This document shows, piece after piece, positions 1-64,000 of a stretch of DNA of 64,000 bases. The translations under genes and the position numbers were made by a program. The notes under the pieces are model-generated. The model had not been told where the DNA came from and did not search any database. It saw only the letters and a program-made list of their open reading frames with translations. The stretch lies in IMG/VR virus record IMGVR_UViG_3300043219_000566, positions 152,502 through 216,501 of that record; one strand, written 5' to 3'. Position 1 is the first letter of the stretch; the number at the start of each line of letters is the position of its first letter.

Positions 1-797
1 TTGGTATAGCGCTCGCCCAGCGTTTCCTGAGTGACTTCGGGGTCCAGCTGCATCTTCGCAAACGTTTCCTGCAGATCCCTCACCTTGTTGACGGGATCGT
101 CGGGCGAACGCTCGCCGTCCCCCAGCGCCGCCCGCCGCTGGGTGAATTTGGCCCAGGCTTTATCGAGATGCCGGACGTTGTCCTGCAGGGAATTGCTAGC
201 CAGTAGATCGCGGCCCCAGGCCTTCGATAGCTGCTCGTTGGTCACACCCAACGAACGCAGCAACGTGTAAAGCGGAAATTTCGACTGCCCAACCCGTACA
301 TGAAACACGCCGCTCTCCGCGTCCATAAAGACCCGGAAGCCCGGCCCGGAGCCAGGCATGATATTGAAGTGGCTCTCCAGCTCACCAGTCTCTTTCTTGC
401 GCGTGTAAACGCCGGGCTTGAGGCGCATCTGGTTGGCGAGCGTGTACTCGTTACCTCTGTAGATGAACGTGCCGCGGTCGGAGACGTGCGGAACCATCGC
501 AACCCGGCTTCGCCGCTCATCGATCACCTGCCCAGTCGCCTTGTCGATCATGCGCCAGGTGCCAGACAGCGAGCGGTGCATCGTCTTTCCGCCGATGATC
601 GCGCGCTTCTGCCGCTCCAGCCCGGCGGGCTCAGGCTGATCGTAATCGACATCGCCCAGCTCCACGCGGTACTGCGTGTTCTCGATCGGATAGTGATCCT
701 GAGATGATTGACGTACGTTAGCGTAGACGCGCTGGCGCAAGGCGCTCACATCGTCGAAAGCCCGAGTCGTTGGTTCCTTGGTTCCAAGCACATCCAC
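1..797 (-). CDS. rpoB: Phage-encoded DNA-directed RNA polymerase beta subunit-like protein, N-terminal part (runs off window start)
   Basis: Hand translation from GTG at 797: MDVLGTKEPTTRAFDD...RVAMVPHVSDRGTFIYRGNEYTLANQMRLKPGVY...KFPLYTLLRSLG. This matches RpoB motifs IPxMTxxGTFIINGxERVxVSQLxRSPGVY and KIPxxxLLRALG. The frame is open to position 1 and is not in the ORF track. Confidence 0.85.
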   Translation of the reverse strand, partial: MDVLGTKEPTTRAFDDVSALRQRVYANVRQSSQDHYPIENTQYRVELGDVDYDQPEPAGLERQKRAIIGGKTMHRSLSGTWRMIDKATGQVIDERRSRVAMVPHVSDRGTFIYRGNEYTLANQMRLKPGVYTRKKETGELESHFNIMPGSGPGFRVFMDAESGVFHVRVGQSKFPLYTLLRSLGVTNEQLSKAWGRDLLASNSLQDNVRHLDKAWAKFTQRRAALGDGERSPDDPVNKVRDLQETFAKMQLDPEVTQETLGERYT

Positions 798-813
798 AAT
801 TCACCCAACACCT

Positions 814-2007
814 CTACGAGTACGCCGGAGCCCCGTAGCCCGGCCACTTCTGCTGCTGTCGAGGATTATTCAGCAAATAGGCCATCAAGCGCCCCACCAC
901 CGGGCGCTGCTGAGTCATGCGCTGCGTAATCGCGGGCATCATCTGCTGGTAGATCTGGCCCATAACGTGCGGATTACTCAACATGTGCTGAGTTTGCGAG
1001 CGCATGAACTTCGGGTCCTTCATCAGATCCTTTGTCCGCGCAGAAGCCCACCGTCTTCCCAGATCCGTGTTCGTCATCAGCCAACTCAGACCGAGCCCCG
1101 TGCCCGCCGACGTCCCCAAATGACGCAAAGCACGTCCAATTGCAGCGCGCTTATCGTACGCAGTCTTGGATAGATCGCTGTCGCGGTAAGGATTATCGTT
1201 GGGTTTCTCTTCCTCGTCGTCGTCGGTCTGCGTGTGAGACTCCACCTGGGGGCGAGCCATCAAGCTAACCGGGCGCTCGGCCCGCCGACGACGCTGCGCC
1301 TCGCGGTAGGCCTTCAACTCGTCGGCCTGATCGCCCGCGCCGACCATACGCCAGCCGCCGTAAGCCCCCAGCCCAGCCATGATCGCCGCAATTGTTATCG
1401 CAGTAGGCTTAATGCCTCTGCCCACATTGCCGACTGCTTTCACTGCCGACGAACCCGGTATCCAATCCGCGACCTTCCCCAGCGTCTCGTTCAACTCGCC
1501 CTGCTCGTACGCCTCGGCCAAAGCGTGCAAGTCCACCGAGAACTTCAGCGTGCGCTCCTCGGCCAGCGCATCCTCGAACTCCTGCTTGGCTTTGTCCAGC
1601 TCTTGCTGCTCGCGATGACGACGATAGGTCTTCATCAGCTTGCCCATTCCGGCCCAACCAGCAGCTCCCGCCAGCGGCGGGCCGATTACTGCAGCCGGAG
1701 CGAACCAGTCCGGACGTGGCTTACCGTCGAACAACGCCGACTTCACCGGCAACGAGATCTCGTAGCGCGGCTTCTCGTCCAGATCGCGGTCACGTTTGCG
1801 CCGAAGATTCCGCGCTATGTTTCCGTAGACCCCAACCGCGCCACGTGTCGCGGCTCCAGCAGCCAGCATAGCCAGCAGCAACTTGCCGAGATCCTTAGCA
1901 GCGTACTGGTTCACAAAAGTGTCGGCTTGCCCGCGCGTCATAGACGAACGCGACTGCGTCGGCTGCGTCGCAGATGAGCGTGCACAACGTTTCGTTAAAG
2001 CCAGCAT
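814..2007 (-). CDS. Hypothetical virion/head-associated protein with Gly/Ala-rich hydrophobic segments and K-x-A motifs
   Basis: GGAGGT RBS upstream of ATG; motifs VKSA, GKVA, SKTA, DKRA; three hydrophobic G/A-rich stretches each followed by basic residues. Confidence 0.6.
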   Translation of the reverse strand: MLALTKRCARSSATQPTQSRSSMTRGQADTFVNQYAAKDLGKLLLAMLAAGAATRGAVGVYGNIARNLRRKRDRDLDEKPRYEISLPVKSALFDGKPRPDWFAPAAVIGPPLAGAAGWAGMGKLMKTYRRHREQQELDKAKQEFEDALAEERTLKFSVDLHALAEAYEQGELNETLGKVADWIPGSSAVKAVGNVGRGIKPTAITIAAIMAGLGAYGGWRMVGAGDQADELKAYREAQRRRRAERPVSLMARPQVESHTQTDDDEEEKPNDNPYRDSDLSKTAYDKRAAIGRALRHLGTSAGTGLGLSWLMTNTDLGRRWASARTKDLMKDPKFMRSQTQHMLSNPHVMGQIYQQMMPAITQRMTQQRPVVGRLMAYLLNNPRQQQKWPGYGAPAYS

Positions 2008-2011
2008 CCGG

Positions 2012-2470
2012 TTACCTCCGGCGAAGAATACCGGGCTCAGCCTGCGAGTACTGTCGCTGGCTCATGGTGTCGTAGGTAAACACCTCGACCCACTCTAACA
2101 AGATCGTCCAGTTGTCATTGACAAACTGCCGATCGACCGCCGTGATAATAGCACTGCCGCGTTGTGCCATCGAGTAAACCAAAGACGCCACCATCTCGTA
2201 CCGCTTCTTGTCCTCAGCATTTCCGATATTGAACAACTCGCAACGGATACGACCGGCCGTCTGCGGTTGCAAGTGCTCCGGATCATCCTTCCGCAGGTAA
2301 CGAACACCGCGTGCTCGATGCGGTACACCGTCGAGCCCTTGAAAGGTCTGGTACCCATTGTCGTTCTCGCCACTCAGCGAGGAAATTACGCTCGCCAGCG
2401 GATCGCCCGGGTTAACCGAAGCAACCGGCTGTGAGTGGTGACCACTACCCTGTTCTCCGTTCTCGTTCAC
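2012..2470 (-). CDS. Hypothetical protein
   Basis: Co-directional ORF packed between neighbours. Confidence 0.6.
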   Translation of the reverse strand: MNENGEQGSGHHSQPVASVNPGDPLASVISSLSGENDNGYQTFQGLDGVPHRARGVRYLRKDDPEHLQPQTAGRIRCELFNIGNAEDKKRYEMVASLVYSMAQRGSAIITAVDRQFVNDNWTILLEWVEVFTYDTMSQRQYSQAEPGILRRR

Positions 2471-2765
2471 GTCGTGTACGCTCCCTGACCTCTTGAGCCA
2501 GTTGTCGGTACTGAGCCGCCAACTCCTGCGTCTTTAGCTCGCTCACATCGAGGTCGTCGGCCCGCGAAGCATGTCGGGCACCCATGCCCACAAGCGCGCC
2601 GCCAGCCAACGGTAAGCCCAGCGCTAGCGCCAAGCCGCCCTTTCCGAGTGAGCCAAGCAGCGAGTTGGCTACCTTCTCCACCGCTACTTCGATGTCGCCG
2701 GGAGTGAGCCCTATTTCCGCCAGCTTGGTCAAAAATCCGATTTTGAACTGCTCTGCGTTCCGCAC
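2445..2765 (-). CDS. Small hypothetical protein with hydrophobic segment and K-x-A motifs
   Basis: TKLA, EKVA motifs; GGLALALGLPLAGGALVGMGA hydrophobic stretch. Confidence 0.6.
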   Translation of the reverse strand: MRNAEQFKIGFLTKLAEIGLTPGDIEVAVEKVANSLLGSLGKGGLALALGLPLAGGALVGMGARHASRADDLDVSELKTQELAAQYRQLAQEVRERTRRERERRTG

Positions 2766-2874
2766 GGGCTCTGCTCCACAGCTCCAGGCTATTCGCCTGG
2801 GTCCTTACGTCGTAGTCTTCCGCGACTTTACCCTAACCAGCTCCCGACCCCAAATCACGACTCCTCGCTACTAG

Positions 2875-3279
2875 CTACGGACCAGCCGACGAGCTTTCCT
2901 CAGCAGGCGACGCAGCAGCCGACGAGCTTTCCTCAGCAGGCGACGCAGCAGCCGAGGAGCTTTCCTCAGCAGGCGACGCAGCAGCCGAGGAGCTTTCCTC
3001 AGCAGGCGACGCAGCAGCCGAGGAGCTTTCCTCGTCCGGCGGCACCACGGCGATCGGAGGAAGCCGAGACTCAAACTTCGGCTTCACGCCGCTAGGACCG
3101 CCGCCACGTCCGCCGTAGGTCTCGTGCTGGGCCAAATCGTCCAGCGGAATATCCACCCCCGCACCCGGCCGTCCGCCACGGCGCGTATCCGGCAGAATCT
3201 GCCCGATCGGCGTAGCTTCCTGCTGCTGCCCGGTGCGGTCGCTCACTCGCGGCTTAACATGTTCGTCAGAACTACTCAT
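2875..3279 (-). CDS. Hypothetical low-complexity protein with EESSSAAASPA tandem repeats
   Basis: GAGGT RBS + ATG; C-terminal half is encoded by the 33-bp repeat. Confidence 0.65.
   Translation of the reverse strand: MSSSDEHVKPRVSDRTGQQQEATPIGQILPDTRRGGRPGAGVDIPLDDLAQHETYGGRGGGPSGVKPKFESRLPPIAVVPPDEESSSAAASPAEESSSAAASPAEESSSAAASPAEESSSAAASPAEESSSAGP
2883..3033. repeat. 33-bp coding tandem repeat, about 4.6 copies
   Basis: Unit cagccga(c/g)gagctttcctcagcaggcgacgcag, head-to-tail with no spacers. Confidence 0.95.
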
Positions 3280-3293
3280 TTTGCTTACCTCAC

Positions 3294-5051
3294 TTAGCGA
3301 AAGTGTTTGTTCGCGCGCTCAGACTCCATGCGCTTCAACCACGCGCAGTGACCATCCGACCAGTCTTTGTTGTGCATAGGAATGCGCACAGCGAAATCCG
3401 GGTCCATGGCTTGCTCTGTTACCGCGCGCATGGCGCGCAAGTATAGCTGGCCAGGCTCCGACGCGGTTTTCTTCAACTCGTTACCGCTACCCGTCGGTTT
3501 GTAACCCTGCCGCCCGTAAAAACCCGTCAGCTGCTCGTTGTTTAGCGGACGGTCACTAAAGGCGTCGACCTTCAGGCACAACGATTTACCTTTGTGCTCA
3601 CCCTCGGCCACGGCTAGCAGATACTTGGCTAGCCCCTGCCGACGATGAGGCTTGCGTACTTGCAAGCTGCCAACAGTGAGCTTGCCGTTACCGCCCCGCA
3701 TAACTCGTACCGCGCCAGCCAACTTGCCGTCGTCGGTATCAACGTAGTAGCTCTTGAGCGACGGGCGCTCCGAGCGCCGCAACTTGTACCCGTCGGGAGT
3801 GGCCACAGATCGTTTGGTCATGAAGCTCTTGAGCGCTGAGTAAATCAGCGCCGAGCCGATATTCGTGTTCTTCAACCAGCGCGGAGCACCTAGCAGCTTG
3901 GAAACGGCCCAAGCACCCCCGGCCGCCGGGACCGCGTGGACCACGACCTTGGGCAACGCCTTTATCAAAGCTCCGGCGCTGGCTAACCCAGTTCGTCCAA
4001 CACCTTGTTCCTGTCCAGCTTGCGCGACAAGCTGCTTCATCAGCACCCGGTGGCTACCGGGGATCGCCGGGTTCGTAGCGATCTCGTCCATGGCTTGCGC
4101 CACAGGAAACGTCGGGTTCCAAAGCGCCTCGCTGTAGACCATCGGGTCCGCCGCGCCTTCCTTGATCTCCTCGGGCGCTCTGGTCGCGCGTGGGCGGCCC
4201 AACGAAGCTCGCAAGAAGCGCATCATCTCCTGGGGATTCTGCGGCGCACCGCCGGGGTGGAAGAACTTCCCGTAGACTCCCTTGCGCGACAAACCGAGCA
4301 CGGCACCGGGGGTAAGCCCGGCACCGAGCCCAGCAAGAGTGAAGAATCGACGCGCCGCTCGACGGTCTAAGCCAAGCAGACGCGAGAGCAGGGGGGCCGC
4401 CAGATAGCGGCCAGCCAGAGCACCACCAGCCCCGCCAGCAGCCAACCAAGCTGGTACGTTAGTCTTCCAGCTAGGCTTGCCGTACACGGATGGATCATCT
4501 CCGGCAGTTTTCAACGCGCGCAACGAAATCGAAGTCTTCCGCCCGCCCTTCTGGGCAAACAACACCTCGTTGAACGTGTGGGTTCTTCCCTCCAGATCAT
4601 TGCGGTCTGCGTACCGTTGACCGCGCCCCTTCTTGACCCGGGCTACAGTCACGTGCGGCTGGTACTGAGGATGATTCTCCGTGTGCGGCAACAGCCGCTT
4701 GAGCCGCGCGTTGATCCGCCGCAGATCCGGGCTGAAGACCTTCACCACAACCACATCGTCGCCGTCGGTGTGCTTCGAGGCCGGGAAGCACTCGGTGCGC
4801 CCGAAGCGCACGTGGATCGACGGCTCGGCAGTCAGAATAGCGCGCACCGGCTCAGCATTCGCGGTGTGCAGCCCGTATTTCAACGTGATGTGATGACTCG
4901 TCCGTACAGCAGAAACCAGATCCTCAGACCGGATGTCCTGCGCGATTCGCCGTACCGCGGCCGACAACTCCTCCGGCAAGTTGACTTGAGTCGAAGCGAA
5001 CTCGTAAGCCGACTTTTCGATCGCGTCGAGATAGCACAGGAACGAACGCAT
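3294..5051 (-). CDS. Multidomain protein: 2H phosphoesterase (Acb1/gp57B-like) + hydrophobic central region + GNAT acetyltransferase
   Basis: Two HxT motifs (HHITLKYGLH, QPHVTVARV); GNAT motif A (LQVRKPHRRQGLAKYLL) and motif B (LTGFYGRQGY); domains bounded by EKSA, LKTA, TKRS, KKTA. Confidence 0.75.
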   Translation of the reverse strand: MRSFLCYLDAIEKSAYEFASTQVNLPEELSAAVRRIAQDIRSEDLVSAVRTSHHITLKYGLHTANAEPVRAILTAEPSIHVRFGRTECFPASKHTDGDDVVVVKVFSPDLRRINARLKRLLPHTENHPQYQPHVTVARVKKGRGQRYADRNDLEGRTHTFNEVLFAQKGGRKTSISLRALKTAGDDPSVYGKPSWKTNVPAWLAAGGAGGALAGRYLAAPLLSRLLGLDRRAARRFFTLAGLGAGLTPGAVLGLSRKGVYGKFFHPGGAPQNPQEMMRFLRASLGRPRATRAPEEIKEGAADPMVYSEALWNPTFPVAQAMDEIATNPAIPGSHRVLMKQLVAQAGQEQGVGRTGLASAGALIKALPKVVVHAVPAAGGAWAVSKLLGAPRWLKNTNIGSALIYSALKSFMTKRSVATPDGYKLRRSERPSLKSYYVDTDDGKLAGAVRVMRGGNGKLTVGSLQVRKPHRRQGLAKYLLAVAEGEHKGKSLCLKVDAFSDRPLNNEQLTGFYGRQGYKPTGSGNELKKTASEPGQLYLRAMRAVTEQAMDPDFAVRIPMHNKDWSDGHCAWLKRMESERANKHFR

Positions 5052-5606
5052 CTACCTCGGTCTTCCGAAGACCGCCTTGAAGTAGTTAGGAATTCGAGGG
5101 CGCGCGTACTGCGCCGCGTTGTACCCCATCGGCAACATGCCGGGTCCGACAGCGTTCATGTACTGCTGCGCTTGCGGACCTATCCCGGCTATTCTCCGAC
5201 TTCTAGGATCGCCAACCGGAAAGCCGTGAATATTCCTCTCGCCTTGATTCGCGTCCGGCGGCTGACCACCAAACAGTTTTCCGAGTCCCGCCGCGCCCGC
5301 CGCGAAACCAACTGTGGACTTCGGGTACTTGTAGAGCCAGTACGCCGAGCTAAGCGGATTGGGAATTACCCCGGCTACACTGCCACCGAATGCAGCCAAG
5401 TCGGCTTTGCCGCCTCGGAGCATCTTCGGTAGCAGCGGCTCAGGCGTAGCCTTCCCGAACGTCGTCGCGCGCTGCGCCCAGTTCTTAGCAACCGGCGCAG
5501 CCTTTTGCGCTTTAGAAGCCAGCCATGGCAATGCTTTGCTAGCAAAGCGGCCTGCAGACTTGTCCATGGCCAACCGCTCACCAAGTTGGTAAGCGTAGCT
5601 CGGCAT
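5052..5606 (-). CDS. Hypothetical virion-associated protein
   Basis: RBS + ATG; MDKSA motif near N-terminus; G/A-rich. Confidence 0.6.
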   Translation of the reverse strand: MPSYAYQLGERLAMDKSAGRFASKALPWLASKAQKAAPVAKNWAQRATTFGKATPEPLLPKMLRGGKADLAAFGGSVAGVIPNPLSSAYWLYKYPKSTVGFAAGAAGLGKLFGGQPPDANQGERNIHGFPVGDPRSRRIAGIGPQAQQYMNAVGPGMLPMGYNAAQYARPRIPNYFKAVFGRPR

Positions 5607-5615
5607 GAACCACCT

Positions 5616-6036
5616 CTACAGAGTTTTCTTTTCGCTCTGCGCAGGCGGGTCGCCCGCTGGAGCAGGCGCACGCGCCCGCAAGCGGCCTACCAACCCGGCA
5701 GCGCCGATCGGCGCAGAAGCCCCTGCCGCCGCCGCCACTGGTGCCGGGGCTGGCGGCGGAGCAGGCGGCATCGGCATAGAATGCTTGAGCAAGCCCGCCT
5801 GTTTGAGCAACGTGAAATTCGTCACGAGGTTAGCCGCTCTGCGAACCGCGGCAACTTTCTCTTCCTTCTTCATGGGAAGTCCCTTGTGCTTGGTCTTGGC
5901 GAAATCCAACGCATCAGACTTAGAGATCGTCTTCGCCGTCTCGGCGACCTCCTTGGACGGTGGGCTGATGTCGCCCTTCTGCACAGCGTGTACCATCCCG
6001 AAAAAAGCGCTGTTGCTTGCGTGATTTAGCAGGAAC
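5616..6036 (-). pseudogene. DUF3008-like small phage protein with apparent frameshift (or sequence error)
   Basis: AAGGAGGT RBS (6049-6042), then VPAKSRKQQRFF in one frame and FFGMVHAVQKG...DFAKTKHKGLP in the next; frames switch in a T6 run (6001-6006). Confidence 0.6.
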
Positions 6037-6079
6037 AGTACACCTCCTTCCGCAACCGCGCACACGCGGCACAAGCTAC

Positions 6080-6304
6080 CTAGATTTGCGGCCGCGCAAC
6101 ACCCGGCGCAGCCACTGTGGGCTTGCCAGCCTTGGGAGACTTACGCGCCAGAAGCTGACCGGCCAAGTGGCCAAATTGCCCAATCTGGCCTCCGCCCCCG
6201 CCTACCTCGGGTCCAACAACCTTGTCTCCAGCAGGCGGAATCCCGGCAGCCTTCATCAACTCGACGTTGACAACCGCTGCAGCCAAATCATCCATATCAC
6301 TCAT
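6080..6304 (-). CDS. Small hypothetical protein (MKAA motif)
   Basis: GAGGAG RBS before ATG at 6304 (MSDMDD...). Confidence 0.55.
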   Translation of the reverse strand: MSDMDDLAAAVVNVELMKAAGIPPAGDKVVGPEVGGGGGQIGQFGHLAGQLLARKSPKAGKPTVAAPGVARPQI

Positions 6305-6314
6305 GCTCGTCTCC

Positions 6315-7268
6315 TCAAAATCGTTCTCCGCGCTGATGGCGCGCCCACAAATCCGGGAACATGCCCGGCATGTTAGCCTGCAACACATCCGGCCTGCCAC
6401 GATAATCGCGCAGCCACCGATTAAACGAATTTACGCGTTGTTTCGCCGGGTCGGTTTCCGCCGCTTCGCGATTGGCCCGCAGTGTCTTCGCTACGTTACC
6501 GCTAATTTCAGGAATATCGTGCGTTACTGCTTTCGCCGTCGCAAGAGGCGCATAAATCATTCGCTGCTCAAACGACGGACCCGGCAACTCCGCTCCAGCC
6601 ATCGCTAATCCGGCTCGCGCTTTCCAACCTATACCAGGAACGAAATGAAGCGCACCCTGGCCAGCTGCGCCTACTCCTTCACCAACTCGGCGTGACCATG
6701 ACTTTTGCCGCTCTGTGTCGTTGTAAGCATCTACCGCACCATGCAAATCGCCTTTCCATACTTTCTGAAAAAACGGCGACCAGAAAGGTTCATCACCTGA
6801 GTCTTGCGCGCTTTGAGCAGGCTGCTCCTCGCGCATGATCTTCAACCCGCGGCCCAGCTGGCTGCCCAGCGTGTTCCGCGGCATGGACTGCAAACCTTGA
6901 TGTACGATATGGTTAAACGCCATCGCTCCGGCGTTGGGCACCGGCTTCCCCAGATCTGAGTAGTTGAAGCCTCCAGACTTGATCACTGACGGCGGCGTCG
7001 AACGACGTTTCTTCTTCAGCAACATTTTCCAATGCCGCTGCCGATCAGCTTCCGAGACCGACGCACGCTTGCGAACCGACCCGACCAACTGCACGTAGAA
7101 TTCAGCCACGTCGCTGCGCTTGGGCATCGGCTTGCGCCCGGAACGCCAGGGCATGATCTTGTTATGCACCCGGGAATCGATGTCGGCATGCGCCTTGGCC
7201 GATTCACTGGCCGGAACCGTCGCCGAGACGCTGACAGCCGACTTTACCAATTCAAGCAGCGTGAGCAT
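6315..7268 (-). CDS. Hypothetical virion-associated protein
   Basis: VKSA, RKRA, IKSG motifs; directly downstream of the portal-like gene. Confidence 0.6.
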   Translation of the reverse strand: MLTLLELVKSAVSVSATVPASESAKAHADIDSRVHNKIMPWRSGRKPMPKRSDVAEFYVQLVGSVRKRASVSEADRQRHWKMLLKKKRRSTPPSVIKSGGFNYSDLGKPVPNAGAMAFNHIVHQGLQSMPRNTLGSQLGRGLKIMREEQPAQSAQDSGDEPFWSPFFQKVWKGDLHGAVDAYNDTERQKSWSRRVGEGVGAAGQGALHFVPGIGWKARAGLAMAGAELPGPSFEQRMIYAPLATAKAVTHDIPEISGNVAKTLRANREAAETDPAKQRVNSFNRWLRDYRGRPDVLQANMPGMFPDLWARHQRGERF

Positions 7269-7311
7269 GGTGTGATTCTACGTCTGCCGCTCGGCAGCTC
7301 CCAAAAATGCC

Positions 7312-7323
7312 GTAGCGCGCTAC
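7312..7323. repeat. 12-bp palindrome GTAGCGCGCTAC (overlaps portal TAG stop)
   Basis: Exact sequence; one of at least 7 copies. Confidence 0.9.
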
Positions 7324-9134
7324 ATCCCGCCCGGTGCCCCGCCCGGTGCCCCACCCGCCATCTGGGCGATGACCTGGTCCTGACCAACGCTCCGGGCTTG
7401 GCTGCGCATGTTCTGGAGCTTCTGCTTCACCACGGCATGCAGAGTCTCGTCGGTCTGCCGCAACTGGTTGAGCTGGCGTCGTCGCTCACCTTCCGGCATC
7501 GCCAGCAGCTGCTGAGCCATCTGCTCAGCCTGATCGAGCACATCTCCCGGCTGCATCGCCCCTCCGCCACCGCCGCCGCCCGGCATCCCCGGCGCACCAC
7601 CACCAGCAGCCATCGGTGGCATCCCCTGACGGGCCGCGCTGGTTTCGTTCAACCGTCGCTGCATATCCTGCGCCTGCATCTCTTCCTTCTCGATCTTCTG
7701 CTGCTCCTCGCGCAACATGCGTTGCTCGTCGAAGATGCGCCGGATCTCGTCGCGCACGTCGATCCCAAACGGAGCCAACGCCGTCTGATCCGAGATCTTG
7801 TTCGCAGCCGACAACTGCAACCGGACCAACCGCGCTTCCATGTCGTCAGCGCGAGTGACCGGAGTCATACGCCCACGCGCTCGCTCCCAGTTGAAAACCA
7901 TCGAGAGATTTTCGAGCAGCCAGTTTATCCAGTTGTTGAACCCGGCAACCAGGTGCGGCCACGTTGCCTCGAACAGCCGCAAAGCCGGAGGCATGGCCTT
8001 TAGCTCCAACGAGCCCTTGTAGAGATCTGCCGGGACGCCGCACGAATTAAGCAGCTCGTCCAGCGCCACCGTTATCAGCTCGTGCGGTGCAAGCTGATTA
8101 GCCTCGCCGCCCAGCGCCTGATACTCAATTGGAAAAGGCAAACTGTGCATCGCGAGTGGATCACGCCGATGCTCGGCAATCATGCCGCGCACCCGCGACG
8201 AGAAATTGCCCAAGTTAGCGTTCAGCAGCGGATCGACTTTGCCCTGCGGACCGCCCGGACGTCCGGGCGTAACTACGCGCCAGGGCACGATGTAGTCCAT
8301 GGCCAGCGCCTCGTTGTAGCGCTTGAGCACCTGGATGTAGAACCCCTGCTTGAAATTCGACAAGGCCCGTGGGATACCCCAGCCGCGGTTGTGCAGCCCC
8401 GCCAGCGTGTCCTCCTTGAGATGGAACACGATGCCGTCGTTGAACCCGAACAACTGATCCTTCTGGATCGCTTCAATGTATTCCCAGGGGGTGTACTGCA
8501 AATAGAACGGCACGCCACGCTGGATCTGACTTTTGAAATCTTGAGGAATACGCCACAAGTAACGGTGGTCGTGGCTAAGCGGATGGAACAAAATCTCCAT
8601 CTGGTGCGGGCTCCAGCGGATGATCCGCAACCGGTCCTGCTCCATCGAGCGGCGGTCCACCACATCGAACTCGCCGTTGCATTTACACTTCGGGCACTGC
8701 CCGTAGAACTTAAAGCCCCGGAACGTATAGAGCATACGCTCGATCGGACGATCCAACTTGCAGCTCTTGCAACGCAGATAGCGTCGGAACGGAACGAAAA
8801 TGCTCGTAAACGAGTTACCGTAGAACAGAAAATCGAGCCCCACCATCCGCAGTTGCGCAGCGACTCGCAGCGTATCGTCCAGAAATTCGTTGTACTGCTT
8901 CTTGATCTCGTCGGCGACGTCCAGGATCTCGACCTTGGTCAGGAAATACGCACACACGCGCTCCAGCGCCATCCGGTACGTACCGTTGTGCGCCCAGAAC
9001 AACTCACACCAGCGGAGCATGCTCCGCAAGTTGCGAGGCGTGTACATCCCGGAGTAGTCGAGGAAAGGGTCGGGAAACCACTGAACCCCGCCGCTGGACC
9101 CGGACGATGAGTTAGGAACAATGCTATCTGGCAT
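7320..9134 (-). CDS. Portal-like protein with internal CxxC...CxxC zinc ribbon
   Basis: 604 aa; portal-type motifs DFLFYGNSF, WGIP, LLNSCGVPADLYKG; Q/G/M-rich low-complexity C-terminus; CKSC...CPKC insert. Confidence 0.65.
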   Translation of the reverse strand: MPDSIVPNSSSGSSGGVQWFPDPFLDYSGMYTPRNLRSMLRWCELFWAHNGTYRMALERVCAYFLTKVEILDVADEIKKQYNEFLDDTLRVAAQLRMVGLDFLFYGNSFTSIFVPFRRYLRCKSCKLDRPIERMLYTFRGFKFYGQCPKCKCNGEFDVVDRRSMEQDRLRIIRWSPHQMEILFHPLSHDHRYLWRIPQDFKSQIQRGVPFYLQYTPWEYIEAIQKDQLFGFNDGIVFHLKEDTLAGLHNRGWGIPRALSNFKQGFYIQVLKRYNEALAMDYIVPWRVVTPGRPGGPQGKVDPLLNANLGNFSSRVRGMIAEHRRDPLAMHSLPFPIEYQALGGEANQLAPHELITVALDELLNSCGVPADLYKGSLELKAMPPALRLFEATWPHLVAGFNNWINWLLENLSMVFNWERARGRMTPVTRADDMEARLVRLQLSAANKISDQTALAPFGIDVRDEIRRIFDEQRMLREEQQKIEKEEMQAQDMQRRLNETSAARQGMPPMAAGGGAPGMPGGGGGGGAMQPGDVLDQAEQMAQQLLAMPEGERRRQLNQLRQTDETLHAVVKQKLQNMRSQARSVGQDQVIAQMAGGAPGGAPGGM

Positions 9135-9139
9135 AGTTA

Positions 9140-9331
9140 CTATCCGTGACGATTGACAAACCGCGGATTCGAGCCGAGTTCACTCAGCGACTGCTGGCAA
9201 CGGGCTTGCTTCTCCGACGCGCACCGTGGGCACTTCGCCGCGCCGTCTACCAGCACGTTCGCAGTCCCGGCGCAATCAGGCGTGCTGCAAGGCGTCACAG
9301 ATGGTTCAACCACGTTCTTCTTGTTCATCAT
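9140..9331 (-). CDS. Small Cys-rich hypothetical protein
   Basis: GGAGG RBS; C-x4-C...CPRC followed by EKQA. Confidence 0.5.
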   Translation of the reverse strand: MMNKKNVVEPSVTPCSTPDCAGTANVLVDGAAKCPRCASEKQARCQQSLSELGSNPRFVNRHG

Positions 9332-10145
9332 GCTCAACAGCCTCCGGCTGCTCATCTGCGCGGGGCAAAACAACCAGGGTACCGACGCCTGGGATAACTG
9401 TCGTCAGTCCAAAATGCCGAACGGTGAACTCCTTGAAGCTACTGTCGTCCATCGGCACCTTGAGCTTAAACGTCTGGTCCATAGGCGGTTCGTACGCCAA
9501 GTCTCCGTCACCTACCCCGGCAGTATACAAAAGCGCGATGTGTTTCTCGCAAATAATAACGTCCGTCGCCTTAGAGCGGAAGCGACCAAACCCTCCCTCC
9601 AAAACGACCAGCACGAACAACTTAGCGCTTTCTTCCCCCGGCGATTTACGCTCGTCCTCCCGGTCGGGCGACAACGCGGCGCGCAACGTAGCCGCCACGT
9701 TCGGATCAGATAACGCAGCCGCTAGCGCCGTCGCGTCGACCGGCGGCGTAGAAACGACCGCTGGACCAGGAACCGCGACTGGCGTAGTTGTTGCCGGAGC
9801 TGATGGTTGATCACCCACGGGAGCCTCCCTTGCGGGTCGTCCGCTAGTTGGTAGAGGTGGTAACGCACGCGGCACAGCTTGCGCGCAACTCGGCTCGGAA
9901 CGCGATGCCGCCGGATCAGGCGCTGAAGCAGGTTGAACCGGCGACGCGACTGCCTGGCGAACAGGCTCGCCGTCCATCGGCGGATCATCGATCGGCGGCG
10001 GCAAGATCGTCGCGCCCGTGAGCCCCGGCCGACCACCGAAACTGTCCTCGAACGCGTTGGGCACCTTGGTGCCTACGGCCCCAACTTCGACTTCGGAAAC
10101 GACTTCTTTCTTCCAGCCTTGCCCGATGTCTTTGAACTCGGTCAT
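9306..10145 (-). CDS. Hypothetical protein with Pro/Ala-rich linker
   Basis: GGAGGAG RBS + ATG; 279 aa. Confidence 0.7.
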   Translation of the reverse strand: MTEFKDIGQGWKKEVVSEVEVGAVGTKVPNAFEDSFGGRPGLTGATILPPPIDDPPMDGEPVRQAVASPVQPASAPDPAASRSEPSCAQAVPRALPPLPTSGRPAREAPVGDQPSAPATTTPVAVPGPAVVSTPPVDATALAAALSDPNVAATLRAALSPDREDERKSPGEESAKLFVLVVLEGGFGRFRSKATDVIICEKHIALLYTAGVGDGDLAYEPPMDQTFKLKVPMDDSSFKEFTVRHFGLTTVIPGVGTLVVLPRADEQPEAVEHDEQEERG

Positions 10146-10183
10146 TTTTCTCCTCCGCGTGAGTTCGTTGTACCTGATAGCTA

Positions 10184-10227
10184 AGAAAAAAGAAAACGGT
10201 TACCCCGCCAAAAGCGAGGCAACCGTT
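10184..10227 (-). terminator. Rho-independent terminator
   Basis: On the - strand, hairpin AACGGTTGCCTCGC...GCGGGGTAACCGTT followed by TTCTTTTTTC, just after the stop of 10235..11035. Confidence 0.75.
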
Positions 10228-10234
10228 GAGCAAT

Positions 10235-11035
10235 TCATACCGTCGCGCTACTACGCCCGCGTTGCTGGCGCGCGCCACTCAAGCGCACCGGTGGACGCAA
10301 ACTGACGCGAAATGATCCCGCCTCGACATCCAGCGCAGCCGGATTTGAGAAGTGAAGCACAGACGGAACATCTGCTACTACCACTACGGCATCGTGCGAG
10401 ACAATGTGGCTAAGCCAGCGCGCCGGAACCAGTGTCATTCCGTGCTCGTTCTCGGTGTGCTCCCTCAGCAGATCCCGTATCAGAGTCATGATCGTGTTGT
10501 TCGGTATCACGCTACGGAAATGATCCTCCAGATCGAGGAAGGGAATTTCCGGCAGGATGCGCGGGCGCATCCGACGTGACAACTTGTAATCGAACGGCAC
10601 CATGCCATTCAGCCCACGCATCACGTCGTACTCCAGCATATCCCAATCCAGCGGACCAGACCGAGATGTGGAACTGTCGACGTATATCGGCAAATCCACG
10701 CCAAATGGTGCGCGAAGGTCGCGCTGCAACGCGTTTTGCAGCGTCACCAGCGCGTGGTGCGCGCCCCCTAGCCCCCGCACTTGCTTTTTGTACGCTGCGC
10801 TTAAAGCATCTGTATCCCACCACTTGAGACAATGACTTACCAACTTTCCGTGCTCATCCAAGCTCAAGCGCATGCGCGCCAGCCGATAACGAACCACGGT
10901 GTGGCCGCGCCTCCGAATCGGGTCAGGGTACAGACAAAATAACGATGCTTCGCCGAGCGGCACGTACTGCGTCTGATGCCGCGACATCGCTACAACGGCA
11001 ACTGGGTGTCCCATCAACTCTCGATTGTCCTGCAT
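10235..11035 (-). CDS. Hypothetical protein
   Basis: AAGGAG RBS + ATG; 266 aa. Confidence 0.7.
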   Translation of the reverse strand: MQDNRELMGHPVAVVAMSRHQTQYVPLGEASLFCLYPDPIRRRGHTVVRYRLARMRLSLDEHGKLVSHCLKWWDTDALSAAYKKQVRGLGGAHHALVTLQNALQRDLRAPFGVDLPIYVDSSTSRSGPLDWDMLEYDVMRGLNGMVPFDYKLSRRMRPRILPEIPFLDLEDHFRSVIPNNTIMTLIRDLLREHTENEHGMTLVPARWLSHIVSHDAVVVVADVPSVLHFSNPAALDVEAGSFRVSLRPPVRLSGARQQRGRSSATV

Positions 11036-11052
11036 CGCAGACTCCTTCCACG

Positions 11053-11085
11053 AAAAAAAACCCGATGGGCTGCAGTCCCATCGGG
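11053..11085 (-). terminator. Rho-independent terminator
   Basis: CCCGATGGG-actgcag-CCCATCGGG followed by T8 on the - strand. Confidence 0.85.
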
Positions 11086-11112
11086 CCAGGTCACGTTGAC
11101 AACGCGTCGACG

Positions 11113-11547
11113 TTATTCGCTAGGTGGTTCCGGAGTTGTAATCGGTGTAATGACATCACCCGACACATTCACGGAATGATCAGCGCTAGACAGCTGCACA
11201 CGCGTCGTTTGCACGACGTTGCCCGTCAGCTGGTGCCCGTAAAAGGCGTAAGTCGTCACCGCGTCCCGGCGCTGGCGAGCCGCGGCAAAAGCCTCCAAAA
11301 AAGCCTCTTCGTCGTCAAAGACTGTTAGTTCGTCCCGGCGCTCACCCACGATCAGCAAGTGGTATTGCTCGCCGAGCGAAGCATCCGCTTCCCCAGCAAC
11401 TTGCGGTTCTCCGGAACTCTCCTCCAGAAGAGGCGACTCCAGGCCAGGAATCTCAGCCGCCGTGGGTGAAGGCAGCGAGCTATCGTGGTCCGCCAGCGCC
11501 TCGGCAAAACCGGGCGCGACCTGATCATCTGGGGTTTTCTTAACCAC
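11113..11547 (-). CDS. Acidic hypothetical protein
   Basis: Coupled to the upstream ORF and followed by a terminator. Confidence 0.65.
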   Translation of the reverse strand: MVKKTPDDQVAPGFAEALADHDSSLPSPTAAEIPGLESPLLEESSGEPQVAGEADASLGEQYHLLIVGERRDELTVFDDEEAFLEAFAAARQRRDAVTTYAFYGHQLTGNVVQTTRVQLSSADHSVNVSGDVITPITTPEPPSE

Positions 11548-12097
11548 CGTGCGCTCCCGGATTAGGCAGCGGAGCCGCTGGGAAAGTCGCAGCTCCTTCA
11601 GCAGCGCCTGGTGCTACCGGAGCAGTATCACCCAACTGGTCTACCTTGACAGGCGTGATGCCACCACCAACAGGCGGCGTACCGGCCGGGGCCGCATTTG
11701 CTGCCTGTCCAGTAGGCAACGGACCAGGAGCTGCACCCGGAGCACCTCCGCCAGGCGAATTGATCCCACGTAGCAGGCGCTCCACCTGCTCGCGGTAAGA
11801 CAACTCCAGCATTCCCTGGTCCCGACGGCTCATAACAGACGCGCACAGTACGTGCAACATTGTGATCCGGTTCGGAGCTTCCTGAATCTGAAGCGTCGTA
11901 ATGGAACACGCGCCGTGCGGGTTCATGTCCCGCGAATCAGCCCATTCGTTGAACTGCTCGCTCACCGGCTTGTCCCGGGAAATCACGGTCCACTGATTAG
12001 ACTGCGCGTCCAGCTCCCACGTTTCACGTGCAGTCATCTCGACCAGGCGCACCTCGGCGTTAAGCATTGGCTGTGCTGACATCGTTCCCTGCCTCAC
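11540..12097 (-). CDS. Hypothetical protein
   Basis: Operon-like overlaps with neighbours. Confidence 0.6.
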   Translation of the reverse strand: MRQGTMSAQPMLNAEVRLVEMTARETWELDAQSNQWTVISRDKPVSEQFNEWADSRDMNPHGACSITTLQIQEAPNRITMLHVLCASVMSRRDQGMLELSYREQVERLLRGINSPGGGAPGAAPGPLPTGQAANAAPAGTPPVGGGITPVKVDQLGDTAPVAPGAAEGAATFPAAPLPNPGAHGG

Positions 12098-12360
12098 TTG
12101 CTAGAAGAATCTGGTCTCTCTTCTCCCCGCTCAATAACGGGCTTAACTTCCTCGTTGCGATGCAAGATCGTGAGCTTGCCCTTACCACTTACCTGGAAGA
12201 CACCACGATCAAGCACGTTACCCTTGCTGTCAGCCACCACTAGCGTGCCCAGTACGGCCGGACCAACGGAGCTGTAGAACCGCGGAGTAATCGTCATGCT
12301 CTTGGCGTCGCCCTTAACGCCCGCGTCGATTTCGGACGGTGGCAGAAATCTAACTTCCAC
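12094..12360 (-). CDS. Hypothetical protein
   Basis: Operon-like overlaps with neighbours. Confidence 0.6.
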   Translation of the reverse strand: MEVRFLPPSEIDAGVKGDAKSMTITPRFYSSVGPAVLGTLVVADSKGNVLDRGVFQVSGKGKLTILHRNEEVKPVIERGEERPDSSSK

Positions 12361-12943
12361 TTTCGATTCTCCCTTGGCACTTTAGAACCATGTCGGACAT
12401 CTCGACAATCCGCTGATGCGGCTTATTCCACCACAACTTAGCGGGATAGCCGCCTTTGACGTTCATGCGGCCGCGATTGCCGTCTGGCAGAAACACGGTC
12501 AAGCGCACCGGCAACTGCCGCGGACGCACAACCGCCCCCACGTCAGCGGTGCCCTCTACGTTAATCGCTTGCGCTGAAACTTGCCACACGACTTGCTTCG
12601 TGAACGAAACAAACAAGACCGTCGACAGGTAGTGACAGAAATCATCCCAGACCTCCGTAGCAAGACCCTCGACATAACGACCCCAGCGGCCCAGACCCGC
12701 GACCACAGTGCGCTGGTAGTCCACCAGAAGACGCTTCTGCTCTCCAGCCTCGATCTCAAACTGGTCCGGCATCGAGTAGCCCACCCCGGCGTGAACGTAC
12801 AGGGGCGCTAACGTGAAGAACGTGTACTCCTGCAAGTAGGGCTCGATCGACATGGTGCGCACCATCTGCACCTTGCGCCGTCCCGCCCTGGTCTTGTGCG
12901 AAAACTCCTTCTTCCACTGATCTCCGCGCCCAAGCAAATACAT
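12350..12943 (-). CDS. Hypothetical protein
   Basis: ATG overlaps the upstream TGA (TGATG). Confidence 0.65.
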   Translation of the reverse strand: MYLLGRGDQWKKEFSHKTRAGRRKVQMVRTMSIEPYLQEYTFFTLAPLYVHAGVGYSMPDQFEIEAGEQKRLLVDYQRTVVAGLGRWGRYVEGLATEVWDDFCHYLSTVLFVSFTKQVVWQVSAQAINVEGTADVGAVVRPRQLPVRLTVFLPDGNRGRMNVKGGYPAKLWWNKPHQRIVEMSDMVLKCQGRIESGS

Positions 12944-13167
12944 CAGATCGCGACTACCTCGACTTCGCAAAGACAGCGAGTCTCCGGCCGCTGCCACCCG
13001 TCACGATAGCGCTCGTTCTCCGAAGTAACGACTCGGCAGAAATAGCGCCGTTGCTGACGTTGAAAATACGACAGATCGCCGGGGTAAAGCAAGCGCCGCC
13101 GACCCGTCCGGATCGTAAAGCGCTCGCCCACCGCCAGCGGGAAGTTGTTCGGCGGGCGAGCGCTCAT
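12943..13167 (-). CDS. Small hypothetical protein
   Basis: GAGGAG RBS; stop coupled to the next start. Confidence 0.55.
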   Translation of the reverse strand: MSARPPNNFPLAVGERFTIRTGRRRLLYPGDLSYFQRQQRRYFCRVVTSENERYRDGWQRPETRCLCEVEVVAI

Positions 13168-13188
13168 ATCGCACTCCTCTCAGAAGGT

Positions 13189-13842
13189 TCAAATGCCGTA
13201 CGCTTTGTCGAGCCCGAAGGATCGCCACACGCCCCGAACAAACTGGGCCTGTTGCTCCGGATTCTCCGGATTGAACACTGCGCGCAGAGAACCACTCTGG
13301 CGCTGCGCCAGGTGCTTCTCCAGCAGCTCCACCTTAGCGATCGAGAGACCTTCGGAACCCAGTACCAGCCGCGCCGGGTCCCAGACCTCGACGACGTTCC
13401 TGATTGGCTGCGGCATGGACATGAACGCTTCCAGATACAAACCCCAGGACGCAATCAGCTTGCCCTCGCGTGCAGCTTGCACCGCGCATAAGTGCAGCAG
13501 CTTCCGCCCCTCAATGGCCCATAGCCGTAGCGGCGGCACATCGGCATCTCGGTAGTCGGCCAAACGGCCGCTAAGCGAGGTATACAGCTCAACGCCGGTA
13601 CCGTAACCAACTTGTTGACCATCCGCGTCGATCACGCAAGCCGCCTGCACGTCGCCAGCCAGCGGCATTTGAGCTGCCTGCTCCTGACGCAGCTTCCAGG
13701 CCACTTGTAGCCAGTTCTCGATGGTTTCCGGTTTGGTGTAGTTCTTGGGTACCTGGGGCTCGGTCACCAGATCTTTCCAGTTGCTGACCGGCACACACGT
13801 GAAGCCCAGAAACAAATCCTCGTAAAGATCCTTGTTATCCAC
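13189..13842 (-). CDS. PolB-type 3'-5' exonuclease-like fold, probably degenerate
   Basis: PKNYTKPETI...AAQMPLAGDV resembles stand-alone phage PolB-exo proteins; the expected N-terminal DxE reads LGFTCVP. Confidence 0.4.
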   Translation of the reverse strand: MDNKDLYEDLFLGFTCVPVSNWKDLVTEPQVPKNYTKPETIENWLQVAWKLRQEQAAQMPLAGDVQAACVIDADGQQVGYGTGVELYTSLSGRLADYRDADVPPLRLWAIEGRKLLHLCAVQAAREGKLIASWGLYLEAFMSMPQPIRNVVEVWDPARLVLGSEGLSIAKVELLEKHLAQRQSGSLRAVFNPENPEQQAQFVRGVWRSFGLDKAYGI

Positions 13843-14470
13843 TGGTCATCTCCTCTGCTACCGGCGCGCCAGGCGCGCCAACGCCGTGAATGAACACCCG
13901 GCGGCAGTACTCGGCAATGAGCAACGCCGCCGCTTTTTCCGCACTCTTCTGAAGTCGTAGATCTACGCTCGGAAACATCTTGCGAGCCTTAGACAGGTAA
14001 GCCGCGCGCAGCATCTTGGGATCGTCGTGCGCGATCCCCTGCAACATCACTGCCTGCCAAGCCTTGGGCTTGACCAGCTCGTAGCCGACCCCGCGGTCAG
14101 CTAGCGCTTGCTGCAACGCCCAGAACGAGCCACCGAAGGTAAAGGCCCCCGTGACCGAGTCGCGAGGCATAGATGCGACCGCTTCGACCATACCCAGCAC
14201 CTTGCCGGGCAGCGTCACGATACGATCGAACAGACTGGCAATCCCGTTGAAATCGAACTCGCGGTTGTAGCCCTGTACCCGAACGCTTTTCAGCTCGCCG
14301 GTCTTCTTGTCCTTGCGCTTCTTGTAGCGCGCAGCCTTCGGGCTCTCGTTGATCGGAAAGTCCTCGCAGACCAAAACCAAACGATCCCGGCGAATCGCGG
14401 CAACTGCGCCATGTAAGCCGGGATCGATGCCGAGAAAAACGAACTCTGTCTCATCAATTGGTGAACTCAT
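13835..14470 (-). CDS. RuvC-like Holliday junction resolvase
   Basis: LGIDPGLHGAVA, MVEAV, GAFTFG, VKPKAWQ, ALLIAEY. Confidence 0.8.
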   Translation of the reverse strand: MSSPIDETEFVFLGIDPGLHGAVAAIRRDRLVLVCEDFPINESPKAARYKKRKDKKTGELKSVRVQGYNREFDFNGIASLFDRIVTLPGKVLGMVEAVASMPRDSVTGAFTFGGSFWALQQALADRGVGYELVKPKAWQAVMLQGIAHDDPKMLRAAYLSKARKMFPSVDLRLQKSAEKAAALLIAEYCRRVFIHGVGAPGAPVAEEMTSG

Positions 14471-15237
14471 GCTGCTAATTCCGCAAACCTTTCTCGCATC
14501 TCCTTGTAGAGATAATGCGTCATCAGCGTATCCGCGGCCGCGTCGTGTGCAGCGCTGGTATCGATACTGTGCTTCTCCACCAACCCATACTCACGCACAG
14601 CGAACGCTAAATTCCACAACACGCCTCTGGCTCGAATGTCGCGTACCCGGCAGAAGAAATCCCAAACGGGCTCGTCATCGCGCGGTAACAGGCCCAGTCG
14701 ATTGGCCTTGAACATCGCGCCGGTGTCGAACACACGCTCGCGGTCGAACTTGAACGGGAACCCTTCTTTCTGCATGTGGTATTCGACAAACGGGATATCG
14801 AAACCCGTTAAGTTGTGGCCCACCACGACTGCTTCCGGCAGCTGCATCGTTGTCTGCAGCAACTCCCGCAGCACGTGGTAAACCTTGGGGCGAGACACGC
14901 CGTGCTGGCGCACGTCAGCGGCTTTGACATAGCCATCGTTACCGTCGCGGATCTGCCGCTGCACGTACGAACCCTGCTCGTACATGCGCAGCTCGTCCTC
15001 GGGGCACGCTACAAAAATGCCGCCACGGCTAGTGACCTCGGCGCGTATGCACTGCAACCAGCCAAACTGCAGGATACAACCCTGAGCCGGTTGCAACGAA
15101 GTCGTCTCGATGTCCAGCACTAGATAACTATCTGATAGGTTCATGTCTCGCGTCCTCAGAATTTGAGCGATTAGTTGCCACTGCCGTTCGTACGGCATTT
15201 CCCAATCACCCACGTGAGTCGGACGCTTCTCCGTCAT
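14467..15237 (-). CDS. DEDDh 3'-5' exonuclease (DnaQ/epsilon-like)
   Basis: LDIETT (ExoI), GHNLTGFDIPF (ExoII), AHDAAADT (ExoIII). Confidence 0.9.
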   Translation of the reverse strand: MTEKRPTHVGDWEMPYERQWQLIAQILRTRDMNLSDSYLVLDIETTSLQPAQGCILQFGWLQCIRAEVTSRGGIFVACPEDELRMYEQGSYVQRQIRDGNDGYVKAADVRQHGVSRPKVYHVLRELLQTTMQLPEAVVVGHNLTGFDIPFVEYHMQKEGFPFKFDRERVFDTGAMFKANRLGLLPRDDEPVWDFFCRVRDIRARGVLWNLAFAVREYGLVEKHSIDTSAAHDAAADTLMTHYLYKEMRERFAELAA

Positions 15238-15715
15238 TACATGGTTGCTCCGCAAACGCTTCCAACATTGCCAAACACTCTTTCAGATCCTTCTGATTCG
15301 GGTCATGCTCGCCACGATGAAGAGTCTCGCCGTACTTGGAGCAGAACAACGTCGTGAACTGCTCCAGCGCGACAGCACCCACCAACGCGTAAACGCGATG
15401 CGCGCAGAACCCGGACGTCTCGATTGCGCTTTGTAGATCCTCACCCCGCTTGATCACACAGACGATGATCTTGGCAAACATGCGCGCCGCGTTCCCGAGT
15501 TCCTCCTCGGTAATTCCCATGCGCTGCTTGATCGCTCGCCAAGACTCAGGCCAGTCCTCTTCCGGCTGGCTGAGAAGCTGGAAGACCTGCCGCAATAACC
15601 CCGGGTAAACAACGGTGATATCGCGGTTAGGAGACCACCATCGGCCATCGCCGCTACGCTGATCGCGTATCTGCAATAACCCGCGCTTCTGCTGTTGCTT
15701 CGAGCGGCTACCCAT
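15206..15715 (-). CDS. Hypothetical protein
   Basis: AGGAGG RBS + ATG. Confidence 0.65.
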   Translation of the reverse strand: MGSRSKQQQKRGLLQIRDQRSGDGRWWSPNRDITVVYPGLLRQVFQLLSQPEEDWPESWRAIKQRMGITEEELGNAARMFAKIIVCVIKRGEDLQSAIETSGFCAHRVYALVGAVALEQFTTLFCSKYGETLHRGEHDPNQKDLKECLAMLEAFAEQPCNDGEASDSRG

Positions 15716-15725
15716 GAATTGCCTC

Positions 15726-16661
15726 CTACTGCAGCGACACCTTCACGCTCGGAGGGCGTCTCCGACAGTCGGCACACTCGCGCCCGTCGTGATAGGTCTC
15801 TTTACCGCACACCGCACAGGAGACTAGCTTTAACGTCTGCGGCCTGCAAGCGCGCTTGGGCTCCGGGCACGCATCTGCCAGATCGGTGGCATCCGCACCC
15901 AGAGTGCAATTGTGGCAAGACCAGCCGCAACCCACCGGACACAGCTTGACCCGCAGCTCCATCAAATTGCGGTTGTACCCGCCAAACTGGCCGAGCTTGA
16001 CTCGATCGAACGTGATCGCGTTGGTCTCGTACTTCGAGTTAGTCAGCGTAGCTACGAAACGCATGCCGACCAGCTGCGTGCGGTGCCCGGCATAGCGCCG
16101 CCGCGCGCGGTAGTTACCGATACCCAGCTCACGCGCTAACACCCACAGAAAATTGTTCGGAAACCAGCGCAAGAACTGAAACGGGCAATACTCGCCGTCG
16201 ATGACCTTGAAGGTCAGCGTCGTACCGACTCGCGGGTGCGCCCCCCGGCTCCAACCAACCTTGGCATGCACGATCTGCAGCGGTGCGATCACCGCCTGAA
16301 ATACGCCCCGCATGGGTGTAAGAGCGATACCAGCCTTGAGATGTTCGTAATTTGCCGCCAGCCGCCAGCAAACGAACTCGATCTCCTTTTGATCCAGCTC
16401 ACCGCCGTGCAACGCCGCCATCGAAGAATGAATCACACGGAGATCGAGATCGCCGCCCAGCGATCTAGCTGCTTGCTCTGCCAGCTCGAACTGCTGGGCG
16501 ATGTCTTTGCTCAGATCAACTGTAACCCAGGAATTGACCAGCCCGGACTCGCCGGGACCTGCGAACGCCAGACGCTTCGCCCGACGTTCGGTGACGTGGG
16601 GGCGAAACTCCGCGCCCATCACGATCTCCTTTTTCGTCGGGATGAATGTACCGACCGGCAC
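15726..16661 (-). CDS. Hypothetical protein with Cys-rich (zinc-binding) C-terminus
   Basis: CPVGC..CHNC...C..C...CAVC...CADC. Confidence 0.65.
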   Translation of the reverse strand: MPVGTFIPTKKEIVMGAEFRPHVTERRAKRLAFAGPGESGLVNSWVTVDLSKDIAQQFELAEQAARSLGGDLDLRVIHSSMAALHGGELDQKEIEFVCWRLAANYEHLKAGIALTPMRGVFQAVIAPLQIVHAKVGWSRGAHPRVGTTLTFKVIDGEYCPFQFLRWFPNNFLWVLARELGIGNYRARRRYAGHRTQLVGMRFVATLTNSKYETNAITFDRVKLGQFGGYNRNLMELRVKLCPVGCGWSCHNCTLGADATDLADACPEPKRACRPQTLKLVSCAVCGKETYHDGRECADCRRRPPSVKVSLQ

Positions 16662-16714
16662 GGTCCGCGGACGTCACTGGCGCTTGTTCGCACAGGCTCC
16701 GGCAGGGTCGTCAG

Positions 16715-19700
16715 CTAACCACACGCGCCTTCGCCACAGACAGAGCACTTCTGACAACCTTCGGCCCATACCAGCTCTCCCAGACAATCGAGTGTCTGAC
16801 AAGGCACCCGATACGTGCCGGTCATCGCCATAGCGCTATTCACGCGATCCAAAAAAGCCTGAGAGCGCTCGACCCCGTGTCCGTTGCCGCCAGAGACCTG
16901 CGCCGCAGCTACAACAGAAGAAGCGACAGGCTCGGGCCGCTTGTTCGGACCAGGGCGCACATCGGGCAGCTGGGTCAGAAAACCGTCGTCGTCGCGGAAA
17001 GCCTGGGTCTTAGCGAAATAGCTCAACAGCGCCATAGCCAGCTCGTTGGGTGGGCTAGTAGCCTTGTTGCTGCTGCCGTTACGAGAGGGGTGGTTGCCCA
17101 GCACGTGACTACGCATCTGCTCGATAACCAATTCCAGGCTACCGTCCAAGCGCAAGATCAAACTAGCTAAGCGCCCAAAGACCTCGATCATCGGGTGTAC
17201 GCCGTCGCCGGACCGCCCCAGGTTGAAGAACAGCTCTCGCTCGCGATAGCGCCCATCCGGGGTCAGCTCCAGCGAGATCTGCATGTGCAGATTACCGTAA
17301 GCGCTGTGGTAACGCGTGCGTGTCGCGTGCATGAACTCCGGGATCTCGACCGGAACACGGAAGTGCGGAACATCCGGTACGACCAGGACCTCGTCTTGCT
17401 CGCTGGATTTACTCAACGCCATCGGCTGATTCGCTCGACAGCCGTTTCGGTACACCGTCACGCCCTTGCAACGACTCGCGTAAGCCAGAATGTACGCCTC
17501 GCGCACGCTGCTCTCAGTAGCTTCGTGCGGCATGTTGATCGTCTTGCTGATCGAACTCGTCGTATGTCGCTGAAACGCGGCCTGCATCCGCACGTGCCAC
17601 TCCGGGCTCACATCGCGCGCCGTACGGAAAATCTCCTTCATCGGAGCGGGTACCTTCTTGGCATCCTGCAACGTGCCGTTGTCGAACATGTGCTGCTGTA
17701 GCTCCGGGCTATCGAACTGCTGTTGCTGCGCCAACTCAGCGAAATCGGGATGGCACTCCATCATCGTCTCGCCCCCGAGTATCTGGCGCTGGAACACGAA
17801 GCTGAACAACGGCTCGATGCCGCAGCTAGCGTTGGCGATGATGCTGATCGTGCCGGTCGGGGCCACGCTGGTCACGCAGGCATTACGCAGCGGGCGATCG
17901 AGACGCGCAGCCCAACGACTTTGCTCGTAGTTCTCGAACGCACCCCGTTCCTCTGCTAGACCCTGGCTAGCGCTAATCGCATTGTCGTTGACGAACTTCA
18001 TAAAGCGTTCGCCCCACCGCAAGCCCCCCTCCGAGTCGTAACGCACCCCCAGCCGAATCAACGCATCGGCAAAGCCCATGACGCCCAAGCCGATTTTGCG
18101 ATTGGTGTGGCAAATCCGCTCGATGTTCTCAGTGGGGTAGCGATTCACCGATACCACGTTGTCAAGAAGCCGCGTAGAAGTGCAGATGTCATCCTGCAGC
18201 CGGTCCCAGTCCACCAGATCATCACGCTCGTCCGCGCTAAGACTATCCGGGTTACAGGCATCGGGATGCTCGATGTAAAACGGACGCACGTAGCGCCCTA
18301 AGTTGAGCGAGCCCAAGTTACAGGACTCGTTCGGCATCAGCGGCTGTTCCCCGCAGTTACACGACACCACGCCCGACCACAAGCCCGCAGCAGAATCGCC
18401 GCGGTATTCCGGGTCAACGATCACGTAAGTATGCACATCATCGACGGTCCCGTTGTACACGGCAGCACGCCCAGCTGATCGAATCGCAACCACCTTGTGG
18501 TTGTCTCCGTAATAGCGCCTTACACCATCAGCAATCTTGGCATGCACCTCGGCCGCAGCAGTCTTCCAGCCGTGGCGTCCAAACCCGCCTGCCTCGCGCT
18601 CCGGGTAATGACGGCTATTATGTTCTTCCGGCGTCATAACCCGCAGGTTCTCGGGGCGATTGTTGTCCGGGTTTCTATCGATATGGTCGGTTACAAGGCC
18701 CTCGGGTATTTCTACGCCGAAGCAATCCAGCGCCATGCGATGGACCCACTGATGCGCGCAGCGATTAGCCACCCACGCGTGAGCACGCTGGTGGCCGTCG
18801 CGATGCCGCGAGACTGCGTAAGCCCGAACTGACTGCCCGATCCGCAGGTCTTGCGCCGTGATCTTATTGCCACGAAACGTCCGAAAGTTGTGGCCCGCCG
18901 TACAGCGAACTTTGAGCCCGCTGTCGAACTCGACCTCGATGATGTCTGCGGCGTGCTCTGTTCGCCGAATATCACGCATCATGCGGATTACAGGCAGCTT
19001 AGTATCGGAGTCCCACGCATGAACCAACGTGCTCCCGACGCCGGATTCGACCAGCTCCTCAAATGAACGCGGGCCGTCAATAGTCAAGATCTGCGTATCG
19101 CCAGTTACGCATGGATTAGTAGCTTGGATCAACCCCGCCGCAGGCGTAGCTTCCGACTCCCGGATACGGTCGATGAAGAACAACCCCGGTTCACCGGTCT
19201 GCCAGGCATTCTTGACGATCAAGTCCATCACATCGCCAACCGTCAGATATTGATCCTGCTCTCCAGCGACAATTGCCTGGCCCGTCAGCGTCAGATCCTG
19301 AATGCCGTAGCAAATATCCATCTCCCGCGGCTGCCCGTCGCTGGCAACTCCCGCCTGCACCGCTTTACGGCACCGCTCAACGATCTCTTTGGGTATAAGC
19401 CAGCCGTCCCCCTCGCGATCCGGCCAAGTCACGATGAAAGGCGCTCCCGGACGCTTGGTAACGAGTTCCATGAACTCGTCGTCGACCTTCACGCTGATGT
19501 TGTAGTTCTCGAACTGGCGCAAGTCCTGCTTAGCGAACAGGAACTTGATGATATCGGGATGGTTGACCCGCATCATCGCCATGTTGGCTCCCCGGCGGAA
19601 ACTGCCCTGCTGGATCGCCGACGTAGCCTCGCTGAACACGCGCCAGAACGCAATCGGGCCGCTGGACTGCCCGCCGCTCGAACTGACGAACGCCCCACAG

Positions 19701-20173
19701 GGGCGTAATTCGTCGAAAGCAAAACCGGTGCCACCCCCGGCCTTCTGGATGATGGCCGTGTCCTTGATCGCCTGAAAAATGCCACGAGTATCGTCTGGCA
19801 CCGGCAGCACGAAGCACGCGCTCAACAACCCCATCCGTCTGCCGCTGTTCATCAGCGTTGGACTATTGGGCATGAAGCGGCCGGAGCGCATCAGTTCGTA
19901 GAACCGCCCGCTCCACTCGTCACGCTGCGCCTCGTCCTCGCATCCAGCGACGTGGTCAGCCACGCGCTTGAACATCTCGTCGGGCGTTTCCGTGATCTCC
20001 CGTTCGTTCCGTATGAGATAGCGATTACGCAGAACTCGAACTGCGTTTTCAGTGAGAACTGGAACTTCGGGAACAATAGCCGACGCGGTACGTGACAATG
20101 TTGACACAACCCACTCCTTCGACGCTATGGGTTCGACGCTATTAGCGACCGTACATAAGGTGTACGGCGTCAC
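16715..20173 (-). CDS. nrdJ: Class II (adenosylcobalamin-dependent) ribonucleotide reductase with intein; C-terminal TSCPD-like and Zn-ribbon domains (start codon uncertain)
   Basis: FMPNSPTLMN, LSACFV, GGGTG, RRGANM, GEPG, ATNP/CGE, ESCNLGSLNL, RKIGLGVMG, APTGTISI, SISKTIN, KGVTVYR. Confidence 0.95.
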   Translation of the reverse strand: MTPYTLCTVANSVEPIASKEWVVSTLSRTASAIVPEVPVLTENAVRVLRNRYLIRNEREITETPDEMFKRVADHVAGCEDEAQRDEWSGRFYELMRSGRFMPNSPTLMNSGRRMGLLSACFVLPVPDDTRGIFQAIKDTAIIQKAGGGTGFAFDELRPCGAFVSSSGGQSSGPIAFWRVFSEATSAIQQGSFRRGANMAMMRVNHPDIIKFLFAKQDLRQFENYNISVKVDDEFMELVTKRPGAPFIVTWPDREGDGWLIPKEIVERCRKAVQAGVASDGQPREMDICYGIQDLTLTGQAIVAGEQDQYLTVGDVMDLIVKNAWQTGEPGLFFIDRIRESEATPAAGLIQATNPCVTGDTQILTIDGPRSFEELVESGVGSTLVHAWDSDTKLPVIRMMRDIRRTEHAADIIEVEFDSGLKVRCTAGHNFRTFRGNKITAQDLRIGQSVRAYAVSRHRDGHQRAHAWVANRCAHQWVHRMALDCFGVEIPEGLVTDHIDRNPDNNRPENLRVMTPEEHNSRHYPEREAGGFGRHGWKTAAAEVHAKIADGVRRYYGDNHKVVAIRSAGRAAVYNGTVDDVHTYVIVDPEYRGDSAAGLWSGVVSCNCGEQPLMPNESCNLGSLNLGRYVRPFYIEHPDACNPDSLSADERDDLVDWDRLQDDICTSTRLLDNVVSVNRYPTENIERICHTNRKIGLGVMGFADALIRLGVRYDSEGGLRWGERFMKFVNDNAISASQGLAEERGAFENYEQSRWAARLDRPLRNACVTSVAPTGTISIIANASCGIEPLFSFVFQRQILGGETMMECHPDFAELAQQQQFDSPELQQHMFDNGTLQDAKKVPAPMKEIFRTARDVSPEWHVRMQAAFQRHTTSSISKTINMPHEATESSVREAYILAYASRCKGVTVYRNGCRANQPMALSKSSEQDEVLVVPDVPHFRVPVEIPEFMHATRTRYHSAYGNLHMQISLELTPDGRYRERELFFNLGRSGDGVHPMIEVFGRLASLILRLDGSLELVIEQMRSHVLGNHPSRNGSSNKATSPPNELAMALLSYFAKTQAFRDDDGFLTQLPDVRPGPNKRPEPVASSVVAAAQVSGGNGHGVERSQAFLDRVNSAMAMTGTYRVPCQTLDCLGELVWAEGCQKCSVCGEGACG
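18356..19111 (-). mobile_element. Intein (252 aa) carrying an HNH homing endonuclease, inserted in the RNR NP|CGE active-site motif
   Basis: Starts CVTGDT after ATNP; block B CTAGH; VHR...DHIDRNPDNNRPENL...H HNH motif; block F VYNGTV; ends VVSCN followed by CGEQPL. Confidence 0.93.
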
Positions 20174-20423
20174 TCTTGCTGGCAGTCATTAGGTAGTAGC
20201 AAACTGAGATAAACCGACCGATCCCCGGTAACTCTGTACTGGCATGCACTGTTGCGGGCTGAAAAACGATATGCTCGGCGCGCTCCATCCACCGCTGCAT
20301 CTGGGGCACAACTGGCTCGGTGAGCATGACGTCGGTCTGCTCGTCGATCAACGACCCCTGCACCGGTTTACGCACTCTGCATTCGTTGAATTCCTGAAGA
20401 CGCAACCTGGGGAAAACAAACAT
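20142..20423 (-). CDS. Small hypothetical protein
   Basis: GGAG RBS + ATG upstream of nrdJ. Confidence 0.5.
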   Translation of the reverse strand: MFVFPRLRLQEFNECRVRKPVQGSLIDEQTDVMLTEPVVPQMQRWMERAEHIVFQPATVHASTELPGIGRFISVCYYLMTASKSDAVHLMYGR

Positions 20424-20510
20424 TTGCTCCGCTCCACACTAGCACACACCAGCGACCGTTCTTTAGTCGACACTGCTCAAATGCGCCCAGATAGACGACG
20501 CGCACCAAGC

Positions 20511-20539
20511 AGTATACTCGACCAGGCAAGCCCGTCCAA
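20511..20539 (-). promoter_or_regulatory. Possible sigma70-type promoter for the nrdJ/replication operon
   Basis: TTGGAC-N17-TATACT on the - strand in a ~200-bp intergenic gap; the -35 match is weak. Confidence 0.3.
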
Positions 20540-20621
20540 TCGAGCCAGTCAAGCGCACACACCCCTCCGGTTCCCGCTCCCCGCACAGTTCCAGCCGCCA
20601 CCACCAACCGCCGGAAGCGCG

Positions 20622-21236
20622 CTACTGCAGCTGCCTATACGGAGCAGCCAAGATACGAGAAACCGGAGGGGCGATTTCAACTTGGAAATCGTTCAGCCTG
20701 AATCTCTCGATCCACGCCGAATTACACTTCCCGCAACGCGCGGTGCAACGCGCCAAGTAGCGCGCTACGATTTTGGTCGTCAAGTGCACCGGGCTACCGT
20801 CCTCCAGCCCACACAACGGGCAGGTAAGCTGCGGAATCGCATCGAACTTGAACAACTGCTTCCAAAGCTGCGGTTTCCAGCGCCGGGACGGAGCTGGAGG
20901 ATCGATCGATTGATGATCGCCAGATGGAGACAACGCCTCCATAGAGATGACCTGATGCAGACGCCAGTTGAGTTTCACATCCGAACCGCGGCAACCAAGT
21001 TCGACCTCGTGTCGAATAAAAACCTCGGTGATCTCTCCGCCACAAGAAGCACAACGCACTCGCATCAGCACCGCGTTGGACAACTCTTTGCAGCGCTCAG
21101 GCGGCAGCAGCAGCATGAGCGCTGCCTCACAAAATGGACAGAAACGCTCCTCGCTTTCGAGATAACGAGCGCGGGTCTCCAAGTCGACCGCCGCGTTGAT
21201 GTCGAGTTTATCGACCGCGGACAAGATCATGACCAA
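20622..21236 (-). CDS. Double zinc-ribbon protein
   Basis: CPFC...CASC and CPLC...CGKC. Confidence 0.65.
   Translation of the reverse strand: MVMILSAVDKLDINAAVDLETRARYLESEERFCPFCEAALMLLLPPERCKELSNAVLMRVRCASCGGEITEVFIRHEVELGCRGSDVKLNWRLHQVISMEALSPSGDHQSIDPPAPSRRWKPQLWKQLFKFDAIPQLTCPLCGLEDGSPVHLTTKIVARYLARCTARCGKCNSAWIERFRLNDFQVEIAPPVSRILAAPYRQLQ
20757..20768. repeat. 12-bp palindrome GTAGCGCGCTAC (in frame, encodes VARY)
   Basis: Exact sequence; a 1-mismatch copy at 20614-20625 overlaps the same gene's TAG stop. Confidence 0.9.
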
Positions 21237-21667
21237 AGCCCCCGCGGATGCGTCTTCAGCACCCGCAAATTGGCCTTGCTGGGACGTACGCCCGCATAAC
21301 GTCTTCTGCGCTTGTTCCGTACCCGGCGGATCTTGCGGGGATCACCGGCGCGGCGAGCCACTTGCCCAGAGACGCTGCCTTCCTGAATCACCACAACATC
21401 GACCAGCTTCATCATGTCGTGCCAAATAGCGCCGCAAGTCAAACACTCGTGCTCGATGTAGATCGCGCGATTGTGGAAATCTTCGTGATCAAGGTGAACT
21501 TGGCGACCGTCCAGGTAGACCCCCGGACGCCGCTTCCCGACTTGCTCGTCAATCAGCTCTGTACGCGGGAAATCCAAAACACGCTGACCGATCCGCCCGC
21601 AGTAGGGACAATGATCAGGACGCGACAGGTACAGAGCTTTGGCCGCGTTCATCTGCATTCGATCCAT
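21227..21667 (-). CDS. Zinc-ribbon protein, likely paralog of the downstream gene
   Basis: ALYLSRPDHCPYCG...CLTCGAIW versus ARYLESEERFCPFCE...CASCGGEI. Confidence 0.6.
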   Translation of the reverse strand: MDRMQMNAAKALYLSRPDHCPYCGRIGQRVLDFPRTELIDEQVGKRRPGVYLDGRQVHLDHEDFHNRAIYIEHECLTCGAIWHDMMKLVDVVVIQEGSVSGQVARRAGDPRKIRRVRNKRRRRYAGVRPSKANLRVLKTHPRGLWS

Positions 21668-21962
21668 GCGTAGACTCCGTAGACTCTGTGCTCCTTCCTC
21701 GCTGTGCCGCTAGCTCCTTGTTGTAGGAGCCAAGCGCGACGCGTAGCTCAGGATAAAGCCACGTGTCGTACTGGGAAGACCGTTGCGAAGGTCCAAACGC
21801 CTCCGTAGCTACAACCGCAGCTTTGTCAGCAAGACGCTTCGCCTGGTCGAGATCGTCCGTGAGTTCCTTCACCCTCTGACGCAATGCGACCCGGTCCTCC
21901 TCGTCGATTTCGCCTAACGTTGGTTGTCCAGGCGGAGGACCAAATCCGTCGTTCGTACTCAT
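21615..21962 (-). CDS. Hypothetical coiled-coil protein
   Basis: GAGGAG RBS + ATG. Confidence 0.6.
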   Translation of the reverse strand: MSTNDGFGPPPGQPTLGEIDEEDRVALRQRVKELTDDLDQAKRLADKAAVVATEAFGPSQRSSQYDTWLYPELRVALGSYNKELAAQRGRSTESTESTHGSNADERGQSSVPVAS

Positions 21963-21993
21963 CAGTCTCTCCTCGTTTTAGAAACCAAAAATC

Positions 21994-22005
21994 GTAGCGC
22001 GCTAC
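21994..22005. repeat. 12-bp palindrome GTAGCGCGCTAC (overlaps thyX TAG stop)
   Basis: Exact sequence. Confidence 0.9.
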
Positions 22006-22817
22006 ACCTTGTCGTGCTCGGGCACCCAGGCCCCGTCCTTCTCGACGAAGTCGCCGAACAGGTTGGGCTCGTTGCGGACCAGCTCGCGCGCGATCTTGCG
22101 AAAGACGTGAGCGATCTCCTCCTCAGCCGCCGGGCTAGTGCGCATCGTGACGATGTGGCGCATGGCCCGGACGTTCATCGACCAGAACCCGCCGGTGCAG
22201 CAGCCCATTGGCAATATCCGCCGGAGCATCGAGGTGACTTTCTTCTTCTCGGACATCGGCAGCTTGTCGATTTCCCACGCGCCCGCCAGCTCCTGGTACA
22301 CGTCCTCGATCGTAGTGAATATCTTCACAAAGCTGCGGCGCGTTATCCGCTTCTTCGCGGCCAACACCTCGTCATCGTCGGCGCACTCGCGAAGCGACAG
22401 CGGCAGCCAGACGTCGATACCGCGCTCGATGTTCTGCAAAATGAAGCGCATCGAGCCCTCGCTGATCGCCACGCCCGCCCGGTGCCGGTTCATCTCTCCG
22501 GTGAAAACCCGCGTGACGCCCTCGATCGCGAAGGTGTAGCTGGAGTGCTCCAGAATGCTGCCGTGCTTCGAGCGCAGCACGTTCGCAAAGAACTCTCCCA
22601 GGTCGCGACGCACCCGGGTAACGTTCAGATTAGCTCCAGGCTCGAAACTCATATAACAGCGCTTCGCCGCGCAAGCCGGAACCAGCTCCATGTCAGTCGC
22701 GTTTTCTGGAAGCGCGTGGCTTTCGCACTCCGGAAATTCCCTGATGTAAGCGAGAAGCGCCTCGCGATCGGGAACGCTGTGCTGCACCATCCACACTCGG
22801 ATGTCTTTCCAGTTCAT
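22002..22817 (-). CDS. thyX: FAD-dependent thymidylate synthase
   Basis: HGSILEH, RHRAGVAISEGSMRF (ThyX motif), MNVRAMRHIVTMR, AEEEI. Confidence 0.92.
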   Translation of the reverse strand: MNWKDIRVWMVQHSVPDREALLAYIREFPECESHALPENATDMELVPACAAKRCYMSFEPGANLNVTRVRRDLGEFFANVLRSKHGSILEHSSYTFAIEGVTRVFTGEMNRHRAGVAISEGSMRFILQNIERGIDVWLPLSLRECADDDEVLAAKKRITRRSFVKIFTTIEDVYQELAGAWEIDKLPMSEKKKVTSMLRRILPMGCCTGGFWSMNVRAMRHIVTMRTSPAAEEEIAHVFRKIARELVRNEPNLFGDFVEKDGAWVPEHDKV

Positions 22818-22819
22818 AT

Positions 22820-22945
22820 CTACCTCTCGATATAGTCGGCTACTTCACAGCGGCGGCAGCGCACGAACGCCACAGTCCCGCTGCGATGCACCTCGTCCCA
22901 GCTGTGCCAGCCCAGCCAACACAGCAACCGGCCGAACCACTTCAT
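22820..22945 (-). CDS. Tiny DUF1660-like Zn-binding phage protein
   Basis: RLLCWLGWHSW...CRRC. Confidence 0.55.
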   Translation of the reverse strand: MKWFGRLLCWLGWHSWDEVHRSGTVAFVRCRRCEVADYIER

Positions 22946-23181
22946 CAGAACAGATTTCCCTGGCTGTCGATCATGCCCTCGTAGCCACACCACTTGCAAC
23001 GCGCATGTTGCGAGCAACCATCGTGAGATGACAGATCGTAATTTCTGCTGTGCCAGCCCCTTCGGCAAAGATAGATCTTCGCCAGACGCGAGCTAAACGG
23101 CCAGATCACATACGGCGTGATCGCCCATCCCGCGAGTCCGCCCACCGCCGTAACAAGGATCAATATCAGAATGTCTCCCAT
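22945..23181 (-). CDS. Small membrane-anchored DUF1660-like protein
   Basis: N-terminal hydrophobic helix, then CRRGWH...CKWCG. Confidence 0.55.
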   Translation of the reverse strand: MGDILILILVTAVGGLAGWAITPYVIWPFSSRLAKIYLCRRGWHSRNYDLSSHDGCSQHARCKWCGYEGMIDSQGNLF

Positions 23182-23195
23182 AGGTCACCTCATTC

Positions 23196-23783
23196 CTACC
23201 TGTCGTCGAGCGCTTGTTCAAAACATCGGCACCGCACCGGATGCTGCAGCTTGCGTATAGCCTGCGCCTCTATTTGCCGCGCCCGTTCTCTAGACACGCC
23301 GATGATTTTGCCTATTTCCTCCCACTCATGGGGTTCGGTAACCGAGCCAAGCCCCAACCGCAATTCGATCACCAAACGATGTCGCTCGGACAATGTCCAC
23401 TTGACCCTGTCCCAGATCTCGCTGACCGTGGCTTCGGTAGAGGACAACACGGCCAACGGAGACGGAGCCACCAGCCGCGCCTGCGCGCCCGCGGCAGCAA
23501 GCAAACGCTCGGTAGTCGCGTGCTTGTACATCACGCGCTCCATCCCGAGCTTCATCCCGCCGAGTTCAGGAGGACAAATATCCTCGGGCTCCGAGCCAAG
23601 CAATGAAGCAATCGCAACGAGGCTACTCAACGACGTTTGACTGAAGTCCATCCGTTCAACAGCGCCCCAGGATGTTGTAGAAACCCCGGCCAAGCTCGCC
23701 GCGGCACTCTGGCTCAATTTGCGCTGACGACGAAAGCGGATCAACGATCCGCTCCGTGTTTTAGCAATTACGGCAATTTCCAT
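23196..23783 (-). CDS. XRE-type HTH fused to sigma70 region 4 domain
   Basis: RRQRKLSQSAAASLAGVSTTSWGAVE (HTH_3); LSERHRLVIELRLGL...EEIGKIIGVSRERARQIEAQAIRKLQHP (sigma 4.2). Confidence 0.85.
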   Translation of the reverse strand: MEIAVIAKTRSGSLIRFRRQRKLSQSAAASLAGVSTTSWGAVERMDFSQTSLSSLVAIASLLGSEPEDICPPELGGMKLGMERVMYKHATTERLLAAAGAQARLVAPSPLAVLSSTEATVSEIWDRVKWTLSERHRLVIELRLGLGSVTEPHEWEEIGKIIGVSRERARQIEAQAIRKLQHPVRCRCFEQALDDR

Positions 23784-23790
23784 AGCTACC

Positions 23791-24522
23791 TCACTTCACA
23801 ATCTTGGTGATTTCATCCGGCGGGAACCGCAGCCGCTGCACACGGTTGGCCTCAAACAGATGAATCTCGCAGTCGTCCTGACAAACCTTCAAGTGCTGCA
23901 TGAACGTCTTCGGGGCGCGCGGGTCGTGCTCGTCGCAAAAATGCCGCGAGCGCACGCTGTCCTCATGAGTGATGTGACGCAGCATGGCAGGTGGATAGCC
24001 CGAAACACGGCCGCCCGCTTTCTGCGACCGGACAATCAAGTCCGTGTCCTCGTAGCCCCAGGCATAGTCGAGATTCTCGTTGTAGCCCCGAATCCGCTCG
24101 AACAGCCAACGCTGGATCGCCAGAGTGCCAGTCGCGCCGCCCATATCCTTGCTACTGAGCAACGGCGAGTTCACCACGATATCAAACCGCCGCTTCAACT
24201 GCGCCACACAGAAACTCACCCAGTTGGGGTCCAGCGCAATATCGGCATCGACGAAGCACAGGATCTCGCCGGTAGCGGCCAGCACCCCCAAATTACGCAT
24301 GTAGCTCGCCCGGTAGTGCGGGGCATTGCGCACATGCAATAGAGTACCGTGGAAGTACTCATTCTGCGGCAACAGTTTCAATCCGTCGTCCTGGGGTCCG
24401 CCGACGATCACGTATTCGACCTGGGGGTAATCCTGCCGGTACCAAGACTGCACCGAATGCTGCAAGTGATGCCACCGATCGTAGCACACAGTGATAATGC
24501 TAGCCTTCCGGAAGAACATCAC
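23791..24522 (-). CDS. Glycosyltransferase (GT-A; GT2/GT7-like)
   Basis: RNLG, FVDAD (DxD), GYNENL..WGYEDTDL. Confidence 0.9.
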   Translation of the reverse strand: MMFFRKASIITVCYDRWHHLQHSVQSWYRQDYPQVEYVIVGGPQDDGLKLLPQNEYFHGTLLHVRNAPHYRASYMRNLGVLAATGEILCFVDADIALDPNWVSFCVAQLKRRFDIVVNSPLLSSKDMGGATGTLAIQRWLFERIRGYNENLDYAWGYEDTDLIVRSQKAGGRVSGYPPAMLRHITHEDSVRSRHFCDEHDPRAPKTFMQHLKVCQDDCEIHLFEANRVQRLRFPPDEITKIVK

Positions 24523-25015
24523 TCTCCTCCGCGCGCCAGTGCTCGAAGTACAAATCGAGTTCTTTCAACCCGAACACCACGTCCCGGGACTGTAGCGTCG
24601 CGATCATCACGTAGAAAACACCCGACATGAACGGGCGGTAACCAGTGCGCAGCAATGAGGAATACAGCTCGGCCTGCTTGCCTTTCAGTTTGGCAGCGCG
24701 CTTGCCCTCGGACAACACCCTGCTGATCGCGTCGGCTCGCCGAGTCCAACCACGACGCACCAGCAGCCTGAGACAGTTCATAATGTAGTCGGTGTCCATC
24801 TCGTCGACATGCACATACTCCATGTTGGATGTGAACCAGACGTGAGCACGCATCTGCAGGCGCGAAGGCGTATGCTGGAACAAAAGATCTTCGGTAGCAT
24901 CGAAAAAGTAGCCGCAGTGCTGACACACCCGGCCGCTCGCGCTGTCTTGGTCGCAATGCTGACAATGGCAGCGGCGGCCCGAGTCGGGTCGCGCCGTAAA
25001 CCGACGTTTCGACAT
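24500..25015 (-). CDS. Hypothetical protein with N-terminal zinc ribbon
   Basis: CQHC...CQHC; AGGAG RBS. Confidence 0.6.
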   Translation of the reverse strand: MSKRRFTARPDSGRRCHCQHCDQDSASGRVCQHCGYFFDATEDLLFQHTPSRLQMRAHVWFTSNMEYVHVDEMDTDYIMNCLRLLVRRGWTRRADAISRVLSEGKRAAKLKGKQAELYSSLLRTGYRPFMSGVFYVMIATLQSRDVVFGLKELDLYFEHWRAEESDVLPEG

Positions 25016-25024
25016 GGGCAGCTC

Positions 25025-25792
25025 CTACCACACTTGTCCCCAGTCCTGTCCGCGATTGGCCTCCCAACCGATCTCTTGGCGATACCACGCCGAGTAGGCT
25101 TCGTGAGCCTGATAGCTGGCTCGAAGATCTGGCGCATCGTACGGAGCAGAACGCTCCTCGTCGGAATGCAACAATACGGCAACAGTCTCAGTGAGATAAT
25201 CGCCGATTGAGCAACCAGCCGTTTTCAACATGGCCTCGGCACGCAGCCGATAGTCGATGCACTCGTAACCCCAACCGTGTGGATTCTCCATCAACGGCTC
25301 GTGGAACCCGCGAAGCCGGGTATGGACCCAACGCTTGACAGCAACCAGACCCTCCAACGTCGGGTCGTAAGGCACGCGGCGAGTAATCCCCTCTGCCACC
25401 CACATGTCAAAATCGTCCCAGTGCACCATCAGCCGAGCAATAAACTCCGGGTCCACCAGAAAATCAGCAGTAGTGAAAATCAACAGCGTGCCGTACGCGT
25501 TGCGTGCTCCCAGATTTCTGGCTCGACACGGATTCCAACGCGTATCCTGCGGACGAAGCAAACGCACACGGCTCAAATCGACAGACGAAGGTTCATCCGA
25601 GAAGTCCACGACCACGATACCGATGTGACCGGTATACTTCTGCTGGAACCACGCTTCGAGAGCCTGGTTGAGATGCTTCTCTCGATCCAGGTAAGGAATG
25701 ACAACAGTGACCGGCGCGCTAGTCGTCCTTGTCTGGTCCAAAGAAGTTTTCTGGCTCTGGGTAACTATCTTCATCGGGATCGGATACCTCAC
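25025..25792 (-). CDS. Glycosyltransferase (GT-A; GT2/GT7-like) with variant catalytic motifs
   Basis: VTVVIPY, VVDFS, ARNLGA, FTTAD (DxD altered), GFHE...GWGYECIDY. Confidence 0.8.
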   Translation of the reverse strand: MRYPIPMKIVTQSQKTSLDQTRTTSAPVTVVIPYLDREKHLNQALEAWFQQKYTGHIGIVVVDFSDEPSSVDLSRVRLLRPQDTRWNPCRARNLGARNAYGTLLIFTTADFLVDPEFIARLMVHWDDFDMWVAEGITRRVPYDPTLEGLVAVKRWVHTRLRGFHEPLMENPHGWGYECIDYRLRAEAMLKTAGCSIGDYLTETVAVLLHSDEERSAPYDAPDLRASYQAHEAYSAWYRQEIGWEANRGQDWGQVW

Positions 25793-25994
25793 CGAAGTCC
25801 TCCCCAGACTGCGGCCCCGCGCTGCACTGATCTTGTTGGGCTTGTTGGTCCGTTAACACTTGCTGAATCGCGCCGAAGACCCGCTTCGGATCTATGTTGG
25901 TAGCGACCTCTTTTAACTCCTCCTCATCACCGTATCCGGTATCGACATCGTCGACGGGCTCAGGCAAGACTCCCATCGCGTCTTTGTAACTCAT
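25719..25994 (-). CDS. Small acidic hypothetical protein
   Basis: GAGGAG RBS; ATGA coupling. Confidence 0.5.
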   Translation of the reverse strand: MSYKDAMGVLPEPVDDVDTGYGDEEELKEVATNIDPKRVFGAIQQVLTDQQAQQDQCSAGPQSGEDFGEVSDPDEDSYPEPENFFGPDKDD

Positions 25995-26668
25995 CTCGTT
26001 CTCCTCGCGATGCGCTTCAGCTGATTGCACATGATGTTCGCCAGAAAAGAATGTGCCCACTCAACGCAGTACCCGGCCGGATCACGCTCGTCCGCCTGCT
26101 GTATCCGCACCTTCGTCGAAGCGAAACGGACCAGCGGAGTGCCGGGGTAGTGGGTGAACACGATCACAGGGATCTTCAACTCTTTGCTGGCGCGCGTAGC
26201 TACACCCAGTAAAGCGCGCGAACCAGGATCGCTGGCGAAGCACCACAGTGCATCTCCACGGCGACCCTGAACCATCAATTCAGCCCCCAGGGACTCGTCG
26301 GTTCCGCACTTGCCGTACGAAGTGGTGGAAGTCGCGACGTTCAGTCCCAAAACACTGGCGCGCGTAGGCCGCTCGTACTTGGACGTGGTCGTCGAGAGCT
26401 TATGGCACACGTCGACCGCCAAGCAAAATCCCGGGCCGTTGCCCGCCAGCCATAAGCTGCCGCAGTTCTCCACAGTTAAGGACATGGCTTCGAGCGCGCG
26501 CTCGATTTCTCTCAGCACAAGCTCGTCTCTGATCTGCCGAGCAGCTGTGTCGCAGGCTTTCCCGGTCGCGCGGATCTCCTCCCGAACGCTGATAAGCCGA
26601 GATAGCGCTCGCCGAGTAGACTTAGTTGCTGCTACTTTTTTCTTGGACACGGCGCTCACTTTGGCCAC
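25991..26668 (-). CDS. Hypothetical protein
   Basis: Packed co-directional ORF. Confidence 0.6.
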   Translation of the reverse strand: MAKVSAVSKKKVAATKSTRRALSRLISVREEIRATGKACDTAARQIRDELVLREIERALEAMSLTVENCGSLWLAGNGPGFCLAVDVCHKLSTTTSKYERPTRASVLGLNVATSTTSYGKCGTDESLGAELMVQGRRGDALWCFASDPGSRALLGVATRASKELKIPVIVFTHYPGTPLVRFASTKVRIQQADERDPAGYCVEWAHSFLANIMCNQLKRIARRTR

Positions 26669-26671
26669 AGA

Positions 26672-27085
26672 TCAAACCTCCGAGTCGTCGGACTCCCGTA
26701 ACTCGCCGCCCTTGAAGAACTTAGCGAGCAACATCGATGTCGCCGATTGACCTTTCGCTCTCTCGGCCAGTTGATCCCGAATGTCCTTGACCTCGGAGTC
26801 TACCGTAAATTCTCTCGCGCCGCTGAGGAAAGCAGCTGTAGATCGGTCGAATATGCCGCTCACCAGAGCCAGCAACTGCGCAAATAGCTGAGACAGCTCG
26901 CAATGTTCGGCCTTGGTAGCTTTGGCAACGTACTCGAACGGATTAAGTGCCAGCTCCTTGTGGAGAGTCGCGATCTCCTGCATGACCCCGGTCAGTTCCA
27001 GGATCGACTGCGGCGTCAGCGTCTCGGGCATCCGCTCCAGCACGTCCAGGAGCTTGCCGCGAAGGCGGTACCGGCTGTAAGCCAT
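26672..27085 (-). CDS. Hypothetical helical protein
   Basis: GGGAG RBS before ATG at 27085. Confidence 0.6.
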   Translation of the reverse strand: MAYSRYRLRGKLLDVLERMPETLTPQSILELTGVMQEIATLHKELALNPFEYVAKATKAEHCELSQLFAQLLALVSGIFDRSTAAFLSGAREFTVDSEVKDIRDQLAERAKGQSATSMLLAKFFKGGELRESDDSEV

Positions 27086-27410
27086 GTTGATCACTCCCGA
27101 ACAGCTCCGCGAGGCCGGTCTCGGCGACCACCATCTCGGAGCTATGGTGTAAACGCCAAACCTCGATCCAGGCCTCGCCCTCATCGTCATTCCATTCGCA
27201 GCCCTCGATGAGCGCGGCCAAACGCGTGTGAACCTGCTGCTCCCATAGCTGATCTATGTCTGCAAGCTGCGCAGACGAACCGCGAACATTGAACAAGCGC
27301 TCGATCGCGAGCTTGCCGAGCACCGCCTCGTAGCGGCTAACCCGCTTGGCGTCCAGACGCCGCTGAAGCGCCAGTAGCACCGTCCACTTGTTGGTTAATC
27401 GCGCAGCCAT
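26943..27410 (-). CDS. Hypothetical protein (3' end overlaps the next gene by about 140 nt)
   Basis: ATG at 27410 fills the gap between neighbours. Confidence 0.45.
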   Translation of the reverse strand: MAARLTNKWTVLLALQRRLDAKRVSRYEAVLGKLAIERLFNVRGSSAQLADIDQLWEQQVHTRLAALIEGCEWNDDEGEAWIEVWRLHHSSEMVVAETGLAELFGSDQHGLQPVPPSRQAPGRAGADARDADAAVDPGTDRGHAGDRDSPQGAGT

Positions 27411-27646
27411 TTCTTCGCACCTTCCAGCCAGTTCTCGGCCGCCCCAAGCTGTCCCGGCGTAACTCGCTCGTCCGCGCATATTCGCTCGTCCATACTCGTA
27501 GCTTGCTCACGGACGCTCTCAACAAAATCCTGCGCCGGGTCGCCAACTTCCTCCTCTACACGATCGAGAGTCTCGAATAAATCCTTCAACGTATCCAGCA
27601 CATCCCCGTAATCGGGACCCTCTGGACGACGTATTCCAAAGCCCAT
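27395..27646 (-). CDS. Small acidic hypothetical protein
   Basis: GGAG RBS before ATG at 27646. Confidence 0.55.
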   Translation of the reverse strand: MGFGIRRPEGPDYGDVLDTLKDLFETLDRVEEEVGDPAQDFVESVREQATSMDERICADERVTPGQLGAAENWLEGAKKWLRD

Positions 27647-27662
27647 AGTTACTCTCCAGCAG

Positions 27663-28373
27663 TCACACGCAGCACAGCCGACAAATACGGTGCTCCAGCA
27701 CCTCATTCCACAGCTCACGACTTAGCTGCTCCGCGCGCTTGTGAGGACCAAACTCGATCGCAACACAATCTTCCCCGAGGTAAGGATACTCCGCCCGCAC
27801 CGCCAGCATCCGCCGGTAACAGGCGTCCAGCTGCTCCATGCGCCGTCGGCCTTCCTGCTCAAACACGTCCGGGCGATCTCCAGACACCTGGTGCCAGCGT
27901 TCGATAGCCAACTCGACGTCCGCCAACAACACAATCGTGATGTCGGGGACGAAGGAATTGCAGATCCGCAACAACGCCGTGATGTTCTCACGCCCTGAGT
28001 AATCGCCGAATTTCTCTCGATACTCTCTAGTTCCAGCCGCCTGCTCGAAGGCATCCTCACCGTAGGCGTAGAAGCTCGCTGAATAGCGATCGAGCACAAC
28101 GATATCGCCCACAGCAACATAATGACGCACCGTGGTGATCAACTCGCACCGCGCAGCCATGTACAACATCATCCGCGTCATCGGGTTGCCCCAGTCCGCG
28201 AACCGCGCCAGCGGACGAAGCTGCAAATGCGCGGAATGCTGCTCGTGCACACCGGGGTCCTGCAGCAGATGAACACCCCGGTCGGGATACTCGTCACGCA
28301 ACCGAGCAAGCAGTGCTCGGGCCTGAGTAGTCTTGCCTACGCCGTTTAGCCCTTCAAAACAAACGATCGCCAT
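27663..28373 (-). CDS. tmk: Thymidylate kinase-like nucleotide monophosphate kinase
   Basis: FEGLNGVGKTTQ P-loop, LYMAAR, VLDRYSASFYAY, VPDITIVL. Confidence 0.88.
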   Translation of the reverse strand: MAIVCFEGLNGVGKTTQARALLARLRDEYPDRGVHLLQDPGVHEQHSAHLQLRPLARFADWGNPMTRMMLYMAARCELITTVRHYVAVGDIVVLDRYSASFYAYGEDAFEQAAGTREYREKFGDYSGRENITALLRICNSFVPDITIVLLADVELAIERWHQVSGDRPDVFEQEGRRRMEQLDACYRRMLAVRAEYPYLGEDCVAIEFGPHKRAEQLSRELWNEVLEHRICRLCCV

Positions 28374-28864
28374 CAGTGGTCATCCTCCTGCTCGAACAGA
28401 TCAAATGGATCGCGCACTCCGTCCGGCAGAGCTTCCTTGAGTAAAAAGGCCAGCTGAGACCTCCGCTGGTCCCACAGCTTCTTCACCTCCGGGTTCCGCA
28501 GCTGCGCGCTGTTCTCCAGCAGCGCCAACAAGAACACGACGTCGCAGGCTGGCAGACTCAGCACCAACACCTTATCAACGTCGTCAACCTCCTCACCGAC
28601 GAGGCACGGGAGACGCGCCTCCAACCGCGTCACCGCCAGTTTCTTACCCCGGATCTCGCCGAGCAACAAGCGATAGCTAGTGCCCGTGGCATCCCGCGTG
28701 CGCTCCAGAGTAAATCCCCCGAACTTGGCCTCACGCAAGTGCCGCGCGCGGCGAACACCCTTCTCTCCGCAGCGCCGCCGTAGCTCATCGGCAGAGTGCC
28801 ACTTCCCGTCCTTCAGCACCGCGAACGCACCGTACGCGCTGCCATCAATGGTCTTGGTAGGCAT
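28373..28864 (-). CDS. Hypothetical protein, N-terminal winged-helix-like
   Basis: LKDGKWHSADEL...RRARHLRE..FGG. Confidence 0.55.
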   Translation of the reverse strand: MPTKTIDGSAYGAFAVLKDGKWHSADELRRRCGEKGVRRARHLREAKFGGFTLERTRDATGTSYRLLLGEIRGKKLAVTRLEARLPCLVGEEVDDVDKVLVLSLPACDVVFLLALLENSAQLRNPEVKKLWDQRRSQLAFLLKEALPDGVRDPFDLFEQEDDH

Positions 28865-28874
28865 GAGTACCTCC

Positions 28875-28886
28875 GTAGCGCGCTAC
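28875..28886. repeat. 12-bp palindrome GTAGCGCGCTAC (overlaps TAG stop; extends to 14 bp)
   Basis: cGTAGCGCGCTACg. Confidence 0.9.
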
Positions 28887-29728
28887 GCAGACGGTTCCTT
28901 GGCCGCATCGTCGCTGTCCACCCCCGGGCCGCTATGCACAACGCAATCCACGAACTGTGGGGGAAGCTCGGTCATAACACGCATTTCGCACTCGACTACC
29001 GGCATCCCCGCGGCCAGCCGCCGCTTGCGCTCCTCGGTGATCATGTCGATCACGCCCCAGTAGCCAGCTCCATCAACGCGATTACCGCGCTTCGCGCAAT
29101 GAACCTCCCTGCCGAGCTTCATGCACTCGACAATCATCGGAATGTGCTCAGCCTTGAACGCGCGGCCGGGCTTGAGCATCTCGTGGAACAACCCCGTGAC
29201 CATCGTGGACACTTTGGTGTAGTCGTCGAGCGGATGACCGTAGCTGTCGCGCCGCGCACCATGGATCAAGCTCTCGGCTACCTGCAAAATCGAGCGCAGA
29301 TCGCGATCGTCGTCGGTATCGGTGCTGTACGGCCGCCGCTCGGGGATCAGGTCAACCGGCGTCAGCTCGAATTCGTCCGGCCTGCGCTCGGGTCCTTCTG
29401 GACCAGCTGGCGCGGTGGGCCAACAAAGCAAGAACCCCGGCTTGCCGCACTGCCAAGCCACCATTGCTTCGGTATTCGCGCCGTCGGACTCGGTCCATTC
29501 CTTCAGGAACACGATCCCGTCGGCCTCGATAACCTTGGGGATGTCCCGTTTCATGAAAAACGCTCGATCGGTGATACCTTGCTTGAGCGGCTCCTCGCTC
29601 ATCTCGCCCGGGCAAAAGACAGTATGACCCGCTGCGCGCAACGCCTCGCGCGCCCGCTTAAACGCGGGCATGTTGTGATCTGCGAAACCGGTCATCGGCC
29701 CGGCCAAGTACAATTTCATAACGTCCAT
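28883..29728 (-). CDS. DUF4406 (nucleoside deoxyribosyltransferase-like fold) fused to DUF6378-like domain
   Basis: YLAGPMTG..HNMPAF...WTESDGANTE; ILQVAESLIHGARRDSYGHP...KLGRE...DGAGY. Confidence 0.75.
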   Translation of the reverse strand: MDVMKLYLAGPMTGFADHNMPAFKRAREALRAAGHTVFCPGEMSEEPLKQGITDRAFFMKRDIPKVIEADGIVFLKEWTESDGANTEAMVAWQCGKPGFLLCWPTAPAGPEGPERRPDEFELTPVDLIPERRPYSTDTDDDRDLRSILQVAESLIHGARRDSYGHPLDDYTKVSTMVTGLFHEMLKPGRAFKAEHIPMIVECMKLGREVHCAKRGNRVDGAGYWGVIDMITEERKRRLAAGMPVVECEMRVMTELPPQFVDCVVHSGPGVDSDDAAKEPSA

Positions 29729-29737
29729 AGCCTCTCC

Positions 29738-30646
29738 TCACACTGCGGATTCCATACGGGCTCGTCTCCGGGAGTCCGTCTCCGGATTGTCCGACATGCG
29801 CAAGAGTGCTTTCTGCAGCGTCTTGCCGTCCATCGCGAATTTGTTGGTCAAGTGGTTCACCGGAGTCTTGAACGGATTCCACTCCTTGAGGTACCGGTTA
29901 CGTACGTCGCTGCGCCCGCCACCCCAGACCACGTGCGGTGTACCAGTAGCCGCAGCCAGGTGCATCGGCCCCGAAGAGGAACCGACCACCATTCCACCCA
30001 AATGGAAAATGGCCAGCAAATCGTCGAGGCTGGTCTTGTTCAACAGATCGATCCCGCGGATCTCGAACAGCGGAGCGAACCCGGCCGTGCGCCCGACAGT
30101 GACGAACTGACGCTTGTGCTTGCGTGCCCACCGATAAGCCGCTTCGTACGCGCCCAGCGGCGTGTTCTTCTTCTTGCTGCGCGAGATATGCCGAAGATGA
30201 AAAATCACCGCCTTGGGCTTGATCGTCTCAGCCCAGTGCTCCAGCTGCTCATCTGACGGCCGTAGCAACGCGAAAGCCCGGTGCCGCATCTTGAAGCGAT
30301 GGTAGCGGTACTTCGACTTGGGCAAACGCACCGACACAACGTCGTGCCCGCTGGCCACCAGCTTCTCGACCTGCTGATCGCAGCGCACACAGTGCGCCTT
30401 GTAGTGGTTGTAGGCATCAGGGCGGTGCAGCACGAAAGCGTTGCCCTCGGTGCAATCTTCGTGCTCGGCGAAGGTGTCGAACTCCGCAACGAAGTCGCGG
30501 TAAATACCCTCGTGCCCAGAACGAACCACGGCGAACGTGTGCTCGAACGGACCTTGCTCCTGGAACACAAACCGGCAGTGAGTTGCCCAATTTGTCAATT
30601 CCCATCCTAATTCTCCATAGAACGGGTAACAATACAACACACGCAT
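29738..30646 (-). CDS. GT-B glycosyltransferase, GT9 (heptosyltransferase)-like
   Basis: DLLNKTSLDDLLAIF...VGSSSGPMHLAAATGTPHVVW. Confidence 0.8.
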   Translation of the reverse strand: MRVLYCYPFYGELGWELTNWATHCRFVFQEQGPFEHTFAVVRSGHEGIYRDFVAEFDTFAEHEDCTEGNAFVLHRPDAYNHYKAHCVRCDQQVEKLVASGHDVVSVRLPKSKYRYHRFKMRHRAFALLRPSDEQLEHWAETIKPKAVIFHLRHISRSKKKNTPLGAYEAAYRWARKHKRQFVTVGRTAGFAPLFEIRGIDLLNKTSLDDLLAIFHLGGMVVGSSSGPMHLAAATGTPHVVWGGGRSDVRNRYLKEWNPFKTPVNHLTNKFAMDGKTLQKALLRMSDNPETDSRRRARMESAV

Positions 30647-30650
30647 ATTG

Positions 30651-31478
30651 CTACTCGATCCCGAACTGGTGCTTCAGCTCGTCGGTTAACGGCACTTGCC
30701 CGCTCCCGGTCTGCTTGATACCGGAGTAGTTGAAGCCAGTTCCGGTCACGTAGATCGCTGCGCGGAAAGGCAACTTGGCCGTATCACGCCCCGTATTACG
30801 CAGCCGCTTGAACACGGACGCGTGCCCCGCAAACAGCCAGTGGGTCTTGCGCTCGAACGTGTTGACGCTGTGCGTCGCAGCGAACTGGTCCTTCTCCCAC
30901 TGAACCAGCCGCACGACGTTGCAAGTCCCGCAGATCTTGTGGAACCCGTTCACCTCGCGAAGAGAGTCCTCACCCACCCGCCAGGAGTAGCCGCGCGTCA
31001 CAGTATGCCCGCCCGGCCACTCGCCGTCATGCGCCAGCGCGTGCGCTACCACGTCGCGGTGCACCAGGTCGTCCGAGTCGACGAACATCACCCACTGCGC
31101 CTCGGGGTCAGCAAGCGCCGCGCTCAAGTTGATCTTGAGCTTCGAGTATTTATCGCCTATGCGCCGACGACGCACGTCCGGCAATTTGTCCAGCACCTTG
31201 CCAGCCAGCTGATTGTACATGTCCAGATTGATATCGGGCGGCCTCGGGAAATCAGCAGAATGAACTGCTATGCGCTGCGGATCTGCCACGTGCAACGGCG
31301 GCAACTCATGCGCCGCCAGGTGAATCATAAAGTCTCGCTCGCTCTGATTAAGCAGCGACTTCAAGCAACGGTCCAGCGTCGCCTCGACACTGCCGCCGCC
31401 TGGAGCATCGGACGCGTCCCAACGCCCGCGCGCCATCACCGACGACATCACCGGCACGCAGAAATGGAATCTAGCCAT
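30651..31478 (-). CDS. GT-A glycosyltransferase-like
   Basis: LDRCLKSLLNQS, DKYSK, WVMFVDSDDLVH, FHKICGT. Confidence 0.75.
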   Translation of the reverse strand: MARFHFCVPVMSSVMARGRWDASDAPGGGSVEATLDRCLKSLLNQSERDFMIHLAAHELPPLHVADPQRIAVHSADFPRPPDINLDMYNQLAGKVLDKLPDVRRRRIGDKYSKLKINLSAALADPEAQWVMFVDSDDLVHRDVVAHALAHDGEWPGGHTVTRGYSWRVGEDSLREVNGFHKICGTCNVVRLVQWEKDQFAATHSVNTFERKTHWLFAGHASVFKRLRNTGRDTAKLPFRAAIYVTGTGFNYSGIKQTGSGQVPLTDELKHQFGIE

Positions 31479-31674
31479 GCCGCTCCCCCAGTACCAGTAG
31501 CACGATCATCGTAACCAGCGTTGCTACACCGACTACGACCACCAAGATAGCAAGAAAGCTGGGCTCGGGTTTCCCAGCCGCACGAAACCCAGACACCTTG
31601 ATCATCTCCGGCTCAAAGTCGAACTTCGGAGGCTCAGAGACGTTATCACAATCCGGCAATTTCACCGGGGGCAT
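31471..31674 (-). CDS. Small membrane protein
   Basis: C-terminal TM helix; GGAGGTGA RBS. Confidence 0.55.
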   Translation of the reverse strand: MPPVKLPDCDNVSEPPKFDFEPEMIKVSGFRAAGKPEPSFLAILVVVVGVATLVTMIVLLVLGERHG

Positions 31675-31687
31675 GATCACCTCCGCA

Positions 31688-31912
31688 TTAGAACAGCGCG
31701 TTGAACAAAACGTCCATCGCGCTCTCTCCCCCGAACATCTCTGTGTTGTCCTGGAACAGCTGCCAACAGGTCTCGCGCCCAGACGAAGACTCCAAGCACG
31801 CCGACAGATCCATGCCATCGACGTCCTCGGCAAACGGAGCGAACGGCGTCAGCAAGCAGCCGGGAAAAGCCAACAGAACCACGGGTAACAACCAACGCAG
31901 CTTGCGTCTCAT
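31688..31912 (-). CDS. Small putative lipoprotein
   Basis: MRRKLRWLLPVVLLAFPG-C signal/lipobox-like sequence. Confidence 0.5.
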   Translation of the reverse strand: MRRKLRWLLPVVLLAFPGCLLTPFAPFAEDVDGMDLSACLESSSGRETCWQLFQDNTEMFGGESAMDVLFNALF

Positions 31913-32030
31913 AGCTACTCCACCTTTCTATGCGGCCACCGCCACAGCGCGAGGCCAAGCACCCACGGCGCGAGACGCCCCAGCGGGACGTCCCACGCAA
32001 CCCAAATCAGAAATCGCTGCAACATCCTCC

Positions 32031-32294
32031 TCATGCGCCGACCTCGAACCAGTCCTCGGCCAGCACGTCGGTCTGGCTCGCGAGCCACGGGACCAGATCG
32101 CCCTGCACAGTCGTGATGAAGATGTACGGCAAGCTCATCTTGAAAACAATCTTGCCTTCGCGAGCAATGCGGGTGTCGCTCTCGGGTACTTGAAGCATGA
32201 GATTCTGGTTCGGACCGTTCCATCCCTTCCGTGCCACTCGTTTACCTGCCTTCAGTCGAGCAATTGCCTCTCCAAAACCAAAGTCCGGTTCCAT
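32031..32294 (-). CDS. DUF2829 / Tad2-like protein (Thoeris anti-defence sponge family)
   Basis: FGEAIARLKAGKRVARKGWNG...PYI...VPWLASQTDVLAEDW. Confidence 0.85.
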   Translation of the reverse strand: MEPDFGFGEAIARLKAGKRVARKGWNGPNQNLMLQVPESDTRIAREGKIVFKMSLPYIFITTVQGDLVPWLASQTDVLAEDWFEVGA

Positions 32295-32321
32295 CTGTGT
32301 TCTCCTGATAGAAATCCAACC

Positions 32322-33296
32322 TCATACCGCGCCCCCGATTATTCGCAGAATGTGTCTAGCCGCGACCGGAAGCGACAACTCCCGCTCATAGTACTCCCGC
32401 GGGCGGAACGATCTCCAGTCGCCCAGCACTTCGGAGAGAACTTTCACAAACGTGTCCTTGGTGAAGGTACGTCCCGTCTCAGGCGTGATGTATTGGCTGT
32501 GCCAGAGCCGCGTGCCCTCCGAGACAACGATCGGAGTATCGCAGGCCAGAGCCTCGGGAATCACCCGCGGGCAGCTGTCCTTGCCCGCCGTCATCACTAC
32601 GGCGACCTTGGCGCGCGCGTACAGACTCGGCAAGTCAGCACGCCGTACCCAGCCAGTGAAGCTAGTATTGGGAAATTTAGCAGGCCAGCCCCGCCGTCCG
32701 ATTCCCACGTGCAGCAAACGCACCCCGCGCAAATTCGGCAACAGAAAACGATGGCCCTTATTGGCGTTGTGGTTGAAATTGGCCACGTAGATCACGTCGA
32801 ACTCGGGATGAGCAGATATCGGGGAAGCAGGCCGGAAGATATTGTCGGCCGCCGGTTTGACGAACAACTGCGCGTTGTAGCCGTTAGCTTGCGCCCGCTC
32901 CAGCTGCTCGGGTGTGTCTACCAGCACCAGATCCCAGTGCTGCCTCGGCCCGGGGATCACCCGCTGCCCGGCCCCGTAGTGGATCTTGAAGGCCTTCGGG
33001 AACTGCGCAGCCTTGGCCCGATGGATTTTGAAGCCGCCGCGGGTGAACACGACATCCGGGTCAAAGGACACCGGCGTCTGAGCGTAGCGCGCTACCCAGC
33101 GCTCCACGAAGTTCTCGCGGTACTGCGCCCTCCGCTTGCCCTTCTCGTACCACACCTCGCCGTAGCCGCCCGTCTGGTTGACCAGCTCCCAGGCCAGTTG
33201 CGTCCACATGTCGTCGTTCTGCTCCAGCTTGTCGAACATGATCTGACGCGCCGGACGATCGCTAGGCACTTGCCCGCGCAGGAATAACAGTTTCAT
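32322..33296 (-). CDS. GT-B glycosyltransferase (GT4-like)
   Basis: FDVIYVA...KGH...FTGWV...DSCPRVIPEALACDTPIVV. Confidence 0.85.
   Translation of the reverse strand: MKLLFLRGQVPSDRPARQIMFDKLEQNDDMWTQLAWELVNQTGGYGEVWYEKGKRRAQYRENFVERWVARYAQTPVSFDPDVVFTRGGFKIHRAKAAQFPKAFKIHYGAGQRVIPGPRQHWDLVLVDTPEQLERAQANGYNAQLFVKPAADNIFRPASPISAHPEFDVIYVANFNHNANKGHRFLLPNLRGVRLLHVGIGRRGWPAKFPNTSFTGWVRRADLPSLYARAKVAVVMTAGKDSCPRVIPEALACDTPIVVSEGTRLWHSQYITPETGRTFTKDTFVKVLSEVLGDWRSFRPREYYERELSLPVAARHILRIIGGAV
33084..33095. repeat. 12-bp palindrome GTAGCGCGCTAC (in frame, encodes VARY)
   Basis: Exact sequence. Confidence 0.9.
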
Positions 33297-33338
33297 GCAG
33301 TTTCCTCGACGAGAACCGATCACCACAGCTCAACGACG

Positions 33339-33677
33339 TTACATCGACTTCTCTTGCTTCCGCTGCAACCGCAAGCGGACAAATTGCATCGACTCCCAAC
33401 ACGCCCGCAACCAGAGTTTCTCTCCCTGGTTCAACACAATTCCGCCGCCGTCCTCGTCGTCCAAACGCAACGGATCAGGTTTCAACGTCAGCTTCTTCTC
33501 CCAACCGCAATCGCCCATTCGCACAACGATTTCGCCGGTCTCCAAATTACCCTCGAAGACCGCCTGTTCGCCGTGTTCGTTTTCGTAGTAACCGTGCTGA
33601 ATTTCCTGTCGGTCACCATCGATCTCGGGCGGTGGGCCACTATCCTTGCACTGGTGATTAGAAACTCTGAACAGCAT
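33339..33677 (-). CDS. Hypothetical protein
   Basis: AGGGAG RBS; 112 aa. Confidence 0.6.
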   Translation of the reverse strand: MLFRVSNHQCKDSGPPPEIDGDRQEIQHGYYENEHGEQAVFEGNLETGEIVVRMGDCGWEKKLTLKPDPLRLDDEDGGGIVLNQGEKLWLRACWESMQFVRLRLQRKQEKSM

Positions 33678-33692
33678 ACCGATCTCCCTTTG

Positions 33693-34463
33693 TCAAAACC
33701 ATTCGTCAACGCGCCCGCCCATGATCTCGAACAACTTCCGATTCCACGGTTTGTAAAACTTCCGCAGCTCGGCCCGTAAGCCGGGGTCCATGTCGCAGCC
33801 GTGATCCGTCTTCCAATTGCGAAACGCGCCTGCCACCGGAGCAGGCCGGTCCCGCTCAACGAACTTCATCTCGACTGTCTTGGGGGTGTAGGGATCAACA
33901 CCCAGCCACGCGAACAGCTTATTGGTCTCGACAGTCGTGTTAGCCGCCATGCGCTCCTGCACCAAGAAGTACAGCTGCGCGCGCCAGTCGGAGAAAAATG
34001 GGAATACCGCCCGCTCCAACTGCTGGAAATACTGCCCACGTTTCCGTGGGCTCGACCCAGCCGAGAACCGCTTGAACTTCTTGATCTTCACCGGCTTGAG
34101 ATGGTGCATCCAGAACTCGCTCAACATCCGGTCCACCGGCTCACGCACACAGAGAATCAGCTTCACCCCGGGGATCTGGCTGCTGATCCGGCGCAGAGCC
34201 ATCGGGCTCTCGATGTAGTTGGCGCACTTCTCCCCGGCCAACTGCGTTGCGTTGCTGAAGCAACCCTGATACCAGCCGGTACCCCGGGAGAAAACGTGAT
34301 ACGGCCCATCGTTGTTCCAGAAGCGGATCTCCGTCGAAGTCCGCTTCGGGTCCTCCGCATTCTTGCCCATCGTGATCTGCGGGTGCTCATTCAAATTCCG
34401 CCACAGCGCAGTCGTCCCGCACTTCATGGAACCAACAATGATGAAATCAGGAAACTTGGGCAC
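33693..34463 (-). CDS. PAPS-dependent sulfotransferase (Sulfotransfer_1 type)
   Basis: 5'-PSB loop PDFIIVGSMKCGTTAL; GEKCANY; 3'-PB motif VREPVDRMLS; LRKFYKPWN. Confidence 0.9.
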   Translation of the reverse strand: MPKFPDFIIVGSMKCGTTALWRNLNEHPQITMGKNAEDPKRTSTEIRFWNNDGPYHVFSRGTGWYQGCFSNATQLAGEKCANYIESPMALRRISSQIPGVKLILCVREPVDRMLSEFWMHHLKPVKIKKFKRFSAGSSPRKRGQYFQQLERAVFPFFSDWRAQLYFLVQERMAANTTVETNKLFAWLGVDPYTPKTVEMKFVERDRPAPVAGAFRNWKTDHGCDMDPGLRAELRKFYKPWNRKLFEIMGGRVDEWF

Positions 34464-34496
34464 GCCGGATCTCCAGAGCACAACGAGTATGGCTTA

Positions 34497-34817
34497 CTAC
34501 GTACCCGACTCGCGCTTTCGCCGGTCCAGTTCAATGCGTAGTCTTTTGCCCGCAGTAAGCATATTCGTAAGCAACGCTTGCAAGCGCGCGTCGTACGCGG
34601 CCGGAGTAGCGCACTCGTGCTCGTACGGAACGGGCACAAAATGGTCAGGTTCAAACCACATGCGGTTGATAAATTTTGAATCCACCGGCAAATTGCCGCT
34701 CTCATCGCGCGCAAAAATACGATTGGCCAATCGATCCACTTCGTCCTTGAACTTGTTGAACGCGAGATCAAACTCTCGCGGATCAGCATCCCCGCCTAGT
34801 CCGCCACTTTTAGCCAT
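34497..34817 (-). CDS. Hypothetical protein
   Basis: GGAGGT RBS + ATG. Confidence 0.6.
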   Translation of the reverse strand: MAKSGGLGGDADPREFDLAFNKFKDEVDRLANRIFARDESGNLPVDSKFINRMWFEPDHFVPVPYEHECATPAAYDARLQALLTNMLTAGKRLRIELDRRKRESGT

Positions 34818-34838
34818 CGAACACCTCCATCATGCGTA

Positions 34839-35672
34839 TCAATGGGCTGCAACGCCCAAATCGACCTCGATTGGTCCGAATACCGCGTCGCTCAGGCGAC
34901 GCACCTCCGCGTCATCCACTACGCGCTGCAGCGGGCGTGCTAGCCCGCGATGCTCCCCGGTGAGCTGCTCCCAGCGCCGCAACACGTTCATGTCCTGGCC
35001 GCGTCCGTCCAGATCCAAGTAGTCGAACGAACTGCCTTGCCCGTGACGAGACACACGCTGCAGCCCAGCGTCGCTGAACGGTACGTCCAGCCATTCGGCC
35101 AACTCACGCCGGTACTCCTCGTCGACGAACCAGCGGTTGTAGTTCACCCGGAGCGCGTCTGGGTAGTGCTCCAGCTCGCCCAGGAACTCGCGCGCGTGCG
35201 CCTTCCACAGCTCCACAGCCCAGTCCAGATGCAGCGGGCTCATCGCTATTCGCAAAGGAAGTTTCTCGGGGGTCTGATTCCACGGAGCCACTGACCACAC
35301 CAGACGGCTAGCAAACGTGTTGTACGGATCTCGCAGCACCAAGATGCAGCGCCGACGACGAGCGCGCCCCAAATGCAGTTGTTCGTAAGCCCCGTAGCGT
35401 GAATTAGCCGCGATCTGCGACGGAATCACGTGAGGAAAGTACTCCTCGAAATTGACGATTGCGGTATTCAGAAATCCGGGACGGCGCGCAGTCTGCCGAT
35501 GCTTCTGCCAAGGACTCAACAGCGACAGGTTGTTGAAGAACTGCGCATCGTCGCCCCACAACCCGAGCATCCAGTTAATCACCGCGTGGTGCCCAGTCCG
35601 GCGCATAGCCACGACGTAGATTATTTCGGCAGTGCGAAGTTCAATCGGATTGACTTCCAGACGGATTCTCAA
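34839..35672 (-). CDS. Sulfotransferase-fold protein (paralog of the upstream gene)
   Basis: AMRRTGHHAVINW, LRDPYNTFASR, VNYNRW, GQGSSFD; GGAGG RBS before TTG at 35672. Confidence 0.75.
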   Translation of the reverse strand: MRIRLEVNPIELRTAEIIYVVAMRRTGHHAVINWMLGLWGDDAQFFNNLSLLSPWQKHRQTARRPGFLNTAIVNFEEYFPHVIPSQIAANSRYGAYEQLHLGRARRRRCILVLRDPYNTFASRLVWSVAPWNQTPEKLPLRIAMSPLHLDWAVELWKAHAREFLGELEHYPDALRVNYNRWFVDEEYRRELAEWLDVPFSDAGLQRVSRHGQGSSFDYLDLDGRGQDMNVLRRWEQLTGEHRGLARPLQRVVDDAEVRRLSDAVFGPIEVDLGVAAH

Positions 35673-36393
35673 TTCCGCCTCCGGGGCCGAAGATTCTTTC
35701 TGCCAGGCGGCGCACGTCGACGTCGGATAGCACGGCCTGAAAAGCAGGCTGGTGCTCAACCGTACGCCAGCGACTCAACACGTCCATCGCCTGAGCATTG
35801 CCTTGATGTGCATACGAATCGAACGAGCTGCCGCCACCGGCCCGCGGGATTCGGTGCAAACCATCGTCAGAAAACTCCAGGCCCAGCTCCGCCGACAGCT
35901 CGCGGCGATAAGCCGCATCAACAAACCAGCGGTTGTAGTTGATGCGCAACAACCCCGGAAACGGCGGCGAACCCAAGTAGAAGCGCGCGTAGTCCTTCCA
36001 TTTCCGAATGTACTTGTCCGGACGCTTGCGAGCTTCTTTGCGAAACCACGGATGCGAAAGACGGCTGGCGAACGTGTTGTAAGGATCTCGCACGACCAGC
36101 AAGTAAATCCGCCGCACGATCTCGCCGAGGCACCGGCGCTCACAGCGACGATAGACACTCTGCGACTCCGGCCGCGTCTCCGCAAAACGATCGACCCGCA
36201 CATCCTCGAAGTTGACGGACAACACTCGCGCCGCTGCCTTGGCGCTGGCCTGCCACTTGAACTGCGGCTTAGTCAGCAACTCGTTGTTGAAATGATGCTG
36301 CGGACCCGGCAATTGCGCCATGACCCAGTCGAGCACAGCATGATGGCCGGAACGCCGCATACCGAGCGTGTACACCATCGTGTCGTATGGCAA
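35641..36393 (-). CDS. Sulfotransferase-fold protein
   Basis: GMRRSGHHAVLDW, VRDPYNTFASR, INYNRW, GGGSSFD. Confidence 0.75.
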   Translation of the reverse strand: MPYDTMVYTLGMRRSGHHAVLDWVMAQLPGPQHHFNNELLTKPQFKWQASAKAAARVLSVNFEDVRVDRFAETRPESQSVYRRCERRCLGEIVRRIYLLVVRDPYNTFASRLSHPWFRKEARKRPDKYIRKWKDYARFYLGSPPFPGLLRINYNRWFVDAAYRRELSAELGLEFSDDGLHRIPRAGGGSSFDSYAHQGNAQAMDVLSRWRTVEHQPAFQAVLSDVDVRRLAERIFGPGGGIENPSGSQSD

Positions 36394-36417
36394 AACAGGC
36401 CCCTACGTGCCGCGTCA

Positions 36418-37431
36418 TCAAGACAACTCGAACGACCGCTCAAGAGCTTCCAAATCGTCCAGACTGGTCAACGCTGCTCTGGTATTCAACAGATACATGC
36501 GCACCCAGCGCTCCGTTAACGACAGCTCGTGATCAACAAACGCACGTCGGAAGTGCAGGTAGCCGCGCCGAGCCATTTCCACTAGCCCCTCCGGCGCGCT
36601 GAGCAACCGCTCCAGACAAGGCACGATGTTTCTGTCCAGCGTGCAGTAGTGATCCTCCGCGCGAAAATCGGCGATCTGGACCTGTTCTCGCTCGTTGATC
36701 GCATCCAGCAGCAACCCGCTGCCCGCCGCCATCACTTCCCACTCACGACGACAACGAAAACCGGAGCCCGGCGGAGAGTAGCACAACAACGCTCGGCCCA
36801 TTCCCCGCAGGTACCCCCGGGGCCTGAGCGCCGCGTTCGAGATACGAAACCGCAGCCCCAGCCGCTTACAGGCCTCGCGCAGCTCGTTAACCCGGCGATG
36901 CCGGTACCGGCGCTTGGGCTCGGCCGCGTTCATGTTGCCAATGAAAAATACGTCTAGCTCACGCGGTCCATCCTTGGGCACCGGCGGAGGATTAGCGAGC
37001 CAGGCATAATGCACCCGCGGCACTGGAAATTGCGGGAAAACCCACAAATTGTAGGTCTGCTGAGCGACGTCAACCGACGTACCCCCCAACGAGCGCCGCG
37101 ACAAGTTGGCCTTGAGGTACACGTGCCGCTCGCAGCAATGCTCCAACAAATGCGGACGCACGATCGAGCCATCGTAGATATCGGTGAACAGCACGCGAGC
37201 TTCGGTATCGCGCAGCAACCGCGCCCAGTATTCGTCGGGCACCATACGCATCCCGAGCTTACACACGGCAACGTAGCCCGGCCCCCGCGGAAACGTCGCA
37301 TGGACCTCGGGCATGAACCCCCGTACAGCTGCCTCGTCTTTGAAATACAGGAATCCCGGGTGCTTGCCCAAATGAATGACCGGATGCCCGTGGTAATGAT
37401 CGGCTTTGTAGCCGCGATCAACTAAGCGCAT
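36418..37431 (-). CDS. GT-B glycosyltransferase-like (CgeB/exostosin-like C-terminus)
   Basis: DVFFIGN...YLRGM...CYSPPGSGFRCRREWEVMAAG...EMARRGY. Confidence 0.7.
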   Translation of the reverse strand: MRLVDRGYKADHYHGHPVIHLGKHPGFLYFKDEAAVRGFMPEVHATFPRGPGYVAVCKLGMRMVPDEYWARLLRDTEARVLFTDIYDGSIVRPHLLEHCCERHVYLKANLSRRSLGGTSVDVAQQTYNLWVFPQFPVPRVHYAWLANPPPVPKDGPRELDVFFIGNMNAAEPKRRYRHRRVNELREACKRLGLRFRISNAALRPRGYLRGMGRALLCYSPPGSGFRCRREWEVMAAGSGLLLDAINEREQVQIADFRAEDHYCTLDRNIVPCLERLLSAPEGLVEMARRGYLHFRRAFVDHELSLTERWVRMYLLNTRAALTSLDDLEALERSFELS

Positions 37432-37447
37432 CAGTTGTTCTCCCGGA

Positions 37448-38176
37448 TCAATATCCGTACACGTCCAGCATGCCCCCAGCCTCGCGGCGAATGATACGCC
37501 GGTCATTTGGCGTCAATCGCGCCCGCGACTCAGCGTCGAAATCAGGATGGCGGCCCAATGGGAACGGGCGACCGTACATGTTCTGCCGCCGGACCGGCGC
37601 GGACAGATCGACCGGCACCGACGCGAGCCCCAGCTCCGCAAGAATACGATCCACGCTGGCCTGGGGCTCGGCGACCAGCGCCTCGTACCGCACCACCAAA
37701 TGACGAACCTGAGCAGCATCGTCCCGCATGATCCGATTGGCCTCACGCCACTGCCTAGCACAGCGCGCGATATCGTGCCCGCGCCGACGCCGCAAACCCT
37801 CGGCCACGGCGTAACCGTCGCGAACCAGGCAGATGAAGATTGCCGGAACGAAGACCGCATTCATGAAGCGCAGGCGCAGAGCATTGTGCGGGCTCTTTTC
37901 CAGCAAGACCTCCCGGTTGCGATCCCACTTGCGGTAGAACGCATTTCGCAATCGTGCCACGTCGCGCGTCGCCACGTCCCGCTCGGTCATACAGAACTTC
38001 TTGGGGTACAAGGCGAACAGCCGCTTGGTCTTCGGCCCACGATCGCGCGGCAGTACCCGGCTGTAGTGATGACCCTCCTTGGGTAAAGTCGACACGGCAG
38101 GATGTTGAGCCAGTAATCCGCGAAGCAAACCGCTCCCGGAGTTGGTCGTTCCCGCGATAAAAGCATGCAGCCGCAT
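37448..38176 (-). CDS. Sulfotransferase (Sulfotransfer_3 type)
   Basis: FIAGTTNSGSGLL..LLAQHP, LEKSPHN, VRDGYAVAEG, VRYEALV; likely start ATG at 38176. Confidence 0.85.
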   Translation of the reverse strand: MRLHAFIAGTTNSGSGLLRGLLAQHPAVSTLPKEGHHYSRVLPRDRGPKTKRLFALYPKKFCMTERDVATRDVARLRNAFYRKWDRNREVLLEKSPHNALRLRFMNAVFVPAIFICLVRDGYAVAEGLRRRRGHDIARCARQWREANRIMRDDAAQVRHLVVRYEALVAEPQASVDRILAELGLASVPVDLSAPVRRQNMYGRPFPLGRHPDFDAESRARLTPNDRRIIRREAGGMLDVYGY

Positions 38177-38178
38177 CG

Positions 38179-38847
38179 TCACACCCACCGTGTGAAACGA
38201 GCTTTTGGCCCCCGCCGGGCAATCTGATGCCGCGCCGCCCACGGCCGCCCGATATCGCGCACCAATACCACGCCCTTGCGCGACGAGTGCATGACCGCGC
38301 AGCGCTCGCGGGAAGCAATACCCCAGGCTTTCCAGCGATACACCTCGTGCAGCTGCGTCTCCGGGTTGAAGCTCTCGTCCAACTTCCCGGCCACCCGGCT
38401 GTAAAACGCGCGACACGTCACGCCCGGAGCCAACGCGATCCGCTGCGACTTGTGCGACTGCGCCCGTCCGACGAAACGAACCTGGTAAATTCCTGGATGA
38501 GCATCGAAAGCACGGTAGACATCGGCCATGCGCGTATCGTTGATCATCTCCCAGTCGTCCTCCAGGTGCAGGATGAACTGGGTATCGGCCTGAGACCAGA
38601 GCCAGTTGATCGCTGCCGTAAAGTTGGGTTTCGCCGAGCAACGCGACACGACCGTGCCAAAGAACCTCCGCGCCACGGCGAGTACGTCGTCGGCCGTGTA
38701 TTTACCTGCCGGAGCTGGATCGACGTTGATATACAGCGTCAGATACTTGAAATCCACATCCTTCAAATGCTTCTGAAATGAAGCGTAGGTACGCCGCAGC
38801 AGGTCCGGCCGCAGCATAGCCGTCGTCGTCACCGAGAGCAGCTTCAT
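38179..38847 (-). CDS. GT-A glycosyltransferase-like
   Basis: TTTAMLRPDLL, INVD, FILHLEDDW, DIGR. Confidence 0.75.
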   Translation of the reverse strand: MKLLSVTTTAMLRPDLLRRTYASFQKHLKDVDFKYLTLYINVDPAPAGKYTADDVLAVARRFFGTVVSRCSAKPNFTAAINWLWSQADTQFILHLEDDWEMINDTRMADVYRAFDAHPGIYQVRFVGRAQSHKSQRIALAPGVTCRAFYSRVAGKLDESFNPETQLHEVYRWKAWGIASRERCAVMHSSRKGVVLVRDIGRPWAARHQIARRGPKARFTRWV

Positions 38848-39572
38848 GCGATTACCCACTCGCTGCCGTAGATCGCTCGGTACTGTTCCCAGACCCCGGC
38901 TCGCAACTGCTCGTCGAACTCGGGCAACAACTGCCCGGGATTGCGCCGGGAGCTATCCCACTTGTTGAATATCTCCCGCGGCGCGGCATCGAGCGTGCGG
39001 GCATTGCTCTGGGCATACTCGTAACGTACGATCCGCCCTCCAGATTCCAGCGCGTCCTGAGCAAACAAGCTCCATTCCCGAATCCAGAAGCTGATACTCG
39101 CTGCCGCATTTACCCCGCCAGTATTAGCGACGAACTCGAAGTGGCGTTTGGGCTTGGTCAAGCTGATGTACTGGTGCACCGGATGCCGAACAATGCAGAT
39201 CAGATCTCGGATCACGTCTCGGTTGCGGGAGAAGAAACCAAACATGGGAGCCCGACTGAACATCGTGACTTTGCGCGGACGACCCTTCATCCAGTGACAG
39301 TAGGCCAGCAAGTTCTGCTCGATGGTTAACCGCTCGTCGCACTGGTAACCAGTACGCCGGTGGAAACCCGCGATTGAAGCCGCAGACGGCCGCGCCGCGT
39401 AACCACGGTGGTCTAACTGCTGATCGAACTTGGTAGCCGACTTTTGTTGCTGCGGAAAGTACCACGGCAACCAATAGGTCTCCGGACGGTAGTGACCGGT
39501 GTAACGTCGCTCAAGCCGTCGTTTCAGCCACGTCGAGCCCGAACCCCCGTAGCAAGCGAAAGCGTACTTCAC
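38844..39572 (-). CDS. Sulfotransferase-fold protein
   Basis: CYGGSGSTWL, VRHPVHQYIS, IVRYE; GTGA-coupled start. Confidence 0.65.
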   Translation of the reverse strand: MKYAFACYGGSGSTWLKRRLERRYTGHYRPETYWLPWYFPQQQKSATKFDQQLDHRGYAARPSAASIAGFHRRTGYQCDERLTIEQNLLAYCHWMKGRPRKVTMFSRAPMFGFFSRNRDVIRDLICIVRHPVHQYISLTKPKRHFEFVANTGGVNAAASISFWIREWSLFAQDALESGGRIVRYEYAQSNARTLDAAPREIFNKWDSSRRNPGQLLPEFDEQLRAGVWEQYRAIYGSEWVIA

Positions 39573-40303
39573 AGCATCTCCCTTCCGAAGCGCCGACGCA
39601 ATTGTCGCGCAAACCGCGGCAGCAGCAGCGCGTACGGAAACGGGCGCGGTGACGACGGAATCTTCCACCGCGCAAGATACCAGGCCAAGATAAACTCGGG
39701 TACGCCGCAGCGATACTTGCGAATCGCACCCAGAATCTCGTCACTCAGCAGCTCGGAGTACAACGCAGCATAAACCCGCATCTGCGCGGGACGCCCTGCC
39801 AGAAACGTGTCGTTGATAGCGTAGCCCGCGCTCGGCAAGCCCTTCACCTTGAAGTTCGAGTAGCACAGCTCCGTGCGAGTCCACGCCAGCAACTTATCCC
39901 AGTCGAGACAGAACGTCGGGTACCAGTCGAAACGGCAACGCAGAATGATGTCGTACTCGTCGAGGTTCCCGATCAACTCGAAAGCACTTTGAATCGTCAA
40001 ATACTGGGCAAATAGCCCGGTCTTGATGCTGAAGCGCTTGCGTTGAAACGGCAGTTGTTCGACCTGTGCGGCTTTGGCCGTGACCTCAGCCGCGACCGCG
40101 TCCCAGGAATGAAGCACCAGCTTACGTGGGCTGTACGTATCCGCAAGCGCCGCCCGGCCCTGCTCACAGCTGTAACCCTCGTCAAACGTGTCCCAGGCAT
40201 AGACATACGTATCGACCTCCTGATCACCGAGCATCTTCCGCCAGGCCGGGGCCGTCTTGGCGAACGTCCGCGGCATACCGCCGAACACCACAGCTACTTT
40301 CAT
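39569..40303 (-). CDS. Putative glycosyl/phospho-transferase-like protein of phage glycan loci
   Basis: MKVAVVFGGMPRTF...YDIILRCRFD...INDTFLAG...PE; ATGA-coupled to the GDPD-like gene. Confidence 0.55.
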   Translation of the reverse strand: MKVAVVFGGMPRTFAKTAPAWRKMLGDQEVDTYVYAWDTFDEGYSCEQGRAALADTYSPRKLVLHSWDAVAAEVTAKAAQVEQLPFQRKRFSIKTGLFAQYLTIQSAFELIGNLDEYDIILRCRFDWYPTFCLDWDKLLAWTRTELCYSNFKVKGLPSAGYAINDTFLAGRPAQMRVYAALYSELLSDEILGAIRKYRCGVPEFILAWYLARWKIPSSPRPFPYALLLPRFARQLRRRFGREML

Positions 40304-40749
40304 GACGTCGCTCCAATGTAACGAGCTGGGTAATCCGAGCAAATCGCGTAGCAGCCCCGCAGCTCATCCGGCGTGTAATTGGCCTGCTCGGGCAATACCG
40401 CGATGCTGCGCTGGGTCAACTGCGCACCGGTCCGCGTCCACACAAGCCCGCACGAAGTCAACGCTACCGCATCCTGGTCGTGAAAGAACACGTGTGCGTA
40501 ATTGAGCAGACGGCAAAGCGCTTCGACATTCTTGGCATGAACCCAAATGTCAGGCTGAGCCAGCCAAAATAGCTCAATGGGCTCCGACGGGCCGTCATGC
40601 CCTAGCCACAGCTCACCCTCATGCCACCAAACGTCGACCTCGACCTGAAAGCCCGCCGCACGCGCAGATTCCAGATACTCAAGCCGATTCTCGCGATTTA
40701 CCACCCGTCCAGCTACATTTCCGCGATGGCTGATGGGTCTTTGATCCAT
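40300..40749 (-). CDS. Minimal glycerophosphodiester phosphodiesterase (GDPD)-like protein
   Basis: ISHRGN, EN, VEVDVW, LGHD, HAKN, ICSDY. Confidence 0.8.
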   Translation of the reverse strand: MDQRPISHRGNVAGRVVNRENRLEYLESARAAGFQVEVDVWWHEGELWLGHDGPSEPIELFWLAQPDIWVHAKNVEALCRLLNYAHVFFHDQDAVALTSCGLVWTRTGAQLTQRSIAVLPEQANYTPDELRGCYAICSDYPARYIGATS

Positions 40750-41336
40750 TTCCGTACCACCGTAATGCCCCAGTCATCGTCGCGCTCCTTGAAGAACTGG
40801 TTCACGTCGAACAGCTCGCGATCGATAGCCGGGAGCAATGCAACCGGACCGGGATGAAAATTCGTGTCATGCAGCACAATAACGCCGAACGGCGAGACAA
40901 ACTCGGCGTAGCGCCAATCGCGCACTACCTGATCGACCGAGTGCCAACCGTCGATGTGTAAGAAGTCGATCACCCGCTCACCGCATAGCTCCTCGACCTT
41001 GGCCATCACGCGCTCTAGGTCCGAGGAGTCGCAGCGCAACGTATGCACGTTGGCGCGCTCGATGTAGCACTTGTCCTGCGTGTCCACGCCCAGGTAAAGC
41101 ACGTCGGCGGGCAATTCCACCAGCAGCACCTGCGTACCGGATGCACCGTCCCCGTGATTGGATACGCCAATTTCCAAAACCAAACGCCTCTGTCCCGCTA
41201 GCGAACGAAATGCTTCGCGCAACACGCTCTGATCGCGCGTAGAGTACACTCTGGAAATGCGCTTCTTAGCCGCAGCAAAATTGGGCGGACGATCCTTGTC
41301 ACCGTTGCTCGGAACATAGGTTAATCCGTAACTCAT
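40713..41336 (-). CDS. Class I SAM-dependent methyltransferase (Methyltransf_24-like)
   Basis: VLEIGV, YLGVD, CDS, IDFLHIDGWHS, GVIVLHDT. Confidence 0.85.
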   Translation of the reverse strand: MSYGLTYVPSNGDKDRPPNFAAAKKRISRVYSTRDQSVLREAFRSLAGQRRLVLEIGVSNHGDGASGTQVLLVELPADVLYLGVDTQDKCYIERANVHTLRCDSSDLERVMAKVEELCGERVIDFLHIDGWHSVDQVVRDWRYAEFVSPFGVIVLHDTNFHPGPVALLPAIDRELFDVNQFFKERDDDWGITVVRKWIKDPSAIAEM

Positions 41337-42529
41337 TCAGTTACTCCCCATAGTCGAATAGCCTGACGGTACTCAGCTCCGTGCTCACCGTCGATCGCCT
41401 GGCGCATCGCCCGCGCGCCTGCCAAGGTTCCGCCGGGATGACCGTGAATACTGCCGCCACAATTCGCCAGCCAGTCGTTACCGAAGCGCTTGACAATCGC
41501 TTGCACCAGCCCCGGGTGCAACCCGCAGCTGAGCGCAGGCAGCACGTCGGCTTGCCGCAGGACGGCCAGCGTCGCGCTCAGCTCATCCTCCGGATCAGAC
41601 AGATACCCGCCCCACATCCCGGCATGAATGAAGTCGACGCCCATCAGGCCCGCCAGCTTGCAAATCACGTTCCAAGAGATGTACGCGCGGTCGGTCGGCG
41701 TGGTCATGATGCGATCGCCGCTTTTCTGAAAGAACAACGCCAACGGCAGATCCAGGCGGCGCACGGCCCGATAGGCTCCCAAGCCACTCCAGATATTGAG
41801 ATGCACAGCATTGCCGCCCAGCTCGTGCACCAACGCTACGCGATCCAGCAGTTCCGGTCCGTCGGCGGTCACACAGACCGCGTAGATCACGTGCTTGTCG
41901 TGCAAGTAGTCCATGATCAGCGGCACCCGCTCCTTCAGCGAGCAGCACGCCGGGTTCGACATGATCTCGTCTTCCTTGATGAAATTGACCCCGCCCGCGA
42001 CCAGCTCCTTGACCACAGCTAGTAACGTGGACGGGCTAATACCCACCTTGGGCTTGATAATCCCACCCAGCAGCGGTTTATCGTGGCAACGGGTAGCCTG
42101 ACGGATGCCGCCGAGCCCGTAGCGCGGCGGCAAGAAGCCCGCGCAAGCTGACTTCGGGATCTCCAGCCCGAGCAATCCGCAGCCCTCGATGAGATCGATG
42201 TCGAGCTGACCACCCATCAACTGACACAGCAATTGAGATATGCCGTCGTTCGGCAAATCGATATTAGCCAGTGGAAACGCGATCTTCACTTCGCCCTTCC
42301 GGCGGCGCGCCAGATCGTCCGGGTCGTGCGGGATCAGACAACCGTGCTTGCGGAACAGCTCGGGGCTCTCCCACGCGCTGCGCATATTCGGGTTGCCAAT
42401 ACTCTGGCCCACCGCCAATGCCCAAGCTGCCTCCTTCAGCGTAGTACGCGAGCGCAAGTTGTAACGCGCAACGATGTACTCCTCGGGGTCGTACTGGCTC
42501 GTGAAAACAATCGACTCAACTGACGACAT
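41333..42529 (-). CDS. RuBisCO-like protein (form IV, divergent)
   Basis: KPLLGGIIKPKVG, GGVNFIKEDE, GVDFIHAG, PALSCGLHPG, CGGSIHGHPGGTLAGARAMRQAI; 398 aa. Confidence 0.93.
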   Translation of the reverse strand: MSSVESIVFTSQYDPEEYIVARYNLRSRTTLKEAAWALAVGQSIGNPNMRSAWESPELFRKHGCLIPHDPDDLARRRKGEVKIAFPLANIDLPNDGISQLLCQLMGGQLDIDLIEGCGLLGLEIPKSACAGFLPPRYGLGGIRQATRCHDKPLLGGIIKPKVGISPSTLLAVVKELVAGGVNFIKEDEIMSNPACCSLKERVPLIMDYLHDKHVIYAVCVTADGPELLDRVALVHELGGNAVHLNIWSGLGAYRAVRRLDLPLALFFQKSGDRIMTTPTDRAYISWNVICKLAGLMGVDFIHAGMWGGYLSDPEDELSATLAVLRQADVLPALSCGLHPGLVQAIVKRFGNDWLANCGGSIHGHPGGTLAGARAMRQAIDGEHGAEYRQAIRLWGVTE

Positions 42530-42839
42530 GCTTGTCTCCCGGCCGCGAAGGGATCTTGACCACGATCAGCTCGCAGTCCTCGTGGAAGACGGGGTCCGCT
42601 AGCTCAAAGGGATGCAGGACAAATACGTCACCGGCCTGCAACTCGCGGTCTTGGATACGCATTCTTCCACGGATGAGGTAGTTGACCTCTACGGATTTCT
42701 TGTGATAGTGCCTCGGCCACTCCTCGCCTTGCCGATGCCGCAGATACCCGACCTCGCAGTCGGCAGTCTGAAAGGCCGCAGGCTCGAAGTTGCCTACGAA
42801 CCAGCCGCCTTCCATCGTCTTGATGTGGCGAATGTCCAT
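42516..42839 (-). CDS. Cupin-fold protein
   Basis: GGWFVGNFEP, HYHKKSVEVNYLIRG, GDVFVL, VVKIPS. Confidence 0.85.
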   Translation of the reverse strand: MDIRHIKTMEGGWFVGNFEPAAFQTADCEVGYLRHRQGEEWPRHYHKKSVEVNYLIRGRMRIQDRELQAGDVFVLHPFELADPVFHEDCELIVVKIPSRPGDKHVVS

Positions 42840-42840
42840 G

Positions 42841-43566
42841 CTACTCGTGGGGCAAGTCTCCCCGCCTCAACTTCTCCAGGAACAACTCCAAGTCCTCGGG
42901 AATCCCAATCGCGTGATGAACCTCCGCCGGAATGCGGTAGACCACCACCTTTGAGCCTGCCTTGATCATGGCGTTGTACGTCGGGCACACGTACGGCTCG
43001 CCATCGTGAGCGCGTTCACCGGTCTGAGCAGCTCGAATGAAGTCCCGCCCGTGACGCCACCAGTGAATGCCGTTGCTGGCGATATCGCTGATGACCCGCT
43101 TCTCGACGATAAGGTCGACGACGTCGTTGTCGTCGACGCGCACGAAGCAGTCCGTCGCCCGACTGCACGGATAGCAAACCACGATGCCGTCTGCGCTAGT
43201 GTGCTCGATGAAAGTCAGAAAGCGCTGCGGGTTCCACGTCATGTACTGATCGCAGTTGGCGATCACCAGCTCGTCGTCGTTGTTGATCAACGCCACAGCC
43301 TGTATGCACGTGTCTGCCGGTCCAGCGGTATCGTCGACAATCACGATCTCCGCCTCGGGATAGTGCTCCAGCACGACCGCATCGATCCCGTAGCGCCTCA
43401 CATGCTCACGATGCAGACAGAAAATCAACCGACCCGGCAGATCCAACGTATCGACCGCCCGCTTGAACATCGGCTCCCCCGCCACGTCGATAAGAGGTTT
43501 GATCGTGTCGATGTTGCCGAACCGCGCTCCACGGCCTGCCATAGGGATAAGAACGTTCCTGCTCAT
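42841..43566 (-). CDS. Sugar-phosphate nucleotidyltransferase
   Basis: IPMAGRGARF, KPLIDV.GEPM, T.GPA.T, IANCDQ, IVEK, IGIPEDL. Confidence 0.9.
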   Translation of the reverse strand: MSRNVLIPMAGRGARFGNIDTIKPLIDVAGEPMFKRAVDTLDLPGRLIFCLHREHVRRYGIDAVVLEHYPEAEIVIVDDTAGPADTCIQAVALINNDDELVIANCDQYMTWNPQRFLTFIEHTSADGIVVCYPCSRATDCFVRVDDNDVVDLIVEKRVISDIASNGIHWWRHGRDFIRAAQTGERAHDGEPYVCPTYNAMIKAGSKVVVYRIPAEVHHAIGIPEDLELFLEKLRRGDLPHE

Positions 43567-44477
43567 CAGCTCTCCAATCGTGTAACGAATTCGCGCATCC
43601 GTTCAGCCCGCGTACCGAACTTCGCGTGCAGCAACTCCACCATATTGGTATTGAGACGCTGCCGCAAACTCTCATCTCGCAACAACCGCGAAACGTAACG
43701 AGCCGCAGTATCGATGTCGCGCGCCGGGTAAACCAACGCAGTCTGCTCGTGGATAGCGTAGTCCTGCATCCCGCTGCGCGGGTGATCGGTACAGACCAGC
43801 GCGCAGCCCGCCAGCGCCGCCTCGATCGGTGGATTGTGCAGGCCCTCCAGCTCGGTGGGCGCAAACCAGACCTTCAGTCCGTTGTACCAGTTGTTCAGCC
43901 GCTCCGGAGTCGGACGCTTGATATGGCGATTGAGCTGCTGGATCGGCTGATCAAGCTGACGTTCGAGAAAGTCGATGTCGCCGTTGCGCTTGGTCGCATG
44001 GCGATTGTTGCGCAGAGCCCCCGCCCCGGCCCGCACGCGCGGAACCAGGTGAAACCAGTGCGGGTCCAGCCCCGGGTACTGCAGCATCACCGAGATCCCG
44101 TACTCTCGCATGTAGGCGTAGAGCCACTGGGAGTTCACGAAGACGCGATCGACCGCCCGAAACGAGCGCAGTAACGTCGCCTCGGTGGCTTTCCACAGCT
44201 CCAGGCCGCGCACGTAGTAGGTCTGCAACCGAGCGGAAGTGTAGCGCGCTACAGATCTGACGCTGTTGATCCCGGTCGCGATGGTCACGTCGCAGGGCGG
44301 ATGCGTCTCGCCCCCGATGCACTCGATCTTCGCCGGATGCCAAGTGTAACGGCTACGTCCACAATGAAAGAAGGCCTTGTGCCCTAGCTCGCGCAGCGTC
44401 TCCACGCAACGCACCAGCGTACGGGAGCCGCCGTTGTTAGCTAGCCCCACGCCGCGCATGTTAAAGCAAATTCTCAT
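43566..44477 (-). CDS. GT-B glycosyltransferase (GT4-like)
   Basis: NNGGSRTL, VNSQWL, EGLHNPPIEAALAGC. Confidence 0.85.
   Translation of the reverse strand: MRICFNMRGVGLANNGGSRTLVRCVETLRELGHKAFFHCGRSRYTWHPAKIECIGGETHPPCDVTIATGINSVRSVARYTSARLQTYYVRGLELWKATEATLLRSFRAVDRVFVNSQWLYAYMREYGISVMLQYPGLDPHWFHLVPRVRAGAGALRNNRHATKRNGDIDFLERQLDQPIQQLNRHIKRPTPERLNNWYNGLKVWFAPTELEGLHNPPIEAALAGCALVCTDHPRSGMQDYAIHEQTALVYPARDIDTAARYVSRLLRDESLRQRLNTNMVELLHAKFGTRAERMREFVTRLES
44241..44252. repeat. 12-bp palindrome GTAGCGCGCTAC (in frame, VARY; extends to 14 bp)
   Basis: tGTAGCGCGCTACa. Confidence 0.9.
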
Positions 44478-44794
44478 AGCTTTATCCGTGCCCAGTGTTC
44501 TTCTGGCTCGTCACATTCGATCACGAGCATGCGAACAACCAGAGCCGGAATGGAAAAAGGCACAAAGCCCCTCAGCCCTCGGCGGCCCATGTTGATTTCC
44601 CAAAACTGCAGCTGCCCCCACTCACCATTCGGCTCGCCGTCTATCGCTCCTAAGAACCGCACCAGTTGCCCTTGGCCCTGAGACCCGAGTTTTCGGAAAG
44701 CATCGATGAACACCGGAACCACGCGGCCAATGTTGGATTCGTCGACAACTTGTCCATCGTACTCGGTAGATAACATCACCACGTACTCCTTCAT
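44474..44794 (-). CDS. Hypothetical protein
   Basis: Stop coupled (ATGA) to the glycosyltransferase start. Confidence 0.55.
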   Translation of the reverse strand: MKEYVVMLSTEYDGQVVDESNIGRVVPVFIDAFRKLGSQGQGQLVRFLGAIDGEPNGEWGQLQFWEINMGRRGLRGFVPFSIPALVVRMLVIECDEPEEHWARIKL

Positions 44795-44801
44795 CACCCG
44801 C

Positions 44802-45602
44802 CTACGTCGCACCAGGAATTTCGGCATCGGCGTCCACGGCATTGGGCCATAGGTCCAGCGCCTTCCGCGGGTCTTCGGCATCGTACTCCCAGAACAGCCG
44901 CCAACGCCAAGCCGGAGCAGGCGGGATTTTGCGGTGCTCAGCCGCGAGCACCACCGACGTCGGAGTATCCGGGTTCACGCGTAGCAAGTGGTTCAGATTG
45001 ATATTGCGATTTTGGCATTCCCAGTTACGTCGACGGACCTGACGAATCCGGATGTCACCGATCAACGTAAGGTGCTCGATGCACTTCTTGTACGGAAACT
45101 TTCCGGTCGCAAAGCCAGCAGCAGTCTCACAAAAACGCGTGAGCGTGAACGGCACCTGCTTGTCGCGCGCCTGCGTCATCAGTGAATCACCCGGAAACTT
45201 GATCTCGGGCATGACCACCACCGTTAGCTCAGGATTTGTCCTATTCGTCTGCGGATGCCAGTGGCCATCCATCTCGCGCTCAAAGAAACGACACCAACGC
45301 AACCACTCCCAATCCGGCTCGGACATAATCGCGCCTGGCCGATGAGTTCCGCGCGCCCGCTCGCCCCTGCAACGCAGCACGCGCTTACCCCGCACCGCAT
45401 CGAGCGCGTGACCAATGTGCGCAGCTGTGCTGCTAGAATAGGTTTCGTCGGGATGCCGAATGTAAAAGATATCCTCCCCCACCCTCCGTCCAATCTCGTA
45501 CCAACTGTGAGACCACAGACTGATCCCGTCTGTGGACATACGGGAACCCCCGCGCTGCTTCCTGGAGATCCAGGCCGCAGCCACGTCGCTATGACTAACC
45601 AT
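44802..45602 (-). CDS. Hypothetical protein
   Basis: GAGGT RBS before ATG at 45602. Confidence 0.6.
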   Translation of the reverse strand: MVSHSDVAAAWISRKQRGGSRMSTDGISLWSHSWYEIGRRVGEDIFYIRHPDETYSSSTAAHIGHALDAVRGKRVLRCRGERARGTHRPGAIMSEPDWEWLRWCRFFEREMDGHWHPQTNRTNPELTVVVMPEIKFPGDSLMTQARDKQVPFTLTRFCETAAGFATGKFPYKKCIEHLTLIGDIRIRQVRRRNWECQNRNINLNHLLRVNPDTPTSVVLAAEHRKIPPAPAWRWRLFWEYDAEDPRKALDLWPNAVDADAEIPGAT

Positions 45603-45615
45603 CGTTACCTCAGAA

Positions 45616-46029
45616 TCAATCGAAACCGGTGAATACCTCATTGGAGAATTTGTCTGCTTCGGAAGCCTCGGGCTGCAAAAGGCCCTGCTTCTCTTTGGCC
45701 CGCTCCCAACGCTGCATAACCGTTGCAACGAACTCGCTCATAACGGCCCGGCGCAATCGGTCGATCAGCTCGCGAAAGCGTGCGTTGTCAGTAGAGCGCA
45801 GATTCGCAAACCCGCGCGTAGCGGTAGAGACTCCGATAACCATGCCTTTGTGCTGAATGGGGTTGCTAGTCTGTACGATGTGATCGTACAGCGCATGACC
45901 GATGATCTTGGATTGCTCCGACGGGCCAAACTTACCTTTCAGCGGCACGCCCCGCCCTTGAAAATCGATACCATCGATCACCCGGTCGCGCTCGCGCTCG
46001 GCTAACTGCACTAGCTGCGCAAAAGTCAC
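45616..46029 (-). CDS. Hypothetical protein
   Basis: GTGA coupling to the upstream kinase. Confidence 0.55.
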   Translation of the reverse strand: MTFAQLVQLAERERDRVIDGIDFQGRGVPLKGKFGPSEQSKIIGHALYDHIVQTSNPIQHKGMVIGVSTATRGFANLRSTDNARFRELIDRLRRAVMSEFVATVMQRWERAKEKQGLLQPEASEADKFSNEVFTGFD

Positions 46030-47060
46030 AGCCCGTTCTCCTTGATGTGCCGATCCAGCGCTGCCAGCAACTGTTCGCGGCTGACCGCGTTCGTATCGTG
46101 GTGCTGCACCGCCTCGGCAGCAGCAACATTGGCGAGCAACGCCGCGTCCGGAGACGATAACCCGCAGGCACAAGCCCAGGCGTAGGTCGCCAGCACGGTA
46201 TCACCCGCGCCGGTGACATTGTACACCTCGCGCGCAAACCGCGGCAGGCAGAGCTGCTCAGCTAGATCATCGTAGACCAGCGTCATGCCGTCCCGCCCAC
46301 GAGTGATAAGCAGCTCATCGATACCCAGAGTCTTAGCAAACTCCCGCGGAGCAACAACCTTACCGGCGTCGTCCAGCTGCCCGCCCATGCGCTCGAACTC
46401 GCGCAAATTGGGCTTCAGCGTAGTGTGGCTGCCGACGTTGGCGCGGTACATGGGTAGCGATTCAGGCTTGCACTCCAGGTAGCAGCGCGCGCGGGACGCG
46501 CGGATGGGCTCCAGCACGTCTTCGGCTATCGTGCCCTTGTCGTAATCAGCCACCACGATGCCGCAGACCATGGAATTGGACAGCGCTGTACGCAGCTCCT
46601 GACACAGGCGATTACGACTTCTCTTGTCGCCGCGGCAGTCTGCGGCAAGAGTAACCGACTCGTCGACCCGCAGCAGCTGCTGCTGATGCTCGGCGATGTA
46701 CCGCGTCTTCCGCTCGGTTCGCAAAGCCGGGAAAGTTACTAGCTGAGCACTGCAGCAGCCAGAAAAGTACGCGGTCAGAAAAGCCCCGTCTTCGTCGCTA
46801 CCCACCCGGCCAACGAGAGCGACCAACGCACCTAACTTCATCAAGTTGTGGGCAACGTTAGCCGCCCCGCCAGGGCACAGGCGAGTACAAGACTGTTGTA
46901 AAACAGGCACCGGGGCTTCGGGCGAGATACGCTTCACCTCGCCGTAAACGTAGCAATCGACCATCACGTCGCCGATAACGACGAAGCGCGGAGCCACGCT
47001 AGAAACCTGACGCAAGTTCTTCGCCGCCGAAACGAGGAATCGTTTGGTGTCGTCGTTCAT
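46026..47060 (-). CDS. HldE/RfaE kinase domain-like (heptose-7-phosphate kinase, PfkB family), stand-alone
   Basis: VIGDVMVDCYVYGEVKRISPEAPVPV, GGAANVA, LLRVD, DYDKG, KPNLREF, NVTGAGDTV. Confidence 0.9.
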   Translation of the reverse strand: MNDDTKRFLVSAAKNLRQVSSVAPRFVVIGDVMVDCYVYGEVKRISPEAPVPVLQQSCTRLCPGGAANVAHNLMKLGALVALVGRVGSDEDGAFLTAYFSGCCSAQLVTFPALRTERKTRYIAEHQQQLLRVDESVTLAADCRGDKRSRNRLCQELRTALSNSMVCGIVVADYDKGTIAEDVLEPIRASRARCYLECKPESLPMYRANVGSHTTLKPNLREFERMGGQLDDAGKVVAPREFAKTLGIDELLITRGRDGMTLVYDDLAEQLCLPRFAREVYNVTGAGDTVLATYAWACACGLSSPDAALLANVAAAEAVQHHDTNAVSREQLLAALDRHIKENGL

Positions 47061-47069
47061 GCTCGCAGT

Positions 47070-47510
47070 CTACCGAACCACGGAAATGATTTCGACATCG
47101 AGGTTCTGCACGCCCCACTCCAGCGCTTCTTGGTGCGTAGGAAACATCACGTCCAGCTGCCTGTCGGACAACGGCCCGCGGTCTTGCACTTCCGCCTCTC
47201 CATAACCAGGGATAATGACGCGCGTACCGAAAGGCAGTGCTCTGGCCGCCACGATTCGGCCGTCATTGTGCGTCACCAGCCTGCCAGAGGCCGTATGTCC
47301 GTCAGACCAGCGCCCGCAACACTTCACGCACGGACAATACGCAGTTACTCTGGCGACGCGCTGCTCGCGGATCGCTTCAAGCTGCTCGGACGCCCGCTCC
47401 GGCAGCAACCAGAGAGCCAGTCCCCACCCAAATCCTCCACCCAAAAAGAAAGCCGCCGCTGCTAGCAAAACAGCTGAAAATAGACTTACTGACCATCTCA
47501 TCATCCTCAT
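47070..47510 (-). CDS. 3D-domain cell-wall hydrolase-like protein with N-terminal membrane anchor
   Basis: VTAYC, TASG, LPFGTRVIIPGYG, QDRG, LDV. Confidence 0.85.
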   Translation of the reverse strand: MRMMRWSVSLFSAVLLAAAAFFLGGGFGWGLALWLLPERASEQLEAIREQRVARVTAYCPCVKCCGRWSDGHTASGRLVTHNDGRIVAARALPFGTRVIIPGYGEAEVQDRGPLSDRQLDVMFPTHQEALEWGVQNLDVEIISVVR

Positions 47511-47623
47511 CGTCGTGCTCCATGTAACCAATCCCGTTACCGAACGTTAACCAGCCCGCCCTTGCCGCTGTCGAGATGCTTGACGATCGTTTCGATCAAG
47601 CCCTTGTCCTGCAGCGCAACTGC

Positions 47624-48016
47624 CTAGCGAGAGAAGTGCTTCCAAAGCCGCGCCCAATCGATCCTGGTCGGTTTCTGGACCCCCCAGATAGTGAATGCCG
47701 CCCGCCGCTCTAACTGCACGATGTCGCCGCGCTCCCGCAGAGCCTGGAACATCGACTCGGGCAACTTGCATTTTCGCTCATCACGCCGCAACTCACAGCG
47801 CGGCGGCCGATTGTGGCTACGCACGCGATTGGCCTGCTTGCGCCCATGGTGGAAATAAATGACCCACCCAGCTCGCAACCGCACCAGCACATCGCGCTGC
47901 ACCGAAGTCATCTCGCCCACAGGGTCCGGTGATTTCCGGCGCAGCGCGACCTGTATCCAGACCGGCAAGCGCTCACTCGGTTCGTTCGACGCTGTCCTTG
48001 GTCGTGAAGACGCCAC
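47624..48016 (-). CDS. Hypothetical protein
   Basis: Co-directional ORF filling the gap; start uncertain. Confidence 0.45.
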   Translation of the reverse strand: MASSRPRTASNEPSERLPVWIQVALRRKSPDPVGEMTSVQRDVLVRLRAGWVIYFHHGRKQANRVRSHNRPPRCELRRDERKCKLPESMFQALRERGDIVQLERRAAFTIWGVQKPTRIDWARLWKHFSR

Positions 48017-48587
48017 TGGGATACCGCTTTCGTAGCTTCTCGATGTTCATCTCCAGCACCGCGCTCAGCTTCATGGAGCAAGCGCTGGCCGCCAAACACT
48101 GCACTTCGTGGATAATGCTCCGGAGCGCCTTCTCGATCTTCTTGCTGTACTCCTCAGTCAAATCGTGCCCGTGGTAGACCACCCACTTCAGCAGCCCAGC
48201 CACCACCTCGACTTTCTCGCAGAGCCTGTAGAAACTGTACTGAATCTTCGAGTTGTCCGCGCTTAGCGCATTAACGAACGTTATGGCGCTAGTATTGGTC
48301 CGCCCGCTCGGCTCGCCACAGATCTCCGCCAGACTAAGATCCAGCGCACCAGCTATCCCGGCACTGTACCAGGTCAGGTCACCCAGCTCCTTGGCGATCT
48401 CCAGCTCTCGGTCCTTGCAGTGAGGCGCTGCGAGAAACTTGTACTCATTCCCCTTCGGAAACAGCCAAGTCGACAGCTCCAACGCCTCGCAGGCCAGCCC
48501 CATCCCGCACGTGCCCAGCCGCTCCAACAACGTCAATTCGGGGTTCAGCGTAGCTACGGCTTTAGGTTGATACTCGTTCAACGTCAT
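47973..48587 (-). CDS. MazG-like NTP pyrophosphohydrolase (internally duplicated)
   Basis: LNEYQ, GLACEALE, KELGDLTWY, NIEKLRKRYP.G.F. Confidence 0.85.
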   Translation of the reverse strand: MTLNEYQPKAVATLNPELTLLERLGTCGMGLACEALELSTWLFPKGNEYKFLAAPHCKDRELEIAKELGDLTWYSAGIAGALDLSLAEICGEPSGRTNTSAITFVNALSADNSKIQYSFYRLCEKVEVVAGLLKWVVYHGHDLTEEYSKKIEKALRSIIHEVQCLAASACSMKLSAVLEMNIEKLRKRYPSGVFTTKDSVERTE

Positions 48588-48709
48588 TGAGCCAACTCCT
48601 TCTTCAATGTGAAACGCACAGGCCGGTGTAGCCCGGCCTCGATCTCCAGCTGCAACTCACACGGAAATCATCTTCTTCTCCTGTTTCAATTGTTCAAGCC
48701 CCGCGCCCA

Positions 48710-48985
48710 TCAGACGCGAACGACCTGACTATCATCGGTAACGGCATCGGTGGGAACGATGCACCAAAGGCAACCGGGGCCGTTGCCTTCTGGATCACAC
48801 GACGGCACCACGACCGGCTTGAACGTGTCGTTCTCGGTCAACTCAGCAGGACGCGTAACCAACACAATGGGAGCGCCGTTTACTCCAAAAGGATACCCGA
48901 ACCCGCAGTGCTTTGCTTCTCTCTCCGTCATCGGACGCACGTCCACGATGACGTTGCCGACTAGAGGATGTTTGCCTTCACCCAT
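48710..48985 (-). CDS. Hypothetical protein
   Basis: AGGAG RBS; DVRPMT..EA...SCDPEGNGPG. Confidence 0.6.
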   Translation of the reverse strand: MGEGKHPLVGNVIVDVRPMTEREAKHCGFGYPFGVNGAPIVLVTRPAELTENDTFKPVVVPSCDPEGNGPGCLWCIVPTDAVTDDSQVVRV

Positions 48986-49071
48986 ATCGTTACTCCTGAC
49001 GCCGGATCTTGCCCCCAGCCTCCGGAGGCTTGATGCAGCCGTTATCGCTCCGTGTGAAATCATCCATTAGC

Positions 49072-49674
49072 TTACTCCAGTTGCTCAGGCTCATCGCGGA
49101 ACAAGCGCACTAGCTCCGCGGAAGCCACGATCTCCAGTTCCTCTGCCGTGCACACCAGCGCCATATCGTTCTGGAAAATACCGTCGTTAGTCATCCACGC
49201 CAGCGCGTAAGTGTAGTAGGGCTCCACGCCCTTCTGTTTGTCAGCGTAAGCTGCATTCAACAGAACGTCGACCACCGTCATGCGCAACCGCGCCGCCTGC
49301 TCAGACGTCACGTCCTGCGAAGCACTCACCACCTGCCCCAAGATGTAATGCGGTGCAGGCAGCATACCGCGCGCCGACTCAAACTCGGGCAGCTGGGAAG
49401 AGATCGGCACGCAGCCGTTGTCGTATACGTAGCCAAGCTTGTACTCCTGGCTCCGGGGCGACGGCAGCATCCGCACGTAGCGCAACGGACCCGCAGAATC
49501 GCAGCACATTCCAGAGATGTTCTCCAGAGTAACTAAGTCGATCCCCGCGAAGTCCTCGCGGTTAATCGGCCCTTCCAGACACAGGCACACGTGCTTCGTC
49601 ATCAGATCCAAGAACAGATCGCCTCCCAGAATCGTCTGACGGAGCGACGTACCCACGTCGTATGTGTTTGCCAT
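49072..49674 (-). CDS. Hypothetical protein
   Basis: AAGGAGG RBS + ATG. Confidence 0.65.
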   Translation of the reverse strand: MANTYDVGTSLRQTILGGDLFLDLMTKHVCLCLEGPINREDFAGIDLVTLENISGMCCDSAGPLRYVRMLPSPRSQEYKLGYVYDNGCVPISSQLPEFESARGMLPAPHYILGQVVSASQDVTSEQAARLRMTVVDVLLNAAYADKQKGVEPYYTYALAWMTNDGIFQNDMALVCTAEELEIVASAELVRLFRDEPEQLE

Positions 49675-49927
49675 GCTCAGCCGCCTCCTTCAGCGCGTTC
49701 GAGAACAAATCGAAGTCCGGGCCAGATGCGCCCATCAGCGACGCAACCTTGGACAGGAACAGCACGTTGACGGGGTGTTGCCGGTACTCATCTTCCGATT
49801 CAACCGAGCCGCGTACCGCTGAAATATGCAAAGCCCACGAGTTCAGAACTCCAGCTAGGTTGCTGGCGTCCTGAACCATGATAGCGTCCGCATAGGCGCG
49901 TTGCAGCTCCTGTGTAACTTCACCCAC
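49562..49927 (-). CDS. Hypothetical protein
   Basis: AAGGAGG RBS + GTG. Confidence 0.55.
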   Translation of the reverse strand: MGEVTQELQRAYADAIMVQDASNLAGVLNSWALHISAVRGSVESEDEYRQHPVNVLFLSKVASLMGASGPDFDLFSNALKEAAEHGKHIRRGYVAPSDDSGRRSVLGSDDEARVPVSGRAD

Positions 49928-49940
49928 GATCGGCCTCCTT

Positions 49941-50414
49941 TCATGCTACCGCTTTCTGTTTGAGCTTGCGGCAGCGTACGACATCGTTGCTGAAATACGT
50001 GCCCCCCTGCTCCTGGGCCAGGTGGATGCCCCACCACTCGTTGCCCGTGAAGTCTGTGAACCAGATATCGCGGCGCGAGCAGCAGTACCAATTGTGCCCA
50101 CCACCCTTGTGAGACTTGACAAAGCACCGGATCTTGAACGATTCAGCGCCGTCGGTAACGAACCACTGGTAACCAGGCATTAGCAAAGACGGCTTAGGCG
50201 GGAACACGGTCCAGTGGCTGCGCGCGCATGAGGCCCGCCAACGAGCTAAGCGCTCGCGATACTTGGCCGCGAGCTGAGCGCAACACAACCGCTCAGCCTC
50301 GTAGTTACCCAGCCGAGCGGCAATCAGCTGCAGCGTAGCCGACGGCAGAACCATGCGTTTCACCAGGTACAACACGGTCTTGTCCTGCTTGAGCATCCAG
50401 TCAGGGATCTTCAT
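49941..50414 (-). CDS. Hypothetical protein
   Basis: ATG at 50414 with purine-rich RBS. Confidence 0.55.
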   Translation of the reverse strand: MKIPDWMLKQDKTVLYLVKRMVLPSATLQLIAARLGNYEAERLCCAQLAAKYRERLARWRASCARSHWTVFPPKPSLLMPGYQWFVTDGAESFKIRCFVKSHKGGGHNWYCCSRRDIWFTDFTGNEWWGIHLAQEQGGTYFSNDVVRCRKLKQKAVA

Positions 50415-50727
50415 CGGAGCCCCTCTCCGACTGATTGTCCATACTTCTCCTCGCATGCCGCGCGATAAGCGTAGTCGGAGTGACCTCCACTTCACGCGCG
50501 GCGATAATGGGATCGGATACGTAAATACGGGACACGTCCGGGAGCAAGCGGAGGAGGCGTTCAGCGCGGATGACAATAGCACGATGCGGAATACCAGCCT
50601 CGTCCGCGGTGCTAATCACGCGAGCAAACGGACCCCACATTACAGTAAGCCCGCCCAACACTAATACGCGATCGCCCACCCTGATCACCTGCCCTCGCCG
50701 GTCCAGCGCGGGAGGTTCACGATTCAT
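50401..50727 (-). CDS. Hypothetical protein with KOW/SH3-like start
   Basis: IRVGDRVLVLGG. Confidence 0.5.
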   Translation of the reverse strand: MNREPPALDRRGQVIRVGDRVLVLGGLTVMWGPFARVISTADEAGIPHRAIVIRAERLLRLLPDVSRIYVSDPIIAAREVEVTPTTLIARHARRSMDNQSERGSDEDP

Positions 50728-50736
50728 GAATTGTTC

Positions 50737-51090
50737 CTATGGTCCAGGGCCGGGAATTCCAGAGCTAGCCAGCTTGGCCCAGGCAGAAATGATAGCGGCG
50801 ACAACGGAGAACAGCCCGGCCACCACGCAGACAATGACCATGATTACCAACACCCGTTTGGAGCGCCGGTCCTCGCGATCCTGCGTAGTGCCGCTCGCAA
50901 TCCGCTTAGACAGCTCCTGAACGACCCGGTCGCAGTTCTCCCGACAATTTCGAGCCTCGGAGCCCATTACCTCCTGCGTCGTATGCGTATCGTTATGCTC
51001 TGTACGCAGAAGCTCGACCTGGTCACTAAGGCGTTCTAACTCGGTTAGAACGTGCTTACTCCACTCCGCCCATCCGTCTTCACCAGCCAC
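50737..51090 (-). CDS. Coiled-coil membrane protein (holin/hemolysin-like topology)
   Basis: WAEWSKHVLTELERL coiled coil + C-terminal TM helix. Confidence 0.55.
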   Translation of the reverse strand: MAGEDGWAEWSKHVLTELERLSDQVELLRTEHNDTHTTQEVMGSEARNCRENCDRVVQELSKRIASGTTQDREDRRSKRVLVIMVIVCVVAGLFSVVAAIISAWAKLASSGIPGPGP

Positions 51091-51129
51091 GACCGCGCTC
51101 CTAGCTCAACAACTCTTCGGCGCGCGACG

Positions 51130-51612
51130 CTACTCAGGCCACTCGGGGGCGCGCGGAACTGTAATTCCGACATACCAGCAATCCTCAACGAAACATCCCG
51201 CGTGCTTGACCTCCGGCTCGATCACCACGCCCATGCCTGGCAGCAGCCGCTGGTCCTCGTGGCCGTCCCGTTTGAGTATCATCGATCCGGCGTAGATGAT
51301 CAGCCACTCACGCTGGGAATGCGTATGGACCGGGAACTCGGTACCGGCCGAACTAAACCAGCGCGCGCACGAGACTTCGTCCTGCGACAGCAAATTCCAC
51401 GACAGACTGGTGCCCTTGCTCATGACGTGCTGTTTGAGCCCATCGACATCGGGACCGGTGGTTTCCGGGAAATGAGGCAAACAGTCCGTCATGACCCGCA
51501 GCCGCTTCAGCGACTCGGGACGTGCCGAACAACTGCCGCGCTCCTCAGTTTCGCCAACAGGGCGGCAAGTTTCCCCAGTCTGGCACTCTCCGTCGTTGCA
51601 GGATCGTTTCAT
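51130..51612 (-). CDS. Cupin-fold protein
   Basis: GTEFPVHTHSQREWLIIYAG...PEVKH. Confidence 0.75.
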   Translation of the reverse strand: MKRSCNDGECQTGETCRPVGETEERGSCSARPESLKRLRVMTDCLPHFPETTGPDVDGLKQHVMSKGTSLSWNLLSQDEVSCARWFSSAGTEFPVHTHSQREWLIIYAGSMILKRDGHEDQRLLPGMGVVIEPEVKHAGCFVEDCWYVGITVPRAPEWPE

Positions 51613-51913
51613 CGTCGTTCTCCAACGGCACCGCAGAATCAGCAAAAATCCGCCCGGTCACCAGCGAGGTTTGATCAACGTCGGTATTGAAAACGATATC
51701 GAAGCCAAGGGAATTAGCTTCACCGCTCACTTCGACAGACGCTACACGCGCGTCACGAGACACTCTGCCCGCGACCTCCTTGGCCACCTGCAGACTCAAA
51801 CCAGGGTCCTGCACGTTCGCAAATACGCCGGTGCAGCCACGCGAGATCGCTTCGCTCGCGCATTCTAGCAACACAGCGGTTAACTGACATTTTGGACACG
51901 GATCGTCTGCCAT
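51545..51913 (-). CDS. Hypothetical protein
   Basis: GGAG RBS; CPKC. Confidence 0.5.
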   Translation of the reverse strand: MADDPCPKCQLTAVLLECASEAISRGCTGVFANVQDPGLSLQVAKEVAGRVSRDARVASVEVSGEANSLGFDIVFNTDVDQTSLVTGRIFADSAVPLENDDETILQRRRVPDWGNLPPCWRN

Positions 51914-51953
51914 GATGCTCTCCATTCTAAAACAGTGCGCCGAGACTAAGCAA

Positions 51954-52193
51954 CTACGACACCGCGTCAAGTTTCCCAGCTTCAGTTTCGTAAGGGCAGT
52001 CAGAGCACGGATCGCCTCGACAACGCCGCTCCTGCTCGTCCCAGCGTTTTCGATTTATCGCGCAGCAAATCGGGCAGCGGCGCGCGTATCGATCAAAGTA
52101 CTTGCTGCTTTCCGTAACCGGCAGCTTAGTCGCACCGCACATCGGTGCACCACCTGAACTACGCGCAAGGTGAAGATAATCCTCCACAAGCAC
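51954..52193 (-). CDS. Small Cys-rich hypothetical protein
   Basis: H...MCG...CPIC; GAGGA RBS. Confidence 0.45.
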   Translation of the reverse strand: MLVEDYLHLARSSGGAPMCGATKLPVTESSKYFDRYARRCPICCAINRKRWDEQERRCRGDPCSDCPYETEAGKLDAVS

Positions 52194-52351
52194 ATCCTCG
52201 TCAACAAGGTGTTTACCCCCGCCGCCTATCAGCCAAGCGGTAGGCTAGCACGATCTCTTCAGACACGGTCAGACGAAATACTCCTGCAGAGTACAAGCAA
52301 CCGATGCCCTCGAACAAATCAGAGGGCACGCCGCCCCACTCCAACAGCAAA

Positions 52352-52720
52352 TCAGCTCCCATGCTCAGCCCTCCAAGATCCCACGATCTGCATCGTCACG
52401 CTGGCCAGCACGCTGCACACGCGGCGACAAACAGCCTCGCGAGTGGGGTACCTCTCCTCGCCCTCGAATAGACCGAATATCGAAGGTGCAATACACACGA
52501 TCTCGAACAGGTAGTCACTCCGCGAGAACGCAGGTTTGGCCTGAATGATCGAAAGCGTACCGACCGAGCTGGACGCCAAAAGCTGGTACGGCCCCAGCGG
52601 AGTAAACGAAAACTTGCTAGCGACTCCGCTTAGCTTTTCCACGTCGACCCACAGCGGGTGTTCCCGTATTTCCAGCTCCAGCCCGCCCGCCGCCTGGAGC
52701 ATCTTCAGCAGCTTTTTCAT
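52352..52720 (-). CDS. Hypothetical protein
   Basis: AAGGAG RBS + ATG. Confidence 0.6.
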   Translation of the reverse strand: MKKLLKMLQAAGGLELEIREHPLWVDVEKLSGVASKFSFTPLGPYQLLASSSVGTLSIIQAKPAFSRSDYLFEIVCIAPSIFGLFEGEERYPTREAVCRRVCSVLASVTMQIVGSWRAEHGS

Positions 52721-53513
52721 GGTCGGGCTCCTTCAGCCACGCGGGGATCTCGGTCAGCACCCAGCCACTACGCTCGTCGTCAGAGTACCTGGGCTTGTAC
52801 TGCGGCGGATTCGCATCCGGCGTAAACACCGCCATCAGAGCATTGGCCCGCGCCACCCGACCGTAGCTAGCCCACGCCGGAGTACCGACGCGCTGCCAGG
52901 CGTAACGCAGCGACAACAGGTGGCACAGAACTTGTGTGCTGGGCCGATAGCCCAAGTCGCACAGCTCCCAGCTGTCCGAGCCAAACAGCTCGGGCATCTC
53001 GTTCAACATGGTTCCGCAGCTGTGCGGATCGTCGCACTCGGATCGCAGCCAGGCTTTCATCAACGACACCACGTTGTGGACGGAAACACCGCGCTCGCGC
53101 TCGATAAGCTTTCCGGCCCACTCAGCGGGATTCTGGTCCTCCGGCACGTTCTCCATCAGGTGCTGCCACAATCTCTCGGCCATCAGCTCCGAGTCCCACT
53201 CCCGGCCGCCACGCCCAGTATCGCTAGCAAGACACTTCTCGGCGAAGTAGCCCATGCCGAGCCCGGCTAGCCACTGGAAACTGATGACATCGGACCAGCG
53301 GTAGACCGCGTCACCCAGGTCACCGTAGACCATGAGCGTGCTGTGCCGGATAACGAAGCAGCAACAGTTGATGGTGCTCTTGGGGTTGCGCCAGTCCAGC
53401 ATGAACAACACGGTGCCGTCCGGATTGACCATCTTCCGGAAGCGGGCTTCGTGTCCGTTCTGCTGCTCGGCCAGATTGTTACAGTCATCTTTGTGACGTT
53501 GCAGAGCGGACAT
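52617..53513 (-). CDS. Hypothetical phage protein
   Basis: LMVYGDLGDAVYRW...YFAEK; GGAGG RBS. Confidence 0.65.
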   Translation of the reverse strand: MSALQRHKDDCNNLAEQQNGHEARFRKMVNPDGTVLFMLDWRNPKSTINCCCFVIRHSTLMVYGDLGDAVYRWSDVISFQWLAGLGMGYFAEKCLASDTGRGGREWDSELMAERLWQHLMENVPEDQNPAEWAGKLIERERGVSVHNVVSLMKAWLRSECDDPHSCGTMLNEMPELFGSDSWELCDLGYRPSTQVLCHLLSLRYAWQRVGTPAWASYGRVARANALMAVFTPDANPPQYKPRYSDDERSGWVLTEIPAWLKEPDHEKAAEDAPGGGRAGAGNTGTPAVGRRGKAKRSR

Positions 53514-54000
53514 AGATTTCCTCCGGGTTCCAGATGTTCCTCTTGTAAGAATCGGCCAGGACCTGCACCGGCGAAAGCTCGTTGCGCATCCAGTTCAGCG
53601 GAACTTCGGCCGAGATCAACGCAGTCTCCGAGTGTTTCGCACCGATACGCCAGTCGATCGAGCGCGCGTTGATTTCCAAGCGATCCCAGCCGACGCTACC
53701 AAAAGCATACTCGGGAATTGCCAGATTCCGCACAACCAAGATATCGCTGTTCGTAACCTCCTCGTAGACTTGCTCGCACTCGCTGCACCAGCCAAATATA
53801 GCCGGAGACCACTCGTAGTACGTCAGCTCACACAAGCCCCGATCCACGCCCCGTAAAGAGTTCAGCAGCGCGATGCGCGCAGCCATCCAGCCCACCAGCT
53901 CAGGCGAGAAATCGATCACCATCACGTCTTCGCCATCGTAGCCCTCGTAGTTCGCTGACAACCGCGCCAAGAGAGCGTACGGGTAGCGTCTCATTTCCAT
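53485..54000 (-). CDS. Hypothetical protein
   Basis: GAGGTGA RBS + ATG. Confidence 0.65.
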   Translation of the reverse strand: MEMRRYPYALLARLSANYEGYDGEDVMVIDFSPELVGWMAARIALLNSLRGVDRGLCELTYYEWSPAIFGWCSECEQVYEEVTNSDILVVRNLAIPEYAFGSVGWDRLEINARSIDWRIGAKHSETALISAEVPLNWMRNELSPVQVLADSYKRNIWNPEEIYVRSATSQR

Positions 54001-54012
54001 GGTTCACCTCGT

Positions 54013-54024
54013 GTAGCGCGCTAC
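54013..54024. repeat. 12-bp palindrome GTAGCGCGCTAC (overlaps TAG stop)
   Basis: Exact sequence. Confidence 0.9.
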
Positions 54025-55082
54025 GATACGCCCCTTGCGGCAGCTGCCATTGCTGAAAACTGACTCCAGAGCCTGCGGAGACGAACGGGCGTCTCAAGCG
54101 TAGAGGTGAATTGCCCTAGCTCGTGCAACGCCCGTTTGGCCCGTTCAACAACCTCCGTATGCGCGACATCCAGTTCATCGACGCCGAAGCGCTCCCGCAA
54201 ATCGTCAACAAGCTGCTTAGCAACTCCGAGCGCGCCGACCGGCTCGTCGATAAGCGTTTCCTGGCCCGTCACGCTCTTTATCCCCTCGGGAGTCGTAAGC
54301 AGCACGTCGACGATGGTAATACCGCAATGGTCCAGGTCCTCCAGCTCATCCCGCGTGCTGCAAATCGCTGTCTCCCAGTCGACCGCTTGAACGATGTGGT
54401 GCACGCATTGACGCGACTCGGCCCAGAACCCGATGACATGGAACTCCGACGTAAACTGGGGCTGCACCGCCCCGGGAGGAGCCGGAGCCTCCGCAGCTTG
54501 GGTCTGCTCCGCAGCCGGAGCCTGTGCGGCGGCCGCAGGCGTTCCCGTCGTCGGGAGCTGAGGCGGAGTCACCTGCACCACCTCGATAGCGTCGTTCTTG
54601 CCCACCCCTGGCGGCGGTGCCGCAGCAGCCTGATCTTTTTTGAACTCGTGGGGCATTTTGTTCCCTTTCTTCTCGTCGCAAGGCGCGCAAGCCAGGCACA
54701 AATTGTCGTACCCGTTCGAGCCGTCCTTGCTGAGTGGAATGATGTGGTCCAACCGAGCAGTCTCCAGCGTCAACAGCGCACCGCACCAGCTACATGCAGC
54801 CCGCTCACGCAGCAGCCTCCTCTTCTGGTTGCCGTAGCGCTTCTTGCGCTGAACAGTCGGGTTCTGCACCGCTGGTTCAAAAGCCAACTCGACCAGTGCT
54901 ACGATGCCGCCAGTAAACCGCTGACCTTTTCCAGTCCCGGCAATGTAGTACGTCGGACCACGGCGGCTGCGCGGATAGAAGTTCACCAGGTAGTCGCCAA
55001 TGACCTGCCAGTGACCTCCGCCGCAGTCCTTCACCTTAGCTCCGGAAGCCTGCGCGGTTTCCCTCAGATCGCTGAATTTCAT
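54021..55082 (-). CDS. HNH endonuclease domain protein with Pro/Ala linker and extra C-terminal domain
   Basis: CSWCG...LDHIIPLSKDGSNGYDNLCLACAPCDEKKGN. Confidence 0.85.
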   Translation of the reverse strand: MKFSDLRETAQASGAKVKDCGGGHWQVIGDYLVNFYPRSRRGPTYYIAGTGKGQRFTGGIVALVELAFEPAVQNPTVQRKKRYGNQKRRLLRERAACSWCGALLTLETARLDHIIPLSKDGSNGYDNLCLACAPCDEKKGNKMPHEFKKDQAAAAPPPGVGKNDAIEVVQVTPPQLPTTGTPAAAAQAPAAEQTQAAEAPAPPGAVQPQFTSEFHVIGFWAESRQCVHHIVQAVDWETAICSTRDELEDLDHCGITIVDVLLTTPEGIKSVTGQETLIDEPVGALGVAKQLVDDLRERFGVDELDVAHTEVVERAKRALHELGQFTSTLETPVRLRRLWSQFSAMAAAARGVS

Positions 55083-55137
55083 ATTGCCTGCCTCCAGACG
55101 ATACACTGACGTCGAACACAGTTTATGGAGAACGATT

Positions 55138-55479
55138 ATGGCTATCACCGACCCTACAGCCGTCGGGTTCTGCAACGAGAAAGTGCGCCCGCTCGCTAAC
55201 ATGCTGGCGCAAATGTACTACAGCGGCAAAGCGATCATCGACGAGTACGAAGCTCGTGGGGGCACCGAGTTCATCCCCAACGACCCCGACGAAGAGGTCA
55301 TGGACGGCGCACAGACCGACAGCCGCCCGGTAATCACCGGCCAGAACGTCACGCGCATCGGTCAAATCATGACCGAGATCATCGACGCCTTCGAGGCCAA
55401 CGACGAAGAGAAACTAGGCTGGATCTTCGCAGTTGCGCACCGGCCCACCATGTTGCCCCCAGGTAGCGAGATCGTCTAA
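55138..55479 (+). CDS. Small hypothetical protein (first gene of the + strand cassette)
   Basis: GGAG RBS before ATG at 55138; stop abuts the next ATG. Confidence 0.75.
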   Translation: MAITDPTAVGFCNEKVRPLANMLAQMYYSGKAIIDEYEARGGTEFIPNDPDEEVMDGAQTDSRPVITGQNVTRIGQIMTEIIDAFEANDEEKLGWIFAVAHRPTMLPPGSEIV

Positions 55480-56877
55480 ATGGCAATCGCAGCCGTCACA
55501 GAATGGGAGCTGCGCATCACCGGCCACGCCGACAACGGCGGCTGCTTCCGCTCGGATATTGCAGGCGGCACCGATTTCTCGCAGCAAGACAGCCCAGTGG
55601 AAACCTACAAAAAAACCCTTGCCACCTCGGGCGCGCTCTCGACAACGCTCACGCGCGGCTCCGGGAGCTGGGCCACGACCGCCGCCGGGAACTGCATCTA
55701 CATCACCGGCGGAACCAACTTTGCCGTAGGATTCTACCAAATTGTTCTATGGGTCAGCAGCTCATCGGTGGTCTTGGACCGTACACCTACCCCAGTCGGA
55801 GCAGGCAGCGCTGGCGACGGGCGGCTGGGCGGCGCGCAATCTGACCCAATTAGGCTCACCGCCGCGCTAGTCGCAGGCAATCGCGTCTGGTGCAAAGCCG
55901 GAACGCACACGATGGCTGGAGCCTGGCAACTGCCGCAAAGCATCGGTACCCACAAAGACAAAATCCGCTGGACCGGCTACCACTTCATCCGCGGCGACGG
56001 AGTCTACCCGGCTGCGATCTTCGACGGTAACGGAGCCTCGCGAGACGTGATGGAAGTCGGTACTTCCGCCGCGCTCTACGGTCAATACATCTTCGAGTTC
56101 CTAGGCTGGAAGGGCGCAGGTGGCTCCTACCCGGCTGTCGATGCCAACTGCCGCAACAACATTTTCTGGCGCTGCGGCACTTACGACACCAACTCCTCCG
56201 GGTTCTCTCTAGCAGCATTCGGCAACGTCGCCATAGGCTGCGAAGCCTACAACTTCGGAATCGGCGGAACAACCTCGTACGGCATTCAGCTCTATAACAA
56301 CTCAGCAGCCATCGGCTGCTACGCGCACTCACCTGTTGCGCGCGTTTGCACCGGCTTCCTAGCCTATTACGGAGCCACTCTTACGCGCTGCGTCGCAAGA
56401 AACGTATACCGCGGATTTTACTTCTCTACGTCCTCAGCCGCCTATCAAGGATTCCTAATAAACTGCGCAGCTTACGGCTGCGCCACCGACGGTATCTACA
56501 TCGCTGGCAACGTCGGGATGCTGAACCTGATCAACTGCCTGGGCGTAAACAACCTCGGGTTCGGAATCAACGACGCAAACTCCACAGGCGGGACAGTCAA
56601 CGTCTCTAACTTCGCGCACTACGGCAACGGTTCAGGAGGAATCGACACCGGCGGACCCAGCAACATGATCAGCCTGGGCGGCCTAAGCGAAATCGCGCTG
56701 GCCGAACAGCCCTTTATGAACCCAGCCGGACATGACTTTCGGATCAAGTCGCACATGACCGAGCTGCTGCGCACGGGGTTCCCCGAGAACGTGCTAGCCG
56801 AAGGCGTAATCGCCGATCTGCCCTACGGACTCGACTACGGACCAGCGGAGTCGCCCTGGCGCGGCCGGAGGACCTAA
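55480..56877 (+). CDS. Right-handed beta-helix (pectin-lyase-like) protein, putative tailspike/adhesin
   Basis: G/N/C-rich coils (NCAAYGCATDGIY, NCLGVNNLGFGI); WCKAGTH; C-terminal PFMNPAGHDFRI...LDYG. Confidence 0.7.
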   Translation: MAIAAVTEWELRITGHADNGGCFRSDIAGGTDFSQQDSPVETYKKTLATSGALSTTLTRGSGSWATTAAGNCIYITGGTNFAVGFYQIVLWVSSSSVVLDRTPTPVGAGSAGDGRLGGAQSDPIRLTAALVAGNRVWCKAGTHTMAGAWQLPQSIGTHKDKIRWTGYHFIRGDGVYPAAIFDGNGASRDVMEVGTSAALYGQYIFEFLGWKGAGGSYPAVDANCRNNIFWRCGTYDTNSSGFSLAAFGNVAIGCEAYNFGIGGTTSYGIQLYNNSAAIGCYAHSPVARVCTGFLAYYGATLTRCVARNVYRGFYFSTSSAAYQGFLINCAAYGCATDGIYIAGNVGMLNLINCLGVNNLGFGINDANSTGGTVNVSNFAHYGNGSGGIDTGGPSNMISLGGLSEIALAEQPFMNPAGHDFRIKSHMTELLRTGFPENVLAEGVIADLPYGLDYGPAESPWRGRRT

Positions 56878-56879
56878 CG

Positions 56880-57278
56880 ATGCAAGAATTCCACCTGGTC
56901 GCGGGCGTCGAGAAAATCCTTCACGTATTCGTCGAGGACACCAAGCGCAGCGACGGAGGCGGAAAAACCGGGCTAGTCTACGACTCGACCGATCTCGAAT
57001 GCCACTTCGTCCGGCCCGGAGACGAAGGCTCCACGCAGCTGGTCCTGGTAGACACCGAGCTAGGCATCTGGGTCTCCGGCGGATTCAAACAAGTCGATGC
57101 CACCAATATGGCCGGATGGTATGAGCTGCAGCTTGCTGCCGCATGCGTCGCGCCCAGCTTCGAGCACTGCATGCTCCACCTGTACGACGGAGGCAGCAGC
57201 GGCATGGCCGTTACCAGTATCCGCCTCCTGGAAGACCAGCGGCGGCTGTACTGCCGCCATCCGCGCGGCCAGAGCTAA
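56880..57278 (+). CDS. Putative virion structural (Ig/BppU-like) domain protein
   Basis: GGAGG RBS; DGGGKTGL...GGFKQVDATNMAGWYEL. Confidence 0.6.
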   Translation: MQEFHLVAGVEKILHVFVEDTKRSDGGGKTGLVYDSTDLECHFVRPGDEGSTQLVLVDTELGIWVSGGFKQVDATNMAGWYELQLAAACVAPSFEHCMLHLYDGGSSGMAVTSIRLLEDQRRLYCRHPRGQS

Positions 57279-58099
57279 CCTCCCGACGGCTTCTTCTCGG
57301 CAGTCTCCGGTACAGCCCTTCTCTGCAACATATCTTGGACCATCCCATCGGCGGTACCGGTACCCTCACAATGACTGCACTCATGCTCGTAGAATACCTT
57401 GGAACCCTCACACGCAGGGCACTGAGCCGCTTCCCCCTTCCCATCGAGCAGATCCATCAACAATTGCGCAGCCCATTGCACCCCGTTATTCCCCGATGAC
57501 CCCCGAGATATCAGAGCTGCGGCTCTGATTACGTTCCGTTCGCGTTCCGTCATCTCATCTCTCCAATCAAATGTTTCCTGGCACCCGCCTCGCGATCTAT
57601 GCCAGTCGCTATCCTCCGGAAGATGCGACGGCTGCACGACTTCGTAAGTCTCGGTAACGTCCGGAGGTTCGTGCTGCTCGGCCATCCGCTCGATCACCTC
57701 GACTAGATCTCGGCGCTCGTCTTTAAGCGCCTGAGCCACACAAGCGCCCGCGCTGGCCGGAAAGTACACGAACTCGGTCAGCACCCCCGGTTCGGACGTA
57801 TCCCAAGGCTGGAAACCGCGCCAAGGTAAACGCCGCTTCTTGGTATTGAACGTCCAGTCCAGAATCACGAGCTTGTGCCCGGCGCGGAACAATGCCTTGA
57901 CCATCAGCTCAACAGTCGCCCAAACGCGCTCCTCGGCCACCTGAACGTAAGCCTGCCCGTGCAATGCCTTCCGTACCTCGTCAGGGCTTACCACCGCCAC
58001 GCCGCGTTTGGACCGCAGCTGCTTGCGCGCCCAAGTAGACTTGCCGCTGCGCGGCAGGCCGATAGTTACCTTCAACAACAGCGGCTTCTTTTTAGGCAT
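57275..58099 (-). CDS. AAA_33 / polynucleotide-kinase-like P-loop protein with C-terminal DnaJ-like zinc finger
   Basis: GLPRSGKSTWA, SPDEVR, VILDWTF.TKKRR; CPACEG...CSHCEGTG. Confidence 0.85.
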   Translation of the reverse strand: MPKKKPLLLKVTIGLPRSGKSTWARKQLRSKRGVAVVSPDEVRKALHGQAYVQVAEERVWATVELMVKALFRAGHKLVILDWTFNTKKRRLPWRGFQPWDTSEPGVLTEFVYFPASAGACVAQALKDERRDLVEVIERMAEQHEPPDVTETYEVVQPSHLPEDSDWHRSRGGCQETFDWRDEMTERERNVIRAAALISRGSSGNNGVQWAAQLLMDLLDGKGEAAQCPACEGSKVFYEHECSHCEGTGTADGMVQDMLQRRAVPETAEKKPSGG

Positions 58100-58109
58100 C
58101 AGAGCTACC

Positions 58110-58454
58110 TCACTTTCGTTCGCCTACCAGCAGTGGTCTACCGCGCCCGTGCGGAACGTTGTCAGTCGCGGGGTTGTAAAGCCGAAATCCGGAGATCCGC
58201 CCATCGCTCTTTAGCTCCATCACGACCGGACCGCGGTCGTCGGCGCTCTCGCAAAACAAGCCGTTGATGAGCCCCAGCGGACCGAGCTTCGGCTTATCGA
58301 GCAAATCCGCCTGCACGACAACCCGCGGATGATCAGCGATCTCGCGCGAGCAATTGTACCTGCGCTGAAAAAGACTACGAATACAACCAGGATCGAGCTT
58401 GACCAGCTCAGTCAACAACTCGACCACGTCTTTCGGACTAACCGACGTTCGCAT
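58110..58454 (-). CDS. Hypothetical phage protein
   Basis: LDPGCI...HPRVVV...GPLGLINGLF. Confidence 0.6.
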   Translation of the reverse strand: MRTSVSPKDVVELLTELVKLDPGCIRSLFQRRYNCSREIADHPRVVVQADLLDKPKLGPLGLINGLFCESADDRGPVVMELKSDGRISGFRLYNPATDNVPHGRGRPLLVGERK

Positions 58455-58962
58455 CGCTACCCTCTCGCCAGCCCCCATCCACAGGAAAATGCGGCGGTTG
58501 AATGATCTCGTGGTACTCGGTGTCGTCCGGCGGCTCATGCCGCTCGGCCATCTGCAGTATCACATTCACCAGCTCGTGGCGCTCGTCCTTGTCCGCCTGG
58601 ATGATACATTCCTCCGGATCAGCCCGAAAGTACATGAACTTAGTTGTCACCTCGTAACCCATAATATCCCAGGGACGGAAATTGACCCAAGGCGCACGGC
58701 GCTTCTTGGTGTTAAATGTATCGTCCAGAATCACGATCTTGTGCCCGGCGCGAAATAGCGCCTTGACCATCAGCTTGACCGTCGCCCACACGAAATCCTC
58801 AGCTGACTGAAAGTAAGCCTGGCCATGCAGCGCCAAACGTATCTCGTCAGGACTGACCAGTACCGCACATCTGGCGGCGATCTGCTGACGCGCCCAGGTC
58901 GACTTGCCGCTGCGCGGCAGGCCAACAGTCACCAGCAGCATCGGCAACTTCTCTTTAGCCAT
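58438..58962 (-). CDS. AAA_33 / polynucleotide-kinase-like P-loop protein (paralog)
   Basis: GLPRSGKSTWA, SPDEIR, VILDDTFNTKKRR. Confidence 0.85.
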   Translation of the reverse strand: MAKEKLPMLLVTVGLPRSGKSTWARQQIAARCAVLVSPDEIRLALHGQAYFQSAEDFVWATVKLMVKALFRAGHKIVILDDTFNTKKRRAPWVNFRPWDIMGYEVTTKFMYFRADPEECIIQADKDERHELVNVILQMAERHEPPDDTEYHEIIQPPHFPVDGGWREGSDANVG

Positions 58963-59309
58963 CAGAGTTTCCTCACTTTCGTTATCTGGCTGCCGCTGGC
59001 CGGATCGAAGCTGATCGAGCGCAAACACGCATGCCCCCCGCCCTTCTTCTGACCGCAATCGCGACAGTGGGTTGTAGGCCCGGTCATTTCGGACAGGTCG
59101 GGTTTAGCATCAAGCAAACCAGCTACATAGGCCGCTTTGGTGCGTCCCAGCGCCCCGCACGTGAGGCAGTAGATCTCTGACCAGTCGCTAGGCGTGTAAT
59201 GACAACCGTTGAACGCCGAGTAATTGCAACGCCGGGCGATAACCACCCAGCGCCGCTGCCCTACGGGCTTTCTGCGCTCGGGGCATCTGCACCCGAATGA
59301 CACTGACAC
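58962..59309 (-). CDS. Cys-rich hypothetical protein
   Basis: CNYSAFNG.HYTPSDWS..CLTCG. Confidence 0.55.
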   Translation of the reverse strand: MSVSFGCRCPERRKPVGQRRWVVIARRCNYSAFNGCHYTPSDWSEIYCLTCGALGRTKAAYVAGLLDAKPDLSEMTGPTTHCRDCGQKKGGGHACLRSISFDPASGSQITKVRKL

Positions 59310-59620
59310 TGGTCACCTCCACACGTCCCCGCATCCGGAGCAGCGGGTAGCTCCTGCGCCTTGTCGCCCAGCAAATCGACCAGAGTGTCCCGAAGACTGG
59401 AAGCGTTCTCAACGGTCATCAAGACCTCGCCGCTAGTACGGCACTCGCCGCTCTCCAGCAAGCGAAAAGGACGCTCAGCGTTTTTGCCCTCGAAAGAGAC
59501 CCTCAACCTGATGTCATCCTTGAGATGAAAAATCTCCCCCCGCGAAACAGGCGCAGTAATATCGTCCGCGCGCTTCTGCGCATCCACACACTTTGCTTGA
59601 AGTTCAGAAAACTTGCTCAT
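59261..59620 (-). CDS. Hypothetical protein
   Basis: GAGGT RBS + ATG. Confidence 0.55.
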   Translation of the reverse strand: MSKFSELQAKCVDAQKRADDITAPVSRGEIFHLKDDIRLRVSFEGKNAERPFRLLESGECRTSGEVLMTVENASSLRDTLVDLLGDKAQELPAAPDAGTCGGDQCQCHSGADAPSAESP

Positions 59621-59641
59621 TGCGTCTACCTCTCGCTTGTC

Positions 59642-60463
59642 CTACGGAAACCAATCCATCTCCGGCCGAATACGTTTGTTCTGCTCCCACGTTGCCTTCA
59701 ACAGCAAGGGGTCGAAATCGCTGGTATGCAACTGCTCAATGAGAGCAGCGATATCCTTGGGAAAGCACGAGCCGCTGAAGCCGTGCACACCGTCATCCCC
59801 TGGTGCGCTGTAGTGGCTCCGGCCGATCCGCCCGTCGGACAACACGCCCTCGATCACGCGCTCCCAGTCCAACCCGAAGCGCGCCATGCCCAGGCTCATC
59901 TCGTTGAAAAAGAGCACCTTGACCGCCAGGAAGCAGTTGCTGACGTACTTGACTGCTTCTGACTCGCTCGCCGTCATCAACAGGATCGAGACGCCCGGGA
60001 ACCGCTGGGCGTACATACGCCCTACTTCCTCGATCAAGGGAATCGGGCCGCCCAACACCACCCGAGACGGCGTCAGGAAATCGATATCGGCGTTCTTGGC
60101 TGTAAGAAACTCGGGGTTGTGGATCAACCGCAAACCGTAGGTATCGGCCAGCTCATTCGTGGTCCAGACCGGCACAGTGGACTTGAGGACAAAGATCCCT
60201 TGCGGATTGAACGGCGTCTCACTGATGAGCTTGAACGCGTCGTGGATGATATCCAGCCGCGCCGCGCCACCGTCGGGCCGAGGCATCGGCGTAGGCAAGC
60301 AGACGAAGATCAGATCGCAAGCAAGCACCTCCTCCAGCGAATGCGTACGTCGCCGCTCGTCGATATCGTACCCGCGGGTCTCGGTCCAGCTGGAGAACCC
60401 GCGGAAAACGGCTCCGCCCACGAAGCCCATGCCGATCACGCCGATAATTGGGGGTTTATCCAC
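59642..60463 (-). CDS. UDP-glucose/GDP-mannose dehydrogenase family protein lacking the C-terminal UDP-binding domain
   Basis: GVIGMGFVG, FVCLPTP, KSTVP, HNPEFL, KYVSNCFLAVK..FFNE, GFSGSCFPKD; about 273 aa. Confidence 0.9.
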   Translation of the reverse strand: MDKPPIIGVIGMGFVGGAVFRGFSSWTETRGYDIDERRRTHSLEEVLACDLIFVCLPTPMPRPDGGAARLDIIHDAFKLISETPFNPQGIFVLKSTVPVWTTNELADTYGLRLIHNPEFLTAKNADIDFLTPSRVVLGGPIPLIEEVGRMYAQRFPGVSILLMTASESEAVKYVSNCFLAVKVLFFNEMSLGMARFGLDWERVIEGVLSDGRIGRSHYSAPGDDGVHGFSGSCFPKDIAALIEQLHTSDFDPLLLKATWEQNKRIRPEMDWFP

Positions 60464-60581
60464 TCTAAAACTCCTGCTTTCTCTTGGCAGGTTGCAAGCC
60501 CGCCTCAACCGGGGGCTCCACTACGTGGATTCCACGCTACGCTACTGCTGTATTTGGACTATCAATCTTCGCAGAATTGCA

Positions 60582-61247
60582 TCAGTCGAATTCCGCGATA
60601 TTCCACCGCCGAACTCTCCGCGCTGGAGGCGCTAGATCGGCCTCTGCCGCCGTGACCGTGATCCAGATATCGTAGATCTCGTCCAAGATGTTCCAACCGC
60701 CATACTCGTCGGTGATAGTGACTTCTGCATTGCCAAGATCACCCACGATATTCCAACCGGGGATCTCTTCGTCCAAGACGGCAGTCACTGAGCAATACCC
60801 ATACTCGTCGATAATCTCGATCCCAGCATCGCCAGGAGCAATCGCCATAAATTGAAACGTTGTGATATAAAGCCCCCCAGGCGTCGAGACAGCCGCTGGC
60901 TCTCCAAGCCAGCACCAAAGATGGTAGTAAGCATCGCCATCGTCAAACGAGTTATTAAGGCCGTCTAGCCCGTCGTCAGCTGGAAAACCAGAGAGCATCC
61001 AGACGCCAGGCTCGTCGTCCTCATTACCCAGTAGCGTCAAGCGGGTCTCGTCCCAAGTGACGATAAGCTGAGCAGCACAGAATGGATCATCGGCTCCGTT
61101 GTTGTCAGCTACGAAATAAAGATCAACTTCAACCACATTGCCGACTTCGACTATCTCCCCGTCCGACCGCAATTCCAGATCAACTTCAGCCTGCAACGAG
61201 CAAACACCTACGATTGCTGTCATCAGCGCCACTAGAAAAGTTCTCAT
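60582..61247 (-). CDS. Secreted acidic cohesin-like domain protein
   Basis: Signal peptide MRTFLVALMTAIVGVCSLQA; VGNVVEVDLY...AAQLIVTWD..L; TTFQF.A. Confidence 0.6.
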   Translation of the reverse strand: MRTFLVALMTAIVGVCSLQAEVDLELRSDGEIVEVGNVVEVDLYFVADNNGADDPFCAAQLIVTWDETRLTLLGNEDDEPGVWMLSGFPADDGLDGLNNSFDDGDAYYHLWCWLGEPAAVSTPGGLYITTFQFMAIAPGDAGIEIIDEYGYCSVTAVLDEEIPGWNIVGDLGNAEVTITDEYGGWNILDEIYDIWITVTAAEADLAPPARRVRRWNIAEFD

Positions 61248-61388
61248 GCTATTCTCTCTTTCGTTGTCGGTTAGAGCGAAGAACATCCCGGCACACACCT
61301 GAGACGCGGGACTCTAACACAGCTACCAGCTACCGCTCAAGTTCTCTCGACAGCGTACTATCTCGTCGCGCTGTTGCCACATCTTCGG

Positions 61389-63155
61389 TCATGTCAAATC
61401 TTTGAACGCGACGCTCAACGCCACGTGCCCCTTGCTCGGGTACGCCACGATGCCGCTGGTACGCAGCGACGAGATGGTGTTGTCGAAGTGACTGCTGGTA
61501 CGCGACTGCTCGATTGCGCCCGCCAGCCCTTCACGCGACAGCTCACCGTGGCGCACCAGCGCATCGAAGATCCGCAGCGGCAACCCGCCCTTCAACACCA
61601 ACCGCACGCGGTCGTGCAGCTCAGTCAACGTAGCAGGCTTGTCCGGAGCATTAGCCACACGGCGTCCCGCAGCAGTCAGAGCAATCCGCCCGCCAGCAGG
61701 GTAACTGAGTAGATCCTGGGTCCGTAGCGCCGAGATCGTGTTGTCAGAGTGGCTGCTTTTGGGCTTAGCACAAGCCGCAAAAGTCACCTGCCGCCGCGTC
61801 GGGTGCTCGACACCGGCCGAGTTCCACCACGCGACCGCGTCGAGGATGCGAGACTTGAGCGAGCCGCGCGGCACATCCTGAGTCGGGTGCACAGCCCGGC
61901 AAGCATACGTCCGCTCGTGGACTGAAATAATCGGCACCGCCGCCGAAGAAGCTGCGTCGGGCGGACTCCTCTTCTTGCGCGACGACGATGCCGAATTCGG
62001 AGCAGCGGGCAACGACACGTCCGGAACCGGCGGTAGCTGCAGCATATCTATCGCCGTCCCGACGCGCAGCACGATGTCCTTGATGTAGTCGCACATGCGC
62101 GACACGGTCTTGTCCGCCTGCTGTTTGTACAACGCAAGCTGCTGCTGCGTATCATCGGCATCGCGCTGGAGCTGCGCCAACTCCTCAGCACCCGGCTGCT
62201 GGCCGTTCGCAGCGCGCTGCTCCAGATTCTGCACTTCTCGCCGCAGCTCAGCAATCTTGGCCTTAGCCTGTTCCATGTCCTTGATCTCCTGCTCAGCCTG
62301 CTCCGGCAGGTCCTCGAACTCGTCCAACATGCCCTTGATGGCCTTCGACGGCGCAGGCATGACCAGCTGCCGCCGCTTGCCGGGGCGTGGGTGAGTCGTC
62401 TGTACATCGCCCACCTTGAAATCACCGACGCCGAGGAAACTCAGCGCCGGGCCAAAACCCCAGAACTCACCGGGGGAGAGGTGCATCAGCTTGGTACGCT
62501 CACGCGATCCCATGCCCAGCACCATCCCGGCCCGCTGCAAGTCGACGTCCAGTGTGGTGGAGCCGATCAACACGTTCTTGGCCTGAGCCGCGGCGTCCTT
62601 ACTAAGCGCGCTCAGCCGCTGGGTAGCGAGCAGTCCGCAGAATCCCCGCTTACGACCCTGTGTCATAAGCGTGATAACCGCATCCAGCGACTGAGCAGCT
62701 ACGTTCCCCTTCTCGGGAGCGAACACGTGTGCCTCGTCGATGATGACCAGCACATCGTGCCACAATTTCTTCGGTACGTTCATCAGCGCGTTGAGAAAGC
62801 CGCTGACGAACTCACGGCGTTGCGCTAGCTTCAGCTCGTACAGGTCCAGCACGGCCGAGACCTTCAGCTCAGCCAAGCGGCGCGCCAGCAGAGCCGCCGA
62901 CCGCACCTCGGGCTTCAGCTCGCCCTCCTCGCCAACCAGCAAGAAGTCGTGCTTCTCGCGCAGCGTGCCGAACTCGCCCTCGGGATCGAAGATGATGATC
63001 TGAAGGTGCTTGGCCGCCTCCTCGGCGATCTTCCGCAGCAGCCAGCTCTTGCCGCCGCCCGAAGAGGCCTGCACCAGCAAACGGGTGTCAATCAGCTTGA
63101 GCACGTCCAGCCGCACCGCACTGCGACCGGACGCGCCAATCTTGATGGCGCTCAT
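61389..63155 (-). CDS. HerA/FtsK-superfamily ATPase (DUF87-like) with coiled coil and two C-terminal winged-helix repeats
   Basis: QASSGGGKS Walker A, FDPEGEF, IIDEAH Walker B, GRKRG, ATQR; repeat SSH.DNTIS.LRT.....YP..G...L. Confidence 0.88.
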   Translation of the reverse strand: MSAIKIGASGRSAVRLDVLKLIDTRLLVQASSGGGKSWLLRKIAEEAAKHLQIIIFDPEGEFGTLREKHDFLLVGEEGELKPEVRSAALLARRLAELKVSAVLDLYELKLAQRREFVSGFLNALMNVPKKLWHDVLVIIDEAHVFAPEKGNVAAQSLDAVITLMTQGRKRGFCGLLATQRLSALSKDAAAQAKNVLIGSTTLDVDLQRAGMVLGMGSRERTKLMHLSPGEFWGFGPALSFLGVGDFKVGDVQTTHPRPGKRRQLVMPAPSKAIKGMLDEFEDLPEQAEQEIKDMEQAKAKIAELRREVQNLEQRAANGQQPGAEELAQLQRDADDTQQQLALYKQQADKTVSRMCDYIKDIVLRVGTAIDMLQLPPVPDVSLPAAPNSASSSRKKRSPPDAASSAAVPIISVHERTYACRAVHPTQDVPRGSLKSRILDAVAWWNSAGVEHPTRRQVTFAACAKPKSSHSDNTISALRTQDLLSYPAGGRIALTAAGRRVANAPDKPATLTELHDRVRLVLKGGLPLRIFDALVRHGELSREGLAGAIEQSRTSSHFDNTISSLRTSGIVAYPSKGHVALSVAFKDLT

Positions 63156-63178
63156 CGCGTCCTCCTCAAGCAGGTAGT

Positions 63179-64000
63179 TTAGCCGCCGTCGTTCAAGAAT
63201 TCCTCCACCTCATCGAAGCGATCGCTAAGCGCCTGTAGCACGTCCTGCTGACGACGCTCCTCGTGTAGCGCGGACGCCCAGAGTTTCTCGTCACGAAACT
63301 GCAGCACGTTGTCGCGAATGACCTGAGACAGCACGTCCGGAGGCAGCGCATCCAGCTCCCAGGAAGAACTCCCGTACTGGGATTCATAGTCCTTAAAGCG
63401 AGGATCGACCTGCTTCGCAGGGTTGGGCGGAGGATTGTGCTTCCGGATCTGCGGCATGTTCAAGGCGATGCGCTCGACCCGTAAGTCGGCCCCCAAGAAC
63501 AAACTGACCCGATCAGTGATGTCACGCGTCATATCGATCCCGGACGGATCGTGATCGCCCATGTGCAGCACGATCACTTCTTTGCCGCTATCGCGAATCT
63601 CCTGCAGGCGATTGTGCGCGCTATCGTGCAGCACCGACTGACTGGCGTAACCCTTGCAAGCGAAATAGTTCACCCGCAGTTCCTCACAAACCGGCTCGAT
63701 CACGCCCAGCAACGCCTCCTTCTCGACCCACACTTCGACGTGGTAATCCTGCTCAGCCCACAAGTCGATCTGATACTGCTTAGCGCAAGCCCGCAGGATC
63801 GAAGCCGGTTCGTCCCAGGTCAAGATCGTTTTGACCGCGCGGCCACGATCCTCGATCGCGTCCCAGTCGATCAGCCCGGCCAAGCGCCCATCGCTGACGA
63901 TACCGGCTAACCGCGAGTAGTTGGCTTGCTTGTTCTCCAGCAGACCTCGCGCGACAAACTGGTAGTACAACTGGCGCAACGTCATCTTGTAACCGTTGGC
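63179..64000 (-). CDS. Toprim-fold nuclease of the TopoVI-A/Spo11/JetD-like class (5' end beyond window)
   Basis: TLRQLYY winged helix, EVWVEK, KGYAS, GDHDPSGIDM, WELDAL. Confidence 0.8.
   Translation of the reverse strand, partial: ANGYKMTLRQLYYQFVARGLLENKQANYSRLAGIVSDGRLAGLIDWDAIEDRGRAVKTILTWDEPASILRACAKQYQIDLWAEQDYHVEVWVEKEALLGVIEPVCEELRVNYFACKGYASQSVLHDSAHNRLQEIRDSGKEVIVLHMGDHDPSGIDMTRDITDRVSLFLGADLRVERIALNMPQIRKHNPPPNPAKQVDPRFKDYESQYGSSSWELDALPPDVLSQVIRDNVLQFRDEKLWASALHEERRQQDVLQALSDRFDEVEEFLNDGG

Follow-up and report, generated by a model that had tools for sequence, protein, structure and literature searches.

A putative glycan-assembly island with exchangeable cassettes in an uncultivated marine-sediment phage

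Introduction

Clusters of sugar-modifying genes in large phages have been interpreted in terms of the host surface. In jumbo phages, clusters with cupin isomerases, PfkB kinases, nucleotidyltransferases and up to eight glycosyltransferase (GT) families were described, which vary between related phages and were read as serving surface-polysaccharide modification, as in the ‘LPS/capsular polysaccharide’ clusters of cyanophages, whereas secondary-metabolite roles were proposed for a second class of cyanophage sugar clusters (Iyer et al., 2021). However, virus-encoded glycosylation of virions has precedent in the glycans on the C-termini of mycobacteriophage capsid and tail-tube subunits (summarised in PMC12619734), and virus GTs also hypermodify DNA with glycans (Pyle et al., 2024, as cited in PMC12619734).

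In the present study a window of 64,000 nucleotides (positions 152,502 to 216,501 of IMG/VR record IMGVR_UViG_3300043219_000566, a 216 kb uncultivated marine-sediment phage) was analyzed with regard to a block of about 23 kb at window positions 23791-47060. The original prediction, made from the sequence alone, had proposed about eight GT-like genes of both folds, five sulfotransferase-fold genes, a methyltransferase, a nucleotidyltransferase (NTase) and a heptose-kinase-like gene without any export machinery, and had inferred a product made in the cytoplasm on a phage substrate, either a sulfated and methylated glycan coat on the virion or hypermodified DNA, rather than a host capsule. We found this observation to be correct, while the interpretation was supported only in part.

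Gene content of the island

The block holds 37 tightly packed minus-strand genes (Table 1). Five GTs are supported by Pfam; one more is sub-threshold, two rest on motifs only, and a DUF7796 protein, which the original prediction did not list, is a further predicted glycan enzyme. Five sulfotransferase-fold genes are supported, two of them by Pfam, and the NTase and the heptose-kinase-like PfkB were confirmed. Of 37 junctions, 13 overlap and 16 have gaps of 1-25 nt (median 9 nt, 97% coding), so that ‘tightly packed, about a third overlapping’ is a more accurate description than the proposed ‘mostly translationally coupled’. The gene at 59642, outside the island and proposed as a UDP-sugar dehydrogenase, has the NAD-binding and central domains but lacks the C-terminal UDP-binding domain. 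Also overlooked had been a RuBisCO-like protein (RLP) with a cupin and a GDPD-like partner, a SIS/GmhA-like gene, and interspersed non-glycan genes (Tmk-like, DUF4406/DUF6378, Tad2-like, a lipoprotein).

Table 1: Features of the island and the dehydrogenase outside it, with window coordinates and supporting evidence (identities to the relative refer to a syntenic 204 kb phage; L108, L109, L110, L112 and the P0067 contig are compared loci).
Position	Strand	Feature	Support
46026-47060	-	PfkB sugar kinase, closest to the D-glycero-beta-D-manno-heptose-7-phosphate kinase domain of HldE; first gene of the island, conserved arm	Pfam PfkB E 1e-31; TIGR02198 241 bits, below the 345 cut-off; 37% identity to the relative's PfkB in the same position
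44474-46029	-	Three genes of unknown function (137, 226 and 122 aa) between PfkB and the anchor GT4	No Pfam or PHROG match; 137-aa and 226-aa genes 33% and 29% identical to syntenic genes in L108
43566-44477	-	Anchor GT4/GT1 glycosyltransferase (297 aa by the JGI call), most widely conserved island gene	Glycos_transf_1 and Glyco_trans_1_4; 64% identity to the relative; more than 130 homologues at 40-68% identity, on contigs up to 654 kb
42841-43566	-	Sugar-1-phosphate nucleotidylyltransferase, first gene of the RLP cassette	NTP_transf_3; family profile hits NDP-sugar pyrophosphorylase 4evw at E 5e-35, then heptose-1-P and mannose-1-P guanylyltransferases and RmlA, IspD only at 1e-3
42516-42839	-	Small cupin (107 aa) with H-x-H...E metal motif, partner of the RLP	Weak Cupin_7 hit; invariant H44, H46 and E51; profile hits cupins in the PDB
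41333-42529	-	RuBisCO-like protein (398 aa) of the phage ‘IV-like’ type; predicted enolase/isomerase-type enzyme acting on a phospho-sugar, not a carboxylase	RuBisCO_large E 4.5e-35; far below every NCBIfam equivalog cut-off; best PDB match RLP 3nwr; 254 relatives in IMG/VR
40713-41336	-	Methyltransferase-like protein (207 aa), directly after the RLP	Methyltransf_24 at 23.9 bits, below the 26.3 cut-off; homologues in the same slot elsewhere pass
40300-40749	-	GDPD-like half-domain protein (149 aa), conserved partner of the RLP	Invariant H8-R9-G10, E20-N21, E37-x-D39, H51-D52, H71-x-K73 and H90; profile matches the N-terminal catalytic part of glycerophosphodiester phosphodiesterase 7e0v at E 0.0014
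39569-40303	-	DUF7796-family protein (244 aa) of a nearly virus-only family; predicted glycan-tailoring or transferase module	phrog_13607; structural neighbours at TM 0.76-0.80 almost all viral; fused in other phages to Sulfotransfer_2, Glyco_transf_92, Methyltransf_24, GT8-like or PRK modules
38844-39572	-	Sulfotransferase-fold protein (242 aa)	GGSGST and VRHP (PSB/PB-like) motifs; feature search hits Sulfotransfer_3 families at 0.96; 42% identity to the relative
38179-38847	-	Possible GT-A enzyme (222 aa)	‘HLEDDWE’ motif only; no Pfam match; 39% identity to the relative
37448-38176	-	Sulfotransferase (Sulfotransfer_3, 242 aa), specific to this phage	E 5.9e-20; weak resemblance to NoeE (carbohydrate sulfotransferase); no match in the relative or in IMG/VR
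36418-37431	-	Possible GT-B enzyme (337 aa; CgeB- or exostosin-like)	‘DVFFIGN’ motif; only two homologues, 37-38% identical, both on phage-like contigs
34839-36378	-	Two paralogous sulfotransferase-fold genes, 34839-35606 (255 aa) and 35641-36378 (245 aa), specific to this phage	40% identical to each other; RRSGHH and VRDPYNTFASR motifs; model of 35641-36378 matches Sulfotransfer_3 clusters at TM 0.62-0.67, nearest clusters almost exclusively viral
33693-34481	-	Sulfotransferase (Sulfotransfer_1/3, 262 aa; ST1), conserved core	Pfam; 54% identity to the relative; Sulfotransfer_1/3-annotated genes also in the islands of the 180, 276 and 402 kb contigs
32322-33326	-	GT4/GT1 glycosyltransferase, conserved core	Glyco_trans_1_4 E 2.2e-10; 62% identity to the relative
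32031-32294		Tad2-like
31688-31912		Small conserved lipoprotein
30651-31478	-	GT2-like protein (275 aa), conserved core	Glycos_transf_2 at 19.5 bits, sub-threshold; 61% identity to the relative
29738-30646	-	GT9 (heptosyltransferase)-like glycosyltransferase, conserved core	Glyco_transf_9 at 27.2 bits (cut-off 22), only the C-terminal part matching; 60% identity to the relative; GT9 next to the anchor GT4 in L110 and L112, in the same island in L109 and the P0067 contig
27663-29728	-	DUF4406/DUF6378 (nucleoside deoxyribosyltransferase-like; 28883-29728), a 163-aa unknown and a dTMP-kinase-like (Tmk-like) P-loop protein (27663-28373), nucleotide-metabolism-type genes in the conserved arm	Pfam; TIGR00041 at 54.7 bits; 61%, 48% and 52% identity to the relative; Tmk-like gene also between GT9 and GT2 in L109
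25991-26668	-	SIS-domain protein, weakly GmhA-like (sedoheptulose-7-P isomerase), conserved core	SIS_2 at 26.5 bits (cut-off 27); GmhA models at E 5e-5; 61% identity to the relative
23791-25792	-	GT2 (25025-25792), a 171-aa unknown and GT2+Glyco_transf_7C (23791-24522); last genes of the island, next to ThyX	Pfam (38.3 bits; 48.9 and 39.2 bits); 63% and 58% identity to the relative; the two GTs 25% identical to each other
59642-60508		Dehydrogenase, outside the island	NAD-binding and central domains

For the two motif-only candidates, proposed as an ‘other GT-A’ and a ‘CgeB-like’ enzyme, AF2 models failed (pLDDT 35), and profile alignments with hhalign gave 0.6% for the 222-aa protein against GT2 and 3% for the 337-aa protein against the GT4 family. 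Profile searches of the PDB returned only weak hits, with B4GALNT1 at E 0.18 for the former, and exostosin/GT47 domain proteins and an entry named AO75L at E 0.09 for the latter.

Phage origin and absence of export genes

The region is genuinely of phage origin and not a misassembled host locus. CheckV rates the record as 100% complete, TerL is 28% identical to that of Salmonella phage Arash, and 224 of 231 genes lie on one strand. GC content of the island (0.594) equals that of the rest of the window, with sub-blocks at 0.593-0.596, a second (Logan) assembly is colinear, and a 204 kb relative from another sample, at 38% GC, has the same island between the same phage genes.

No protein in the whole 216.5 kb genome has more than two TM-like segments, and neither an initiating transferase (Bac_transf) nor a flippase, polymerase or permease is encoded, so that assembly must be cytoplasmic and by soluble enzymes. 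The search for PAPS synthesis, which had been suggested as a check, was negative, as neither an APS kinase nor the CysD family was found in the genome, and sulfation would thus depend on host PAPS. Since no acceptor or exporter is encoded, a soluble or lipid-bound small glycoconjugate, i.e., a sulfated, methylated oligosaccharide or glycolipid acting as metabolite, signal, osmolyte, or anti-defence or anti-competitor molecule, or else glycosylation of host proteins, could also be considered. The weak resemblance of the sulfotransferase at 37448-38176 to NoeE, which sulfates a soluble lipo-oligosaccharide, the anti-defence-type Tad2-like gene inside the island and the secondary-metabolite roles proposed by Iyer et al. 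(2021) would fit. However, this reading seems unlikely, because a core of six or more GTs conserved across very different phages suggests a defined polymeric or protein-linked product, and no scaffold-forming enzymes such as NRPS, PKS or acyltransferases were seen in the island.

The surroundings of the island, which is embedded between RNR, ThyX, a Tmk-like gene and DUF4406/DUF6378, and in other phages sits next to DNA ligase, an Ogg-like gene or PolIII-alpha, could point to DNA hypermodification, in which the GTs would build a glycan on a modified base in phage DNA and the neighbouring ThyX, dTMP-kinase-like and nucleoside-deoxyribosyltransferase-like genes would supply the modified nucleotide. 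Yet this half of the original prediction is disfavoured and regarded as very unlikely: the neighbouring thymidylate synthase is ThyX, a true TS, and no ThyA-family dCMP or dUMP hydroxymethylase was found in the complete genome. A search for TET/JBP likewise gave no hit, although this is a weak negative, as the control was silent. Furthermore, nine or so GT-like genes, five sulfotransferases and dedicated NDP-sugar cassettes are far beyond any known DNA glycan, and sulfated DNA glycans are not known.

Conserved arms and exchanged cassette

New in the present analysis is the division of the island into conserved and exchanged parts. About 20 island genes match the syntenic relative at 29-67% protein identity; both ends are conserved and only the centre is exchanged. 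One arm, at the PfkB end, comprises the PfkB kinase, three unknown genes and the 297-aa GT4, the other, at the ThyX end, comprises ST1, GT4, GT2-like, GT9-like, the SIS isomerase, GT2 and GT2/7C, with the dTMP-kinase-like and DUF4406/DUF6378 genes among them. Between the arms lie a sugar-precursor cassette and lineage-specific tailoring enzymes. The RLP cassette sits in the same position as a classical amino-deoxy-sugar cassette.

Similar islands were found around homologues of the anchor GT4 on contigs of 180-654 kb with GC 0.35-0.67. In five sampled contexts it lies among further GTs and methyltransferases; four of the five also show GT9 and GT2 genes (three with a 7C domain), and three show sulfotransferases. 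Each context has a different precursor cassette: DegT/dehydratase, NeuB/LicD/cytidylyltransferase, KpsC/S-like, or radical SAM. The span in GC suggests very different hosts but one shared acceptor and core glycan, which is hard to reconcile with tailoring to one host's surface glycan and lends indirect support to a phage substrate.

In this phage the precursor cassette consists of six genes: NTase, cupin, RLP, methyltransferase, GDPD-like protein and DUF7796. In 80 viral RLP loci, the RLP travels with the NTase (78), the GDPD-like gene (77) and the cupin (59), and NTase-cupin fusions exist in some loci. Homologues of the methyltransferase occur in 23 of the 80, while in other loci the same slot holds Methyltransf_24/CmcI, FkbM or TylF-type sugar methyltransferases. 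Neighbours include GDP-mannose 4,6-dehydratase (38 loci), sugar O-methyltransferases and UDP-GlcNAc 2-epimerase. Catalytic and phosphate-binding motifs of the RLP (K159/K161, K185-E-D-E188, S334/G336, G358-G359 and H362/H364) are invariant in 81 sequences, while H294 is replaced by Q, R295 by K and H298 by D.

Inferred product and acceptor

A serious rival to a phage acceptor, possible although held to be somewhat less likely, is remodelling of a host envelope glycan, which is not excluded. In this view the phage GTs, sulfotransferases and methyltransferase would act at the cytoplasmic face on host lipid-linked intermediates (lipid A-core, Und-PP-oligosaccharide, or a lyso-PG/Kdo-anchored polymer), host flippases or ABC transporters would export the altered glycan, and the changed cell surface would block superinfection or stop progeny from being trapped on debris, in line with the published reading of similar cyanophage clusters (Iyer et al., 2021). 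The GT9-like, GmhA-like and HldE-kinase-like genes recall LPS inner-core chemistry, and soluble GTs can work on host lipid-linked intermediates and rely on host exporters. A homologue (P0006) of the 245-aa sulfotransferase-like family lies in a bacterial polysaccharide locus next to LptD, one more distant island carries a KpsC/S-like Capsule_synth gene, which hints at a lipid-anchored product there, and the small conserved lipoprotein fits a host-envelope or exclusion theme. In addition, the island sits among early-type nucleotide-metabolism genes, in every context seen it lies in the DNA and nucleotide-metabolism part of the genome and not in a structural module, and a conserved host acceptor, such as Kdo2-lipid A or undecaprenyl phosphate, would also explain a conserved core. 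On the other hand, everything for initiation and export would have to be borrowed from the host, host surface glycans and their acceptors differ greatly even within a species while the GT core recurs in phages of widely different GC, and the DUF7796 family and the clusters nearest to the 245-aa protein are almost exclusively viral.

While gene content, solubility of the enzymes, absence of export and initiation genes, conserved ends with a swapped cassette and conserved catalytic motifs of the RLP family were demonstrated here, the order of reactions, the identity of the sugar and above all the acceptor are inferred from sequence alone, without any virion protein, glycan or sulfate having been observed, and two of the counted GTs remain candidates. 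We infer that the RLP enolises or isomerises a phospho-keto-sugar, that the cupin and the GDPD-like protein then process the product, and that the NTase activates it as an NDP-sugar, which is methylated. The soluble GT-A and GT-B enzymes would then build an oligosaccharide in the cytoplasm, which up to five sulfotransferases would decorate using host PAPS. Tentatively, the most likely acceptor is a phage-encoded one, namely virion surface proteins, which would give a sulfated, methylated glycan coat whose outer part varies between related phages.

Results

Genome context of the island

The island is located in the window, the last 64 kb of a single contig of 216,501 bp from a JGI marine-sediment metagenome, and the virus record was rated 100% complete by CheckV. 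Of 231 predicted genes 224 lie on the minus strand, and GC content is about 0.59 throughout. The genome encodes a large terminase, which is 28% identical over 73% of its length to that of Salmonella phage Arash, as well as a family-A DNA polymerase, an SbcC-like nuclease, HNH endonucleases, a ribonucleotide reductase with an HNH insertion and a ThyX thymidylate synthase. A megablast search of the region and its left flank against 50,697 phage records returned no match, and tblastn searches of the same records with the RuBisCO-like protein (RLP) and one sulfotransferase likewise returned none; no isolate is related. This is a tailed phage far from any isolate. PHROGs gave no match for most of the large proteins, a search with the Gp23 capsid family found nothing, although its control was silent, and capsid and tail genes were not identified. 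Clues to the host were scarce: no tRNA was found in the window, and the best cellular relative of the PfkB kinase is only 33% identical. The host is not a cyanobacterium, judged by the lack of psbA and the marine sediment source.

The region is part of the phage and not a misassembled host locus. GC content of the island (0.594) equals that of the rest of the window, with each sub-block at 0.593-0.596, and a Logan assembly of 216,295 bp is colinear. Most tellingly, a contig of 204,244 bp from another sample (GC 0.38) carries the same island between the same phage genes, and this synteny with an independent relative answers the question of misassembly.

Gene content

The original prediction of a phage region rich in glycosyltransferase (GT) and sulfotransferase genes held. 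The JGI gene calls place 37 genes in the island, all on the minus strand; the stretch is 97% coding, and of 37 junctions 13 overlap and 16 have gaps of 1-25 nt. Five GTs pass the Pfam cut-offs and a further GT2-like gene is below threshold. The second 'other GT-A' and the 'CgeB-like' gene of the original prediction (g222 and g337, encoding 222 and 337 aa) rest on visible motifs only, since single-sequence AF2 models reached pLDDT 35-37 and were unusable, hhalign gave probabilities of 0.6% for g222 against the GT2 and 3% for g337 against the GT4 family alignment, and PDB profile hits reached only E 0.09-0.18. For g337 the only PDB hits were two exostosin/GT47 domain proteins and an entry named only 'AO75L'; A075L is a chlorovirus capsid-glycan enzyme, hence this is a lead and not evidence. 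One more predicted glycan enzyme, DUF7796, had not been listed; it belongs to a nearly virus-only family, and in other phages the same module is fused to sulfotransferase, GT92, GT8-like or methyltransferase modules. NCBIfam gave no specific names for the GTs or sulfotransferases.

The sulfotransferase fold, with 5'-PSB and 3'-PB elements read as motifs in the sequences, is supported for all five predicted genes: two by Pfam, one by model similarity, one by paralogy and one by feature search. The 'UDP-sugar dehydrogenase' of the original prediction lacks its C-terminal UDP-binding domain. Moreover, several genes had been missed. These are the RLP (PF00016 at 121.8 bits, E 4.5e-35), preceded by a small cupin and followed by a methyltransferase-like gene and a protein of 149 aa, whose family has invariant HRG, EN, E-x-D and HD motifs matching the catalytic N-terminal half of glycerophosphodiester phosphodiesterases (GDPD-like). 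Nor is the block purely glycan-related, as it also contains a dTMP-kinase-like (Tmk-like) gene, a DUF4406/DUF6378 (nucleoside deoxyribosyltransferase-like) gene, a weakly GmhA-like SIS protein, a Tad2-like gene and a small lipoprotein. It abuts a sigma-70 region-4 protein, ThyX and the ribonucleotide reductase. Features of the window are compiled in the following table.

Features of the island and its surroundings (window positions)
Position	Strand	Feature	Remarks
3294-5051	-	RNA-ligase-like protein	585 aa
16715-20173	-	Ribonucleotide reductase large subunit	About 1130-1150 aa; internal HNH endonuclease segment (residues about 435-570), looks like an intein or a homing-endonuclease insertion
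23196-23783	-	Protein with sigma-70 region-4 domain	195 aa; between island and ThyX; absent from the 204 kb relative; may be a phage transcription factor controlling neighbouring genes
23791-47060	-	Glycan island	37 genes
23791-24522	-	GT2+Glyco_transf_7C	Pfam-supported
25025-25792	-	GT2	Pfam-supported
29738-30646	-	GT9-like	Pfam-supported
30651-31478	-	GT2-like	Below Pfam threshold
31471-31674	-	Protein with C-terminal TM anchor	67 aa; gene next to the lipoprotein
31688-31912	-	Small lipoprotein	74 aa; signal peptide ending in the lipobox-like FPG-C; most conserved island gene after ThyX
32031-32294	-	Tad2-like domain (PF11195, anti-Thoeris sponge family)	87 aa; no counterpart in the 204 kb relative
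32322-33326	-	GT4/GT1	Pfam-supported
36418-37431	-	g337, possible GT ('CgeB-like')	Motif only
38179-38847	-	g222, possible GT-A	Motif only
39569-40303	-	DUF7796	Predicted glycan enzyme
41333-42529	-	RuBisCO-like protein	
42516-42839	-	Cupin	
42841-43566	-	Nucleotidyltransferase (NTase)	
43566-44477	-	GT4/GT1 (anchor GT4)	297 aa; Pfam-supported
46026-47060	-	PfkB sugar kinase	
51130-51645	-	Second cupin-domain protein (Cupin_2), outside the island	171 aa by our ORF, 120 aa by the JGI call
54021-55202	-	Free-standing HNH endonuclease	393 aa
57275-58099	-	AAA_33 P-loop kinase-like	Near the truncated sugar dehydrogenase; does not register as APS kinase
58438-59058	-	AAA_33 P-loop kinase-like	Near the truncated sugar dehydrogenase; does not register as APS kinase
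59261-59620	-	ORF downstream of the dehydrogenase	119 aa; no Pfam match
59642-60508	-	UDP-glucose/GDP-mannose dehydrogenase homologue	NAD-binding and central domains only; may be truncated, split or highly diverged
61389-63155	-	HerA/DUF87-type ATPase	588 aa

Some of the genes recall an NDP-heptose pathway with a GT9 heptosyltransferase, but with weak scores. The SIS protein matched SIS_2 at 26.5 bits against a cut-off of 27 and GmhA equivalogs at E 5e-5, far below their cut-offs. The PfkB kinase is closest to the heptose-7-phosphate kinase domain of HldE (TIGR02198, 241 bits), yet below the cut-off of 345. The GT9-like protein passed the Pfam cut-off (27.2 vs 22 bits) only over 47 residues of the C-terminal domain, and NCBIfam heptosyltransferase models reached only E 7e-4. 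No HAD-type hit, as would be expected for a GmhB phosphatase, was obtained among the island genes.

Export, initiation and sulfate supply

No predicted protein among the 231 genes has more than two TM-like segments according to a hydropathy screen, which is not a profile search, and no initiating transferase of the Bac_transf type (PF02397) was matched in the complete genome, while the control was positive in 10 of 14 genomes. As no polytopic protein was found, an initiating transferase of the WecA type is lacking as well. Neither APS kinase nor the CysD/PAPS_reduct family was detected in the genome, a search for PAPS synthesis having been named beforehand as a check. Assembly must therefore be by soluble enzymes in the cytoplasm, using PAPS from the host, and any export would need host machinery.

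Conserved arms and exchanged centre

Comparison with the 204 kb relative revealed two conserved arms. At the PfkB end these are PfkB (37% identity), two unknown genes (33% and 29%) and the anchor GT4 (64%). At the ThyX end a sulfotransferase-like gene (42%), g222 (39%), g337 (37%), the sulfotransferase ST1 (54%), GT4 (62%), the lipoprotein (67%), GT2-like (61%), GT9-like (60%), DUF4406/6378 (61%), a gene of 163 aa (48%), Tmk-like (52%), SIS (61%), GT2 (63%) and GT2/7C (58%) are followed by ThyX (70%). The lipoprotein and the adjacent TM-anchored protein could be a superinfection-exclusion or spanin-like pair, and they suggest a diderm host. Between the arms the content is exchanged: this phage possesses NTase, cupin, RLP, methyltransferase, GDPD-like protein and DUF7796 together with the sulfotransferase ST3 and the g245/g255 sulfotransferase pair, whereas the relative has an epimerase/dehydratase, a hexapeptide acetyltransferase, methyltransferases, a DegT aminotransferase, Sulfotransfer_2 and extra GT4/GT2 genes, which is a classical amino-deoxy-sugar cassette. 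The central cassette differs again in two further loci with the anchor GT4 (L110 and L112). The two syntenic phages (relative represented by loci L105/L108) differ by 21 GC percentage points (0.38 vs 0.59) at 50-70% protein identity, an unusually wide compositional spread within one lineage.

IMG/VR scans with two sulfotransferases and with the anchor GT4 alignment found no relatives, but the larger protein collection did, and the anchor GT4 has more than 130 homologues at 40-68% identity. Five contexts were sampled, a contig of 37.7 kb and contigs of 180, 276, 402 and 654 kb. All five place the GT4 among further GTs and methyltransferases, four also show GT9 and GT2 genes (three with a 7C domain), and three show sulfotransferases. 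The precursor cassettes differ, with NeuB/LicD/cytidylyltransferase/HAD, dehydratases, a KpsC/S-like gene, or radical-SAM enzymes, and the carriers span GC 0.35-0.67. On the 654 kb contig (L111) and the 180 kb contig (P0067), which are huge-phage-like, the related islands lie near PrkA/SpoVR-like genes, a TnpB/Cas12f-like gene, a reverse transcriptase and a 'Volactin' actin-like gene.

The RLP cassette

The RLP has 254 relatives on IMG/VR contigs at 50-61% identity, many on contigs of about 190-290 kb, from which its membership in the phage 'IV-like' group (Jaffe et al., bioRxiv 10.1101/386292) is inferred. In the 80 loci examined it co-occurs with the NTase (78), the GDPD-like gene (77), the cupin (59) and the methyltransferase homologue (23), but with none of the GTs or sulfotransferases of this phage. 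NTase-cupin fusions exist. Recurrent neighbours are GDP-mannose 4,6-dehydratase (38 loci), FkbM, TylF/CmcI or Methyltransf_24 sugar methyltransferases in the slot after the RLP, UDP-GlcNAc 2-epimerase, and GT4. Several contigs with the phage-type RLP cassette (L006, L009, L011, L023, L036, L042, L053 and L063 among our IMG/VR loci) are labelled as giant-virus metagenome-assembled genomes (GVMAG); as their cassettes match those on ordinary phage contigs, they may be large phages binned as giant viruses.

The RLP keeps K175/K177, the carbamate lysine and metal ligands (K185-E-D-E188) and the phosphate-binding glycines, all of which are invariant in 81 sequences. By alignment to RuBisCO 8dht, however, residues needed for carboxylation are lost: H294 is Q, R295 is K, H298 is D, and there is no loop-6 lysine. 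Q268 is invariant, and all true-RuBisCO equivalogs score far below their cut-offs. The NTase family profile matches NDP-sugar pyrophosphorylases, with 4evw at 5e-35, followed by the heptose-1-P guanylyltransferase of the 6-deoxy-heptose pathway, mannose-1-P guanylyltransferases and RmlA, whereas IspD appears only at 1e-3. Thus, the idea that an IspD/TarI-like NTase makes a CDP-alditol to be transferred by the GDPD-like protein was dropped. We infer that the cassette makes an unusual, probably methylated, NDP-sugar, for which the RLP would act as an enolase or isomerase on a phospho-keto-sugar precursor.

Discussion

Comparison with described systems

Jumbo cyanophage 'LPS/capsular polysaccharide' clusters of the P-SSM2 type, the function of which has not been tested experimentally, were described as large phage-borne clusters with a PfkB sugar kinase, a cupin, a nucleotidyltransferase and several GT families, and with content differing between related phages (Iyer et al. 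2021, PMC7824862). These properties are shared by the present island. However, the one to four NAD-dependent epimerase/dehydratase paralogues of those clusters are absent among its genes, although the relative has one, the NTase is RmlA/ManC/HddC-like and not of the HIGH superfamily, and neither five sulfotransferases nor a RuBisCO-like cassette is mentioned in that review. In addition, the host differs, and a GT core is conserved across phages of very different GC.

In mycobacteriophage virion O-glycosylation (Freeman et al. 2023, as summarised in PMC12619734 and PMC11256854) soluble phage-encoded GTs likewise work in the cytoplasm without export machinery, and the product decorates the virus's own particle. 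Those systems use two to a few GTs in phages of about 60 kb, as opposed to about nine GT-like genes, five sulfotransferases and dedicated sugar-supply cassettes in the 216 kb phage, which is known only from metagenomes and for which no evidence of virion modification exists. With bacterial O-antigen and capsule loci (Wzx/Wzy- or ABC-dependent) the island shares the mosaic layout of conserved flanks and exchangeable sugar-biosynthesis and GT cassettes as well as tailoring by methyl- and sulfotransferases, but the locus is in a virus, and no initiating phosphoglycosyl transferase, flippase, polymerase, chain-length regulator or ABC exporter was found in the genome.

About 90 divergent 'IV-like' RLPs had already been reported on large phage genomes of about 200 kb from many environments, with carbamate lysine and metal ligands kept, several carboxylase residues lost and function unknown (Jaffe et al., bioRxiv 10.1101/386292). 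That work reports the proteins and their phylogeny, whereas here the RLP is placed in a conserved cassette inside glycan islands, at a position occupied by a classical NDP-sugar cassette in a relative, which points to a role in nucleotide-sugar precursor supply. In Rhodospirillum rubrum an RLP of the MTA-isoprenoid shunt is also encoded next to a small metal-binding cupin, which acts on the RLP's product. This reading is not supported by the context of the phage cassette, because the NTase is of the sugar-1-phosphate type, no other methionine-salvage or MEP-pathway genes were seen in the island, and the surroundings are those of glycan biosynthesis.

Possible acceptors of the glycan

The interpretation originally proposed, a sulfated and methylated glycan on the virion or hypermodified DNA rather than a host capsule, was only partly supported. 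Whereas gene content, the lack of detectable initiation and export genes and the conserved arms with an exchanged centre were shown by the analysis, the order of reactions, the sugar made by the cassette and, above all, the acceptor, including any attachment to capsid or tail-tube subunits, are inferred. Virion proteins are tentatively preferred, with less than even confidence, since the enzymes are soluble, nothing for initiation or export is encoded, two of the families are virus-enriched, and mycobacteriophage capsid and tail-tube glycosylation provides a precedent. Furthermore, the core gene set recurs across phages of very different GC, which suggests a shared, phage-encoded acceptor. Remodelling of the host envelope, the published interpretation of comparable cyanophage clusters, is somewhat more doubtful but fits the GT9-like, GmhA-like and HldE-like genes, the KpsC/S-like gene in one related island, a homologue of the g245 family in a bacterial polysaccharide locus, the lipoprotein and the position of the island among early-type genes.

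Hypermodification of DNA would fit the nucleotide-metabolism neighbourhood but is very unlikely. It was suspected that the thymidylate-synthase homologue might be a hydroxymethylase, yet it is a ThyX, and no ThyA family (PF00303) was matched in the genome with a positive control, so that an enabling hydroxymethylase is lacking. None of the island GTs matched the T4 alpha- or beta-glucosyltransferase families in the Pfam scans, and the reading fits poorly with this many GTs and sulfotransferases. A soluble or lipid glycoconjugate, or glycosylation of host proteins, is likewise unlikely, though it takes most of the remaining probability.

Implications

Phage glycan clusters, virion glycosylation and phage RLPs have each been described before, whereas the scale of the island and its richness in sulfotransferases, the layout of conserved arms with a swappable cassette recurring across large phages, and the placement of the RLP in a sugar-precursor cassette are new. 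In the open-access literature searched, sulfotransferases were paired with jumbo or huge phages only in passing mentions. With regard to annotation, 'LPS/capsule' labels on phage genes should not be taken as evidence of host-surface remodelling. For the phage RLPs, reported in 2018 with unknown function, the cassette provides the first concrete, testable context.

It is not excluded, although rather unlikely on present evidence, that a widespread lineage of large and huge phages (contigs of 180-654 kb, GC 0.35-0.67) coats its virions with a glycan, the inner part of which would be built by a conserved set of virus-encoded GTs, while exchangeable sugar-supply, sulfation and methylation cassettes would diversify the outer part as a viral counterpart of O-antigen serotype variation. 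In one such cassette a RuBisCO-superfamily enzyme would have been recruited to nucleotide-sugar biosynthesis, which would be a new reaction class for that superfamily and would give the enigmatic phage RLPs their first function. If the glycan sits on virions, the interchangeable precursor and tailoring cassettes around a recurrent GT core would mean serotype-like diversification of phage surfaces, which would bear on adsorption, on avoiding trapping on debris or mucus, on grazing and immune recognition, and on phage ecology in sediments.

What the first reader, a model, noticed from the sequence alone, without database searches (positions are those of the whole stretch)
39569..44477. RuBisCO-like protein in a biosynthetic nucleotide-sugar operon of a phage: candidate undescribed pathway
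Seen: overlapping or abutting genes in the order GT4-like > nucleotidyltransferase > cupin > RuBisCO-like protein > SAM methyltransferase > GDPD-like > transferase-like, then sulfotransferases and GTs. Established: characterised form IV RLPs are enolases, isomerases, decarboxylases or transcarboxylases in methionine salvage or sugar-acid catabolism in cells; cupins often act as sugar epimerases or isomerases. No methionine-salvage or Calvin-cycle genes are present here. Inference: the RLP is used anabolically, rearranging a host sugar phosphate through an enediolate into an unusual (possibly branched) unit. That unit would be isomerised (cupin), NDP-activated, methylated and transferred to the phage glycan, with the GDPD-like enzyme trimming a phosphodiester or cyclic-phosphate intermediate. 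The actual substrate cannot be read from the sequence.
Basis: partly seen in the sequence, partly recalled or inferred. Interest (0 to 1): 0.92.

Follow-up and report, generated by a model that had tools for sequence, protein, structure and literature searches.

The report
RuBisCO-like enzyme in viral sugar cassette
A non-carboxylating relative of RuBisCO sits in a tightly linked set of sugar-activating and sugar-transferring genes that recurs in hundreds of uncultivated phages, giant viruses and some microbes, so it most likely helps build an unusual surface sugar rather than fix carbon.

Summary
Window 39569-43566 (minus strand) holds six overlapping or abutting genes. In order they are a sugar-phosphate nucleotidyltransferase (NT), a small cupin, a RuBisCO-like protein (RLP), a SAM methyltransferase, a 149-aa mini-GDPD and a GT-A glycosyltransferase. 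They lie inside a larger glycan island.

IMG/VR holds 235 relatives of the RLP. Of 64 related viral loci with full flanks, NT lies within 5 kb of the RLP in 63, mini-GDPD in 59, the cupin in 53, and all three in 49. Gene order is shuffled, and NT-RLP, NT-cupin, MT-GDPD and GDPD-GT fusions exist.

The RLP keeps the Mg/carbamate enolisation residues but has lost the carboxylation residues. It reaches no curated family cut-off and forms its own clade.

NT, mini-GDPD and GT form a wider viral chassis that is also found in cultured cyanophages. There the NT is normally fused to a beta-phosphoglucomutase-like HAD domain instead (0/11 against 58/68, p = 4e-8). This suggests that the RLP supplies the NT's phospho-sugar.

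Substrate, product and step order remain unknown. I found no description of the cassette in the literature. Related viral genes are currently annotated as "rbcL" and read as carbon-fixation genes.

The parts
42841..43566 (-). NT: sugar-phosphate nucleotidyltransferase (241 aa, GxGxR motif)
   Evidence: PF12804 1e-7. Family profile A5 hits PDB 4evw 'NDP-sugar pyrophosphorylase' at 1e-36, and GDP-Man PPase, HddC and RmlA at about 1e-10. Within 5 kb of the RLP in 63/64 fully flanked viral loci. Fused to the RLP in proteins of about 637 aa.
42516..42839 (-). Small metal-type cupin (107 aa; H44, H46, E51)
   Evidence: Profile A3 shows the HxH...E motif and hits cupin_2, quercetinase and a small M6P-isomerase structure at 4e-5 to 3e-4. 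Present in 53/64 loci. 17 NT-cupin fusions.
41333..42529 (-). RuBisCO-like protein (398 aa), non-carboxylating
   Evidence: PF00016 4.5e-35. Below every NCBIfam cut-off. Residue map. Own clade, SH-aLRT 100. 235 relatives in IMG/VR.
40713..41336 (-). Class I SAM methyltransferase, TylF/Methyltransf_24-like (207 aa); optional module member
   Evidence: PF13578 7.9e-5. Profile A4 hits demethylmacrocin O-MT weakly. Present in 22/64 loci. MT-P149 fusions.
40300..40749 (-). P149: mini-GDPD-like phosphodiesterase (149 aa; invariant H8 R9 E20 N21 E37 D39 H51 H71 K73 H90 C137)
   Evidence: Profile A2 against PDB GDPDs, 4.8e-5. AlphaFold pLDDT 96.5, best fold match GDPD 1vd6. Present in 59/64 loci. 3040 representatives in the 1.84e9-protein library.
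39569..40303 (-). c5-family GT-A (GT8/glycogenin-like) glycosyltransferase (244 aa); its ATG overlaps the P149 stop (ATGA)
   Evidence: Local HMM E 2e-20. AlphaFold pLDDT 84; Foldseek hits glycogenin at 2e-6, prob 1.0. Present in 33/64 loci, often as tandem paralogues. At least 8 P149-c5 fusion representatives.
43566..44477 (-). GT1/GT4-type glycosyltransferase; window-specific neighbour, not part of the conserved module
   Evidence: PF00534 7.5e-9. No homologue next to the RLP in 90 other loci.
46026..47060 (-). PfkB kinase resembling heptose-7-phosphate kinase (RfaE domain I); window-specific
   Evidence: TIGR02198 240.9 bits, below the 345 cut-off. A weak relative (25% identity) in only 1 of the 90 other RLP loci (L069).
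37448..38641 (-). Sulfotransferase (glycan tailoring; island member)
   Evidence: PF13469 5.9e-20.
33693..34481 (-). Sulfotransferase (island member)
   Evidence: PF00685 2.6e-9.
32322..33326 (-). GT1-type glycosyltransferase (island member)
   Evidence: PF13692 2.2e-10.

Best explanation
The RLP is the signature enzyme of a mobile cassette for surface-glycan synthesis: NT, cupin, RLP, optional O-methyltransferase, mini-GDPD and GT-A glycosyltransferase.

Proposed mechanism. The RLP uses its retained Mg2+/carbamylated-lysine site to enolise a phosphorylated keto-sugar taken from host metabolism. It re-protonates it into a rearranged phospho-sugar (carbonyl shift and/or epimerisation, with no CO2 addition). 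This product, after optional cupin-catalysed isomerisation or epimerisation, is the substrate of the NT, which makes an NDP-sugar. GT-A paralogues transfer the sugar to a glycan, a methyltransferase O-methylates it, and the mini-GDPD carries out a phosphodiester step at the transfer or tailoring stage.

The RLP is thus an alternative front end that feeds the NT. In most related viral loci that place is taken by a beta-phosphoglucomutase-like HAD domain fused to the NT.

Shown here: the gene linkage, the fusions, the residue pattern, the separate clade, the glycan context, and the anticorrelation between RLP and HAD-NT. Inferred: the order of steps, the reaction type, and glycan decoration as the end use. 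Unknown: substrate and product.
For: (1) Linkage. Of 64 viral loci with at least 5 kb on both sides of the RLP, NT lies within 5 kb in 63, P149 in 59, the cupin in 53, and all three in 49. There are 32 different gene orders.

(2) Rosetta-stone fusions: NT-RLP (8 of the top 120 clusters; domains verified), NT-cupin x17, NT-P149, MT-P149 and P149-c5, and P149 with WavE, GT61 and a sulfotransferase.

(3) Residues. K175/K177, K201/D203/E204, H327, S379, G381 and G403/G404 equivalents are invariant. N123->Q, H294->Q, K334->Y and R295->K.

(4) Below all NCBIfam equivalog cut-offs: type III 172.6 against 497, MtnW 140.7 against 409, OiaX 138.9 against 700. Separate clade with SH-aLRT 100.

(5) Neighbours across loci are glycan genes: GDP-Man dehydratase-type SDRs, DegT, UDP-GlcNAc 2-epimerase, GT1/2/10/11, and FkbM and TylF methyltransferases.

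(6) The NT is of the sugar-1-P pyrophosphorylase superfamily, and c5 has a GT-A fold.

(7) HAD-NT fusions occur in 58 of 68 RLP-less NT loci and in 0 of 11 RLP loci, Fisher p = 3.9e-8.

(8) The conserved module contains no recurrent kinase or mutase, so the phosphate must come with the substrate.
Against: No enzyme was assayed and the substrate cannot be read from sequence.

The cupin and P149 occur with the same NT family without any RLP, so the pathway order is not fixed by the data.

Two loci (L031, L091) combine the RLP with only a HAD-NT, so the two are not strictly alternative.

Both RuBisCO phosphate sites look partly retained (K269, H302; G336, G358, G359). That fits a bisphosphate or otherwise doubly anionic substrate, which complicates a simple 'sugar monophosphate in, sugar-1-P out' scheme.

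The reference set in the tree lacked MtnW, DeepYkr, Photo and GOS sequences.

Glycan decoration of virions or of the host surface has not been shown for any carrier.
Confidence: 0.62

Rival explanations
1. Nucleotide-handle pathway to a small molecule. The NT attaches an NMP/NDP handle to a phospho-metabolite made by the RLP and cupin, the methyltransferase modifies the tagged intermediate, and the mini-GDPD then cleaves the handle off. This is the logic of fosfomycin biosynthesis (cytidylyltransferase, methyltransferase, FomD hydrolase, cupin epoxidase). The end product would be a free metabolite, not a glycan unit.
For: NT and P149 are the most tightly coupled pair, with or without the RLP: 35 of 45 NT loci and 59/64 RLP loci. 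MT-P149 and NT-P149 fusions exist. P149 keeps all GDPD catalytic residues. The analogy came from PMC9088020, listed, and from established knowledge of the Fom pathway.
Against: P149 is most often fused to GT-A (c5), WavE-like, GT61 and sulfotransferase domains. The loci are full of glycosyltransferases and NDP-sugar-modifying enzymes. The methyltransferase is present in only about a third of loci.
Confidence: 0.15
2. Salvage or catabolic auxiliary gene. The RLP works as in methionine salvage or the MTA-isoprenoid shunt, where an RLP is paired with a cupin (acireductone dioxygenase, or 1-methylthioxylulose-5-P methylsulfurylase in Rhodospirillum rubrum). It would recycle SAM or nucleoside by-products during infection, and its place in a glycan island would be incidental.
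For: RLP and cupin are adjacent, as in known salvage routes (established knowledge). The NT has a faint IspD-like signal (PF01128 1.7e-3). A related cyanophage locus carries a class II aldolase/MtnB/AraD-family protein and HAD enzymes.
Against: MtnW models score 111-141 bits against cut-offs of 409-514. The MtnW-type lysine at the N123 position is a glutamine here (the lysine role is from established knowledge). No mtnA/B/K/X/D or dxr was found among the roughly 50 window ORFs scanned. Fusion of the RLP to a sugar-1-P-type NT and co-inheritance with GT-A genes are not expected for salvage.
Confidence: 0.08
3. A genuine carboxylase or form III-like RuBisCO acting in nucleotide salvage or carbon fixation. 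This is how viral 'rbcL' genes are usually read in AMG surveys.
For: The best NCBIfam hit is type III RuBisCO (1.2e-50). K175, K177, K201, D203 and E204 equivalents are kept. JGI names family members 'ribulose-bisphosphate carboxylase large chain'. Relatives occur in CPR and DPANN MAGs. Papers report viral rbcL as carbon-fixation AMGs (PMC12615777, PMC8506154).
Against: H294->Q, K334->Y and N123->Q are invariant across 91 sequences; by established knowledge these residues are needed for carboxylation. The type III score is 172.6 against a cut-off of 497. No AMP phosphorylase, R15P isomerase, PRK or small subunit was found among the recurrent gene clusters annotated in the 91 loci.
Confidence: 0.03

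Closest known systems
Form IV RuBisCO-like proteins (MtnW/YkrW enolase, R. rubrum MTRu-1-P isomerase, OiaX-type apionate-pathway RLPs)
   Same: Same superfamily fold (PF00016). Retains the Mg2+/carbamate enolisation core, has lost the carboxylation residues, and is likely to act on a phosphorylated keto-sugar through an enediolate. Like the R. rubrum and methionine-salvage systems, it is paired with a cupin.
   Different: It is a separate clade and lies below all curated cut-offs. It keeps both K175 and K177 and has Q at position 123. The context is anabolic (NT, GTs, methyltransferases), not salvage or sugar-acid catabolism, and lacks a four-carbon acid sugar kinase (contrast). It is fused to a nucleotidyltransferase in some members and is predominantly viral in the collections searched.
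Bifunctional GDP-mannose pyrophosphorylase / type II phosphomannose isomerase (NTP_transferase + C-terminal cupin)
   Same: The NT-cupin fusions of the module (17 in the loci) have the same domain order. This suggests that the cupin is a sugar-phosphate isomerase working alongside the pyrophosphorylase.
   Different: The cupin shows only generic cupin_2-level similarity. The NT belongs to the uncharacterised 4evw family. No phosphomannomutase is associated.
NDP-heptose pathway logic (isomerase, anomeric kinase, HAD phosphatase, nucleotidyltransferase)
   Same: The NT profile hits HddC-type enzymes (about 6e-10). The window has an RfaE-like kinase. HAD domains and heptose-type genes accompany the same NT/P149/GT chassis in cyanophages S-SM2 and S-CAM9.
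   Different: The kinase is not conserved with the module, GmhA is absent, and no RLP takes part in any known heptose route.
Glycerophosphodiester phosphodiesterases (GDPD / PLC-like phosphodiesterase barrel)
   Same: P149 has the HR...EN...ExD...H catalytic motif, and a GDPD is its best fold match.
   Different: It is about 60% of the normal length, gets no Pfam GDPD hit, and matches the fold only moderately (TM 0.53). It is a huge, entirely unannotated family that is fused to glycosyltransferases and tailoring enzymes.

Membership tests
RuBisCO large-subunit superfamily | Catalytic TIM-barrel domain (PF00016) above the gathering score | tested here: met
   121.8 bits against a cut-off of 30.1, E 4.5e-35. 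99 PDB RuBisCO/RLP chains matched.
Bona fide RuBisCO (forms I-III) | Full catalytic set including N123, H294 and K334 (spinach numbering) | tested here: not met
   Q108, Q268 and Y309 occupy these positions, in 98-100% of the 91 family members (Q268 and Y309 invariant). The Mg ligands and K175/K177 are retained.
Bona fide RuBisCO (forms I-III) | Score above the NCBIfam equivalog cut-offs | tested here: not met
   Type III 172.6 against 497.45, PRK04208 150.6 against 438, form II 73 against 489.
MtnW/YkrW DK-MTP-1-P enolase | Equivalog HMM cut-off and a methionine-salvage gene context | tested here: not met
   NF007095 140.7 against 409; TIGR03332 111.4 against 513.6. No mtn genes among the ORFs scanned.
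OiaX-type / sugar-acid catabolic RLPs | Equivalog cut-off, clade membership, and an adjacent four-carbon acid sugar kinase | tested here: not met
   138.9 against 700. Separate clade in the tree. The kinase is present beside the plasmid RLPs but absent here.
IV-DeepYkr (R. rubrum MTRu-1-P isomerase with cupin methylsulfurylase) | Clade membership; a cupin orthologous to the methylsulfurylase | not testable with these tools
   No labelled reference sequence could be fetched. Only the superficial RLP + cupin pairing is shared.
IV-GOS clade of RLPs | Clustering with the Global Ocean Sampling RLP sequences | not testable with these tools
   No reference sequences were held. Many family members come from Tara and other marine samples, so identity with IV-GOS is possible.
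Sugar-phosphate nucleotidyltransferase superfamily (NT) | GxGxR(x)nK signature and the NTP_transferase fold family | tested here: met
   Invariant G11, G13, R15 and K23. PF12804 and PF00483 hits. PDB 4evw at 1e-36, and RmlA, GMP and HddC at about 1e-10.
GDPD (PF03009) for P149 | Catalytic His/Arg/Glu/Asp/His motif on a full PLC-like barrel | tested here: inconclusive
   The motif is present and invariant, and the fold match is best to GDPD (prob 0.97, TM 0.53, E 1e-2). There is no Pfam hit, and the protein is only 149 aa.
GT-A glycosyltransferases (GT8-like) for ORF 39569-40303 | GT-A Rossmann-like fold with an acidic metal-binding motif | tested here: inconclusive
   Foldseek hits glycogenin at 2e-6, prob 1.0, TM about 0.5, with 166 hits at E<=1e-3. 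Conserved YD...RFD acidic residues. No Pfam or PDB sequence hit.
Cupin superfamily | Motif 1 G(x)5HxH(x)3-4E(x)6G | tested here: met
   H44, H46, E51 and G58 are conserved. Cupin_2 structures hit at 4e-5 to 6e-4.

The most novel reading that the evidence does not exclude
This clade would be the first anabolic RuBisCO-superfamily enzyme. By walking the carbonyl along a host ketose phosphate, it would convert a distal-phosphate sugar into a 1-phospho sugar without a kinase or mutase. That would replace the beta-phosphoglucomutase-type domain normally fused to this NT and create a previously unknown NDP-sugar. The mini-GDPD fused to GT-A enzymes would be a new kind of phosphodiester-forming or phosphodiester-editing transferase. 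The resulting sugar would decorate virions or infected-cell surfaces of jumbo phages and giant viruses across aquatic habitats. Most viral 'rbcL carbon-fixation AMGs' would then be misread.
Probability: 0.25. Interest if true: 0.92.

Novelty: new variant of a known kind. Interest (0 to 1): 0.8.

Why it matters
If this reading is right, four things follow.

1. It would add a new, biosynthetic function to the RuBisCO superfamily, whose non-carboxylating members are so far known only from salvage and catabolism.
2. It would define a very abundant but unannotated viral and cellular gene cassette. IMG/VR holds 235 RLP and at least 571 NT relatives. The mini-GDPD family has over 3000 clusters at 50% identity, and every source name seen for it was "hypothetical".
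3. It bears on how viral "rbcL" genes are read. Public annotation names these proteins "ribulose-bisphosphate carboxylase large chain". AMG surveys count viral rbcL as carbon fixation (PMC12615777, PMC8506154, PMC11160803). This clade lacks the carboxylation residues and sits in glycan loci. I could not check whether the genes in those papers belong to this clade.
4. The shared chassis in cultured Synechococcus phages (S-SM2, S-CAM9) gives a tractable entry point to the biology.

Tried and rejected
- DNA and protein searches of 50,697 GenBank phages with the region and the RLP found nothing, so no cultured phage carries the RLP.
- PLSDB plasmids hold only distant catabolic RLPs, at most 31% identical.
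- Pfam and NCBIfam gave nothing for P149, c5, c20 and several window ORFs: 38844-39668, 36418-37506, 44474-44881, 44802-45728 and 45616-46173.
- The c5 profile did not align convincingly to a WavE-annotated protein, although a P149-WavE fusion exists.
- A P149 profile scan of IMG/VR failed for lack of a conserved stretch.
- The third homology search, with a Bacteroidota-type RLP, returned no organism names.
- Nine of ten allowed literature searches found no description of an RLP linked to NT, cupin or GDPD genes. The Tabita 2007 review could not be read.
- Considered and rejected: methionine salvage, the MTA-isoprenoid shunt, form III nucleotide salvage, and the apionate pathway (see rivals and membership tests).
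- Considered but left open: heptose chemistry. It is suggested by the window's RfaE-like kinase and by S-SM2, but the kinase is not conserved with the module.

Full report
**Observation.** All genes between about 28 and 52 kb lie on the minus strand, in a window of uniform composition (G+C 0.57-0.62). The finding's span contains, from 5' to 3':
- a GT1/GT4-type glycosyltransferase (43566-44477);
- a nucleotidyltransferase, NT (42841-43566);
- a 107-aa cupin (42516-42839);
- a RuBisCO-like protein, RLP (41333-42529; PF00016 E 4.5e-35);
- a SAM methyltransferase, MT (40713-41336);
- a 149-aa protein, P149 (40300-40749);
- an ORF whose real start is the ATG at 40303 (39569-40303).

Sulfotransferases (37448-38641, 33693-34481) and another GT (32322-33326) follow. 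Junctions are ATGA overlaps or gaps of 1-2 nt, which suggests one co-translated operon. The window is part of IMG/VR contig UViG_3300043219_000566, 216.5 kb. Its other genes are phage-like. They include an RNR with an intein/HNH insert, a thymidylate synthase, a polynucleotide kinase, HNH endonucleases, and a gene about 50% identical to a gene of many tailed phages that is annotated there as a DNA topoisomerase.

**The RLP.** It is roughly equidistant from every solved or curated family. Against PDB the best hits are 3nwr at 3.6e-39, a form III enzyme at 7.6e-37, and the Geobacillus enolase at 1.3e-35. Against NCBIfam it scores 172.6 for type III (cut-off 497), 140.7 for MtnW (409) and 138.9 for OiaX (700). 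An alignment with form I and II enzymes fetched from plasmids maps the canonical residues:
- Retained: K175/K177 (K159, K161), K201/D203/E204 (K185, D187, E188), H327 (H302), S379 (S334) and G381/G403/G404.
- Replaced: N123 by Q108, H294 by Q268, R295 by K269, H298 by D272, K334 by Y309 and G380 by C335.

These states hold in 91-100% of the 91 family members, and in at least 97% for all but D272. By established knowledge of RuBisCO catalysis, this pattern keeps metal-assisted enolisation and phosphate binding but not carboxylation. In a 62-sequence ML tree, all NT-linked RLPs form one clade (SH-aLRT 100, long stem). That clade is apart from OiaX-type plasmid RLPs, which sit beside four-carbon acid sugar kinases, and apart from forms I and II. 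Viral and cellular members interleave. The window's protein is a deep lone branch, at most 71% identical to anything known.

**The conserved cassette.** The RLP family is large: 2731 hits among the candidates scored, most about 393 aa, with many named "ribulose-bisphosphate carboxylase large chain" by JGI. A pattern scan found 235 relatives in IMG/VR, including eight giant-virus MAG contigs among the best 80. It also found 11 loci in cellular MAGs: Patescibacteria, Pelagibacteraceae, Verrucomicrobiota, Planctomycetota, DPANN archaea and Bacteroidota.

I ran tblastn of every window operon protein against these 90 loci. Only NT, the cupin, MT and P149 travel with the RLP. With profile HMMs, I counted the 64 viral loci that have at least 5 kb on both sides. 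NT is within 5 kb in 63, P149 in 59, the cupin in 53, all three in 49, and MT in 22. Gene order varies, with 32 patterns, so selection for co-function rather than mere co-inheritance is the natural reading.

Fusions tie every component together:
- NT-RLP, about 637 aa;
- NT-cupin, 17 cases;
- NT-P149, MT-P149 and P149-c5.

**The other parts.**
- *NT.* It belongs to the sugar-1-phosphate pyrophosphorylase superfamily. Its closest solved relative is the uncharacterised Vibrio protein 4evw (1e-36), followed by GDP-mannose, heptose and dTDP-glucose enzymes.
- *Cupin.* It has the HxH...E metal motif but only generic similarity to known cupins.
- *P149.* It has no Pfam hit, but its profile matches the GDPD catalytic motif. 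A very confident AlphaFold model (pLDDT 96.5) has GDPDs as best fold matches, though only at TM 0.53. The family is enormous and every source name seen for it was "hypothetical": 3040 representatives at 50% identity, 1433 of them at E<=1e-30.
- *ORF 39569-40303.* It belongs to a divergent paralogous family (c5/c20) that is often present in several tandem copies. Its model is a GT-A fold closest to retaining GT8/GT6 enzymes.
- *P149 fusions.* P149 is fused to c5 in at least eight representative clusters, and also to WavE-like, GT61, methyltransferase and sulfotransferase domains. This places it at the transfer or tailoring end of the pathway.
- *Recurrent neighbours.* These are classic glycan genes.

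**A wider chassis, and what the RLP replaces.** P149 homologues occur in 17 GenBank records of Synechococcus myoviruses (about a dozen distinct phages), although none of the 50,697 GenBank phage records has the RLP.
- S-SM2 carries a double NT (3e-100 to the module's NT profile), P149, a c5 GT, a cupin and an AraD/MtnB-family class II aldolase.
- S-CAM9 carries HAD-NT, a separate HAD, P149 and three c5 GTs.

An NT-anchored scan of IMG/VR gave at least 571 relatives. Among 45 well-flanked loci, P149 is present in 35, the cupin in 22, c5 in 17 and the RLP in 10. In RLP-less loci the NT carries an N-terminal beta-phosphoglucomutase-family HAD domain (PF13419 3.6e-32; TIGR02009 101 bits). This HAD-NT fusion occurs in 58 of 68 RLP-less loci and in 0 of 11 RLP loci (Fisher p = 3.9e-8). 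There are two exceptions among the RLP-anchored loci, L031 and L091.

Both the HAD domain and the RLP can be fused to this NT, and they largely exclude each other. The simplest inference is that each supplies the NT's phospho-sugar substrate. No kinase or mutase is conserved with the RLP module, so the phosphate presumably arrives with a host metabolite.

**Mechanism proposed.** The RLP enolises a phosphorylated ketose and re-protonates it to a rearranged phospho-sugar. The known precedent is the R. rubrum RLP, which moves a carbonyl by successive 1,3-proton transfers. The cupin isomerises or epimerises, following the precedent of the NT-cupin architecture of PMI-GMP enzymes. The NT then forms the NDP-sugar, GT-A paralogues transfer it, a methyltransferase O-methylates it, and P149 performs a phosphodiester reaction that is still undefined. 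Only the associations and residue patterns are shown. The reaction order and chemistry are inference, and the substrate is unknown. The partly retained distal phosphate site (K269, H302) hints at a bisphosphate or other dianionic substrate.

**Rivals.** The rival explanations section sets out four alternatives: a nucleotide-handle route to a free metabolite (0.15), salvage-type function (0.08), true carboxylase (0.03), and a residual "other".

**Novelty and importance.** Nine literature searches found no paper that links an RLP to a nucleotidyltransferase/cupin/GDPD cassette or to nucleotide-sugar synthesis. Viral "rbcL" genes are instead reported as carbon-fixation AMGs. One landfill study notes that its viral RbcL clusters with "RbcL-like" proteins (PMC11160803). 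I could not test whether those genes belong to this clade. I could not test either whether the clade equals the IV-GOS group of RLPs.

I rate this a new variant of a known kind: a RuBisCO-superfamily enolisation enzyme recruited into an anabolic glycan cassette. A specialist would find it surprising, and it is directly testable. Interest 0.8.

Noticed in passing
window 16715-20173 (-): The ribonucleotide reductase large subunit (1152 aa) is interrupted by an intein-like segment that carries an HNH_3 endonuclease (about aa 400-584), and it has a C-terminal TSCPD domain.
   Followed up: no
window 3294-5051 (-): A 585-aa fusion of a 2H / 2'-5' RNA-ligase-like domain (N-terminal) with a GNAT acetyltransferase domain (C-terminal).
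   Followed up: no
window 61389-63155 (-): A HerA/FtsK-type ATPase (DUF87) that weakly matches a terminase-large-subunit PHROG. Only three distant relatives were found in GenBank phages, so its role (packaging ATPase or helicase) is unclear.
   Followed up: partly
window 51130-51645 (-): A second, weak cupin-like ORF (local cupin HMM E 5e-4) lies outside the cassette.
   Followed up: no
L101:6992-7447 (Synechococcus phage S-CAM9, NC_031922.1): The P149 homologue appears to be annotated too short. gp064 is given as 7163-7450, but the whole ORF from 6992 matches the full P149 profile (E 2.7e-59).
   Followed up: partly
L100 (Synechococcus phage S-SM2, NC_015279.1, SSM2_204-211): A cultured cyanophage carries an RLP-less version of the cassette: double NT, AraD/MtnB-family class II aldolase, P149, c5 GT and cupin. 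Its 103-aa 'phosphoheptose isomerase' is too short for GmhA and weakly hits a capsule-biosynthesis phosphatase model.
   Followed up: partly
L092 (GCA_902725615.1, 356-kb cellular contig): The order RLP > cupin > NT > P149 > c20 GT > FkbM MT > beta-PGM-family HAD is flanked by at least six radical SAM/SPASM genes. This suggests further, unusual tailoring chemistry in this cellular version.
   Followed up: no
window 59642-60508 (-) and 46026-47060 (-): A UDP-glucose dehydrogenase-like gene and an RfaE-domain-I-like sugar kinase show that the phage's glycan-related genes spread over at least 28 kb, well beyond the cassette.
   Followed up: partly
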